DNA of 64,000 bases from Mobula birostris (GCF_030028105.1 NC_092379.1:93691488-93755487), one strand, 5' to 3'; counted from the stretch's first letter, positions 1 to 64,000 are shown. Numbers and translations: made by a program. The notes: generated from the sequence alone by a model not told the origin.

Positions 1-111
1 TACAAAATAGTTCCATTTTCAGAAACTGGACTTTGCTCTCCTGTTTATTTGAAGTTGGCCCAGCCAGCTGGGCTTTCAAATGCCAGAAGTTTGCAAAACT
101 TTGTGCCTTCT

Positions 112-178
112 TCAGTAACAGCCTTCTTTCCATTTCTCTTCCGTCACAGTGCTGTGCGCCTTCGGTAGTTGCAGAGTT
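112..178 (-). CDS. SLAIN-family exon 8 (terminal, ...KWKEGCY*)
   Basis: ttttattatcag|A ACT CTG...TGG AAA GAA GGC TGT TAC TGA. C-terminal W-x-x-G-C-Y tail as in SLAIN1/2 (CAP-Gly/CLIP-binding). Confidence 0.92.
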
Positions 179-1448
179 CTGATAATAAAAATATTAATTT
201 AGTAATTTAACATTTAGAAAGAAGTTGTAGTCTGCAAATCATTTTGTTTGCTTAAATGAGTGTTCAGCACAAGTGTAAAGATAACCTTAACCATCCCCAC
301 ATACCCTCAGTAAATGAAAGCCAAAAACTGCTGGAAATCTTAAACAAACTAGAAATACTCTGCTTGTCAGGTGAAGATTATAATATTAGAACCGTGGAAG
401 AGAAAGATTTGCTAAATTGAAGACAAGGTCGGGAAAAGAATGGATTTGTCCCAATCCACCCCTCAGCTCGACAACTTAAAGCTATTCTTTTTCTTTCATT
501 GTTTTGACAATTGATGCTCAATCCAAAACATTAGGTGTATAGAATTATAAGAGACATTGATAAAATAGACAGCTAGCATCTTTTACCCCAGGATGACAAT
601 CGCCAATGAGAGGGCATAACTTTATACTTTCTTCCAAACACGTTAGTGGGGATGTCAGCAAAGCTGATTATTGACTTCAGGAGAAGGAAACCGAGGTCCA
701 TGAGCCAGTCCTCATTGAGGATCGGAGGTGGAAAGAGTCAGTGTTCTCTAATGGATCAATTTGAGGGTCCTTGATGCTGCTTTCACAATAGGAATACCTC
801 TAACTACCACATCCCATCTCAGTCTCACATACAGCATACTTTATTGGTGGGGGGGGGCAATGTTCTCACCATTCTGTTCAATATAACAAAGATGAACTCG
901 ATCTTAATTTATTTTGTCATGGCTTTTGCACTTTTCTTGTAACTGTAACACTATTCTGAATCATTATTGCTTTTCCCTATGCACTACCTTAATGTACTTT
1001 ATGGCTTGAAATGATCTGTGTGGTAGGCACGACAAACAAGGTTTTTTCACTGCATCTCAGTACATATGACATTAATAAACTAGTTACTCAACATGCTAGC
1101 ACTCATCTGTCAGTGCAAGTTCCATAAAACTACACATTTTCAAATCTTTCCTCCAATGTGATGATTTCAATCTCCTTCACAATTCATGTTCACCCTTACT
1201 TTCTATCCTCTCATAATCCCACCATCCATAAAAAATGTCCAAACCACATTTAAGGACTCTTTCACCCATGTTCCTAGATCCAGTATCTCATCTAGTCACA
1301 CTACATCCATCTTAACCATAACCAATCCTTTACCACTATTTAATTTCACCCAAGACCCGCAAAGTCTGCCAATAAAGTGATACAAAGAATAAGCATGCAC
1401 TGTCAAGTTATCCCCTTAATTCAAAAATCAATGATACATTAGACTTGC

Positions 1449-1770
1449 CTCCTAGCAGGCTGCAAGAGTTTGCTCTTGGAGACAGTGGTTGTGGCAGTGC
1501 AAGTAACTCGTGATCTGGTTGGGATGCTCCTTGGTACAGGTGCTGAGCTGGAGGATCTTCCAGTGGAGGCAATACTGGTTGAAGTGCCTGAACAAGTGGG
1601 AGACTGGATTCGACGAACAGTACTGGCAGAGCCTGGGTATCCTGTTGGTTTCACTGAATGCCTTGTCGTTAAGGGAGAGTTACTATTAGCAATTGCTTTC
1701 ACTGGCTGTCTGTTAGAGAACGAAGTCTGATTGCCATTACCAGTAAACCTGAGCTTTCCAGCAGGTGGAC
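1449..1770 (-). CDS. SLAIN-family exon 7 (Ser/Pro/basic low-complexity region), GC donor
   Basis: ...RQPVKA...PRSIPTRS...SKLLQPARR. catctag| acceptor; donor AG|gcaagt is required to stay in phase with exon 8. Confidence 0.88.
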
Positions 1771-2239
1771 CTAGATGAAGCAATAGTAGAAATGAATAAG
1801 GCACTAGTTATTCTCTCTCCCTACCATCCCCAAGGTACAGTTTCTATGTAAACAAATTCTGACCACAAGTTATATTTGAAAAACTAGTAATTTTTCAATA
1901 AAATGAACAGTATTACCTTAAGTTTACTAAGCCCCAAGCACAGCCAAATCCATTTTATACTACAAATAAAATTCCATTGAAAATCTATTTAGTCTACCAA
2001 TAAGTAGCTTGCAGTGCTGCAGCACAATTTAAAACCTCTCAATTTGAGCAGTTTCCTTTTTGAATAACCTTGGTCAAAACCAGAAAACAGTGTCTTCTTC
2101 CACTCACCTTTCTTTTTGAAAATATACAATCCATGACCTCACTAGACCACTGCAAGCTAATGTCTACTTTTGAAAAAACACATCTCTAAATAGAAAAATG
2201 ATAAATCCACTTATACATCTGTCATTCTTCTGTTCAACT

Positions 2240-3053
2240 AGAGTGAGGCTTAGAAGGAATGATAGTGCCGAACGGCGACTCCTTTGCTTACATCTTCAGA
2301 AACAGCTCTATTTCTACCTTTAATATCTTCATTTTTCCCTTTCATGTTATTTTGAAGACCCTGACCTGGAGTTACACACAAGCTTCGGTTCTTTGCGGGA
2401 ATGGGACCTGCTCTCAGGCCGCTATTCAACATGCCAAAGGTTTGGCCTGAGAGTTTCAATCACGTTCAGAAGCCTAAGATCTTGGGACTCTGGAGACGAG
2501 TGGATCAAGGGTCAGTGTCACGTCAGGAGACTCATATCGCCAGGGAGGCCGGAAAATCTTTCACTATGGGCCTGAAGACCTGAGGTCTTTGCGATTTTCG
2601 GACACAGAGCTCAGAAAAAGCGACGATATGGACTTTTAACATCATGAACCAGCGGGTTGTCATTATGTCTCCCGCTCGCTGTGAAAATGGGGGACACCCC
2701 CCTCTCCCTTGCCAGGGAGAGAGAGAACCTGCGGTTTGTCGAATTTCGGATGAAATGCGATGCCTTTGGGGTAACTTTGGTCTGTGTCTTTGCTATCACT
2801 TAGCTCACGCCTGGGCTCGGTAGTGGGTGCGCTTTTTTTTGCCGGTGGTGGGGGGTGGAAGGAGGGAGATTGTTGCTCGCTGCCACTTACGTGTGGGAGG
2901 GGGGAGCTGGTGGGGGGGGGGGGTGACTTTGGGGTTCTGACATTTAACTGTTGCTCATTCTTTGGGGCACTTCTGTTTTCATGGATATTTGCGAAGAAAA
3001 AGCATTTCAGGATGTATATTGTATACATTTCTGACATTAAATTTGACCTTTGA
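2240..3053 (+). mobile_element. Unclassified non-autonomous retroposon with LINE-like tail
   Basis: GC-richer block ending TTTCAGGATGTATATTGTATACATTTCTGACATTAAATTTGACCTTTGAA. A related 3' part occurs at about 30030-30340. Confidence 0.5.
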
Positions 3054-3604
3054 AAGTAGTATCAGCACTTTTTCCACCTTTCATTACAACATGGAGCTCA
3101 GGCTTGGATTTTTCCAATTTGCCACAGAAATCCATGTTACTGTCTGAGCTGGTTCAGGTGGCTAAGTCTCTTAGCACTTCATTGCTCTCAGTTACACAAA
3201 TGGTTGAAGGCTCAGAATTTGATCAAGTCTACATTTGCATATTATAACTGCATGCTCTATGATCTTTTTCATGATTTCCACATTAGTTACTTGTGATTGA
3301 GCTTGGCGAAACATCCACCTCAAAGTTTTTTCAAACTAATTTCCATTACAGTGTCAACCAGCTATATAAAATCTGAGGGCACAGTGGTCTTCCCTCTCCC
3401 CAGGAGTTATGGAATCCAAAACTGAGTACATAATTACAAGGTTGGAGTTACAAGGTTCAATAAAAACATGAGGTAACTTTCTTTTCCCTCCCCCAAAAGA
3501 AACAGCAGGTGGTAGATAGGAAACCAACTGCCAGAGGAAGTGGTTGAGATGGGTACAATGGATACATGTGGACAGTTAGATACGCAAGGTCCAATGCCAC
3601 ATAC

Positions 3605-3742
3605 CTGCCGGAGACTGTTGCAACCTTGAGATTCGACTGTTGGGCATTTGCAAATTAGATTCAAAGCTTCGACTGCTTCTACCAGAATCAGAGCATCGAA
3701 TTCCAGTTTTGGCCAGATTAGGCATACTACGACGCATTTCCT
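3605..3742 (-). CDS. SLAIN-family exon 6
   Basis: EEMRRSMPNL matches the SLAIN EKLRRSLPNL motif. cctgacag| acceptor, CAG|gtatgt donor, 138 bp. Confidence 0.9.
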
Positions 3743-4063
3743 CTGTCAGGGAAAGTAACAAGACAAGAGTTTAAACCAAACAGACCTACATACAATTCCA
3801 CTCTCACATTCCTGTGGTCAACTCAAATGCTCTTAGAGTAGCTAAGGATAAACAATATATTATACCTTATTGGAATGCAAATATTGATATTGCATATACA
3901 AAGCAAAAACAAAAATGCAAGAGCACTTGGGCAGAATAGCACTCTCCAACCTCGACAGAAATTATATTCACAAAGATTATATCCATGCTCATTTTGTACT
4001 CTTAAATAAAAGCTCTTGGAGCCCCTCATTCCATTTACCCAATGATTAAAATTGATATCGTAC

Positions 4064-4369
4064 CTTGGTTTTTTGTATAATTCATCAGTTCAGATACACG
4101 ACCCTGCAAACAGCGTCGCGACGGCCGAACTCTTCCTGGGATTGCTGCTCCTCTAACTGGAGATTGTGATCGAGGTGAATTTCGTGGCGAAGGTGAGTAT
4201 CTGTGCATGCTGCGCTGAGATAAAGAGTAATCATACTCATCTTCATCATCTAGACTATAAGTGTCAAACTCCTGATCACTATAGGTACCTCTTCTCAAGG
4301 AATTTAGAGAGGCACTGGAACTACGGCGAGAAGCTGATGCTGAACTGGAGGCGTAGTCCTGACGAAGAC
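4064..4369 (-). CDS. SLAIN-family exon 5
   Basis: SLRQDYAS...[20 protein letters not shown]...[11 protein letters not shown]. tttag| acceptor, CAAG|gtacga donor, 306 bp. Confidence 0.93.
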
Positions 4370-4701
4370 CTAAAAACAAAAAATAAAACAAAAAAAAAAT
4401 CAATGCACAAGATCTCCAATGCCAGCCTATTCCTCCCCCTCTCGATTACCTTCAGTTTCAAACCTCAATGAACTTCAAACACAAAAGACTACAATTGCTG
4501 GAATGTAGTGCAAAAACGAAACTGCTGGGTCAGACAGCATGCATAGAGGCAAAACATTTGCAATTTGAGTAGAAAACCAGTATCTGGCCACACCAAAGTT
4601 CTATCAATATCTATTACCAATATCTGTTATTAATTCACTGTTGCAACTGGGTTGCACCACAATAGAATATATATTAAATGTCACCATGTAATATAATTCT
4701 A

Positions 4702-4932
<231 letters not shown>

Positions 4933-6858
4933 CTACCATTGACTGCATATGAAAGAACAACAAATACTTGGACCGTACTAGAACAGTCAGCTATTGAACT
5001 CTCAACATCACTTCATCAGCCAGACATGCAAAAAAACACAAAGCAACTATATCAAAGTTGAAATACTGTTTTGTTTAAGCCTACAATAGTCCCTCAATGA
5101 TCTAATAAATCACTGCTTGAGAGAGTTCAAACCTCATGCCAGAAATCAGTGCTCCAAGCTCTAGGTTGACACCCACTGCAGTATTCCTCGTTGCTGCACT
5201 GAACAGTTTCTGACCTTTGAATGTTAAGCTACCCTGCCAAGTGAGCACAGGGACTCTGCAACAACTCTTTTGAAGAGCAGCAGGGGTGTTATTTATTTCA
5301 AATTAAAAAAAAAATCTGCTCACTGCCATTTGAAAACATTACTGAATTCAAATTGATTTGTGTTGCTACGTTACAGCAACTACACTTTACTTCATTAGCT
5401 GTAAACTATTTTGGGATAACCAAGTTACCATTTTTCTTTCCTTTATTTCATTCACTGGTTTGGCATTCCTATACTTGTTTAATAATGACTACTTCTCCAT
5501 CCCCCAGCCTTAAACCTATATTAGCCTTTTTAAACAATATACTACTAAGTAATCCAACAGAGCTCAGAGACTTTCATACAATAGGAAAGAAAGTGACTTT
5601 CATAATGCCTTCTACAACCATAGCCCAATACAAAAAAAATGCATAAAACCTGAAGTAGTACCTTTTGAAGTGGAATTGATGTAGGAATGTAGGAAATTTG
5701 GCAGCCAAGTCACACATGCCCACAGATAACAATGAGATAATGACCAAATAATTTATCAAGGAAACTTTTTTTTTGGGTGGGGGGGCTACAGAGCAAAGCA
5801 CCATGAATAACTCTCCAGCTTAAGTAGCATCAACCCACCCAGGAGTGTACAGCATCTATCTAACTTCTTAATGGAATGTAGAAGGCCAAACTTACAGGTT
5901 TATAAAGTTACATGGAACATAGAAAGGTAGTATTTTCCCCCAGGGCAGGCAGGTCTGGAACAAGAATGCACAGGTTTAAGGTGTGGGGGAGAAATCTAAA
6001 AGTACATGCGTCCCACCTCCCCATACAAAAGGTATCAAAAACCAGCTGCCAGTGGAAACAGTTGTAATATTTACAGCATTCGGACAGGTACTTAGATATG
6101 AAATGCAGAGAGATACAGGCCTAATGCTGGTAAATCAGATTAGCATAGATAAGCATTACCATCAACTTGGATGAGGGGTCAGACGTGCCAATTCCTGGGC
6201 TGTATGACTTAGGTTCTTTATGGAAGAAAGGCCAAGACAGTGTAGCACACCCTCTGCACTATGCTCGGACATCAGCAAAAAATCTACCAAATTAGTCGAC
6301 ATGTCTATGGAGAACACACCAGCTTTTGAGTCTGTGGAATAGTGTATCGAAAAGCTGCTGCTAGAGTTAATAGATAGGATTTATTCCTTCAGACAGAGGA
6401 AAAAACTGGAAGTCAAAGATTTTAAATCCTTGGTAAAATATCTAAAGAAAGATAAGAAGTGGCTTTTACTCAATTGTCAGTATCAGAAAGACCACGCAAC
6501 AGGTGAAGAAAGGTTATTCTATAATAATTGCATAAAGGAGAGAGAGTAAACTGCTTTCAAAGAACAAACATCAAGTGCTTTAAAATTTCTATACAAGCCC
6601 TTACAATTCATCCCATTTCATCCTTAACGTACAAACCTTTGAACAAGGCCTTAATTAAAATAGCCAATCTGCAATGTGTAATTTTTCTGTTGCTTTATGG
6701 TAATCAGACAATTGGGTTCTTGGTTGCACAAACTACATTCAGTTCTTTGTTCTAGATATTGACAGGACTCAACTGATTCCAGGACAGAACAATAATGTAG
6801 CACACTGCGATAGTTTCCTACCACGAGTCACCTATCAAAAACAGAAAGCTAAAAGCCT

Positions 6859-7117
6859 TCTCTCTCTCCTTTTTCTCCCTCTGTCCCTCTCACTATACCC
6901 CTTGCCCATCCTCTGGGCTTTCCCCTCCCCTCTTGGCTCCATCCCTCCCCCTCCTGTCTTCCCCTATCATTTTGGATCTCCCCCTCCCACTTTCAAATCT
7001 CTAACTAGCTCTTCTTTCAGTTAGTCCTGATGAAGGGTCTCGGCCCGAAACGTCGACTGTACCTCTTCCTAGAGATGCTGCCTAGCCTGCTGCGTTCACC
7101 AGCAACTTTGATGTGTG
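6859..7117 (+). mobile_element. 5'-truncated Penelope-like 3' end
   Basis: Same 3' module as 28380-28715. TSD AAGCTAA(A/C)AGCCT at 6846-58 / 7118-30. Confidence 0.85.
7023..7058 (+). ncRNA. Minimal type I hammerhead ribozyme motif, intact core
   Basis: AGTC-CTGATGA-A-GGG(TCTCGG)CCC-GAAA-C-GTC-GACT: stem I AGTC/GACT, CUGANGA and GAAA boxes, stem II, GUC cleavage triplet. Confidence 0.8.
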
Positions 7118-7384
7118 AAGCTAACAGCCTCGACTTCCGGCATCTGTACTACATGGATTCAGTATTTAAAAATGATCATGGGACCATAATCCAATAAGAA
7201 TTAGGACTTCAAGAAAGGAAGGTAAGTAATTATTACCAAAAAAAGACTCAGGACCCAAGTACTACATCAGGAAGTTGATTTAACATGCAAATTAAATTAA
7301 CCTGTGCTCCACAGAACATTCTTTAACAAATTGATATATTTTAGAATGTTTGACAGATCAGGAGTGAATAACAAATGCATCACG

Positions 7385-8055
7385 TATAGGTACAGGTACA
7401 GCACAAGAACAGGCCCTTCTGCTCACAATGCTGTGCAGAACCAATTAAATTAGTAATCAAATGGCCAATTAAACTAATCTCTTTTGCCTCCACTAAGTCC
7501 ATATTCTTCCATTTTCCTAACATTCATGTGCCCATCTAAATGTCTGTGATTCTGATTCTAATGCATCTGTCTCTACCACCACCCCAGACAGCACATTCCA
7601 GGTACCCATCACTCTGTAAAAAAAAAAACATGCTCCTCACATCTCATTTGAACTTACCCCGTCTCACCTTAAATGCATGCCCCCAGTATCAGATAATTCA
7701 ACCCAGGGAAAAAGATAATGTCTGCCTTTATCTCTCAATCTTATAAACCTCCATCTGATCACTCCTCCGCCTCCACCACTCCACAGAAAACCACCCAAGT
7801 CTGCCCGAACTCGCATTATAGCACGTCAGTCTAATCCAGGCAGCATCCCTGTAAACCTCTTCCGCACCAGCTCCAAAGCCTCAATATTCTTCCTAAGTGG
7901 GTTAACCAGAATTGTATGCAATACTCCAGATGCAGCCAAACTAAATTTTTATAAAGCTGCAACATAACCTCCTGATGTTTGAACTCAATAACTAAACTAA
8001 TAAAGGCAAGCATGCCAGATGTCTTCTTAACCACCTTATCAACCAGTGCAGCCAT
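7385..8055 (-). mobile_element. CR1 3' fragment
   Basis: GMLAFIS...VMLQLYKNLV..HLEYCIQFW, followed by CR1 3' UTR. Confidence 0.75.
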
Positions 8056-8649
8056 TTTGTATACCTAGATTATTTGAATTTGCTGTAATCTCTCCAGGAC
8101 AGAGGTTAAAGAAACTAAATTTAAGTTCATGTTATTAAGTGGTAATGAACTTGCATGGACTGATAAGTTAGCAGACAAAACAACAGGAATAAACAAATCA
8201 TTTTTCAGGTTGATGACTACACTTACTAGTGATAAAGGGGTTTGTGTTGGAGCAGTAGCTGCTTACAATCTCAGTGACTGGGCTGAGGTGGGGGGTGGGG
8301 AGACAAGTATAATATACACAAATTCACAGGTGGCACAAAGCTAGGTGGCAATGCAGGTTACTGAAGAATCCAGGGAAAACACAGACAGACTGGTGACTGG
8401 ATCAGACATAACAGATGGAATACAATGTGGAAAATTGAGAGTTTGAACATTCCAGTAGAAAAAAGGTTTTAAAAAGTGATAAACTTCTGAGAGACTTGGA
8501 TGACCATGCAGATGAATCAAAGCTAATATACTATTAGAAAAGAGCATGCTGGCCTTTAAAGATTTATGCACAGAATAAAAACATCTTACTGCAATTATAT
8601 GGGACCCTGGTGAGACCCTACTGACAAAACTACGTGTAAGTCTAGTCTC

Positions 8650-9330
8650 CCTAATCAGAAAGTGGCTGCAGGAGAGAAAGAGGTACAAGGTAGTAGGTGA
8701 TAGGTGAAACTGGGAGAGGGGTAGGGGGTGAAATAAAGAGCTGGGAAGTCGATTGGTTGAATGAGATAAAGGGCTGGAGGAGGAATCTGATGGGATAGAA
8801 GACCATGGATAAGGTGAGAGGGGGAAATGGGAATGGTGAAGTGGGGGGGGGGGTAGTTTGAGGGCAATTACCAAAGAACGAAAAATCGATGATCATGCCA
8901 TCAGGTTGGAGGCTACCCAGATGTGCTTGAAGGGATTGCATTGGAGATGGCAGAAGTTACTGAGAATTATATGCTGGACACACAGGATGATGGGGTGGCA
9001 GGCGAGGACAAGAGGAACCCTGTCCCTGATGGGGTGGTGGGTGGACGTGTGTGAAATGGAAGAGATGCAGGTGAGGGCAGCATTGATGGTGGAGGAGGGA
9101 AAGCCCATTTCTTTGAAGGAAATCTCATTAGTTCAGGAATGAAAAGCCTTATCCTGAGTGTAGATGTGGCAGGAACAAAGGAGTTGTGAGAAGGGGATAG
9201 CATTTTTACTCTGACTTCTAATCTCTTTTTTCCAGTCCTGAAGTATCTTGGCCTGAAACATGAACTATTTACTCTTTTCCATAGATGCTTCTGGGCCTGC
9301 TGAGTTCCTCCAGCATTTTGTGTGTGTTAC
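8650..9330. mobile_element. Penelope-like fragments (minus GIY-YIG region, plus-strand tail)
   Basis: LGSLQPDGMIIDF and RDRVPLVL..HP motifs on the minus strand; plus-strand tail at about 9205-9330. Confidence 0.7.
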
Positions 9331-10021
9331 TGTAAGAACTCAGCCAGTCCAGCAGTATCTGTACAAAGAAAAACTACATCTGATGAAAACTCTATGATCC
9401 TAAACGTCAACTGGCTTCTCTTTCCATAGATGCTGCTTGACTAATTGACTAATTGAGTTGTTGCAAAATTTCTGTTTTTTCCCCACAGAACTGACCATTC
9501 ATGACAGAAGAAATTTCTTCAAAGAGGAAAACAGAAGACCAGTCATTGAATATATTCAAGACTGATAAGATTTTCGGATAGAGAGTATCAAGAGAAATGA
9601 GGACAGTTCAGGGGAACGTGACACAGGTAAAAAAATTTAGCCTTTATTTTGTTGACTGGTGCAGAAGGCACAAGGGGTAAGTGGCTAATCCTATATTCTT
9701 AAATACTAAAATTCCAATTAAACCCACAACACTGATAACTTGTACATATAATTTGGCCTTAAGTTTCCAGCTCAAGATTCAAATATTCTATTTTGAAAGA
9801 AGTGTTTAACTGTACCATACCAGCAAGTTTTTTTTGATAAAAGCCATGCAAACTAACCAAAAAGCAAATTTCCATGCAATTAATCTCAAATCTTACACTG
9901 ACAAAACCTGGAAGAAGGTCCAACACAACATGCATCATTCTGCATAAAGGGAAGAGCAACATTAATAATTGCAAATGGTCCATAAAAAACTATATTTCAT
10001 GAACGGACAGGTATACTGTAC

Positions 10022-10171
10022 CTGAACTGCCATAGGTTAGTACTGTTTTAGTAGATGCTTTGAGGAAACCAGTAGAGTTTAAGAGATTGCTACACGAAGT
10101 GACATCTGTATTGGAGCTATAAGCAGAGGATGAGGGAAACGAAGTGCAATAGATGTTTCTCCATCTGTTGG
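10022..10171 (-). CDS. SLAIN-family exon 3
   Basis: Acceptor ttttccactctag|CC and donor TCAG|gtacag. 150 bp, phase 1-1, ANRWRNIYC...LTYGSSG. Confidence 0.85.
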
Positions 10172-11671
10172 CTAGAGTGGAAAAGCACAAATGCATGCAC
10201 AGTTAGATACAAATGCAAAATGCATGAAGTAATATTGGCACGATACTTTAAAAAAAAACTTGCTTAGGCTTGGATCCACATTTAGACGACAGTGGAGATA
10301 CTCACATTGGCTTCTAAAAGGAAATGAACCAGTTTGGGTTTTTTTTTTGCCCCAAATTTTACACCAATGAGAATCTCGTGTTGTTCCTTATAATTTTGAA
10401 GCATTTAGCAAAAATGGCTATAGTCAGAAACTGTCAAATACAAGTAGATTAATCTCACCCATATCACAGGTCTGCTTAAGCACCATCAATCTACACCACA
10501 CCATACTTACTGCAAGTTAAAACCTTCCCCAAATTGAATATAACAAAATTAAAGCATTCAGCAATACTTACCACAAACACTATTAGAGTAATAGTAATTC
10601 CCTACCGGCTTAATAACATTACTGCTCTTGCAAGATTATCTTGTGTCAAGAATAACCCATGAAGAACCCGTTCACCAAGGGCTCTACATGTTGAGTTAGC
10701 ATCAATGACAAGATTGACAACATGCAGGCAGCGATGTTCCACCTTAATACCATTTCATTATTGCAAGCTATGGATTAGATTGCTTTTGCAGTGGTTACAA
10801 CCTGCAGTGCATACAAGGCATATCATATTTGAAGCTGGCAACAATGAAAAACCCAGCATTCGAGAAATCTGGAAGAAAAGGCATAGAGTAAATCAGTAAT
10901 TAAAAAGTTGAGCTAGTTAGTTAGGAATGACAAGAAAATACATTAGCATCCTTTAACACCAGGGTTAATGGTCAACTAATAGCACTGCAACAAGTTACAG
11001 ATACCAACTGAAGTGTTCTGGATTGTTTAGGATATAGGATTAACAACTGGATAGCTAAGTAATCACCTTATTACTCTAAATCAAAAAAAAATCAGACCTG
11101 GCATAAGGTTTTGAATGGTTCTCTAATGCTTGCCCATCAATCATGTTCTTTCTAATATTATCTTTCAACCCATGTTTTCAACCAATCTCCTGCACAACTC
11201 CTTACTTTTGCTCTGCGCACTAGTGCTGAACTTCGACTTCTTCATCCATTTCTGCAGTTCAGTAATCAAGTCCTGTCTTCAGTTAGGTATGAGAGAAGTG
11301 TGGATCCACACTTCTTTGAATACTGTTTGGCTTTCGACGGTTTTATTAGGATTATTTTTGGGAGTTAAGCATATTATCAGGCCAATACTTCAGTGCAGTG
11401 CTAAAGGAGTTCAATTTTGTAATGGTGCCATTATTCAGTGCTCCTTCAAATTTTAATCACAGAGGGCACCTGAAGTGCTCTTTGGAGGGCAAAATTATCC
11501 TGAATTACTTACCACCAACAATACAGAGGTTAATAGACATTCATCATGATTTCACAAAACCAGACATTTACGACCAAGATAAAATTCTCCCTTATTGGAG
11601 TAAATCCAGTCAAAATTACAAATTTGTAACAATTGCTTATGGAGCTTATCCATCCTGCACACATAACCTAC

Positions 11672-11817
11672 CTTGATCAAGTCGGCACATAAGACTGCGG
11701 CAAGCAGCTTCAGTTTCTGGGCTAGGATGATCGAGCACCTGTCTGCACCATTTCAGAGGATTTTGCACCTTATGATCTCGGTCTGTTGTTGCTGTCTTCT
11801 TTGGTGAAACATATAAC
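11672..11817 (-). CDS. SLAIN-family exon 2
   Basis: aag|G TTA TAT... translates (W)LYVSPKKTATTDRDHKVQNPLKWCRQVLDHPSPETEAACRSLMCRLDQ, the conserved WLY.SPKK / WCRQVLD.PSP block. Donor G|gtaggt. 146 bp, phase 2 to 1. Not in the ORF track. Confidence 0.93.
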
Positions 11818-12012
11818 CTTCATAAAAACAAAGTGAAAGCTCTTTCTCTCAGTCCATCAACTTTGGAAGAAAGTTTACTTTTGCAGCAGCTAGTATTAAA
11901 CAAGGAAAGGAATGGGATTTAATTCTGATACCCAATACCCTTGTATCTCCATCAACATGAAGAATGCAGGCACTCTAGTAAATGATGTTGGACCGTGTAG
12001 AGTACTGGCTTG

Positions 12013-14410
12013 GCAACACACACAAAATGCTGCAGGAACCAGAGTTCCGCACCTGCCATGACACTGAGCTCTTCTTCAGCTGCTGCCATCTCCAAGCCCA
12101 TTTCTTTGGCAAGGACTCCCCACACCGCACCGATGACCCTTCTTCCATCTTCAAGCCTCCTGCTCTTCCTGGACACCCCGCCCTGGTCTTCTGCCTGCTC
12201 TGAACCTTTTCATTACCAACTGCCTATGGGACATTAACAACCTACACTTTAACACTCCTCTCTCCTATTCCAGCCTCACTCCTTCTGAATGCTCTGCCCT
12301 CCATTCCCTCCGCACTAATCCTAATCTCATCATCAAACCCGCAGATAAGGGAGATGCTGTAGTAGCCTGGCGTACTGACCTCTACCTTGCCGAGGCCAAC
12401 TCTCAGACACCACCTCTTACTTACCCCTCAGAAAGGGCCACACTAAGGAACACCAGGCCATTGTCTCCCACACCATCACCAACCTTACTGACTCTGGAGA
12501 TCTCCCATCCACTGCCACCAACCTCATAGTTCTCGCACCCAGCGCCCCCCCCAACCTGTTTCTACCTCCTACCCAAGATACACAAACCCACCTGTCAAGG
12601 TAGATGCATTGTTTCAGCTTGTTCCTGCCCCACTGAACTCATATTGGCATACCTCGACTCTGTTTTATCCCCCTAGTTCTGTCCCTTTCTACCTACATCC
12701 CTGACACCTCACACGCTCTTGATCTTTTCTAGGATTTCAAGTTCCCTGGCCCCCATCACCATATTTTTACTATCCAGTCCCCACACACCTCTACCCCCCA
12801 CCAGAAAGGCTTCAAAGCTCTCCATTTTTTCTGGACACCAGCTCCCCTCCACCCAGCAGAACTTGCTCTTGCTCTCAATTTCCCCATAGGCTCCTCCCAC
12901 CTCCTTCAAACAAAAAGGGGTAGCCATGGGCACTCGCATGGGTCCCAGCTATACCTGGCTAGTCAGTTACATGGAAAAATCTATGTTTCAAGTCTATACT
13001 GGTGACCATCACGCACTTTTCGTACGCTACATCAATGACTGCATTGGTGCTGCTTCCTGCGCCCATACTGAACTCATCAACTTCATTCACTCTGCCTCCA
13101 ACTTGAATTTGAACTCTGACTTCAAATTCACCTGGTCCATTTCCAACACCTTCCTTCCCTTTCTCAATCTCATTTTCTCTATCTCTGGAGACAGCTTATC
13201 CACCAATGTCTATTATAAACCAACGTCTATTATAAACCAACGGACTCTCACAGCTACCTGGACTGTACATCACCCCACCCCACTACTTGTAAAAATGCCA
13301 TTCCCTTTTCCCAATTCCTCCGTCTCCACTGCATCTGCTCTCAGGATGAGGTTTTTCATTCTAGAATGAAGGAGATGTCCTCCGTTTTCAAAGAAAGGGG
13401 CTTCCTTCCTAAACCCTCAACACTGCCCTCAACCACATCTCCTCCATTTCTTGCACGTCTGCTCTTTCACCATCCTCCCGCCACGCTACCAGGGTTCCTC
13501 TTGTCCTCATCTACCACCCCAACAGCTTTCATGTCCAGCACGTAATTCTCCAAAAACTTCTGCCACCTCCAACTAGATCCCACCACCAAACACATCTTTC
13601 CCTCTCCCCAACTTTCTGCTTTCCTATGCGGCTCCCTTGTCCATTTCTGCCTCCCCATTGATCTCCCTCCTGGCACTTATGCTTGCAAGCAGAACAAGTC
13701 CTATACCTGCCCCTACAGCTCCTCCCTCACTGCCATTCAGGACCCTAAACTGTCCTACCAAGTGAGGCAACACTTCACCTGCGAGTCTGTTGGAGTCATT
13801 TCGGTGCTCCCAGTGTGGGCTCCTGTACATTGGTGAGACCCAACATAGATTGGGATACTGCTTCACCAAGCATCTACGCTCCGTCTGCCAGAACAACTGG
13901 GATCTCCCAGTGGCCACACATTTTAATTCCACTTCCCATTCCCATATGTCCATCCATTGCCTCCTCCGCTGTCGTGAGGAGGCCACACTCAGGAACAACA
14001 TCTTGTATTCCATTTGGGTAACCTCCAACCTGATGGCATGAACATCAATTTTCTCAAACTTCCAGTAATGCCCCCCACCTTTCTCCATTTCCCATCCCCT
14101 TTTCCCTCTCGCCTCATCTCCTCACCCACCTTCTAGTGTTCCTCCTCTCTTTCCTTTCTTCCATGGCCTTCTGTCTCTTTTACCAATTTACTTCACAGCG
14201 CTATACTTTATTCCCTTCCCTTCAGGTTTCACCTATCACCTTGTGTTTCTCTCTCCCTCGTCCCACCTTTTGAATCTACTCCTCAGCTTTTTCCTTCAGT
14301 CCTGCCAAAGAGTTTCAGCCCAGAACACCGACTGTACTTTTTTCCCCACAGATGATTCAGCATTGTGTGTTGCTCAGATTTCCAGCACCTGTAGATTTTC
14401 TCTTGTTTGA
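12013..14410 (+). mobile_element. Long Penelope-like retroelement copy (degenerate RT and GIY-YIG) in SLAIN intron 1
   Basis: IIKPADKG, AMGTRMGPSY, RYINDC, FKFTWSIS, LYIGET..RLG..F.KH, PVATHFN motifs with frameshifts. Short inverted copy of the 3' tail at 12013-12039. Confidence 0.88.
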
Positions 14411-15402
14411 GGGTAATAGCACAAGTATGTACTGGTTATTTACATTCCAACACCACCATCCCTATAAAAACAATCAAAAATGTTGCTTAATTTTCTTTCC
14501 TGCAGTAGATTTTAGAAACTACATGTATATTTTGTATTTTAAAAAACTGCTCAAAGTAGCAAAATGCCATCAGGAATATTTCAAGATAATACTACAAGTT
14601 TAAGTTTAGAATAGATGACAGCTGATACAGATCAGAACTACCATAGGTATCAAAAATTGAAGGTAGATTTAAAGTTGAATACAAAAATGGATTTTGATTT
14701 TAAAATGTGTGGCGTTTAAATACCGTGATTACAAGCATTATTAGCAGTATTGTACAATACAATGCAAGCTCGTCGTAATAGAGTCATAGAAACCTTCAGC
14801 ACATCCAGAACTATTTTAACTGTAGTCCCATCAGCCTGCAGCTGAACCAAAGGCCTCCATACCCCTCCCATCCATGTCCCGATCCAAACTCCTCTTAAAT
14901 GTTGAAATTGCATCCACCACTTGCGTTGGCAGCTGGTTCCACTCTCACCAGCTTCCGAATAAAGTTTCCCCTCACGTTTCCCTTAAACTTTTCACCCTTA
15001 ACCCATGACCTCTGGTTGTAGTCCCACCCAATCTATACCCCTCATAATTTTGTATACCTCTATCAAATGTCCTCTCAATCTTGAACATTCCAGGAAACAG
15101 AGTCCCAATGTCTTTTAACTCAAGTACTCAAGACCCGGCAACATCCTTGTGTATTTTCTCAGTACTTTTTCAGCCTTATTTACAGGTGAACAAAACTGCA
15201 CACAATATTCCAAATTAGGCCTCACCAATGTCTTGTACATCTTCAACACAATGTTTCAACTCCTGTACTGAATACTTTGACCTAGGAAAACTTCCTTTAT
15301 GACCCTATCTACATGTGAAGCCACTTTCAATAAACTATGAACCTAAATTCCCTGATCTCTTTGTTATACCACACTTCTGTGCCCAAACTGTTCACTGTCT
15401 AA

Positions 15403-16149
15403 AGGTTGACTTATACTTGTGCATCAAATGTACACCACAGGTACGGCGTAGCCACGTACCCTACGCTGTACTCTACGCCAACCCTACACCGCAGCCTAAC
15501 GTGCATCTCTCCCAAAATGTAACTACGCGTCGCGACGACGCAGACCGAACAACTGTGATTGGTCCGCTTGGTAGCATCGCATTTCCTCCTACGCCGTAGT
15601 AGCTTCCCATTGGGCAAATGAAGGGCAGGGAAGGACCTCTGGCTGCAATGCTTTCCGTAAAGCTTTACAGAACTCCGAAATTATGGAGGACCCTGTGCTT
15701 GACGCCAGTTTGTAGCTAGCTGCTACAGCCTGTTGACTTCCACCTGAAGCTAAAACACGAATGGTGATTGCTAGTCTCTGAGTATACTGTGGGTACACTG
15801 ATGTGAAATAAATGGTTGGAGACGATGAACCAAATCGTCAAATCTACCTGTCGACATCTGAAAATATTTGAAATGCATTTCCTCGTGCGTGTCTCTCAGT
15901 GGCAGGACAAGCACAGAAAATTCACCCTCCTTCAGTTTCAGTTGCCATTGTTTGAAGTTTCAATTTCATCGTGTTGCGTTTCAACACGAAGAAACTCATG
16001 GCACAGAAACCCCACCACCAACTAGTGTTTTGGCAGTGAATTGCAGAGAGACGCTGACACACCAATGCACAAGTATAAATGCTCACAACAGCACAGCCCA
16101 CTTGCGTAAGCTACAGCACAAGCTAGTACGCTCAAGTATAAATCAGCCT
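15403..16149 (-). mobile_element. PIF/Harbinger deletion derivative nested in CR1
   Basis: TIR AGG(T/C)TGA(C/T)TTATACTTG, TAA TSD (15400-02 / 16150-52). Transposase remnants [15 protein letters not shown] and [28 protein letters not shown]...[10 protein letters not shown]. Confidence 0.88.
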
Positions 16150-17637
16150 TAAGACTTACCCTGGTTGGTGCTACCAAAGTGCAAAACCTCACACTTGACT
16201 GCATGTACTTTCATCTGCCACTTTTCAGCCCATATTTCCAGCTGGTCAGATCCCCTGCAAGCCATGATAGTCTTCCTCACTGTCCACTACACCCACAATC
16301 TTGGGGTCATCCTCAAATTTGCTGATCCTGTTAACCACATCATCATCCAGCTTATTGATATAGATGACAAACAACAATGCACCCAGCACCAGTGCCTGTA
16401 GCAAATCCACTAGCCACAGGCCTCCAGTCAGAGAGGCAACCATCTACTACCACTCTCTGGCTTCTTCAACAAAGCCAATGTCTAATCCAATTAACTACCT
16501 CATCTTGAATGCCAAGTAACTGAACCTTCTTGACCAGCTTCTCATGAAGGACATTGTCAAATGCCTCGCTAAAGTCCATGTGGAGAGCATCCACTGCCTT
16601 ACCTTCCAGAGGACCAATTTTGTTCTTTACAATCTTTTTGCCCTTAACATATCTGTACAATCCCTTAGGATTCCCCTTTACTTTCTTTGCTAGGACAACC
16701 TCATGCCTCCTTTTAGCCTTCTGTTTATCTCTCAAGTCCTCTCCTGCATTTCTTACACTCCATAAGTACCATATTTGTTCCTACCTGCCTATACCTGCAA
16801 TGCATCTCCTTTCCACCCCCCACTTATTCAGGGCTTCAGTATCTCTTGAAAACCAAGATTCCCTGAACCTGTTATCTTTACCTTTTATTCTGATAGGCTC
16901 ATATAAGCTTCATACTCTCAAAATTTCACTTTTGAAGGCCTCCCACTTACAATTTTGTCAGAAAACAGCCTGTCCCAAACCACACTTACCAGATCCTTTC
17001 TGACTCCATCAAAATTGGCCTCTCAGATTTAGGTCTGGTTTGCGGATTGAGATTCTATCTCTTTGCATATTTACTTTGACCCTAATGGCATTGTGATCAC
17101 TGGATCCTCTACACAAACTTCTATCACCTTCCCTGTCTCATTCCCTAATAGCAGATCAAGTATCACACACTCTCAGCGGGTCTTCCACATACTGATTAAG
17201 GAAACTTTCCCTTGAACACATCTGTCAAATTCTATCCCATCTAGTCCTTTTACATAATGGGAATCCCAGTCAATATATGGAAAGTTAAAAGAACCTACTA
17301 TAATAACCTTAAGTTTCTTGCAACAGTCTGCGAACTGTCTACAAATTATTTCCTACAAATCCCTTGAACTGTTGGGTGGCCTGCAACATAGCCCCATTAA
17401 CTTGGTCATACATTTCTTGTTACTGAGTTCCAACCATGATGCCTCACTAGATGAGTTCTCCAGTCTGTCCTCACAGAGCATCGCCATGATACTTTCTCAG
17501 ACTCCTTTAATCCCTCCTGCTCTGTTGCATCTAAAACAATGGAACCCCATAATACTGAGCTGCCAGTCCTGTGACCAAGTCTCATTAATGGTTACAATTA
17601 TAATATTTCCAGGTGTTGATCCATGCCCTGAGCTCAT

Positions 17638-18137
17638 AAGACCATAAGAGATCGGAGCAGAATTAGGCCATTTGGCCCATCAATTCTGCACCACCATTTC
17701 ATCACGGCTGATCCATTTTCTCTCTCAGACCCAATTTTCTGCCTTCTCCCCATATCCCTTCGTGCCCTGACTAATCAAGAACCTATCAACCTCTGCCTTA
17801 AAAATACACAGTGACTTGACCTCCATAGCCGCCTATGGCAACAAAATCCACAGATTCACCACTCTCTGGCTAAAGAAATTCCTCGTCATCTGTCTAAAAG
17901 GGCACCCCTCTATTCTGAGGCTGTGTCCACCGGTCTACATCCAGTCTATCAAGGCCTTTCAACATTCAATAGGTTTCAATGAGTTCACCCCTCATTCTTC
18001 TGAATTCCAGTGAGTAGAGGCCCAGAGCCATCAAACACTCTTCACATGACAAGCCTTTCAATCCCGGAGGGTTCGTGTACCTCCATTGAACCCTCTCCAA
18101 TGTCAGCATTCCTTTCTTGGATAAGGGGCCCAAAACT
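17638..18137 (-). mobile_element. Second CR1 3' end nested within the CR1
   Basis: (ATAAGACC)n tail and CR1 3' UTR. GCTCAT duplicated at 17632-37 / 18138-43; host CR1 sequence resumes afterwards. Confidence 0.7.
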
Positions 18138-20879
18138 GCTCATCCGCCTTTCCTACGATACTTCTTGCATTGAAATATACACAGTTTAGGACATTAGTTA
18201 CACATGTTCAACCTTTGATTCCTGACCTTGTCTGAGGTCTTAACAACATCTCCACAGCTTCATCATCTATTCTGACACCCTGGTTCCCATACTCTAACCC
18301 TAAACACCCCCCCCACCCCCATACAGCATCAGTAAATCTTCCCTCTAGGATATTAGTCCCCTTCCAGTTCTGGTGCAGACTATCACTTCTATACAGGTCC
18401 CACCTTTCCTGGAAGAGAGCCTAGAAAGCTAAAAATCTGATACCCTCCCACCTACACCAACTCCTTAGTCATGTGTTAAACTGTATAATCTTCCCATTTC
18501 TGGTCTCATTAGCATATGGCATGGGTAACAATCCTGAGATCACAACCTTGGAGGTCCTGCCCTTTAACTTAGCACCCAACTCCCTGAACTCCCCATGCAG
18601 AACTTCATCACCCATCCTACCCAAGTCATTCGTACCTACATGGATCATGACCTCTGTCTGTTCACCCTCCCACTTCAGAATGTCGAGGACTCAACCTAGG
18701 TTATCCCGGACTCTGGCACTCAGAAAACAACATACCATGTGGAAATCATGTTCTCCCCTACAGAACCTCCTTTCTAGTCCCTATCACCACAGCTCGCCTT
18801 TTCTTCTCCCTTCCCTTCTGAGTCACAGATTCAGTACCAGAGACCCAACCACTGTGACTTTCCTGTTTCTTCTGCTAGGCCGTTCCCATACCACCCCCCG
18901 CCCCCCCAACAGTATCCAAAATGGTATACCTGTTGTTGAGGGGGATGACCACAGGGGTACCCTGCACTGGCTGTTTAACTCATTTCCCCTTCCTGTCACC
19001 CAGTTTCCTGTGCCCTGCATCCTGGGTGTAATTACCTCTCAATGTTTCATCCATTACCCCTTCAGCCTCCTGAATGATCCAGATTTCATCCAGCTCCAGT
19101 CGTCAAGGGCACCGGAGGACTCCCAGTCTTCCCACATTCCGCAAGAGAAGCATTCCAATATCCTGCCCGGCATCTCTACTGTTCTAACTCAGCAAATATA
19201 AAAGGAGGAAGAACAATAAACTACGAGGGGAGGGGGAAAAAAATTATCTACAGCTTTTTTGCTTTCTTTGACTGAAGCCTCGATGCTTAAAAATCTTACC
19301 ACTCCAACTATGGCTGCCCCACTTGCCCCTGCCTTACTTTAATTTGTTCTTGCCAATCAATCCCAAATGCCAATTGGCTGCTGCTCAGTACACCAAACCA
19401 CCGGGAGTCTCTGCCTTTTCAATTCCCTCAGCGAACCTGAGTGAGCTACGTCTTCTCAGGCCACTGCTCAAAGCGTCAAACAGCTGTGAGTTGCCTGTTC
19501 TAACTGACTTTAGAGCTCAAACCAATCTCCCAACTTTATTTTCTTCTGCCAAAGCATAACGGCAAACTAAATGAAAATATATTTCTTTTCATCAGATTAG
19601 TAATGCATTCAGCCCCATTGCTTTCCTTTAAACAAGAATTTGCTTGACAAAGCTTTTTCTAGCTTCAGTTGGAGGCATGATAGAAAGTGAAGTGAAGTGA
19701 ACTATTATATTCAATACAAAATTTAGGACATTTAACGAACAATCATTGATGGTATTTATTTTGAATCAAATACAAACATAATTAGCAGCAAGCCCTTGAA
19801 TCAGCTATAAAATTAAGTTGCAGTAGGTCTTGCTGTGACCCAAACTACCCATTTCCCCCCCTACCCCAGTAAACTATCAAACCCCAATGAATGAAAAGTA
19901 TTCATAACTTCTACTTCCACCACCTAGTCAGGGAATGGAATTCCAAAGACTTTCTGAAAACTAAACTTCACTCATCTTTTAAAAAATAGTTCCAGATTCT
20001 TCCACAAATGGAAAGATCCTCCCTACAGCCACCTGTGAAGATCCTTCGGGATCTTAATTCAATCAAGTCCCTCTCACTCTTCTAAACTCTACAAACCTCG
20101 TCTCATGAGAGGAAGTTAGTCACATAACCCACCATTCTAGATAATAATCCTGTAAACCTTTACCAAACTTCTTTCAATGCATTCACATCCTTTCTTAAAT
20201 AGGAACATTAATATTCTGCACAGTACTTCAATTGTACTCTCAACAATGCCCTGTAATAGAAGCTTAATTTCCTTGGCATTGTTTTCAATTCCCCTTGCAA
20301 TTTATACGACTTTCCCAATTACCATTCTATCAGAGACTAACAATGAAATTTGGACAGCTCTACATTCTTTTGTTGATGCTTCAGAACCTCTTAAACCATC
20401 AATATGAGCTGTCAACAATACTCCGTGCTATGGTTGATTGGATCAGAGTATTCAATGGATGGGTGGGGTGGGAATGCAAGCCCAGAACGTTTTATCAGGT
20501 GTATGTATTAATCCAAAGAAAAGTAAAATCACCTTTACAATGTTTGAAGATTTATGAGGTCATTGATGTCAAGACACCTTAAATGGAAACAGCAGGAGCA
20601 GACAGACAGATTGACATATTGGGACTTTTAACAGGTGAACAAAAATGGGATGTTGATTTACGAGGTACACAAGGTCACTGATTGCCGCAGTTATTTACAA
20701 AACACTGAAGGCAGCTTAGTGCAGTCATGCACTGGTGAATTTTTATCTGATTTGTTGTATTAATATGTAACAACCACCTGAGCACATAAAATGTTCTGTG
20801 TAGCCTATCGTGTTAGTTTTCTCTCGTACATCATTCTTTCCACCAGTTACTTAAATTTTTATAAAATAGCTCCTGGTTG

Positions 20880-21880
20880 GAAGACCACAATCTGTGCGGC
20901 TTGGTGATAATATCTCCTGCTCGCTGATGATCAACACTGGTGCACCTCAGGGGTGTGCGCTTCATCCTCTGGACCCATGACTGTGTGGCTAGACATAGGT
21001 CAAATAAATAAATTTGCTGATGAAACGACCATTGTTAGTAGAATCTCAGATGGTGATGAGAGGGCGTACGGGAGCGAGATAAGCCAACTAGCGGAGTGGT
21101 GTTGCATCAACAACCTGGCATTCAACATCAGTAAGACAAAAGAGCTGTTTGTGGACTTCAGGAAGGGTAAGACGAAGGAACACATACCAATCCTCAGAGA
21201 GATCAGAAGTGGAGAGAGTGAGTAGTTTCAAGTCCTTGGGTGTCAAGATCTCTGAGCACCTAACCTGGTCCCTACATATCGATGCAGCTATAAAGGCAGT
21301 ACAGCGACTATACTTCATTAGGAGTTTGAAGAGATTTGGTATGTCAACAAAAACACTCAAAAACTTCTATAGATGTACCGTGGTGAACAATGACAGGCTG
21401 TATCACTGTCTTGGGGGGGGGGGGGGGTGCTACTGCACAGGACCGAAAGAAGCTGCAGAGGGTCGTAAATTTAGTCAGCTCCATCTTGGGTACTAGCCTC
21501 AAAGTGCCCAGGACATCTTCAAGGAGGGGAGTCTCAGAAAGGCAGCATCCATTATTATGGACCCTAGCACCCAGGGCATGCCCTTTTCTCACTGTTGCCA
21601 TCAAGTAGGAGGTCCAGAATCCTGAAGGCACACACTCAGCGATTCAGGAACAGCTTCTTCCCCCTGCCATCTGATTCCTATATGGACATTGAACCCATGA
21701 ACACTACTTCACTTTAATATATATTATTTCCATTTTTGACAATCTTAATCTATTCAATATACATATATTGTAATTGATTTATTATTTTTCCTCTTCTTCT
21801 ATATTATGTATTGCATTGAACTGCTGCTGCTACGTTAACAAATTGCAGGACACATGCCAGTGATAATAAACCTGATTCTG
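20880..21880 (+). mobile_element. Rex1/Babar-like LINE 3' fragment
   Basis: KFADETTIV, KTKELFVDFRK, QRLYFIRSLKRF; AATAAACCTGATTCTG tail. Confidence 0.8.
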
Positions 21881-22057
21881 CTTGTGCATCAGGCTGAGCA
21901 TTGCTGATTTTTATCCTGCTCACAGACACAAAAGATAACATGCCCCAGGTATTCCGATAACAGCATGCCTAAACTTGGAAGCTCAACCATCAAAGGAAGA
22001 CTGATTGCAAAATACAGAATATGATTAACAGTATTATAGCACCAGGTAAAGAATCTT

Positions 22058-22978
22058 TCAAGTCAAGTCACTTTTTTATTGTCGTTTCGACCATAACTGT
22101 TGGTACAGTACACAGTAAAAACGAGACAACGTTTTTCAGGACCATGGTGCTACATGAACGATACAAAAACTATACTGAACTACGTAAGACAACACCAAAA
22201 CTACACTAGACTACAGACCTACTCAGGACTGCATAAAATGCACAAAACAGTGCAGGCATTACAATAAATAACAAACAAGACAATAGGCACAGTAGAGGGC
22301 AGTAAGTTGGTGTCAATCCAGGCTCTGGCTATTGAGGAGTCTGATGACTTTGGGGAAGAAACTGTTACATAGTCTGGTCGTGAGTGTCTGAATACTTCAG
22401 TGCCTTTTGCCAGATGGCAGGAGGGAGAAGAGTTTGTAAGAGGGGTGCGTGGGGTCCTTCATAACGCTGTTTGCTTTACGGATGCAGCATGTGGTGTAAA
22501 TGTCTCTAATGGCGAGAAGAGAGACCCCGATGATCTTCTCAGCTGACCTCACTATCCGCTGCAGGGTCTTGCGATCCAAGATGGTGCAATTTCCCAACCA
22601 GGCAGTGATGCAGCTGCTCAGGATGCTCTCAATACAACCTCTGCAGAACGTGGTGAGGATGGGAGGGTGGGAGATAGACTTTTCTCAGACTTCGCAGAAA
22701 GTAGAGACGCTGCTGGGCTTTCTTTGCTACGGAGCTGGTGGTGAGGGACCAGGTGAGATTCTCTGCCAGGTGAACACCAAGAAATTTGGTGCTCTTAATG
22801 ATCTCTACTGAGGAGTGGTCGATGTTCAGTGGCGAGTGGTCATTCCGTGTCTTCCTGAAGTCAACAACCACCTCTTGTTTTATTCACATTCAGAATCAGG
22901 TTGTTGGCTCTGCACCAGTCCGTTAGCCGCTGCACCTCCTCTCTGTGTGCTGACTCATCGTTCTTGCTGATGAGACCC
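22058..22978 (-). mobile_element. Rex1/Babar-like LINE 3' fragment
   Basis: VVDFRK, KFLGVHL, KKAQQRLYFLRSL, LFSLLPSGKR; (TTGAC)n tail at 22058. Confidence 0.8.
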
Positions 22979-24329
22979 AATACCCTTCACATTCTCTACA
23001 ATACAGCCAGCAAATCAATAACTTCTGAGCAGTCACCACTTTGCAATTCAAATAATAATTTGCACACATAAAGATCTAATAAACAGCCAACAGATGAAGT
23101 GACCAGAATTGGAATACATAATCTGCCAGATGAATGCCAGATATCAAATGAAAACCATTTTAAAAGTGACATCTCTGGAAAAATACACACAGCCATAATC
23201 AAACAGCAATTTATAATCATATAAAGAGCCCAAGTCATTCACAAGAGCATTAACAAGCAAAATTGAAAACTCAGTGTCAATAGATATTCAAGACAAATGG
23301 TGGACAACTAAATTCAAGAATGACAGCACAACTAACCCAAGATTTGGGACAGAAAATATTACACAAATTAGGGGAGGGAATGGTTCAAATTTCAAATATC
23401 AAGGAATTGCTTTAACAAAAGGCTAAGTCGGTCATCAAGCTCTGGGATGATGGATGAAGGTGAGGATGTGGGCAGTTTTGGATGACTAAGTTTATTGAGG
23501 AGGAAAAAAAGTGAGGGAGCTCAGCTGCAAGAATGATAAAATACAGAAGTCCAGAAGTTGAGCTGGATGTCAAAAATACAATTGGAGAATTGAAGTAGAA
23601 TTTTGATGTGCACTGCTGAAAAAGTGGGGGAAGGGGTTCTTTTAATAATGGTGGGAGGCATCAAAAATCTTTGGAGATTGAGTTAGATATGCATTTGGGA
23701 GGCTACAACATGCACTAGAATACCGGAAGGAAAAATAAAGCCAAGGCATTAACTTGTTTTTTTTTTGGGAGGGGGTGTATGTTGAAGATTCAAAGGAAAA
23801 GGGGCATACTCGAACAAAAGAACTGTTAATATTGTCCATGAAAATGAGAACTAATCAGATAACACAAACATTCTGGCACAATAAGCTCGTTGTAACCTTA
23901 AATAGATGGAAGAAAATAAACCCTTCCGGCATTATTTTGAAAAGAGACTACCCAATGAATCAAAAAAAACTTCTACCACTTTGCAGATCCATTGATTTTT
24001 AATTACGGTAACCTGATTTTCATCATTGCCTTTAACTTTACAGCTTACAACTTAACATTAAAGTAGCACCCTTTTCAAGGCCCATTCCTCTATTAGTTTC
24101 GACACCCGTATTTACTCAAAAGAAGGGAATTCTAAATTGCGGAAGGATAAATATGCAGGGTATTTCGAGAATCAACTACCCCAAACTACTCTCCATATCT
24201 GACCAATACAATCCGGATACCGGAGAAATGCTCCATAACTAACGTGGTAGTTCATAGCAGCAACTTTCCTGAACCGGACAACAGGGATGAAATAACACAA
24301 TTTAAAATGATGGCAGAGAACAGAGCGAG

Positions 24330-25030
24330 TTGCAGACTAACTGGAGTTAACCCTTACGGCCGTGCACCAGAAGCTCTCACCAGCTATCCTCCTCCACGGC
24401 GGACGGATCCGGGTCGAGGTCGAGGACATCCTCCTCCAGGAACACGGACTGCTGCTGCTCGTCGGCGCCATCCGGAGAGCGCAGCCAGCAGCCGGTCACC
24501 GTGCCGTCTCCGGCGAACAAGGCCTCGTACTCGTTCAGCAAAGGATCGCCCGGGCTCAGCGGCACATCAAGCCCGTCGCCGACGCAGCCAGTGGGCGCCG
24601 CTGCCCGGCCGGGCGGAGGAAGCTGCCCGATGTCGATCCCCGCCTTGGCTCCGCGGCCGCTCCGGATCCGCAGCTGCTCGTTTTGCAGCTCCAGCTTCCT
24701 CACCAGATCCTGCAGCTTCTTCACCTCCTTGTCCGCATCGGGCAGCGCGCTCACCATGGCGCCAGAGCTGCCCGGGAGGACGGGCAAGCCGGCATCGCCT
24801 ACCCTGTCGGGCTCAACCGCGTTGGATCCCACCATTGGTCGCATCCGCCACCTGCAGTCACTGGCTTCGCCTCACCATTGTAGATAAAGACTACCTCTGA
24901 CCCCCAGCGGCCCGCTGACATGCGCACAGCCCGAACGCGCCGTCTGCGCCTGCGCACAACCCGCCGCCCGGCTCTGGCGCCACTGGTTTCAAAAATGAAT
25001 GAGAAATCGACAACGGCCAATCCGGCTGCA
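24330..25030 (-). promoter_or_regulatory. CpG-island promoter of the SLAIN-family gene with NRF1-like sites
   Basis: Strongly GC/CpG-rich against an AT-rich background. TGCGCCTGCGCA at 24945-24956 and CATGCGCA near 24919 resemble the NRF1 motif. Confidence 0.65.
24381..24844 (-). CDS. SLAIN-family protein (probably SLAIN motif-containing protein-like), coding exon 1 of 8
   Basis: Encodes the N-terminal coiled coil EVKKLQDLVRKLELQNEQLR and ends EEDSW, as SLAIN1/2 exon 1 does. Donor TG|gtgaga at 24380. Lies in a CpG island. The start could be ATG 24844 or the next in-frame ATG (MVGSN). Confidence 0.9.
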
Positions 25031-25071
25031 GATGTGATGCAGACCCACTTTGCAAAAATTCTAGCACCTTA

Positions 25072-25603
25072 CACGCATCCCACCCTGCAAAAACTCTTTT
25101 CAGGGAGGTAGCTCCATCAACTTCCGGGGGAGGTGGGATGTCTGCAATAGAGTAGCTCCTTAGCAGCTAGCCAGCTAGTTTTAATAACGTTAGCTATGCT
25201 AATGAACGAATGACACCAAACTCACCTCCACATGTCCTTTAGAGTCTTAACCCACCAAGGGCAATAGAAAAGTCACTGTCGCAAACAGTGCAGCGAGCAA
25301 CACTGTCATTATTTTTGACCCCTACTGGGCAGGGGTACACTTTGGTGTAGTCTGGGGTGACGTACGATTTATATTTTCTTTTATTTGGAACACTCTGCCA
25401 TGGCACTTGTTCTCTCGTTCTCTCTCTCTCTCTCTCTCTCGCACGCGCACGCACATGCGCGTGCTCTCTTTTGCTGTCTCTCGCTCGCTTGCTCTCTAAA
25501 AAAAAATCGATTTCCAGGATATTGTATATAACTTGTGGGCATCAGGGAGCCACTACCAATATGCGGGAGACTCCCGGAACTTCCGGGAGAGGTGGGATGT
25601 CTG
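25072..25603 (-). mobile_element. hAT-like non-autonomous DNA transposon with 6-bp TSD
   Basis: TIR CA(CG/GA)CATCCCACC; ACCTTA on both sides (25066-71 / 25604-09); minus-strand BED-finger-like remnant ARCTVCDSDFSIALGG. Confidence 0.7.
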
Positions 25604-26005
25604 ACCTTATCACTTCCAACATTCAGGACCATGGTGGGAAATCAAGTTCAAGGTTGTTTGTTGTCATTTACTGCCCAATTACACAAATATTTCTTCTGGA
25701 CTAAGGTGTGCAGTACATACAACTGATAGACAACACATAAAGTGATGTTAGCACATAATAAGGTGCATTTACAACACAAGTTAAAAAGTAAACTGTATAA
25801 TGATGGAGAAATTCTGTGTAGTGTAATGGATTGTGTGAGTATTCGTAGCGTCAGAGTGCATATGACGTCAGGACGTAGAGAAGTAAAAAATGGAAGTCTG
25901 GTGAATAAACGTGGTTGTTCAATCTACAGCGGTGTCTGAGTCACATCAATATTACATGGTGTCAGAAGAAATCGCGAAAAAAAAGGAAGAGAAGACACAT
26001 AAAAG

Positions 26006-26807
26006 ATGTCACAGTTACAGCCAACGTCAAGTTTAAGCCTACAGGGTAATCTTGCTGAGAACTGGAAAATATGGATCCAGAAGTTTGGGCTGTTTTGCAC
26101 CGCTAGCGGCGTAGCTGTAAAGACGGGGAAAGTGCAGTGTGCTACGTTTCTGCATGTGGCGGGAGAAGAGGCAATAAAAGTTTGCAACACGTTTGTCTTC
26201 CAAGATGATGAGCAAGATAAAATTGAAATGATGAAGAAAAAGTTTCAAGATTACTGCGAACCGAGAAAAAACCTACCGTACATCCGACACGTTCTTTATG
26301 TGGGCTCAAGGACCAATAGAGACCATAGATGTCTATGTAACAGATTTGAAGAACAAGGCAAAAGACTGTGAGTTCAGACAACTGCATGACTCTTTAATAC
26401 GTGACAGGATTGTATGCAGCATACGAGATGATCAAGTGAGAGGCAGGCTAATAAGAGAGGGAGATCTTACATTAGAAAAGGCGATTGATGTTTGCCGTGC
26501 CAGCGAGATCACGTCAAGTCAGGTTAAAGTGCTCAATGAAGAGATGGAAGTGCACAAAATAAAACCTGTGAAAACTAACAAGAGTAGGACAAAGCCAGCT
26601 CCACAGGATGATCAAAAGGAAGTTAACTGCAACAGATGTGGTTATAAACATGGATACAGAACATGGCCAGCCTTTGGTCAGACATGCAAGTTATGCCAGA
26701 AAAGAAATCACTTTGCAAAGATGTGCAGATCGAAGGAGACCGCAAGGAAAGTGCATGCTGTAGAACAGAGTGAGGGCAACAGTGACATGTTCATTGGCAC
26801 AGTTTGA
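26006..26807 (+). pseudogene. Gypsy gag (frameshifted) with two zinc knuckles
   Basis: ORFs 26006-26371 and 26298-26807: NWKIWIQKF, LIRDRIVC, LTLEKAIDVCRASE, CNRCGYKH...CKLCQKRNHFAKMC. Confidence 0.88.
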
Positions 26808-27526
26808 AGTGGAACATCAAGAATATTGACAATGCAGAGATGGAGATGAAGATGATTGGACTCAAGATCTGATAATAATCAGGAGGAAAGTAACATTTAA
26901 GCTTGACACTGGGGCAAAGTGCAATGTAATGTCGGCAGAAACATTCAACTCACTGGACATCAGAGGAAAACTGAGAAAATCCACCTGCAAGCTTGTTGCA
27001 TATTTTGGCCACAAGATGGCGCCACTGGGAAAAAAGCGCTCACCTGTGTGTACAAAGGTCAAAATACAAGATCGAGTTTGAAATAATATAGCAACATGTT
27101 CCAGCAATACTGGGCAAAGCAACATGCACAAAGCTAGGCCTGGTAAAATGAATCTGTGGTGTTGAAAAAGAAAATGACATTCTCAAAGACTTTGATGACT
27201 TGTTTTCCGGATTAAGATGTTTACCAGGGACACACCATATCCAGATTGATCCAACTATTGCACCAGTCATTCATGCCCCGAGAAAGATTCCAGTAGCTCT
27301 CAGGGATCAAGTAGTGGAGGAGCTACACAGAATGGAACAGATGGGAGTCATAACAAGACAAATAGAACCGACCGACTGGGTGAATAGTATGGTGACAGTG
27401 GTCACAGAAAAAAAGACGAGGATTTGCATGGACCCACAAGATCTCAACCAGAATATCTGGTACAGAATATCTGCTTTGTGTGGACTACTATTCAAAATAT
27501 CCGGAGATCACCAAGTTAAGTGACAC

Positions 27527-28758
27527 ACATCGAAGTTGCTGGTGAACGCAGCAGGCCAGGCAGCATCTCTAGGAAGAGATACAGTTGTCGTTTCGGGCCG
27601 AGACCCTTCGTCAGGACTAACTGAAGGAAGAGCTAGTAAGAGATTTGAAAGGGGGAGGGGGAGATCCAAAATGATAGGAGAAGACAGGAGGGGGAGGGAT
27701 GGAGCCAAGAGCTGGACAGGTGATAGGCAAAAGGGATATGAGAGGATCATGGGACAGGAGGCCCAGGGAGAAGGAAAAGGGGGGGGAACCCAGAGGGTGG
27801 GCAAGGGGTATAGTCAGAGGGACAGAGGGAGAAAAAGGAGAGAGAGAGAAAGAACGTGTGTATATAAATAAATAACGGATGGGGTATGAGGGGGAGGTGG
27901 GGCATTAGCAAAAGTTAGAGAAGTCAATGTTCATGCCATCAGTTTGGAGGCTACCCAGACGGAATTTAAGGTGTTGTTCCTCCAACCTGAATGTGGCTTC
28001 ACCTTTACAGTAGAGGAGGCCGTGGATAGACATATCAGAATGGGAATGGGATGTGGAATTAAAATATGTGGCCACTGGGAGATCCTGCTTTCTCTGGTGG
28101 ATGGAACGTAGGTGTTCAGCAAAACAATCTCCCAGTCTGCAGGATCTCCCAGTGGCCACACATTTTAATTCCACATCCCATTCCCATTCTGATATGTCTA
28201 TCCACGGCCTCCTCTACTGTAAAGATGAAGCCACACTCAGGTTGGAGGAACAACTCCTTATATTCCATCTGTGTAGCCTCCAACCTGATGGCATGAACAT
28301 TGACTTCTCTAACTTCCGCTAATGCCCCACATCCCCCTCGTACCCCATCCGTTATTTATTTATATACATAGATTCTTTTTCTCCCTCTCCCTTTTCTCCC
28401 TCTGTCCTTCTCACTATACCCCTTGCCCATCCTCCGGGTTTTTAACCCCTCCCCCTTTTCCTTCTCCCTGGGCCTCCTGTCCCATGATCCTCTCATATCC
28501 CTTTTGCCAATCAACTGTCCAGCTCTTGGCTCCATCCCTCCCCCTCCTGTCTTCTCCTATCATTTTGGATCTCCCCCTCCCCCTCCCACTTTCAAATCTC
28601 TTACTAACTCTTCCTTCAGTTAGTCCTGACGAAGGGTCGCGGCCCGAAACGTCGACTGTACCTCTTCCTAGAGATGCTGCCTGGCCTGCTGCGTTCACCA
28701 GCAACTTTGATGTGTGTTGCTTGAATTTCCAGCATCTGCAGAATTCCTCGTGCTTGCG
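27527..28758. mobile_element. Penelope-like inverted (head-to-head) dimer inserted into Gypsy integrase
   Basis: 14-bp TSD AAGTTAAGTGACAC (27513-26 / 28759-72). Minus arm to about 28138, plus arm from 28139. Both encode the GIY-YIG C-terminus DLPVATHFN...RLEEQ...QPDGMNIDF. Confidence 0.9.
28622..28657 (+). ncRNA. Minimal type I hammerhead ribozyme motif, intact core
   Basis: AGTC CTGACGA AGGGTCGCGGCCC GAAA CGTC GACT. Confidence 0.8.
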
Positions 28759-29583
28759 AAGTTAAGTGACACGTCCAGTCGAGGTGTCATTACCGCAATA
28801 AAGTCGACATTCGCAAGACATGGTATTCCAGATATTGTCGTTAGTGACAATGGTCCACAATATGCCAGTGGTGAGTTCAGAGGGTTCTCAGAAAGCTGGG
28901 AATTTCAACATGTTACTTCCAGTCCAGGGCACTCTCAGTCTAATGGACAAGCAGAGAGAACTGTACAAGCTGTCAAGAACATGCTCAAGATGGCACAAAG
29001 CAGCAACGGTGACCCTTACATTGCTCTGCTTGAATACCGCAACACACTGATTGAGGGTGTGGGGTTCTCTCCTGTACAGCTGTTGATGGGACGTCATCCG
29101 AAGTCCAAACTGCCAACATCCACAACTCTACTGACTCCTGAAGGTAATCCTCAAGTATATGACAAGCAAAAGTACAAGCAAATAAAGCAAGAGAGTTACT
29201 ATGACAGACATACAAGACAGTTGCCAGATCTGCATACAGGTGAAAATGTCAGAATACAAAGAGGAGACATTTGGCAACCAACTGTGGTTGTGAACAGACA
29301 TCAGCAACCGAGATCCTTCATAGTTCGCACGTCGGATGGAAGAGTCTACAGGAGGAACAGGAAGTATCTACTGAAGACAGGCGAGAGGGAGTTTCCACAT
29401 ACAGATGCACAGGACATTTCCACATATACAGACATGGAAACAAATGACACCAAGAGTGATGCAGACCCCAAAGACACAGAGGTCACTCGAGAGACTGACA
29501 CTGATGAAGGACAAGCACAGTCACAGTTGTATCACACACGGTCTGGGAGACAAGTCAAACTTCCAGCTAGATACAGAGACTAG
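28759..29583 (+). pseudogene. Gypsy integrase (DDE core and C-terminus)
   Basis: FARHGIPDIVVSDNGPQY...SNGQAERTVQ...ALLEYRNT...YRRNR. The first catalytic Asp segment (LLCVDYYSKYPEITKLSDT) lies at about 27462-27526, on the other side of the insertion. Confidence 0.9.
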
Positions 29584-29977
29584 ACATACAGTTTGAGGCA
29601 AAGTCACACATGTCATAAGTTCCAAGGTGTGAAATAAAAGGTTTATTAGTCTATGTTAGTAAAAGAAAATACACTGCTGTTAGTATTGTAAGATACAATG
29701 CAGAATACAGTACAAGAAGTTAAGATGTTTTAGCTTATGTCATGGTTGTTGCACTGTGAGAAGGGCATACCTAGAGGCATTGTTTTGGTAATTCACAGTG
29801 TTGTAAAAAAAATCTTGAGAAGGGGGATGTAATGTATTGTGTGAGTATTCGTAGTGTCAGAGTGCGTATGACGTCAGGATGTGGAGAAGTAAAAAATGGA
29901 AGTCTGGTGAATAAACGTGGTTGTTCAATTTACAGCGGTGTCTGAGTCACATCAATATTACATGTAGCTCTTTATTA

Positions 29978-29988
29978 GAGAGAGAGAT

Positions 29989-30031
<43 letters not shown>

Positions 30032-30032
30032 G
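29978..30032. repeat. (AG)n microsatellite
   Basis: About 55 bp of AG/AGAT repeats. Confidence 0.9.
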
Positions 30033-31417
30033 CCTGTAGCATGGCAAATTGTTGGGTGAATGACTAGCTTTTGTTGTCTCTTGAGGGCTTTGCTACTGCT
30101 TGCTTGGAGGGTGGTGGGTGTTGATGCTATTTGCTGTAGTGAGGGAGGGGAGAGGGTGGGTTGATGCTTGCTGTTGCTTGTGCATGGGAGGGGGAATAGG
30201 GGGGCTTTAAGGGTTCTATCATTTTTACTGTCACTCGCTCTTTTGGGGTACCCATCTGTTTTCATGGATGTCTGTGAAGGACAAGAATTTCAGGTTGTTT
30301 ATTGTATGCATTCTCTGATATTAAATGGAACATTGAACTATTGGATCCTTAGAATCAATTAGTAGCACAACTTCAGAAATGCTATTAAAACAAGGATAAC
30401 CTCTGGATACTACTTTTTAACCCTAAGATAACCTATGGAGTTTAGTGGATGGTTCAAATGCAACAAAGGACACTTAAAGGTGTTAATTTTCATAACTGAC
30501 ACTTAAAGGGTATTTCAAATTTTATGAAATTAATTTCTTCCTTTATGAAATCTTAGTGTCTTGTTATTATTACTGATCCAGGAGGAGGCAATTCATTCAA
30601 AAAAATGTTGGGTAAATTTCTACCTCAATGCTATCTTCCTGCCCAATCTCCATATTTTTTGATTACTCAAAAATGCAGAAATCTTTTGATCTCAGTCTTG
30701 AATGTAATCGATATCTGAACTTTCGCGGCAGTTTTGGTTTGAGAATTCCAGAGATTTTCCTCCCTCTTAGTGAAGAAATTGCTCACATTATAGTCTAAAA
30801 GCACAGGATTCAAGATGCTTGTTGTTAAATACTCAAAAGAATTCGTTTATTGTTGTTGCGTGTACCAAGGTACAATGAAAAGCTTTTGTTTGTTATACCA
30901 TCCAGATCATTCCATTAATAAGTACATGTTTAAACTTTGAAACAATGCCATTTGCCCATCCTCTTGTCCTTACCAAAGTAACAGGGTAGGTTCGTGTTAA
31001 CCTAATTAAGACTGACCTGATCAAGAGAAACAGTGTTGACTTCATTAAGGCATTCTAACCACTTGATCTGTTTAATACAATTACAAAATATCACCCAGAG
31101 TTGATGTCATTACCAACAGAATGGTATAATTATTAGAAAACAATGAGGGTTGTTGGGAATTATGGAGAAACCCCAGATTTCACACCTTGACCTCAGTTTA
31201 AGGTGGATCTCTTCCAAAAGCCTTTTTTGGCTGCAATTAATTGATGTGCTTTTCTAGTTTGTAAGAATTGTACTGGTGTCTTGAAAATCCTTTGCAGATT
31301 TATAATCTCTGTTAAGAATTTATTCCTTAGATTAAAATGTGCTTCATTTAAAATAATAAAACAGTGATTAATATGATTAATTTGGAAGCACCTCCTTCTT
31401 GATTGAGCTGGGGGGAG

Positions 31418-31860
31418 TTCAAAGTTCAAAGTAAAACTTTTTATCAAAGTACGTATATGTCACCACATACAACTCTGAGATTCTTTTTCCTGCGCGCATA
31501 CTCAACAAATCTATAGAACAGTAACTGTAAACAGGATCAATGAACAACAAACTGTGCAAATGCAAATATACATAAATAGCAATAAATAATGAGAGCATGA
31601 AAAGACAAGATAAAGAGTCCTTAAAGTGAGATCATTGGTTGTGGAAATACCAGAAGTAGAATGTTGTAGTTATCCTCTTTTGTTCAAGAGACTGATGGTT
31701 GAGGGGTAGTAACTGTTCTTGTTTACAGTTTACAGATCGTGTTCACAGCTACTTTTCTATAGATTTGCTAAGTACCCAAGCAGAAAAAGAATCTCAGGGT
31801 TGTACGTGGTGATATCTATGTACTCTGATAATAAATTTAAATTTGACCTTGACTTTGAAT
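31418..31860. mobile_element. Inverted pair of Rex-like LINE tails
   Basis: 31418-31532 is roughly the reverse complement of 31721-31859. Confidence 0.65.
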
Positions 31861-32049
31861 TGGCTGAAGACCGGCATCATGCTAGGAACCACTGAACAAC
31901 TGGCTGTAGTATTGTCATTAAATGCTGATTTATTTAACATCTTTGTAACAGTTTAAAAATCATTTATGTTTGAAACCTTGCTGTGTGGTGTTAAGTGGTG
32001 ATGTGAGCAAATGATAATGTGGTCCTTTGATAATCGTTTGAAAGATTCA

Positions 32050-32605
32050 GTTATAGCCGAAGCATACATTCCTAAGGTTCCAGTGTGTGTCTCTAACAGC
32101 CTCTGACAACCAAGTCCAACTCTTGGCCTTCATGTGTGGCTTAGCTATTAGGCCCAGTGGAACTGTTTCTACTGACAAGAGAAAGGGCAACGGCGTACCA
32201 CCGGCACCTCAAAACCAGTTGCTTTGGGCAGGTGGGGCTCTCAGCCTTGGACGGCACCCCACCTAGGAGAAGGAAAACTCTGATTTTAAACCTCCGTTTC
32301 CTTGTGGCCACACCCACCCATGGGAAAGGCTTCGGGAGTAAACCTCAAGGAAGAAATCCAGAGCCGGGGTCCCTAAGGCAGTTTGATGTTGTTTACAGCT
32401 TCACTCTGGCAACCTCTGCGACAACACTGGTGTTAAGCTGTATCGACACTTGCCCTTCCCTTGGATGCGGAGAGGGGAAAGCCACAGCTTGGGCAACAGC
32501 CGGTTCTACAAATTTTCCTGCCCAGGCTTGCACCCTGGAGAGGACACAGTCCACCAGAGGCACAAACCCATGATCCCCTGGGATCGACAGTTGGCCTACT
32601 ACTAC
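32050..32605 (+). mobile_element. RTE-related non-autonomous element (5' UTR-like region and (TAC)n tail)
   Basis: CTAGGAGAAGGAAAACTCTGATTTTAAACC, recalled as an RTE-clade 5' UTR motif; ends CCTACTACTAC. Identification is from memory. Confidence 0.55.
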
Positions 32606-32896
32606 ATGAAGCCTGCAGAAATTTTCAATACAATGATCTCCACTAATATCATTGTAAAACTATTCACACTTGAAGGCCTTCTCTGCTGTGATTATTGACC
32701 GTGTTATATACCGGTAACGCCTAACTTAAAGCTCCAGTCCAAACATGCAGCCACTGGTTCCGGTATAGTTTCTAAATAGTAGTACAGCAGTGGGGCTCAG
32801 CAGTCTTAGGATCAATAGAATCAATTTCTTAAAGAACACTCAGTCCGCAGCAGAACATGGTTAAATCTTTGAGTGTAAGTGGGCCTCTAAATCACA

Positions 32897-33412
32897 GTTC
32901 AAAGTTCAAAGTAAGATTTATTATCTGTGTACATACATGTCACCACATACAACCCCAAAATTCTTCTTTTGTAGGCATACTCAACAAGTCTATAGAACAG
33001 TAACTGTAAACAGGATCAATGTAAGAGCAAGAGCATAGAAGACAACAAACTGATGAAATACAATTATAAGTAAATAGCAATAAATAACGAGAGCATGAAA
33101 TAACAGGATAAAGAGTCCTTAGAGTGAGATCATTGGTTGTGGGAGCATCTCAATAGATGAGTGTAATTATCCCCTTTTGTTCAAGAGCCTGATGTTTGAG
33201 GGGTAGTAACTGTTGTTGGACCTGGTGGTGCGAGTCCTGAGGCTCTTGTACCTGCTACCTGACTGCAACAGTGAGAAAAGAGCATGGCCTGGGTGGTGAG
33301 GATCTTTGATGATGGATGCTGCTTTCTGTTACCATTTCATGTAGATGTGCCCAGTGGTGGTGGGGCTTTACCCATGATGCACCGGGCTGAATCCACGTCC
33401 TTTCGTGGGATT
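32897..33412 (-). mobile_element. Rex1/Babar-like 3' end
   Basis: (TTTGAAC)n tail; same UTR as 31418-31720. Confidence 0.7.
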
Positions 33413-35808
33413 TACTACAATACCAGCATGCGATATAAAAACATGGGTGAGTTGTGACTGATGAACATAACTGGTTTTTCATCCAGAAACATTAATGAAG
33501 CATAGGATGAGGAATAACACCTTTCTTCATTTGATACGGATGACATATCTATAGCACATGTGACTATTCGCCAGACAGGAATGGTCCTTGTCATGGTCCA
33601 CTCAGGTTAAGTGGAAAGAAACTGGTGATCAAACCATTATGATTTCTAGGCCACTTTAGGCATTGTCCCAACAAATTTGCCATTTTCAAACCACACCATC
33701 AACAAACTACTAGAAAAGGTATATGCTTTCACTGGCCATAATTTCTAAACTAACTTGAAGAAAAGTCACTTGGATAAAGGAGGGTACACAACAGATGATC
33801 ATTGCTGGAAGGATTCAGATATGATCATGTAATTTGCATAAATTCACTCCTGAAAGCAACCAGTTTTAAAATGGGGCAAGGCACATGTTGGCATAGTGAT
33901 ATTGATCTATTATCGTTGATAAGTAGCGCTGACTGCAAAATATATATTAATATATTCAAATAGCCAAACAACATCAGGTTTTTAATGTGCAATGATGGTG
34001 GAGTTACGATAAGGAGAATAAAAGAGGATTGAGCAACAGTGAGTTTGGCGTCATGGCGCCTTTAAGATACACTATGCACTGAATTTGGAAACAAAATTGA
34101 ACTTCTTTGATATGCAAGTTTACCATCAAACTGGAAGACTTTCTGACCCAATACTTAATTCACTGAAAGTACACAGGCACACATTACTGTAATGTAAAGG
34201 ACAGTTAGATCTCCATCTTGGTCTCTCCAGTATTTCTTGACAAGGATTACTCAAAATAAATGAACTAAAAGGGAAAAACACTTAATGCTGTATATATTCA
34301 TTTACTGCCCATTACTGTATGCTATATTAAATTTCCATTTCATTTTCAGATCATAACAAAACAAAACTGGTTGGATTCTTGTCAGGAATGTTCATTGGGC
34401 CAGATAGGCCTGTTACTGAGGTGCATTTCCAAATGAAAAGTAAAATACAAATTCTCAACAAATTTTATGCCAAATGAAGTCTTCATTTTACATTTCTTCT
34501 TTGTGTCTTGCATTGTCTTAAGGAAATTATGAAGGTAAAGATTTAATGGCATACTCCCAAATTGAGAACCCTTTCTATTGTTACTTGAAAATATAAATGG
34601 AAGGCTGTTACATCTCACATTTAATTTAGAAGATGCTTATCAAACAACCATTTTATGTAACAGCCTCAACACATAGCTTGCAAAATAAAAATTCTGTAAC
34701 ACGGGCATGTTTTAGCCTGAGAAGTGCAATATATCCACCCATTTTACTGCTTAGGTAGCAAACTCTATGAAAATTTCATAATAGTATTTGCTTATAACAA
34801 AAGTGTGAAGAGAGTAGTCATGGATAATAATTACACTTTGTATTTGTGCATTTGGTGATCATTTGAAATACGTAATGTAATGAGAATGGTTTGGCAGACA
34901 CAAACTTTTCCAGATATTATTCAGAAGTGTTCTAATGGAAAGGGTAACATTTACCACCTTATTATTCCAGCTGTTTTGTTCCCATTTCAATGAGATCCCA
35001 TCCATAATGTTTTATTTATAAATCCATTGTTAAACAATTTATTAAAAAAACATGAAATGAAGAAATTGTGCAACATCTTAAATGGAATAATTAACACATA
35101 ATGCCTGCACAAAACCTCAGAACAGGTGCAATATCATTAATCTGGTCCAAGATATTTAGATAGTAAACAAATTTGGCAGAAATAATTTTTGTGAATATTT
35201 TATTTAAAAGATCAGAAATAATACATTAATTGCCAGTTCAATAATGCTAATGTTTCAAAATAAAATTCAGGTGAGTCATTCGGGGAGGTTAATTATTTTA
35301 AAACTTAATGCACCGAAACCACAAATTGTCCTTTGGAAGTATTTTAATTTAAAAAAGTTAAAGGATCACAATAAGACAATCAGTTCCTCCTCACCCTAAC
35401 CCCTGCCCCAACATGGAAGACTTTCTACCAAAGTTTACAAGACCAATACAAGCAGCAATGTAGTTTTACAGTTTAGGAGTTGAGCTTTTCATTAACTTGT
35501 TTCAGTATACCAGTTGTAGTTCGAGAATTCATCAAAACACTGCACCAGCAAACATCCTCTATCTGGATATCACAGAATATACATGGTTTGGTTTGTAACC
35601 AATGGCTCTTTTACAACCAATAGTGTACTTTCATATTGGGTCTACATCCCAAAAGGACACCAGTCAGATCATGCATGGATTCACTCAAGAGTAAAGAATT
35701 TTTCAAATAGGGCACCAATCATAGCAATGGTTATTTCAAATAATTAAATCTATTTACAACTTGACTGTCAAATAGGTAATACATCAGATATTTGGCTGAC
35801 TGAAACTA

Positions 35809-36144
35809 TCATTCTTTTAATCTTTTGAGGTATGCAAAACTTTGAATTGTAAACTTTATTCCTTCACTCAGACAGATGACAGGTTTATACCCCAGATCTC
35901 TCTTTGCTCTTTCACAACTGTAATAATGGAATGTTCCTGCTAATGCCACTCTCATGGGAGTGAAGGTAGGTTTAAGGGTTAAAAATGGCTTCAGCAGGAA
36001 TAATAAAATTGAGAGCAAGGCAGCCAGGTAATATGCAAACAGGTAAGGTATGTGATACTTTGGACGATCATAATTTAATCCAACCAATAGCTCCGACAAG
36101 AAAGTCCAGAAGGGAATTGGTTCATCGTTTGTGATATGATAAGC
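35809..36144 (-). CDS. NSDHL: NSDHL coding exon 7 (terminal; TM helix and basic C-terminus)
   Basis: [17 protein letters not shown]...[28 protein letters not shown]...LKRLKE*. The seven exons total 1035 nt, or 344 aa. Confidence 0.95.
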
Positions 36145-37164
36145 CTATTGGAATAAAAGAGAGTTGAAATCAATGAAGACATTTAAAAACTTTTCTAAAT
36201 CAACTAATCATCATGACAACAATACTGCTAAATGCCAAGTTGCTATAATACTTCCCTTCTTCCTGTGTCCACAATGACAAATAGGAAAGTTAACGGGGGA
36301 GAGGGAAGAATAAGAAAGTGGGAAATTTTTATGATGGCCAAACTAGTTTTAATATTATAGGATTTTGTTTTTAAACGTTGGCCTTAGATTGATGGTGGTA
36401 CTCTTGTCTGAGCCAGGAGATAAGTTTAAGTCCTATTCCAAAGATCTGATTACAAACGAAGAATGCAGTACATTGTTAGAGATAATTACTTTTGTTTAAG
36501 TTATGAAGTTGCCATTTCTATCATCTCAGGATAAATATTTCACAGCACTATGTTGAATAAGGAGCCAAAGAATTCTGTCAATATTCTGGTCATTATCCCT
36601 GAGGTATTACCCATTATCTAGTGTTTCTGGAAGTATCCAAAGCCTTGGTGCCAGTACAGCTCAGGGAGTGAGCTAGGTAATGACATCTTTTTAGTTGACT
36701 GCTTAACTACATTTAAAATCCTTTAAGTTTGATTAATTATGCTTAATTACATTAAATAAAGCTCAAGTATGTTTAATACGCTGAGACTATTTTGTTATAT
36801 TGCTAGTTTAGTTTCACTAATTTTAATCACATCAAGATTGTTTGTATTCCTAATTTCTTAATTAAAGATCAGACTTTGGAGTTGAGCTGTGTTACTGGAT
36901 TGGATTGGAAAGCAAGTCATACAGAATCAACCCCCACCCCGGCCCCCTCTTAATCTCTATGTGGTGTTGGTTTGTTTAAGTGGCCATTACAGTAGGTCTC
37001 CAATTATACAGATTGCATCTATTATTAAAAAAGGCAGTGACAAACTGACATAAGGCTACTGTAGCAATAGAGCAACTCAACCAATTACAGTGAAGCCTTT
37101 AAAGCAATATTACTGTAGTTTGGTTTTGGAAATAATTATGTAGACTCACAATATTAGTCATTAC

Positions 37165-37267
37165 CTTTCCACAGATGTGTGAATTTGAGTGAAGATTTTC
37201 TGCTGCTAGGATTAGCCCATGTACGACGTTATCAACATAGGTAAAATCTACCAGGTTCTTACCATTA
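37165..37267 (-). CDS. NSDHL: NSDHL coding exon 6
   Basis: [25 protein letters not shown]...CGK, 103 bp, AG/GT bounded. Confidence 0.95.
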
Positions 37268-38372
37268 CTGTAAAAGAAACAAGCAGTTACCAGACCATGA
37301 AATAACAACAAACACAACACTACTTACACACGCAAAGTAGCATTAGTGACAGCTATATTACCAATGACAAATGTCCCATCAATGCCCTCTGAGAAACTTG
37401 AATATCTTGAGGACATTATCTGTCCTTTTAAATAACAATCAGGATTAGGTTGATCCCAATCCTATCACAAAAGAAAACCCCTTTCCATTACAGCAATCAG
37501 TCCAGTGAATTAGCACTGCACAACTTCCAAGACAAAAACACACTTCCTTTAGGTATGGAGATCAAATCTAGGCTCAGGCCTCCAAGTGTGTTTTAAATAA
37601 GACCCTGCCGAGATGCTGAAACCTCTACCTTTGTACCCCCACCCTTATGCAATACCATTCCCATTTACTTTATGCATGTTATAAAACCACACAATAAGAT
37701 CCATCTGTGCACCAACATCAAGAAGCCTCTCACCATTGAAAACAGAATGTTATCCTCAATTTTTCTCTACAATAGTGCAAGAAGCTGTTGGCATTTCACT
37801 CTGCAATTGTCATGATTTTTAAAAAATTTCTACTCAAGTATACAAAGACACAGAATCCCAAACATTCTGAAGAATGCTTGCCTGCAATTTCCCAACTACA
37901 CCCCAATACTGGACATCAAAAGGTGTACAAAGGTGGAGTAACTGATTCCTGCTGTTCCTCGGAGTTACACCAGGAATTCTGCCTAGTGAATCTGTCACTG
38001 TGATCCTTTGATTTATGCAAAACCTCATGTGATATCTTAAAATCCAGAAATACCTCATTCAATTGTCCTCCACCCATTATTAATGAGCCTGCAAGTTACA
38101 CCCTCAGACTAACAGGATATTATTTGCCAAACAATTTCCCTTTCATAAAAGCACTCTAATCAGTGCCATCTAAATGGATGTAATCACATACTTAACAACA
38201 GATTTCAGTATTTTGATGACAACTAATCTCAAACAAATTGCTGTATTGTTTACTACTTTCCCATCTCACTTCTAATCCACATTTTATAAATAAGATAATC
38301 CTAACTTCTGACCTTTCCCAAAAGGAGCAAATATTTATTCTGTATGCATTACTACATCCATATATTACCAAC

Positions 38373-38515
38373 CCAATCACAAACTTCATCTTGCCACTCC
38401 TTGCAGCTTGTACAAGGACAGGTACTAAGTGTGGATCTTGTGGTCCAAATATGCCATGAGGACGAATTGCAATTGTCATGAAGTTTTTTTCCGGATCATT
38501 AGCATTGAGAACTTC
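38373..38515 (-). CDS. NSDHL: NSDHL coding exon 5
   Basis: [48 protein letters not shown], 143 bp. tgcag| acceptor, GG|gttggt donor. Confidence 0.95.
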
Positions 38516-39732
38516 CTGCAAGATAAAATACATACAAAAATCATGGATATGTGTAGAAGAAAATAAAAGTATTTCCGTTTTCACAAGAGGCAATAATCCT
38601 TAGCCCACTGTGACATAAATTGATGAACAACTAACGCAGTTGCCAAATCACCTCGAACCTTTTACAATTACTGGATGTTCAAAAATACTGTAACAGTCAA
38701 AGGGGATATAAATGTATTAAAAGAGTACATAAATTATAACAATAACTATAACCACTTTTGAACAAAATCAAATTTAACAATAAATGGCGTCAAATTCACT
38801 TAAAGGTTAATCAACTTATCATATGAAATCATTTTAGAAGTACCAAACTGAATGAGTACAGTATTGTAACTAATGCACATTTGTTTACAATTCTTGTGCA
38901 ACAGCTAAAACAGCACAGTAGGAATTTGGATAGATTCATAAACAGTTTTTAGAAATGTCACTGAACAAGCTCAAAACCAGAAAAAAAACTTCCTCTGAAG
39001 AATAAGACAGTAAAACTTACGAAGTAAGGAAACAAGAAATTTACATTGGAGGCAAATGCTCAGCAATGTTTCTCCTTAATACTAGTCATGTCATCGGGAG
39101 ATTAAATATGCAAGTATTACACCGTTTACTGATGAAAGCATTGAGGGAAAAAGCCTTTTCAGTTTAGGATGGGCAACGTATAAGTAAGTTTCAATTGACA
39201 GGATAAGAATGAAATTGCCCTCAAAGACAGGTTAAAAAAAAATCAAAGCGGTTGACCGACAGGTGAAAGTTAGGACTATAATTTTTAGAAGGGAGATTAA
39301 AGAAACTGAATGGCACACAAGATTGTCACAATGATTAAGAGCATCTCTGTGTAAAGTAGATAAAGCATCTAACATTTTCCATTGGTTGCTGGTTGTCATT
39401 TGATGGATAATGTAACAACACAAAGTGGGACAAATAGGCAATCTCTGCAAGGCTATAATCACAGGCAAAATGGAAAATAAAAATATTTACAACAGTGAAC
39501 AGGGATGATCTCCCAAAACTGTACAGGAGACACACATTGGTGTGCTAAATGGGATAAGGTACAAATAGACCCTTCCATGTGGAGATGATGTTCTTTATAA
39601 AACACATATCTTCATCTTTACCACCAAATTAAAATGTTGTTTCATATTTCGATTCCCCACAAAGTTAGTTTCCAAGAATAAAAGTAATAATCATTACTTT
39701 CAAATTTGTGATTCAAAAGTTACAAAACTTAC

Positions 39733-39861
39733 CATTTCCTGCAAGATCTTTGTTTGTGAATAGTAGTCAACGGGTTTTTTAGCATATGGTAGGTCCTCAG
39801 AACCATTCTTTAGGTCTCTGCCTTCAAATACAACACTTGCACTACTAGTCAGCACCAGTTT
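39733..39861 (-). CDS. NSDHL: NSDHL coding exon 4 (catalytic YxxxK)
   Basis: [14 protein letters not shown]...[12 protein letters not shown], 129 bp. Contains the SDR Ser and the Y-x3-K motif. Confidence 0.95.
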
Positions 39862-39948
39862 CTGTGTGCAAGAAGACAGTACAATTAAGCCACGAAAGAT
39901 TTTTGTTTGGGGTGCTGACATTAAAGTGTCAGGTGAACTGATTCTTAC

Positions 39949-40095
39949 TTGAACACCAGCTTCCTGGCATGCCTCAATTATTGTTTTGGTCCCTGTGTAA
40001 TTGACCTTGTAGAACAGTTCTCTGTCGTCGCTGGAAGGTGGTGGAGAAGCACAATGAAATACGATATTCACATCTTGAATTGCTGGCAGTATATC
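39949..40095 (-). CDS. NSDHL: NSDHL coding exon 3
   Basis: [49 protein letters not shown], 147 bp, AG/GT bounded. Confidence 0.95.
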
Positions 40096-40351
40096 CTAAA
40101 AAATCATAATTAATTTATTTGTAATTCTACTGCCGATTTCTTTCTTTTAAATACCTTTATTAAATAAGCTTAGGATACACAATATCAAAATAAGTTCCTC
40201 ACATGTTTACATGTGGCAGTTTGAAAATGAAAATATTTCTTTTAAACAGGTGAGAATTGAAACATTCTTATGAAAGAATTCAACACTAGTTTCTTAATGA
40301 CTGTGGCATTAATTTAAAGGCTTCAACTTGAATCACTTTGATATTGATGTG

Positions 40352-40650
40352 TGGCAGCATGGTAGCATAGTGGTCACCGCGTTGCTTTACAGACCAGCAA
40401 TCACAGATTGGGGTTCAGTTCTCACCGGTGCCTGCAAGGAGTTTGTACGTTCTCTGTGCGACCACACGAATTTACTCCAGGTGCTCCAGATTCCTCCCTA
40501 GGTTAGTGTTAGTGAGTTGTGCGTATGCTACGCTGGTGTCAGAAGTGTGGCGACATTTGCAGGCCGTGCAGCACAATCCTCACCGATTTGATTTGATCCA
40601 AACAATGCATTTCACTGTATGTTTCAACGTACATGTGACAAATTAAAAAG
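40352..40650 (+). mobile_element. tRNA-derived SINE (HE1/V-SINE-like)
   Basis: A-box TAGCATAGTGG, B-box-like GGGTTCAGTTCTC, core GGAGTTTGTACGTTCTC...GGTGCTCCAGATTCCTCCC. Confidence 0.7.
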
Positions 40651-40724
40651 CTAATTTAACCAACAAGCAGAAAGTTTTTTCCTCAAAAGTCAAGGACATA
40701 AATGTTACTAGAGAAGTCTGAAAT

Positions 40725-40931
40725 CACAAACAAGAGAAAAATCTGCAGACGCCGGAAAACCAAGCAACACGCACAAAATGCTGGAGAAACTCAGCAGGCT
40801 GGGCAGCATCTATGGAAAAGAGTACAGTCGATGTTTCAGGCCAAGACTCGCCTGAAATGTTGACTGTACTCTTTTCCATCGATGCTGCCTAGCCTGCTGA
40901 GTTCCTCCAGCATTTTGTGTGTATTGCTTGG
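40725..40931. repeat. Short Penelope-tail hairpin (82-bp arms, 8-nt loop) in NSDHL intron 2
   Basis: 40760-40841 is a near-perfect reverse complement of 40850-40931. Confidence 0.85.
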
Positions 40932-40959
40932 TCAGTAACTTTGGAATATCTCATTTACA

Positions 40960-40992
40960 AGATGGTTGCATCCACAGAACTGCCACTCACTG

Positions 40993-41034
<42 letters not shown>

Positions 41035-41271
41035 CTGCTGTGTGTGAAAATCCCAGGAGATCAGCAGTTTTTGAGATACTCAAACCATCCCGTCTGACAG
41101 TCAAAGTCACTTAATCAAATTTCTTCCCCATTCTGATGTTTGGTCTGAACAATAACTGAACCTCTTGACCATGTCTGCATGCTTTTATGCATCGAGTTGC
41201 TGCCACATGATTGGCTGATTAGATATTTGTATTAATGAGCAGGCGTACTAAATGAAGTGGCTACAGAATGT
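40960..41271. mobile_element. Tc1-like DNA transposon remnant
   Basis: GTGAAAATCCCAGGAGATCAGCAGTT...GATTGGCTGATTAGATA...AAGTGGCTACAGAATGTA end, recalled as typical of fish Tc1-like elements. Poly-T at 40995-41027. Confidence 0.6.
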
Positions 41272-41684
41272 ACTTCTGCAATACACTTTTCTGCACTATG
41301 CCATAAAATTCCAGAAACCTTGGATTTGAACAAACTCTATGACTGGACAACTAGAACCCTCTTAGGTACAGGATTACAATTCAGCACTATCCACATAAAT
41401 TATTCTTCATTTCATTCATAACAGCTTACCTCTTATACTAATATGGTGACCTCGAAGTCTAGACTCTTCAAAATGGGAGAACAAAATCTCCCTACACCCA
41501 GCCTGTTAATCCCTGTAAGTTTCAATGAACAGCTTGTGGTCCTGTGATTTCACCAGACATACCAATGGAAACAGACCCCTTGTCCAACCACAATGACAAA
41601 CATCAAGTCTCTGAACTCTACCAATCCCACTTCCAGCTCACTGCAGAAATTTCTATGAAACAACATTGTGCTTATCTAATTAAT

Positions 41685-43606
41685 ACTTCACTGTGGCATT
41701 TAGAGGTGGAAATAGGAAGGAGCTGAGGGCAATACAGAGGGACCTGAAAGCCAGGATCAGGGAGGCTAAAGACAGGTACAGGAGGAAGCTTGAGTGGAAA
41801 CTCCAGCAGAACAACATGAGAGAGATCTGGAGGGGGATGAGGACCATCACTGAGTTTCCGCAAACTAGCAACAGAGGAGCTGAAGGCAGTGTAGACAGGG
41901 CCAATGAACTTAACCTGTTCTTTAACAGATTTGACATTGTGGCCCCTGTCCATCCCCCACATGAGCCATCTGTTGTCGGCCCCCAACCAACAAATATTCC
42001 ACTCTCCCCTCCTACCCCTCCTCACAGTCCCCCACCCTGCTCTCATGACTATACCCCATCCCCACATGAAGCCACCACGGTGGGCTTCACAGCTGAACAG
42101 GTGAGAAGACAGCTGAAACATCTCAACCCAAGCAAGGCTGCAGGACCGGATGGTGTCAGTACCAGGGTGCTCAAAGCCTGTGCCCCTCAGCTATGTGGAG
42201 TACTTCGCCATGTATTCAACCTGAGCCTGAGGCTCCGGAGGGTTCCTGTGCTGTGGAAGATGTCCTGCCTCGTCCCTGTGCGGAAGACGCCGCGCCCCAG
42301 CGGCCTCAGTGACTACAGACCGGTGGCATTGACCTCCCACATCATGAAGACCCTGGAGAGACTTGTTCTGGAGCTGCTCCGGCCTATGGTCAGGCCACAC
42401 TTAGATCTCCTCCAGCTCGCCGACCAGCCCCGACTAGGGGTTGAGGATGTCATTGTCTACCTGCTGAACCGTGTCTATGCCCACCTGGACAAGCCAGTGA
42501 GCACTGTGAGGGTCATGTTTTTTGACTTCTCCAGTGCGTTCAACACCATCCGCCCTGCTCTGCTGGGGGAGAAGCTGACAGCGATGCAGGTGGATGCTTC
42601 CCTGGTATCATGAATTCTTGATTACCTGACTGGCAGACCACAGTACGTGTGCTTGCAACACTGTGTGTCCGACAGAGTGATCAGCAGCACTGGGGCTCCA
42701 CAGGGGACTGTCTTGTCTCTCTTTCTCTTCACCATTTACACCTCAGACTTCAACTACTGCACAGAGTCTTGTCATCTTCAGAAGTTTTCTGATGACTCTG
42801 CCATAGTTGGATGCATCAGCAAGGGAGATGAGGCTGAGTACAGGGCTACGGTAGGAAACTTTGTCACATGGTGTGAGCAGAATTATCTGCAGCTTAATGT
42901 GAAAAAGGAGCTGGTGGTAGACCTGAGGGGAGCTAAGGTACCGGTGACCCCTGTTTCCATCCAGGAGGTCAGTGTGGACATGGTGGAGGATACCAATTGA
43001 CAATAAACTGGACTGGTCAAAGAACACTGAGGCTGTCTACAAGAAGGGTCAGAGCCATCTCTATTTCCTGAGGAGACTGAGGTCCTTTAACATCTGCCAG
43101 ACGATGCTGAGGATGTTCTACGAGTCTGTGGTGGCCAGTGCTATCATGTTTGCTGTCGGGTGCTGGGGCAGCAGGCTGAGGGTAGCAGACACCAACAGAA
43201 TCAACAAACTCATTTGTAAGGCCAGTGATGTTGTGGGGATGGAACTGGACTCTCTCATGGTGGTGTTTGAAAAGAGGATGCTGTCTAAGTTGCATGCCGT
43301 CTTGGTCAATGTCTCCCACCCACTACATAATGTACTGGTTGGGCACAGGAGTACATTCAGCCAGAGACGTATTCCACTGAGATGCAGCACAGAGCGTCAT
43401 AGGAAGTCATTCCTGCCTGTGGCCATCAAACTTTACAACTCCTCCCTTGGAGGGTCAGACACCCTGAGCCAATAGGCTGGTCCTGGACTTCTTTCATAAT
43501 TTACATATTACTATTTAACTATTTATGGTTCTATTACTATTTATTATTTATGGTGCAACTGTAACGAAAACCAATTTCCCCCGGGATCAATAAAGTATGA
43601 CTATGA
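41685..43606 (+). mobile_element. Rex1/Babar-type non-LTR retrotransposon, 5'-truncated, antisense in NSDHL intron 2
   Basis: KAAGPDG, DYRPVALTS, FFDFSSAFNTI, GAPQGTVLS, KFSDDS, HLYFLRRL; ends AATAAAG(TATGAC)n. Few lesions. Confidence 0.9.
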
Positions 43607-44267
43607 TATGGCTCCACCATCTCTTGAAACAGCAAGTTCCAGATTTCAGCATCCCCTGCACTGGAGAAAACATTCTTCCTCAGATCCCTTGCCTCCTATT
43701 CCCTTTCTTAAAGATACTGCTACAAGGGGTAAAGTTTTTCCACTAACTTTGCTCCTGAAAATTTATATACGTCAATCAGGTAACTCCGGAGTCTTCTCTA
43801 TTCCAGCCTGCCCAGTCGCTGATATGAAACGTTCTGTCCCAGACAACATCCTGATGAACTTCCCCTGCTCCACTTCAGTATAATGACATCCTTCTCACTG
43901 AGTGGCAACCAGACTGCACAGTACTTCAGCCAAGTACAAGATGTTACAAGATGTTTGGAGATGTTCCTCCTTTTACATTCCCTAATGGCATTTCAGTAAC
44001 CCATTTACTTTCCCCTATGCCTATTGGATCTCTCCTGCTTTCAGTTTTCAATAATTTCCTTTCTTTATGCTACCTATCATACCCATGGTCATCCATGGAT
44101 TCATTGACTTATTGACCCTACCACAGTGGAAACATATTGGGTTTGAACTATCACTATTTCACTTTCGAATTATTTCCATTGGTCAGACACAGAATTATCT
44201 GCAAGACTAACTGTTCCCAATCTACTTTTGTAAGGTTCTGTTTTATCAGATTGACATCAGCCTTCCT

Positions 44268-44768
44268 CAGATGTACCGTGGTCAGCATTCTAACTGGCTG
44301 CATCACTGTCTGGTATGGGGGCGCTACTGCACAGGATTGTAAGACGCTACAGAAAGTTGTAAAGTTAGTCAGCTCCATCATGGGTACTAGCCTCCGCAGT
44401 ATCCAAGACATCTTGAAGTAGCGGTGCCTCAGAAAGGCAGCGTCCATTATTAAGGACCTGCAGCACCCAGGACATGCCCTCTTCTCATTGTTACCATCAG
44501 GAAAGAGGTACAGAAGTCTGAAGGCACACACTCAAAGTTTCAGGAACAGCTTCTTCCCCTCTGCCATCCGATTTCCAAATAGACAGTGAACCCATGAACA
44601 GTATCCCACTTTTTACAGTCTTTGCTCTATTTTAACTATTTAATATACATATATTACTGTAATCGATTTATTTTTCCTATATTTATCACGTATTGCATTG
44701 TATTGCTGCGGCTAAGTTAATAGCTTTCATGACATATGCCGATGATAATTAAACCCGATTCTGATTCC
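44268..44768 (+). mobile_element. Rex1/Babar-like LINE 3' fragment
   Basis: RCTVVSILTGCITVWYG; same family as 21370-21880. Confidence 0.75.
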
Positions 44769-44901
44769 ATTTCAAAACCTTAATTTCCAGTCCATCCTCT
44801 TCTTTTAACGAAACCGCATTAAAACCAAAGAGCTATAAAAGTTCAATGCAGTCATTTTTTTCATAGTTTAAAAAAGTAGAACTCTATTTATTTATACTGA
44901 C

Positions 44902-45060
44902 CTCTTTACAGCAGAGATCCGCACTAAAAAACGGAACTCCTTCACTCGCGGATGGTTTTCGGATATCCAAAATATTAACACGGTACCCTTTCTCCAGAAG
45001 CTTTGTCACCAGACGTTGGCCCAAAAAGCCGGAGCCCCCGATAACAGTGCATTTGTTGTG
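44902..45060 (-). CDS. NSDHL: NSDHL coding exon 2 (Rossmann NAD-binding motif)
   Basis: HNKCTVIGGSGFLGQRLV...FFSADLCCKE, 159 bp. tagcag| acceptor, GAG|gtcagt donor. Confidence 0.93.
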
Positions 45061-45266
45061 CTGCTAACAGGATAGGAAAGATTGATTCTTACCAGCTCTT
45101 GGCCAAACAGGTGATTGTCATCCAAGGTACAAAGGCTGCCCCACGAATGCATGGTTTTCTTCACCAAAAATGTCCCCGCCCCCATTCCCTACCCTACCCA
45201 CTTCATTCATTCTATATCAGGCGCATCTCCATTTCCCGGCGCAAACATTGCCAATTGAATACTCAC

Positions 45267-45284
45267 TCGCAAACGTGTAGCCAT
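45267..45284 (-). CDS. NSDHL: NSDHL coding exon 1 (MATRLR)
   Basis: ATG GCT ACA CGT TTG CGA|gtgagt. Resembles the short MATR.R start recalled for non-mammalian NSDHL. Phase 0 into the next exon. Confidence 0.75.
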
Positions 45285-45289
45285 CTCTC

Positions 45290-45530
45290 CCGCGGCACAG
45301 CACAATGTACACAGTACTTCACCAAAACTCTCAGCCCACCTGGGACGGAAAGGTATCAGTGCGACCGCAATCCTCATTGGCCCACGGAGGTTCTCTCCCT
45401 TCTGATTGGAAAGCGGCGCGTCGTTGCTCTGGTGACTGGTCTATAAACCAATCAAATTATCGAGTGATCATGGGCCGTGATGACGTATAACAGTAACCAA
45501 TTGAAATTGGGCTGAGCTCCACTCGCCGGT
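45290..45530 (-). promoter_or_regulatory. NSDHL proximal promoter: multiple CCAAT boxes, CRE-like and SRE-like motifs
   Basis: About five CCAAT/ATTGG boxes between 45375 and 45510, TGATGACGTA near 45478, and imperfect SRE-like motifs (ATCAC.. on the minus strand, TCAGCCCAC). CpG-rich. An NF-Y plus SREBP layout is typical of sterol-synthesis genes. Confidence 0.55.
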
Positions 45531-45705
45531 TGTGACCAGGTTCAATGTTCCCCTGGAACCCATTCACAAGATAAATTGATGCTGAACCTTTATGTTGTGA
45601 ATAAGCGTCAAATAAAATCGATTCGTGTATCGATTGTTAAATATTTATAATGGAATGCTAACATTACTGAAACTTACTTTTTTAAAATGTCAGGGACAGT
45701 CAAAA

Positions 45706-46142
45706 CAACACACATCAAAGTTGTTGGTGAACGCAGCAGGCCAGGCAGCATCTGTAGGAAGAGGTGCAGTCGACGTTTCAGGCCGAGACCCTTCGTCAGG
45801 ACTAACTGAAGGAAGAGTGAGTAAGGGATTTGAAAGTTGGAGGGGGAGGGGGAGATCCAAAATGATAGGAGAAGACAGGAGGGGGAGGGATAGAGCCAAG
45901 AGCTGGACAGGTGAAAGGCAAAAGGGATACGAGAGGATCATGGGACAGGAGGTCCGGGAAGAAAGACAACGGGGGGGGGGGGACCCAGAGGATGAGCAAG
46001 AGGTATATTCAGAGGGACAGAGGGAGAAAAAGGAGAATGAGAGAAAGAATGTGTGTATAAAAATAAGTAACAGATGGGGTACGAGGGGGAGGTGGGACTT
46101 TAGCGGAAGTTAGAGAAGTCGACGTTCATGCCATCAGGTTGG
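45706..46142 (-). mobile_element. 5'-truncated Penelope-like 3' end upstream of the NSDHL promoter
   Basis: Perfect 14-bp TSD AGGGACAGTCAAAA (45692-705 / 46143-156). Confidence 0.9.
45768..45803 (-). ncRNA. Minimal type I hammerhead ribozyme motif, intact core
   Basis: Reverse complement reads AGTC CTGACGA AGGGTCTCGGCCT GAAA CGTC GACT, with a G-U pair closing stem II. Confidence 0.75.
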
Positions 46143-46549
46143 AGGGACAGTCAAAAGAAATGTTCGAGGAATATAATTCTGGTTAATAGGCTGTGCGGCG
46201 CCTTTGAAATGATTACTTTGCGACAGAAGTCAGCTATAATACCAATTAAAAACAGAAAATGCTGGAGGTGAAGATAGAAACATGCTTCTAGTTTTATGTT
46301 GAGGATTTTTCAGCTGATCTCTTTTCAACTGATACAAACACGAGAATATATCAAGCAAGAGGAACCCACCCAGCCTACTCTGACACTCTGCCATTCAACA
46401 ATATCATGACTGATCGTCCACCTCTCCATTTTCTGACTCCATCCCCAATCTACCAAGCAAAAACCCTCTGGCGCCGAGTCTGACAGTTTCGCTCAGAAAG
46501 GGTGGAGCTGGGGCGGGGAGAGGAGAGCGGTGGTGAGAGGGGATTCAAT

Positions 46550-47010
46550 AGTTCGGGGTCAGACAGGAGACCCTATGGACATGAAAGAGACTCCAAGATG
46601 CCCAGGTTAGGGACGTCTCAACATTCTTAAGGCAGGGGGTTAGCAGCTAGAGTTCATGGTACATAATGGTACACAACGTTATAAACAGGAAAAACAAAGA
46701 GGTCCTGAAGACTGAATAAAAGGAGTTAGGTAGAAAACTGAAAAGCAGCACCTCAAGGGTAGTAACTTCTGGATTCTACCCATAGTGAGGGTAAGACTGG
46801 ATGATACGGCAGATAAATGGGTGACGGCTGAAGAATAGGTGCAGGAGGTAAAGTTTCAGATTTGTAGGTCATTGGGATCTCTTCTGGGGAAGGTATGATC
46901 TGTACAAAAGGGACGAGTTACACTGAACTTAAGGGGGACTAATCTCCTAGCGGGCAGGTTTACGGGAGCTTTTGGGAATGATTTAAACTAGGTTGGCAGG
47001 GAGATGGGCA
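46550..47010 (+). mobile_element. CR1 ORF1 (esterase) fragment
   Basis: Decayed CR1 ORF1 text (VHxGT, RVVTSG, GHWDLFWGRYDLYKRD.LHLN). Confidence 0.6.
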
Positions 47011-47613
47011 CCAATGTGATAGATCAGAGGATGAGGCAGTTGGTGTAAAGGTAGATACAGTGGGGAGAGAGACTGTGAGGACGGATAGGCAGCTGCAAGA
47101 TTAGAGACATTTCAGAGACTCTTCGATGAGCGCCTCAATGAAAGAAAAATGCAAGCTATACAGAAGGGAAATATTGGACTCATCTTAGAACAGGTTAAAA
47201 AGTCAGTACAATACTGTCCGCTGAAGGGATTGTTCTGTTCTGTACTGTGTGACGTTCTATGCTCAAAAGCAATTAATAACAGCCTTCCAAAGACGCACGT
47301 GCTCTACAGATACCGTCCCATTTCAATCTTAAATAACCTACGCATATTTTGAGCTCCAGTACAGTACTAGACTCTCAAGCCTTGGAAACCATCCAACATT
47401 TAGCTCTATAAATGTTTCTCTCAACAAGTCTGAACGTTCTAACCTACTCAATTTCTCCTAAGGTGACAGGCCCGCCACCTCATCAACCAGGTTGGTGAAT
47501 ATTTACTCCGTAACAAATACATCTTCCTAGATAAGTAAATCAAGACTATAATTTTTCAGGTATGGTTTTAGCAAGACTCTACTTGATGTAAATAAGACAT
47601 CTTTACTCTTGTA

Positions 47614-48117
47614 GCAATACTTAGAAGGTTGGAAAGACTCAGTGGGTCAGGCAGCACCTATAGAGGAAAATAAGCAGTTGACATTTTGGGCTAATACCTT
47701 TCATCAGGACTGGAAAGGAAGTGGGCAGAAACCAGAGTAAAAGCGTTTGGCTTGGGGGGGGGGGGTTGGGGGAAGAGGGGGATGGAGAGTAGCAGGAGAT
47801 AGCAGGTGATACATGAATCCAGGTGAGAGAGGGAAGGCAGGAGGATGGGGAAAGTGGGGAAAAGGGAATAATATGAGAAACTGGGAGGTGATAATTGGGG
47901 AAGGCAAAGGGCTGAAGAAAGAATCTGATAGGAGAGGACAATAGACTATGGAATAAAAGGAAGGGATGGGGTGGAGGGACCAGAAGGAAGAAGGAGAAGG
48001 CAGGTTGGGTGAGCGGGGCGGGGCTGGGTGATGCAGAGGGTATAATGGAGCCAGAGATAGGGGCATTTTGTGTGTTTTGCTCTAGATTTCCGGTATCTGC
48101 AGTCTCTCCTGTGTCTC
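47614..48117. mobile_element. Older Penelope-derived insertion with inverted tail
   Basis: 16-bp TSD CATCTTTACTCTTGTA (47598-613 / 48118-133). Minus arm to about 48062, then a short plus-strand tail. Confidence 0.75.
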
Positions 48118-48477
48118 CATCTTTACTCTTGTATCTACATGTTCACTTTTAGTGACTGATTTACAAGAGCAGCCTAGTTCTTTTTAACAGCAACATTTTC
48201 CAATAGCTCATATTTTCAAAAAAGCTCAGTTTTTTTTTCTACTCACGTGGATAACTTCTCAACTTTCTATATCATATTCTGAGTGCCATAATTTGGCTCC
48301 ATGTTGATATTGAGTGCTCCCATTCTAGTGTCTCTGAGCACCCTCACTTCAGGAGGATTATTCTATATCAATCTATAATTCAAAAAAAATCTAATGTACT
48401 TAACTACTTTAGCTTATTTTCTGAAGGGGATTAGCTGTCACCATTTCAAGTGGAGGGTCCCAACCAAGGAGGAGAAA

Positions 48478-48775
48478 CAGTAGTCTAGCGGTTAGCATGA
48501 CACGATTACAACTCAGGGTGTTCTGGAGTTCAGAGTTCAATTCCACTCCCACTTTGGAAGGAATCTCTGTACGTCCTACCCATCATCGCGTGCTCCAGTT
48601 TCTTCCCACAGTCCAAAGATGTACCGTGTAAGTTCATTGGTCATTGCAAACTGCCCTGTAATTGGGTTACCTCAATCAGGATTGTGGGGGTTGCTGGGGC
48701 AGCCTGACAAGAAAAGCTGGAAGGGCCTACTCTCTGCTGTATCGCTAAATAAACAAACAAACAAACAAATAAATA
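48478..48775 (+). mobile_element. tRNA-derived SINE (V-SINE-like)
   Basis: TAGTCTAGCGGTTAGC A-box, GAGTTCAATTCC B-box, GTGCTCCAGTTTCTTCCCACAGTCCAAAGA core, (AAAC)n tail. Confidence 0.65.
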
Positions 48776-50559
48776 GACAGATAAACAGGTAAAAAAAATT
48801 CCAGCTAATGAAACAAATTAAATAGATGTTTTAAATGGAACTCTATTTTGGGGAATAATTCCAACAGATTATAATTCTACAAAGTATTTCCAAACACAAG
48901 TATAATTCTTACAAACTAGAAAACCATACCAATGAGCTGCAGACAAACAAAATGGCAGCTCTTGGAAGAATTCCTGCTCAGGTCAAGGCTGAGAAGTGAT
49001 TCTACGTCTTTATCTCTGCAACTGCCCCCCCCCCCACCCCACTACTGCCTTATAACATTTAGATTTTTTTTGCCAGTCATCTAGTGACAGCTTCACCTGC
49101 ATGTTATGTTTCCAGAAGTGTTTTGATCTGACAGATGTCAGGAGCTGTGGGTGAATGGGAAATGTTCTTATTTTCTGAATAGGCTGCAGTCTCAGTCACG
49201 TCAACAATAGGCTCCCTGAGCCTGGACAATAGTGCTTCTGAAGGGGTTGGCTAAATAATGCTAGTTAAAAATAATTATAAACTTCTTGACCTTGAACAGT
49301 TTCTTCTATGGAGTTAAAGAAACAGAGTTTAGCAAAATGCCTCCTGACCCTGGATGTAAATATCCATCAGAGATCATCCACTCAGCTTCTCCATTGCCCT
49401 TAGCATCCTCACCACTACTAATATTCCCATTTAGTTCCATGTGCTCACCAAAGAGGAATTAGTCAAGGGTTTGCACGATGTGGAAAGATAGAGAGAGATC
49501 TGGAAGTATACATATATCCACAAATGCTTAAAGGTGGCCAGCCAAGTTACTAAGGGGGTTACAGTGTCAAATGCGGTGGTTTCCTTCATCAGCCGAACAA
49601 AGTTGAAAAAGTAAGCCTGAATAACAGAAAGGAGCTCGACTACTTCAGAGATCTGGCCCCGATGCCATGAGAAAGATGGAAGTACACTGAAGAGTGGACA
49701 GAGGACATTTAGGATGATATTGCCAGGATTATAAAGTTGTAACAGCAAGGAAAGATTGGATAATGTAGCTTTATTTTCTTTGGAATTGTTAAGGCTACAG
49801 AGAAACTTAAGCAAGAGTATAAATTTACAGGGGGCTCAGATAGAGAAGATAGAAAGGACTTGAGTTAATTAGAAAACAGGGGCAAAGATTTCAATTAATT
49901 GGGGAAAGAATCTAAAGTTATGATGGTAATGGGTTTGCTGACTGTGAAATTCTAAACTCAGACGAAGTCCTTAAGACCCATCTGATATGGATGGCTATAA
50001 GTACCCTCACTAAAGGGAGTAAAACCATAACTATCCAAACTTCAAAAGCTACTTCTCCACATTGAGTATAGCTACCAATACCCACTTTTTGAGTGAAGGG
50101 ATCCCCCTCCCTTCCAAGGAGGAGATACTTCCAGCTAACAAAGCTACACGGTTCCCAGGTACCCATAGTAAATGCTGTGAAGCTGGCTCTTTTGAGTGTA
50201 CAAACCTTCCAACTATTTGTAGATCAGCTATTGATATGCTAAGTGATAATATCAATCTGGTCAGCAAGCTTCCTTGAACTAAGCAGCTTAGCCAGCATTG
50301 TCTATTTTGAACAAGCCAAATTAAATAACCCATTATTGCAACTCTTCAGCTGTTAGTCCAGGTTCTGTGGGGCCAGTAAATCTGTGCTATGGACAGCACT
50401 TGTTTGCAAAGCTGTCATTTTAACTTCAAACTGATTACTGATTGCAATTTACATTAAGAATTGAAGACTGACCCCATGTACGACAAGTAGGTAAACAAAG
50501 AATATTAGTTGGAAGTTTAACTTACTCAAGAACCTCATAGATGTTGTTTAAGAGGAGAC

Positions 50560-53500
50560 CTTTGTGGGCGTTTGGGCTGATTCCGGTGGCCCAATCAGTA
50601 GCTGTTGCCGGCCACAGTGACGAGGTTTCTTGCAAGTCAGCAATGCTTGTTTAAAAGGAGAGTTTCGTGGGTGTTCAGGTTTATTTTGACAGTCCAATCA
50701 TTGGCTGGAGCAGGCTATAGCAACGTGATTTCTTGCAGGTCGATAATGCTTGTTTAAAAGTACAGAAGGAACATTGTTGGGAGTAGGCCAGTGCTGAAAG
50801 TAGGAGTGTCAGGCTTTGGCTCAGAGGAGGATTTGGCTCTAAAGAGTCTCCCAGGGAACTACGTCTGCATGAAGTTCATCCAGCTGCAGCTCCTCGAAGA
50901 CCGTGTTAGGGATCTGGAGCAGCAGCTGGAGAGAGTGAGGAGATAATCAATCACAGTTACAGGGGAGTAGTCACTTCTATGTTACAGGAGGTGAATAGCT
51001 GAGTGACTGTCAGGAGAAATGGAAATGTGAATAGCCAGTTAGCACAGAGCACCCCTGTGGCCATCCCCTCAATAGCAGGTATACCATTTTGGATACTGTT
51101 GTGGGGGGTGACCTCCCAGAGGAATGCCACTGGGACCAGGTTACTGGCACTGAGCATGGGTCCATAGCGCAGAAGGAAAAGAGGGAGAAGAGGGGAGCAG
51201 TAGTGATAGGGGACTCCCTAGTCAGGGGAACAGACAGGAGATTCTGTGGACGTAAACAGGACACTCGGATAGTGTAGAGTGAAGGGGCTCAGGATAGGAC
51301 AGATGGTAAAAAAGCAAAGATAGCATGCAGTCAGACCATCAGGAAGGGCAGTCAAATGCTAGGACAAAATTACAGCCAGTAGGTTGAGTATCAGTGCATT
51401 AGGAATACAGAATAATCAGGGCAGCAGATACAGTGCTCAAAGTGATATATCTCAATGCACGGATTATAAAAAATAAGGCAGATGATCTTGTTGCACTATT
51501 ACAGATTGTCTGGTATGATGTTGTGGCCATCACTGAATTGCAGCTGAAGGATAGTTGTAGTTGGGGGCTGAATGTCCAAGGTTATGTCTTGTATCAGAGG
51601 GATAGGAAGGTAGGTGGAGGGAATGGCATGCTCTGCTGGTGAAGAATGGCATCACAACAGTACGGACATGTGACATCGGATTGGAAGATGTTGAATCCTT
51701 GTGGGTAGAGTTAAGAAACTGCAAGGGTAAGAGGACCATGATGGCAGTTATATACAGGCCTCCCAACAGTGGCTGAGATGTGGACCACAGATTACAATGG
51801 GAAATAGAAAAGGCATGTCAAAAGGGTAACGTGATAATAGTCATGGGAGATTTGAACATGCAGGTCGATTGGGAAAATCAGGTTGGTAATGGGTCTCAAG
51901 AGAGTGAGTTTGTTGAATGCCTACCAGATGGCTTTTTAGAGCAGTTTTTCAATGAGCCAACTAGGGGGTCAGCTGTACTGGATTGGGTGTTATGTAATGA
52001 CCCAGAGGTGATTAGGGAGCTGAAGGTAACAGAACCCTTAGGAGGCAGTGATCACAATATGATTGAGTTCAACTTGAAATTTGATAATGAGAAAGTAAAG
52101 TCTGATGTAGCAGTATTTCAGTGGGGTAAAGGAAATTACAGTGGTATGAGAGAGGAGTTGGCCAAAGGAGTTGGAAGGAGATGCTGGCAGGGATGACAGC
52201 AGAGCAGCAATGGCATGAGTTTCTGGAAAAAATTAGGAAGGTGCGGGATAGATGTATTCCAAAAACAAAGTCGTGCATCCGTAGCTGACAAAGGAAAAAG
52301 CTAATGTAAAAGCAAATGAGAGGACATACAATACAACAAAGCAATAACTAACAGGAAGACAAAGGATTGGGAAGCTTTTAAAAACCTACAAGGAGCTTAA
52401 GGTAAAAAAAACCCTGAGCAGGCAATGAAATCGAGTTCATTTCTAATGATTGAGTTCAGCTTGAGAGTAAGCAAAGTCTGATGTAGCAGTATTTCAGTGG
52501 AGTAAATGAAATTACCATGGTTTGAGAGAGGAATTGGCCAAAGTAAATTAGAAGGAGATGCCGGCAGAGATGACAGCAGAGCAGCAGTGGCATGAGTTTC
52601 TGGGAAAATGAGGAAAGTGCAGAATAGATGCATTCCAAAAACAAAGAAATACTCAAATGGCAAAGTAGCACAACCATGGCTGACAAGGAAGTCAAAGCTA
52701 ATGTAAAAGCAAAAGAGAGGGCATACAACAAAGCAAAAACTGGCAGGAAGATAAAAGATTGGGAAGCTTTTAAAAACCTACAGAGAGTAACTAGAAGAAT
52801 TATTAGGAGGGAAAGATGAATATGAAAACAAGGTAGCAAACAATATCAAAGTGGATAGTAAAAGCTTTTTCAAGTACATAAAAAATAAGAGAGATGAGAG
52901 TGGATACAGGACCTTTAGAAAATAAGGCCAGAGAAATAATAACAGGGAACAAGAGATTAACGAGTATTGTAATACTAAATGAGTATTTTGCATCAGTCTT
53001 CACTGTGCAAGATTCTAGCAGTGTGCCAGGTGTTGAAGGGTGCGAGGGAAGAGAAGTGAGTGTAGTTACTATTAAAAGGGAGAAGGTGCTCAAAGCTGAA
53101 AGACCCAAGGGTACATAAGCCATCTGGACCAAATGAACTGCACCCTAGAGTCCTGAAAAAATTAGCGTAAGAGACTGTGGAGGCATTAATAATGATCGTT
53201 CAAAAATCATTGGGCTCTGGCATGGTGCTGGAGGACTGGAAAATTGAAAATGTTACTCCACTCTTTAAGAAAGGAGGAAGACAGCAGAAAGGAAATTATA
53301 GACCAGTTGGCCTGACCTCAGTGGTTGGGAAAATGTTGGATTCAACTGCTAAGAATAAGGTTATGAAGTACTTGGTGACACAGAACAAGATAGGACAATG
53401 TCAGCACGGTTTCCTTAAAGGAAAATCTTGCTTGATGAACCTTTTCAAATTCCTTGAGGAAATTACAAGTAGGATAGATAAATGTGAGGCAATAGATGTT

Positions 53501-54675
53501 GTATATTAGGATTTCCAGAAGGCTTTTGACAAGGTGCCACACGTGAGGCTGCTTATCAAGCAGTCCATGGTATTACAGGAAAGTTACTGGCATGGTTAGA
53601 GCATTGGCTGATTGGTAGGAGGCAGCGAGTGGGAATAAAAGGATCCATTTCTGGTTGGCTGCCAGTGACTAGTGGTGTTCCGCAGGGGTCAGCGTTGGGA
53701 CTGCTTTTTATGCCGTATGTCAATGATTTTGATGATGGAATAGGTGGCTTTGTTGCCAAGTTTGCAGATGATATGAAGATTGGTGGAGGGGCAGGTAGTG
53801 TTGAGGAAACAGGTAGGCTGCAGAAGGACTTAGACAGATTAGGAGAATGGGCAAGAATGTGGCAAATGAAATAAAATGTTAGAAAATGCATGGTCATGCA
53901 CTTTGGTAGTAAAAATAAATGTGCAGACTATTTTCTAAACGGAGAGAAAATCCAAAAATCTGAGATGCAAAGGGACTTGGGAGTCCTTGTGCAGAACACC
54001 CTAAAGGTTAACTTGCAGGTAGAGTTAATGTTGAGGAGGGTAAATGCAATGTTAGCATTCATTTCAAGAGGTGTAGAATACAAGAGCAGGGATGTGATAA
54101 GCATTGTTGAGGCCTCAGCTTGAGTATTGTGAACAGTTTCGGGTTCATCATCTAAGAAAAGATGTGCTGGCATTGGAGAGGATCCAGAGGAGATTCACAA
54201 GGATGATTCCAGGAATGAAAGGGTTATGACACGAGGAACGATTGATAGCTCTGAATCTGTACATGCTGAAATTTAGAAGGATGAGAGGGGGATCTCATTG
54301 AAACTTTCTGAATGTTGAAAGGCCTAGACAGAGTAGATGTGGAAAGGATATTTCCCATTGTTGGGAGAGTCTAGGACAAGAGGGCACAGCCTCAGGATAG
54401 AGGGGCATCCATTCGAAATAGAGATGCAGAGAAATTTCTTTAGCCAGAGGGTGCTGAATTTGCGGAATTTTTTTTTACCACAGGAAACTGTTTGGGGGGG
54501 CATGTCATTGGGTTTATTTGAGGCAGGGCTTAATAGGTTCTTGATTGGATGGTTATGGGGAGAAGGCTGGGGAGTGGCGCTGAGGACGGGAAAAAGGATC
54601 AACCATGATTGAATGGCAGAGCAGACTCGATAGGCCAAATTGCCTAATTCTGCTCCTATGTCTTATGGTCTTATG
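50560..54675 (+). mobile_element. Near-full-length degenerate CR1 LINE between NSDHL and CETN2
   Basis: ORF1 VVIGDSLVRGTDRRFCG (GDSL-like esterase); APE endonuclease YLNAR..NK, DVVAITE, VMGDLN, SDHN; RT NYRPVGLTS, GVPQGS, KFADD; tail (TCTTATGG)n. Confidence 0.92.
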
Positions 54676-55749
54676 TTTAGAAGTGTCAGCTAGTGTTTAG
54701 AAAGCTGACCTTGGCAAAAAAGAAAAATGCCCCCTGGGCAGTAAATATCCACCACAATGTGAGATTAGGAAGGTTCTTAACTCTCAGAGCCTGAAAAATC
54801 ATTGCCTGACAAATTCTCATCTCATAAGAAGTATTTGTAATTTAATATGAAGAGCCATGTCCCGCTAAAGCTAAAGACTAAATGCTATAATATAAGATTA
54901 GGCTAGACAGGTTTTGTTTTTAACAGGCATGGATGCAATAGGCCAAATTGGTCTCCTATGAGATTCAATGATCCTAGGATGTCTCACAACCTTTTGTTAA
55001 TATTTTGAAACATTATAATTACTGTCTCAAATTATAACAATTGGAATCAATCTATTCAAACTACAAAAACAAATCAAAATATCAAGTCAGGTCACATTCG
55101 TGGGAAGAGGAACAGAACTAATGTTTTAAATTAATGATTATTCTTCTGAACTGCTGAAGATAAAATAAATACATTATACCACAGGGAGATGGGGAAATCT
55201 CTGATACTAAAACCAGGCTGATCATGACCAGCTGATAAGCTGTAAACAGGGTCATCTGATCAATGAGTCAACAGGAGCAGTTAGAGATTGAGAAGACAAT
55301 GTAGAGACAATGTAAAATGCAGAGCAGGAAAACATGGCTAATATGTCAAATGTCAAACTGAACTTGTCCTTCATTTTCAGAGGAAGAAAGTGGTGGTGGG
55401 GGGTTGGAATTGTGAACCAATATCACAGATAGGCGATTGGTACAGGCAGAGATGTGAAGTTATCTGAAGCAAATAATTAGCCAGGTCAAGAAATCTAAAA
55501 GCAAAAAAAAAGTTCTAACAAGCTGGTGTGACAAGTGAAGAGATTATTGTGAAACACCATACTGCTTTTATCCATCTTATCACATTCTATTGTTTTACCT
55601 GTGCTTTCTACAAAGTTCCGTATACCTTTTTTTTCTCTTTTCATCATCAGTTTTAATATCGCCTTTAAAACGATAGCTGGAGTTGGGGTTGGAGTTGGAG
55701 TTATTAATTGGTGCATACAAATCTGGCCAACCAAGCTGAGATGAGGGGA

Positions 55750-56019
55750 GATTTCAGCCAATCAGAATCATCGGATGCTGTTAGAGGCGGAATGTGGGGT
55801 GTGAATGGCAAACACTTTTGACAACTTGCCGTCGACGTAGATGATTGGCGTCTGCGTGCCATTATATTGGCGGAAGTACAGAGCGGCTGCCGGAATTATT
55901 GTACTGTGATTGGCGGAGCGGTTGTTATGGTAGTTCGCTTTAGTTGTGGTGTCTGATGAAACGACCGCCCTCGCAGGCGTTGGAATCTAATTCTCAATAC
56001 ATTGCTTAGAGGGTGCGAA
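55750..56019 (+). promoter_or_regulatory. CETN2 promoter: CCAAT boxes, ETS site, RFX X-box-like motif
   Basis: AGCCAATCA near 55757, GATTGGC twice, GGCGGAAGT near 55869, GTTGTTATGGTAG at 55921 (X-box-like). CpG-rich. Confidence 0.55.
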
Positions 56020-56031
56020 ATGGCTGCAAAG
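56020..56031 (+). CDS. CETN2: Centrin-2 coding exon 1 (MAAK)
   Basis: gcgaaATGG good Kozak context; ATG GCT GCA AAG|gtgagt in a CpG-rich patch; phase 0 into exon 2. Confidence 0.7.
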
Positions 56032-57260
56032 GTGAGTGGCGGCCTTTCTGCTCCTGTGTTTTAGCCCGCGTGTATCACTGCATTGAGAGGACGGCCGAAG
56101 CCTTCTGTCAGGGGGTCACTGGACACCTGGCAGCGGTAGCAGGTGAATAATAGAAAGGGAGAATGGTGTTGAGACTGAGAATGGAGGATTTTCATAAAAA
56201 CTGTAAATCAAGAGATGATAACGGAAACTGCACAATTTTCGGGCGGCGGGAGGAGGTGAATATTGAGTATTAAAAAAGACAAACACTGGATCAATGCAAG
56301 CATCCGAGCCAATTTAATATTAGCTATAAGGTCCTTGAATATGATTCTGCATTTCCTTCTCCCCCGACCCACTCACCCTCAGCACATAGACATATTGAGG
56401 AAAAATGGGCAGGTAGAAAGTTTTAAGCTGATATGCTAATAGAATTTATTGTTGCATAGAACAGTTCACTGGCATTGAAATCATCTCACATAAAATAAGT
56501 AACAGTTAAACTACTGATCTGCTATTGGCAGCGGCATGGCCCCACACTGGTTGAATTGCTGTGAGAGTCTCAGCTTACCAGACGAAGCTTAGACTCGCCA
56601 CTGAACAATACCAGGAAAGAAAATGGTTAATCATTTGTTGAGGGACATAACGTTGACAAGGATATCTGCCCTTATTCTTTGAATGTTACGGGACCCCTTG
56701 TCTCAACCAATAAGAAACATGTAGGGACGATTAAACATCTCACCCCAAAGGGGAGCCTCAAGTAATCATATTAATACAGATTGAAAATCAAAACAAAAAC
56801 TCCCACAGTTTCTGGAGATGTATGGGGTCTCAGCAGATAAGTCAGCACCTGTAAAAAAAAAATAAAATAAATAATTAATGTTCAGGGTATATGATAATTC
56901 TTCAGAATCTCTTTGCTTTGATGAAAGGCCATGGACGAGAAATGTTACCACTGTTTCTCTTTCAGCTAACTGATTGAGGCACTGAGTACCTTCAGTATTT
57001 CTTTGCTTTTATTTCTTATAAATATTGAACTTTGCGGCAGTCATTTATAGGATTAGGCTAAATATGTACCAAGAGTTTGATAGCTAACTATTATTGGAAG
57101 TTAATCAGTAACACAGCAAGCATATATTCTTCAGGTATATTTATTGTGCCATATTTCTTTCATTGTCCAAGTAATTTAAGAGGGGTAGCATATTTATTTG
57201 TGGATAAATGGTACACTGGATAAATTGACAGGTGTTCAAGAATAAATTACATTGTGGGTA

Positions 57261-58280
57261 AACACTAGGAAATCTGCAAATGCTGGAAATTCAAGCAACG
57301 CACACAAAAAAATACTGGTGAATGCAGCAGGCCAGGCAGCATCTATAAGAAGAAGTACAGACAATATTTCCAGCCAAGACCCTTCGTCAGGACTAACTGA
57401 AAGAAGAGATTTGAAAGTGGGAGGGGGAGATCCGAAATGATAGGAGAAGACGGGAGGGGGAGGGATGGAGCTAAGAGATGGAAAGTTGGTTGGCAAAAAG
57501 GATACAAGGCTGGGGAAGGGAGAGGATCATGGGACAGGAGGCCTAGGGAGAAAGAAAGGGGAGGGGAGCCCAGAGGATGGAGACCAGGCAAGGAGTTATA
57601 GTGAGAGGGACGGAGGGAGAAAAAAGGGGAAAAAATAAATAAGGGATGGGGTACGAAGGGAACAAGGGGCATTAACAAAAGTTAGAGAAGTCAATGTTCA
57701 TGCCATCAGGTTGGAGGCTACCCAGAAGGAATATAAGGTGTTGTTCCTCCAACCTGAGTGTGGCTTCATCTGACAGTAGAGGAGGCCGTGGATAGACATA
57801 TCAGAATGGGAATGGGACGTGAATGCCAACCTGATGGCATGAACACTGACTTCTCTAACTTCCGTTGATGCCCCTCCTCCCCTTCGTACACCATCTGTTA
57901 TGTATTTATTATTATTTTTTCCCCTTTTTTTCTCCCTCTGTCCCTCTCACTATAACTCCTTCCCTGCTCTCCATCCTTTGGGCTCCCCTCCCCCTTTCTT
58001 TCTCCCTAGGCTTCCCGTCCCATAGTCCTCTCCCTTCTCCAGCCTGGTATCCCTTTTGCCAATCAACTTTCCAGCTCTCAGCTCCATCCCTCCCCCTCCT
58101 GTCTTCTCCTATCATTTCAGATCTCCCCCTCCCCCTCCCCCTCCCCCTCCCACTTTCAAATCTCTTACTATCTCTTCTTTCTGTTAGTCCTGACAAAGGG
58201 TCTTGGCCCAAAATGTCAACTGTACTACTTCCTATAGATGCTGCCTGGCCTGCTGCGTTCACCAGCATTTTTTGTGTGTG
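57261..58280. mobile_element. Penelope-like inverted dimer in CETN2 intron 1
   Basis: Arms about 57300-57714 and 57826-58280 are reverse complements. Degenerate TSD TTACATTGTGGGTA / TTACGTTGCAGATA. Confidence 0.85.
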
Positions 58281-59813
58281 TTACGTTGCAGATATGTTTT
58301 ATTTAAGGACCAAGATGCAACACTAACAAACCTTTATCATTTATTCTGTTTCTTCTGTAATTTTAGGAGACAAATGTACTGTTACTTAGCGCTGGATTTA
58401 GTCACAATTAATCAAGAGAATTTCATCTTTTATGATGTGATATCCATTTTTTTTTGTAGAGAAGTTGTGTGAACTGTCTTTGAAGGTTTTACCACACAGT
58501 TTAATATAGACATAGAATGATAGAACACAGGAACAGGACTCTTTGGATATTCAAACACCCATTTTCACTAATCCTGTTTTATTCCCTCCACACTTCCTTC
58601 ATCTCCTTCTTGACTCTATCACTCACTCATGCACACCAGGGACAGTTTAAACTTATTGCTTTGCATGGTTTTTATTAAATGCTGAAGGAGACCAGAGCAC
58701 CCAGAAGAAGTTAATGTGGTCAGGGAAAGAACACACAAACTCCACCCAGGCAGCACAAGGTCATTAGAGTTGTCCAAAGGTTGATGAACGTTCGTCATCC
58801 CTAAGCGTCAACTCCAATTCTCTTTCCACAGTGCAACCTGATCTGCTTTGTTTCCAGAAGTTTTTGTTTGTCTTTCATATTTTCATTGGCGTGACAGATG
58901 TTACATGACACAGGCCTTAGACGTACATTATCACCATCACTGTGCTGCTTAATTTTGTCTCGTTTGCTTAAACTTGGCTTGTTTCTTATGTTACTTGTCT
59001 CTTTCAGGTCATTTTATAGACAATTATTTTCATGATACTTCTTATAATAAAAGGATAAATATTGCCAGCTAAGTATTTGTTAGAGAATTCATGCATTCAT
59101 TTCCGTGCTTCACATGAAATGAGTAGAAGTTTACTGTAGGCTAGAAGAGCCCATTTTCTATTTTACTAACAATATCCCTAAATCAAGGATCATGCAAGGA
59201 TTATGTCACAGCTCCTTTCTTTGTGACTCTATGGATAACAGGCATGTACAAGAATGTAACTGGTGTAGGTAAAACTCCACACTGTGGTGAATGGAGTGAG
59301 AGGGAATTGATAGAAAAAAGTTAAGGGGTGAAAAATGCTTTCACTTCTTTGTTTCTGTAAAAGATGTCACACTCTTTGATTCCAGCTACTTAGACCCCCA
59401 CAACCACCTCCCCAACGCCCCATTCCACAGAGACAGCTTCACATTTGAAACTATCATCTTTGTTTTTTAAATACGCGACTTCCTCCAGACCGGTGTCTCT
59501 CTGTTTTAGACACTCTATTCACCATTGCTCCACCATTCATGAGCTATCAATGTGCCAGAATCATCCACTCCCACTTCTTCAATCCTTCTTTAAAACTTTC
59601 CTTTAAAATCCCACACTGAACTGAGCTTCTCATTGTCTCTCTTAATCTCCCTGTATCCAATTTTTTGTTTGTGGTGCATGGGATGTTTGTCTTATATGAA
59701 ATGAAGTTTATGAATGTCAGTTCATGATATTCACAGAAATATTTGCTTGCCTTGAAAAGCATTGACTAAAAATATTTTTCTAATTTAAAAGACATAACAT
59801 TGCAATGTTGCAG

Positions 59814-59972
59814 ACCCCTGTGTATAAAAAAACTCCTTTGAGTGCAACAGTTCAGCGGAAGAAGCCTGGACCAAAACCAGAAATTTCTGAAGATCAAAAG
59901 CAGGAAATAAGAGAAGCATTTGATTTGTTTGACACAGATGGTATTGGATCTATTGACGTAAAAGAACTAAAG
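59814..59972 (+). CDS. CETN2: Centrin-2 coding exon 2 (EF-hand 1)
   Basis: TPVYKK...[33 protein letters not shown]. ttgcag| acceptor, AAG|gtatat donor, 159 bp. Confidence 0.93.
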
Positions 59973-60466
59973 GTATATTTCCAAATCTGCTTCAGTTGGT
60001 TCTTTAGTCCAGAAATTATCATTTCTTGTTTCCTTTGGCGGGTCATTGTTTTCTATGTTTCCCTTGTATAGCTGAACATTATGCAGTGATGCATCTAGTC
60101 ACCCTGTGAATCACTGTAGCAAGTCTGGGTTTGTTATTGAAAAATGCAGTTTAAATATGCAGATGTAATATTAATGGTGAATACAATGAAGCACATGTAA
60201 GATATATTGCTGACCTGAAAGTGTCACCAATAATATACTAAAACTGCAACATCTATTCTTTTTCTACACAGTGCCCTGTAACTTTCCCATAAACATGAAG
60301 CTGCATTTTTTTTTGTTACTGTGTCAAATTTTCAAAAAAGTATTAAGGTTCAATTTTTGATTTAATCCACTTAGCTGATTGAGAAGAAACAACTATCACC
60401 TAATTGTTTTGCACTGTTCATTCCACTACAACAAATAACTGACTTTTGTTCCAATTTATGTTCCAG

Positions 60467-60595
60467 GTTGCAATGAGAGCTTTAGGATTTGAACCCAAGA
60501 AAGAAGAAATAAAGAAGATGATTGCAGAAATCGATAAGGAAGGCACTGGGAAGATTGACTTTAATGAATTTTTGGCTGCAATCACACAAAAAATG
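60467..60595 (+). CDS. CETN2: Centrin-2 coding exon 3 (EF-hand 2); gene continues beyond the window
   Basis: [43 protein letters not shown], 129 bp. Head-to-head with NSDHL as at human Xq28. Confidence 0.93.
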
Positions 60596-61045
60596 GTAAC
60601 TTATAACACGAAGAAAGCTTTATTGTATCCTTCCTAAAAAGAAAACACTTCCATGACAAGAAAGAATTAAAGTCCGATCTGTAAATTTGGATTTCGCTTT
60701 AGCAAATATGAGAACCTACAGAAAGAAGCAGGAGCAGGTCTTTTAGCCCTGAAACCTCTTCCAACCAGTAAAATAATGACTGATTAGATTTTAGCCTCAA
60801 CAACTCTCAGGTGCTCTCATGACCCTTACTTTCCCTTTATTCTGAATTCTGTATACTCAAATTTCAATTTACTATTATTATCAAAGTATGTATAAATTAT
60901 GCAACCTTGAAATTTGTCTCCTTACAGGCAGCCACGAAACAAGAAACCCAAAAGAACCCATTTAAAAAAAAGACTAACAAACAGTCAATGCACAGAGAGA
61001 AAAAACCCCACAAATTGTGCAAACAATAAAAGCAAGCAACTAAAC

Positions 61046-61558
61046 AGAGGGGTGATTGATAAGTTCGAAGCCTAAGGTAGAAGGAGTCAATTTTAGAAAA
61101 CCTAGCACATTTATTTTTCAACATAATCCCCTCCTACGTTTACACACTTAGTCCAGCGGTCGTGGAGCATACGGATCCCTTCTTTGTAGAAGTCGGCGTC
61201 TTGGACCTCCAGAAAATGGTTCGCAGCAGCGGTGATTGATACGTTCGTGGCCTGAGGTGAGTTATACAGCTCTCGTTACAGGCACTTGCAGTTCAACTTT
61301 TTGAGTGATTATGCAGAAAGTTCGAAGTTAATAACTCATCTCCTTCTACTGTAGGCCACGAACTTATCAATCACCCCCTGTGGACCTCTTTCTGGAGGTC
61401 CAAGACGCCGACTTCTATAAAGAAGGGATCCATATGCCCCAACACCACTGGACTAAGTGTGTGAATGTAGGAGGGGACTATGTTGAAAAATAAATGTGTT
61501 AGGTTTTCTAAAATGGACTCCTTCTACCTCAGGCCACAAACTTATCAATCACCCCTTG
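61046..61558. mobile_element. Mariner-derived fold-back MITE with nested TIRs
   Basis: TIR GAGGGGTGATTGATAAGTT at both ends plus inner copies at about 61229-58 and 61341-78. 61380-61493 encodes the mariner C-terminus DFYKEGI...WTKCVNVGGDYVEK*, mirrored in the left arm. TA at 61559-60. Confidence 0.88.
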
Positions 61559-61567
61559 TACTTTAAA

Positions 61568-63630
61568 AAGTTGAAAGTAAATTTTTATATATATAATGTA
61601 AATAAAATATGACCCTAAGATTCATTTTCTTGCAGTATACTGAATAAATCCATAACAAAATAATAACTATAACAGAATCAATGGAAGCCCACACCAACTT
61701 AGGTGTTCAACCAGTGTGAAAAAGACAACAAACTCTGCAAATTTAGAAAGCAAGAAATAATATAATAAACAAATAAGCAATAAATATTGAGAACAGGAGA
61801 TGAAGATTCCTTGAAAATGAGTCAGTGTGGTTGTCATTGATGGGGTGAGTGAAGTTGGGTGAAGTTATCCCCTTTTGTTCATGAGCCTGATGGTTGAGGA
61901 GTAATAACTGTTCCTGTACTTGGTGATGTGAGTCCTGAGGCTCCTGTAACTTCCTGATGGCAGCAGTGAGAAGAGAGCAGGGCCTGGGTGGTGGGATCCC
62001 TGATGATGCATGCTGCTTTTCTGTGACAACGCTTCAGCTAGATGCGCTCAAGTTACCCGTGATGGTTTGGGCCGTATACACTATTGTTCCTATGCCAGGC
62101 TGCGATGCAGCCAGTCAATACACTCTCCACCACACATCTATGGAAGTTTGTCAAAGTTTTAGATGTCCTGCTGAACCATTGCAGGCTCCTAAGGAAGTAG
62201 AGGCACTGCTGTGCTTTCCTTGTAATTGGATTTGTGTGCTGTGCCCAGGGAGGTTCTCCTAAATGATAACGTGAGGAATTTAAAGTCGCTGACTCTCTCC
62301 ACCTCTGATTCTCTGATGAGGACTAGCTCATAGGCCTTTGATTTGCTTCTCCTGAACTGTCAATAATCAGCTCCTTGCTCTTGCTATAATTGAGTGAGAG
62401 GTGGTTGTTATGACATCACTCAGCCAGCTTTTCATCCTCCCTCCGAGACGCTGATTCATCACCACCTTTGATTCAGCCAGTGGTGTCATCATCAAACTTG
62501 AATATGGCATTGGAGCTGTGCTCAGTCCCGCAGTCATAGGCGTAAAGTGAGTAGAGCAGGGGGCTACACATCCTGTGGTGCACCTGTGTTGATGGAGATT
62601 GTGGAGGAGATGTTGTTGCCAATCAAAACTGACTGGAGTCAGCAAGTGAAGAAATTGGGGATCCAATTGCACAAGGAGTTATTGAAGCCAAGGTCTTGAA
62701 GCTTATTGATTAGTTTTGAGGGGATAATGGTATTGAATACTAAGCTGTAGTCAATAAAGAGCTTCTTGATGTATGCATTTTTGCTGACCAGATGTTCCAT
62801 GATTGGGTAAAGAGCCAATGAGATGGCATCTGCTGTGTAATTGTTGCACTGATAGGCAAATTGGAGTGGTTCCAAGTTTATGGTTTTTTATCACCGACCT
62901 CCCAAACACTTCATCCCTGTGGATGTACGTGCTACTTAATGATAGTCATTGAGGCAGGTTACCACGTTCTTCTTAGGCACCGGTAGAAGTGAAGTCTGCT
63001 TGAAGCAGATGGGTACCCCAGGCTGCTGAAGTGAGATGTTAAAGGTCACAGTGAACACTCCAGCCAGGTGATTAGTACAGGTCTTTAGTACTTGACCAGG
63101 TACCCTTTCTGGGCCCAATACATTTTGTGGGTTTACCTTCCTGAAGGCTGCTGGCATATCAGCCTCAGAGACTCAAATCACAGGATCTTCTGGGGCAGTG
63201 GGAGTTCATAATGGTTCCTCCATGTTTTGACAGTCAAACTGAGCATGGAGGGCATTGAGCTCAACTGGAAGCAAAGCCCTGTTGTCTCCTACGTTGCTTG
63301 ATTTTACTTTATAAGAGGTGATAGCATTCAAGCCCTGCCACAGCCTTTGAGCATCCTTCATTGATTCAAGTTTAGTCCAAATTGCCACTTCGCCCGTGAG
63401 TTAGCTGTCTGGAGATTGTACCCGGACCTGCTGTAACTTTCTTGGTCACCAGACTTGAATGTCTTTGATCTGGACCTCAGCAGATTGCGGATCTAATGGT
63501 TCATCCAGGGCTTCTGGTTAGGGGAGACTGTAAATGATTCTGTGGGGACATACTTAACTGCAACTGTTTTAATAAAGTCCATGACAGCTATGGTGTATTC
63601 GTTCAGATCCATCAATGAGTCCTTAGGATA
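61568..63630 (-). mobile_element. Rex1/Babar-like LINE, degenerate, in CETN2 intron 3
   Basis: LWQGLNAIT, PVPKK..VTCLNDY, PLQFAY, LFIDYSLVFNTI; tail near 61570. Confidence 0.8.
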
Positions 63631-64000
63631 TACTGAATATCCTTGGTAACTTGGTCTCCTCAGCTACAGGAGGTAATTTGATCACAAACTAGAGAAAATC
63701 TTGCAGATGCTGGAAATCCGAGCAACACACACAAAATGCTGGATGAACTCAGCAGGCCAGGCAGCATTTAGGAAAACAGTACAGTCGACATTTCGGGCTG
63801 AAACCCTTTGGCAGGTAATCTGAGGTGGCTGATTAACCAAGTCATTAAGTAATGGACCATTTTGCAACATAGAAAAGGACAGGTAACTCTGGAATTGCGT
63901 TCATTTTGACAAACTGTGCTTATGCTAACATTCAAATATCAGTAAATTTGCTGCAATATGTAGAATTGCAACTGAATTTGTTGTTAATACCACTTGAACA

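Follow-up and report, generated by a model that had tools for sequence, protein, structure and literature searches.

Minimal type I hammerhead ribozymes in the 3' pseudo-LTR of a Penelope-like retrotransposon in a genomic window of Mobula birostris

Introduction

A stretch of 64,000 nucleotides from Mobula birostris (hereafter the window, with positions counted from its first letter) carries a short module at 11 cited positions, and the question it raises is which genetic element disperses this module and whether its copies can still cut RNA. Our analysis identifies the 11 modules as a minimal type I hammerhead located in the 3' pseudo-LTR of a Penelope-like retrotransposon. In our full reading, to which we give a probability of about 0.85, this mobulid ray element bears an endonuclease and likely belongs to the Neptune clade, and the window copies are 5'-truncated, decaying, divided among several subfamilies and likely inert.

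The minimal hammerhead of Penelope-like elements was published in 2014 from fishes, the coelacanth and a frog, in thousands of copies (Cervera and De la Pena, PMC4209133); the copy numbers in print are about 4,000 in the coelacanth and 9,000 in Xenopus (PMC4209133), and 126,247 type I motifs have been counted in the axolotl (PMC7229834). An earlier note on this DNA had suggested that the family may be uncharacterised in this lineage. This holds only in a narrow sense: our literature search found no paper on the minimal Penelope hammerhead in rays, but a 2026 preprint describes retrozymes with hammerheads in the single chondrichthyan genome that it covers (bioRxiv 10.64898/2026.07.22.740005).

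Results

The hammerhead motif in the window

Using the copy at 7016-7118 as the query, nhmmer recovered the module at all 11 positions of the 64-kb window (E-values from 3e-29 to 0.032), in agreement with the claim of about 11 copies, and the best match of a profile built from the window copies to the reversed window reached only E 1.9. A strict descriptor of the minimal hammerhead returned three sites, with C3 at 7027(+), 28626(+) and 45799(-), whereas the same descriptor found no site in 198 of 200 dinucleotide shuffles and one site in the other two. The Rfam scans gave no match, either in the window at the gathering threshold or in 28500-28800 at E 10, and Infernal with the Rfam models would therefore miss the motif here; of the scan with type I models that had been proposed, the strict descriptor recovers sites and Rfam does not. 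We also scanned viral (3 loci) and metagenome (22 loci) contigs with the pattern: none of these 25 loci is a member of the family (best E 0.42) and none has both stems of at least 3 bp, which indicates that matching the pattern does not in itself generate the stems.

The intact core consists of CUGAUGA, an unpaired A after A9, GAAA, CG and UC, with 5 bp in stem I and 4 bp in stem II, and comparison with the published class (PMC4209133) shows the G10.1-C11.1 pair and the palindromic ACGU at 15.2-16.2 without loop III. The whole motif, in which CUGANGA, GAAA and UH are closed by a helix I of at least 4 bp and by helix II, is present at 2 of the 11 sites, 7023 and 28622. Of the three cores described as intact by the earlier note, these two stand and 45768 does not: its CCC-GAAA reads CCT-GAAA, a change of C11.1 to U that turns the G10.1-C11.1 pair into G-U, so that it keeps the core with a G-U closing pair, and the remaining eight sites lack it. 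Three further details of the earlier note hold: the GUC to GAC change at 27583, the cut site following 7054, and the ACGT palindrome.

Protein domains and clade

The element reads, on one strand, RT, Cys linker, GIY-YIG, pyrimidine-rich UTR, ribozyme and tail. Two full-length RT and GIY-YIG proteins, P0008 and P0010, which match RVT_1 and GIY-YIG, align by tblastn with the window in the RT at 12137-13800 and in the endonuclease at 13805-14023, and the broken copy at 12137-14068 keeps the same order; their endonuclease also matches both arms at 27857-28298. When the window pieces were searched alone, Pfam gave no match for any of the three. The hammerhead at 14297-14334 follows the RT and the GIY-YIG on the (+) strand, and the same position is found in both arms of 27527-28758. 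In the ray relatives P0001 and P0007, RT and EN are joined by a C-X4-C-X2-C linker, which has decayed in the window copy with the loss of one Cys. A CX2-5CxxC linker is common to Neptune and Nematis (PMC8557442), and judging from this linker motif the element is likely a member of the Neptune clade.

Copies and insertion anatomy

Since two pairs of sites are the head-to-head arms of one unit each, the 11 sites correspond to nine insertions, and a tenth, a partial head-to-head pair at 40715-40930, was absent from the earlier list. All 11 listed sites are thus real, but they are fewer insertions than sites, and the list also lacked the tail-only inverted arms at 9331-9373, 12010-12039 and 48060-48115. 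What had been described as one family comprises at least two or three subfamilies, with module identities of 0.45-0.94 among the window copies. The genes around the copies are SLAIN-like, NSDHL and centrin. Target duplications of 13-16 bp lie above the null in 4 of 10 loci and are borderline in one; none was found at the other five.

The 5'-truncated copy at 6859-7117, antisense in a SLAIN-like intron, holds an intact hammerhead at 7022..7059 (+) with a predicted cut after 7054, and is bounded by a 13-bp target duplication with one mismatch at 6846 and 7118. The older insertion at 8695..9331 consists of an inverted arm, 8695-9209(-), that runs from the RT thumb to the UTR, followed by a ribozyme and tail at 9218-9331(+) with a 3-nt deletion in the ribozyme core. 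The adjoining unit at 9331..9480 is very old: its tail-only arm (9331-9373, (-) strand) precedes a decayed ribozyme, 9372-9415(+), that has kept CUGAUGA and lost G12. The longest copy, 12010..14410 (+), begins with the short inverted tail arm 12010-12039(-) and continues with a broken RT (about 12137-13390), the Cys linker and GIY-YIG (about 13680-14068), the pyrimidine-rich UTR and a long tail; its ribozyme at 14297-14334 is dead (A6C, G8A).

The head-to-head insertion at 27527-28758 lies in the integrase region of an LTR retrotransposon, and an exact 14-bp target duplication at 27513 and 28759 encloses both of its arms. Each arm comprises the GIY-YIG end, the UTR and a ribozyme: the left arm, 27527..28139 (-), carries its ribozyme at 27582-27619 (U16.1A, G1.1A) and stops 60 nt beyond its cut site (a short 3' end), and the right arm, 28140..28758 (+), carries the intact ribozyme 28621-28658, with a predicted cut after 28653, and extends 105 nt beyond its cut site (a long 3' end). 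A small head-to-head pair in an NSDHL intron, 40715-40849(-) and 40850-40930(+), has its long end on the left and its short end on the right, and both arms begin within stem II, without CUGANGA. The 5'-truncated copy at 45706..46142 (-), located about 420 bp upstream of the NSDHL start codon, has its ribozyme at 45767-45804 (C11.1 to U), a short end 66 nt past the cut site and an exact 14-bp target duplication at 45692 and 46143. In the old copy at 47614..48117 (-), flanked by an exact 16-bp target duplication at 47598 and 48118, the ribozyme at about 47674-47712 carries G12A and changes at 15.2 and 1.1, and the inverted arm 48060-48115(+) is tail only. An older head-to-head pair, whose target duplication is not above chance, is formed by a left arm at 57258..57821 (-), with a long end and a ribozyme at 57358-57395 broken in stem II and in the cut-site region, and a right arm at 57826..58280 (+), with a short end and a ribozyme at 58185-58222 that shows five CpG transitions including G8A and G12A. 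The short copy at 63682..63815 (-) is truncated within stem I, carries A6C and G8A in its core and has a long end about 105 nt past the cut site; its 11-bp duplication with one mismatch falls within the tail of the null and is the borderline case.

The 3' ends form two groups, lying about 60-70 and about 100-110 nt beyond the cut site. Both arms reach the tail in six units, and five of these have one short and one long end, in keeping with the pair of RT start sites described in PMC11167929 and with the one-sided tail described in PMC8557442. The 5' ends are random and extend into GIY-YIG and RT sequence. Truncation at the 5' end, an inverted adjacent copy, a one-sided tail of 30-40 bp and a target duplication are all found among the ray copies. 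As minor leads, the ribozyme arms in introns are antisense, and the arms of one insertion may derive from two RNA templates.

Abundance, conservation and decay

We compared abundance and conservation in 4 of 24 public runs; all 24 consist of contigs, none of them recorded as RNA, and contigs do not reveal RNA ends. The family is abundant in these related runs, with up to 69,981 matching contigs, where summed contig depths do not equal copy number. The earlier description of a Penelope-like element with a minimal type I hammerhead, a palindromic stem III and a high copy number in the lineage is supported. In three of the four runs loose ends cluster at 28622 (222, 171 and 5 contigs) and at 28656-28659 (129, 76 and 2+6 contigs), the two edges of stem I, and in the most distant run the depth peaks at 640-666 on the ribozyme versus 6-65 on the UTR. 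Likeness to other subfamilies starts and stops at stem I, and the module is therefore conserved. The variants come from 40 of 140 rows listed and the joints from 15 of 166 listed, and core variants or a splice joint missing there are no evidence.

Covariation in helices I and II among the 11 window copies scored 0.115, a value equalled by 489 of 500 shuffles, with a two-sided change in only one pair; paired cells amount to 83.5% at the true register versus at most 42.5% when slid. The test is weak because inserted copies decay neutrally and the sample consists of insertions, not masters. Of the check on stems I and II that had been suggested, conservation of the module was found in related runs but covariation among the window copies was not. 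CpG transitions account for 12 of 17 differences in six young copies, and G8, C11.1, G12, 15.2, 16.2 and C17 lie in CpGs, so that the catalytic bases decay fast. The core of the youngest subfamily is perfect.

Folding

The predicted fold is a rod of -11.1 and -12.9 kcal/mol versus -8.9 for the open hammerhead, and the predicted probability of stem I with flanks is 0.001-0.003. According to this model the monomer would block itself, with G5-G8 paired to the cut-site strand. The fold z-scores are unremarkable (-0.3 to -1.3, or 0.1). At -16.7, the modelled dimer falls short of the stability of two monomer rods (-22.2, -25.8), and dimer function thus rests on the literature and not on this calculation. 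Monomers of the minimal class show no cleavage and dimers little (PMC4209133). The ribozyme of the anole element cuts only with protein and is dispensable for in vitro insertion, and its site coincides with no RNA-seq read ends (PMC11167929).

Discussion

Our results suggest that the scattered copies are likely inactive leftovers of broken Penelope tail ends. The element protein would nick both target strands and reverse transcription would be primed at two sites in the RNA tail; the template RNA would be uncut, or rejoined, at the ribozyme, which would consequently travel as a passenger with each insertion. Cutting would be confined to transcripts of master elements and would require a dimer, formed through the ACGU palindrome, and help from protein, both proposed because of the predicted rod of the bare monomer. 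The window contains no full-length or tandem master copy and no partial tandem with a pseudo-LTR ahead of a complete ORF, and its intact ribozymes have no intact tandem partner there. The earlier reading of the density of copies as a density of self-cleaving motifs is not supported: only two of 11 are whole (two intact motifs per 64 kb, a figure from one window), CpG decay is at work, the window has no intact tandem partner and the monomer is predicted to misfold.

It is important to consider whether the motif, no longer needing to cleave, could persist because the pseudo-LTR uses it as a structural or protein-binding signal, with crippled-core lineages still spreading, which we regard as unlikely. 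The unlinked insertions 14298 and 63780 have A6C, G8A and a loop in common, which suggests a master with C6. In one tested ribozyme, A6C makes Mg2+-driven cleavage at 0.3 mM slower by about four to five orders of magnitude (PMC7151607). In vitro, insertion is not impaired by core mutations (PMC11167929), and Naiad elements thrive without canonical hammerheads (PMC8557442). However, A6C is shared by no more than two copies, both of them old, a CpG change such as G8A can arise independently in each, the core of the youngest subfamily is perfect and the likeness across runs is bounded by stem I. That the dispersed intact copies are live ribozymes cutting host transcripts, alone or in trans with other copies, is highly improbable. 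Two cores are whole, tens of thousands of family contigs exist in related runs, and where an insertion has a single ribozyme, the arm that carries it runs antisense to the host gene in all five cases within introns bounded by mapped exons (p 0.03), or in 7 of 7 (p 0.008) if centrin intron 1 starts at the CpG island, the intron status of 45768, 47676, 57358 and 58185 being inferred because centrin exon 1 was not located; such a bias would be expected if sense copies were harmful. Nevertheless, this sample is small, and a splice acceptor made up of the long pyrimidine tract and the AG at the base of stem I could produce the bias. In addition, the monomer is predicted to misfold, class monomers are silent and dimers weak (PMC4209133), and the head-to-head arms would anneal as long double-stranded RNA (76-91% of bases paired) and not as a dimer ribozyme.

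We give even less credence to the copies being non-autonomous, retrozyme-like units that spread through circular RNA after double self-cleavage. Rejoining into a circle would re-create the sequence that spans the cut site, which is what the copies show, and the 2026 preprint reports retrozymes from Penelope pseudo-LTRs in one chondrichthyan genome (bioRxiv 10.64898/2026.07.22.740005), but the window has no tandem array with the motif (8 of 8 TRF rows are unrelated), the 5' ends run at random into GIY-YIG and RT, and the 3' ends lie at two tail sites and not at the cut site. A chance match or artefact, for which the empty Rfam scans and the missing covariation could be cited, has a vanishingly small probability: the three strict sites exceed the shuffles, and position and features fit the published Penelope motif. 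The shuffle control, the conservation across runs and the RT/GIY-YIG anatomy together rule it out.

A further proposal concerns the head-to-head insertions, which could be copied from two RNAs held by a protein dimer and paired by the ACGU palindrome, a dimerisation signal more than scissors; we consider it very doubtful. The arms of 27527-28758 differ at 34 of 561 sites, and at 28412, 28509 and 28514 (transversions) and at 28379 the left arm agrees with the unlinked 45768 and the right arm with the older 58185 arm, where 28379, 28412 and 28514 are family-wide polymorphisms among the variants listed in related runs. Four transition sites instead unite both arms against 45768. Dating by comparison of the arms (34/561) with the host LTRs (6/137) does not discriminate (Fisher p 0.54), and in the 57358/58185 pair 25-28 sites unite the two arms while 2-5 conflict, with no sign of two subfamilies.

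The finding adds a ray to the hosts of a known Penelope feature and offers little beyond that. In a family that numbers tens of thousands of copies in several subfamilies, counting alone can address whether the ribozyme is needed for transposition (did an A6C lineage amplify), whether inverted units draw on a single RNA or on two, and whether introns have been cleared of intact ribozymes on their sense strand. If an A6C subfamily still spread, cutting in Mg2+ would be dispensable.

Comparison with known systems

As in the minimal class (PMC4209133), the ray hammerhead is type I, with a helix I of 4-5 bp, an unpaired base between A9 and G10.1, a G10.1-C11.1 pair and a palindromic 15.2-16.2 in place of loop III; it lies on the sense strand 3' of RT-EN, mostly in solitary truncated copies, with pairs on opposite strands. 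It differs from that class in its short helix II (4 bp) and in the placement of its catalytic bases in CpGs. The rows of Table S1 and Fig. S3 considered here include none from cartilaginous fish, and the Acropora Neptune and Ixodes rows of Fig. S3 have CUGACGAA and the C-GU-C core, as in the ray. The non-LTR retrozymes share with it a type I hammerhead, a Penelope relationship and a very high copy number (PMC7229834; bioRxiv 10.64898/2026.07.22.740005), but they are non-coding tandem repeats, whereas the ray copies are dispersed, not tandem, and keep RT/EN remnants; we rejected this class because the window has no tandem array with a hammerhead per unit and coding remnants are present.

The Poseidon element PAc of Anolis carolinensis (Frangieh et al. 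2024, PMC11167929) similarly has a pseudo-LTR ribozyme upstream of two 3' end sites 30-45 nt apart, and its insertions retain the uncut site. PAc belongs to the Penelope/Poseidon clade, whereas the ray element has the Cys linker. With Neptune and Nematis (Craig et al. 2021, PMC8557442; Arkhipova et al. 2013, PMC3846280) it shares the C-terminal GIY-YIG, the Zn-finger-like linker and 5' truncation. Unlike the Neptune/Nematis units, the ray sites show no microsatellite targeting, and the target duplications measure 13-16 bp versus 8-10 bp in the rotifer examples considered from these papers. Like the inverted units of these clades (PMC8557442; PMC3846280), those of the ray combine an adjacent inverted copy, a tail at one end and a duplication around the whole unit.

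Ribozyme modules and insertions

The 38-nt module at 7022-7059 is composed of stem I (UAGUC), CUGAUGA, an unpaired A, stem II (GGGU, a 4-nt loop and GCCC), GAAA, CG, UC and stem I' (GACUG), with a predicted cut after 7054. Homology searches recovered a homologue of this module at all 11 positions listed in the earlier note (E 3e-29 to 0.032). A strict hammerhead descriptor matched three sites in the window, against none in 198 of 200 shuffles and one in the other two; an Rfam search of the window gave zero matches. The number of working motifs had been set too high, since among the three cores claimed as intact only those at 7023 and 28622 are whole; that at 45768 has C11.1 changed to U, and the remaining 8 of the 11 sites carry a damaged core. 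The sites are real, but they represent nine insertions rather than 11 separate copies, or ten counting a missed pair of partial arms at 40715-40930 identified by homology and profile search; three tail-only arms had also been overlooked. At 40849-40850, the two arms of a 215-bp head-to-head unit meet within stem II, and the short fold-back units at 40715-40930 and 9331-9480 could pass for MITEs.

The ribozymes at 27583 and 28622 belong to head-to-head arms that a single exact 14-bp duplication encloses; the unit interrupts the integrase region of an LTR retrotransposon (25822-29964; 137-bp LTRs identical at 131/137 positions, gag-like and integrase ORFs, most of the RT deleted near 27450). The arms of this 27527-28758 unit differ at 34 of 561 sites, 4 of which track subfamily polymorphisms, a small lead toward two RNA templates; four transitions point the opposite way, and an LTR dating test on the arms gave no discrimination (p 0.54). 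Compared with 300 random pairs as the null, 4 of 10 loci have a clear duplication of 13-16 bp and one is borderline, and the same test found no target duplication at five. The 3' ends fall into two classes, about 60-70 or 100-110 nt beyond the cut site, and one short and one long end occur in 5 of the 6 units in which both arms reach the tail, the sixth being too decayed; contig loose ends in runs of related animals form the same two groups (28719 and 28752-28758). Two internal RT start sites explain such ends, according to PMC11167929. In X20, one of these runs, several well-supported joints connect 28742-28747 with 28665-28673, a pattern that could reflect a duplicated tail, a fold-back or an artefact of alignment; the tail holds complementary stretches at 28672-28679 and 28731-28738.

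The RT piece at 12890-13366 has as its best relatives ray proteins and two proteins of 809-845 aa with RT and GIY-YIG domains (10 matches among 304 candidates). Mapping with these relatives places RT first, then the Cys linker and then the endonuclease, all on the plus strand (12137-14068); a pyrimidine-rich UTR comes next, and the ribozyme and tail after it. The C-X4-C-X2-C linker, a hallmark of Neptune and Nematis in PMC8557442, is complete in the ray relatives P0001 and P0007.

Are the dispersed ribozymes active?

In folding predictions the bare monomer becomes a rod, with G5-G8 paired to 15.2-C17 (-11.1 and -12.9 kcal/mol, versus -8.9 for the open hammerhead), and when native flanks are added an upstream pyrimidine strand captures the core, with stem I at a probability of 0.001-0.003. 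In the same RNA-only model, without tertiary contacts or protein, a dimer that forms its stems I in trans reaches -16.7 kcal/mol and is no better than two rods. The intact copies at 7023 and 28622 lie 21.6 kb apart with a SLAIN-like promoter region in between, no tandem array in the window contains the motif, and the head-to-head arms are predicted to make long double-stranded RNA. In PMC4209133, monomer cleavage is absent and dimer cleavage low; for the Poseidon-clade anole element PAc, PMC11167929 describes cleavage only in the presence of the element's protein, insertion that does not require cleavage, and zero RNA-seq ends at the ribozyme site. Given the predicted misfolding, the distance between intact copies, the lack of tandems and the published activity data, we read the dispersed ray copies as passengers, with any putative ribozyme function confined to master transcripts: the ribozyme would travel in each insertion and would act, if at all, in those transcripts. 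Every copy that extends to the ribozyme continues across the cut site; therefore, the RNA template was uncut or rejoined there.

The ribozyme arms are antisense in 5/5 single-ribozyme insertions within mapped introns, and in 7/7 once the inferred centrin intron is counted. At 6980-7022, 28575-28621 and equivalent positions, a pyrimidine tract (62-84% over 45 nt) and an AG abut the foot of stem I, resembling a 3' splice site. They may mark where a Penelope intron ends or account for the antisense bias. Since the arrangement resembles that of Drosophila Penelope, whose intron ends at helix I in PMC4209133, splice interference would explain the bias just as well as cleavage.

Host genes and neighboring repeats

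SLAIN-like exons (115-24844, minus; 6 of the 8 pieces matched to a Mobula birostris protein are 100% identical) and NSDHL (35812-45284, minus) are accompanied by plus-strand EF-hand exons at 59784-60634, which we take to be those of a centrin from the sequence and from synteny with NSDHL. The host is a mobulid ray. A CpG island with several CCAAT boxes (45001-45550), immediately 5' of the start codon of NSDHL (45284, minus), is likely a bidirectional promoter common to NSDHL and the centrin gene; a Penelope copy lies 150-400 bp from it. Decayed LINE RT/endonuclease pieces lie in introns, some sense and some antisense to the host genes (41684-43475, 51777-54200, 16466-16780 and 20911-21496).

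Decay and abundance

No covariation was found among module copies within the window, as expected for copies that decay neutrally, although it still counts as a negative result. Six copies from the youngest subfamily show 17 differences, 12 of them CpG transitions, and CpGs cover 10 of the 38 module positions, including G8, C11.1, G12, 15.2, 16.2 and C17; methylation-driven decay would therefore inactivate these ribozymes quickly. The unlinked copies 14298 and 63780 (14301-14321 and 63795-63815) share A6C, G8A and the stem II loop. A6C occurs naturally and greatly reduces Mg2+ cleavage, according to PMC7151607, and these copies are possibly a subfamily that spread although its core was crippled or preferred Mn2+.

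Alignment to 28140-28760 at 85%, done for 4 of the 24 listed runs, yielded 69,981, 40,613, 11,454 and 134 contigs, counts that do not equal copy number. Contig depth, likewise no measure of copy number, is high over the GIY-YIG end and over the ribozyme and tail and far lower over 28329-28470, and in three of the four runs loose ends cluster at 28622 and 28656-28659, both edges of stem I. Judging by these contig counts, depths and ends, the Penelope family is abundant in related animals and its ribozyme module is better kept than the flanks.

Comparison with known elements

The earlier suggestion that the family may be uncharacterised in this lineage holds only insofar as no paper on the motif in rays was found by a search that excluded most subscription papers, Repbase and Dfam. 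It does not extend to the class: the class itself, the dimer model, its occurrence in fish Neptune and counts in the thousands appear in PMC4209133 (2014), 126,247 type I motifs are given for axolotl (PMC7229834), the class is reviewed in PMC6765202, PMC6155905 and PMC6431247, and a 2026 preprint (10.64898/2026.07.22.740005) reports retrozymes in one chondrichthyan. The ray motif belongs to this already known ribozyme class, and its detection was correct but ordinary. The element's insertions, with an inverted copy and a one-sided tail, match the Penelope units described in PMC8557442 and PMC3846280. In the U7 copies (7030-7120), an AUG within the core opens about 30 codons running through the tail and may be a start of the ORF; the ORF of the anole element begins at stem II.
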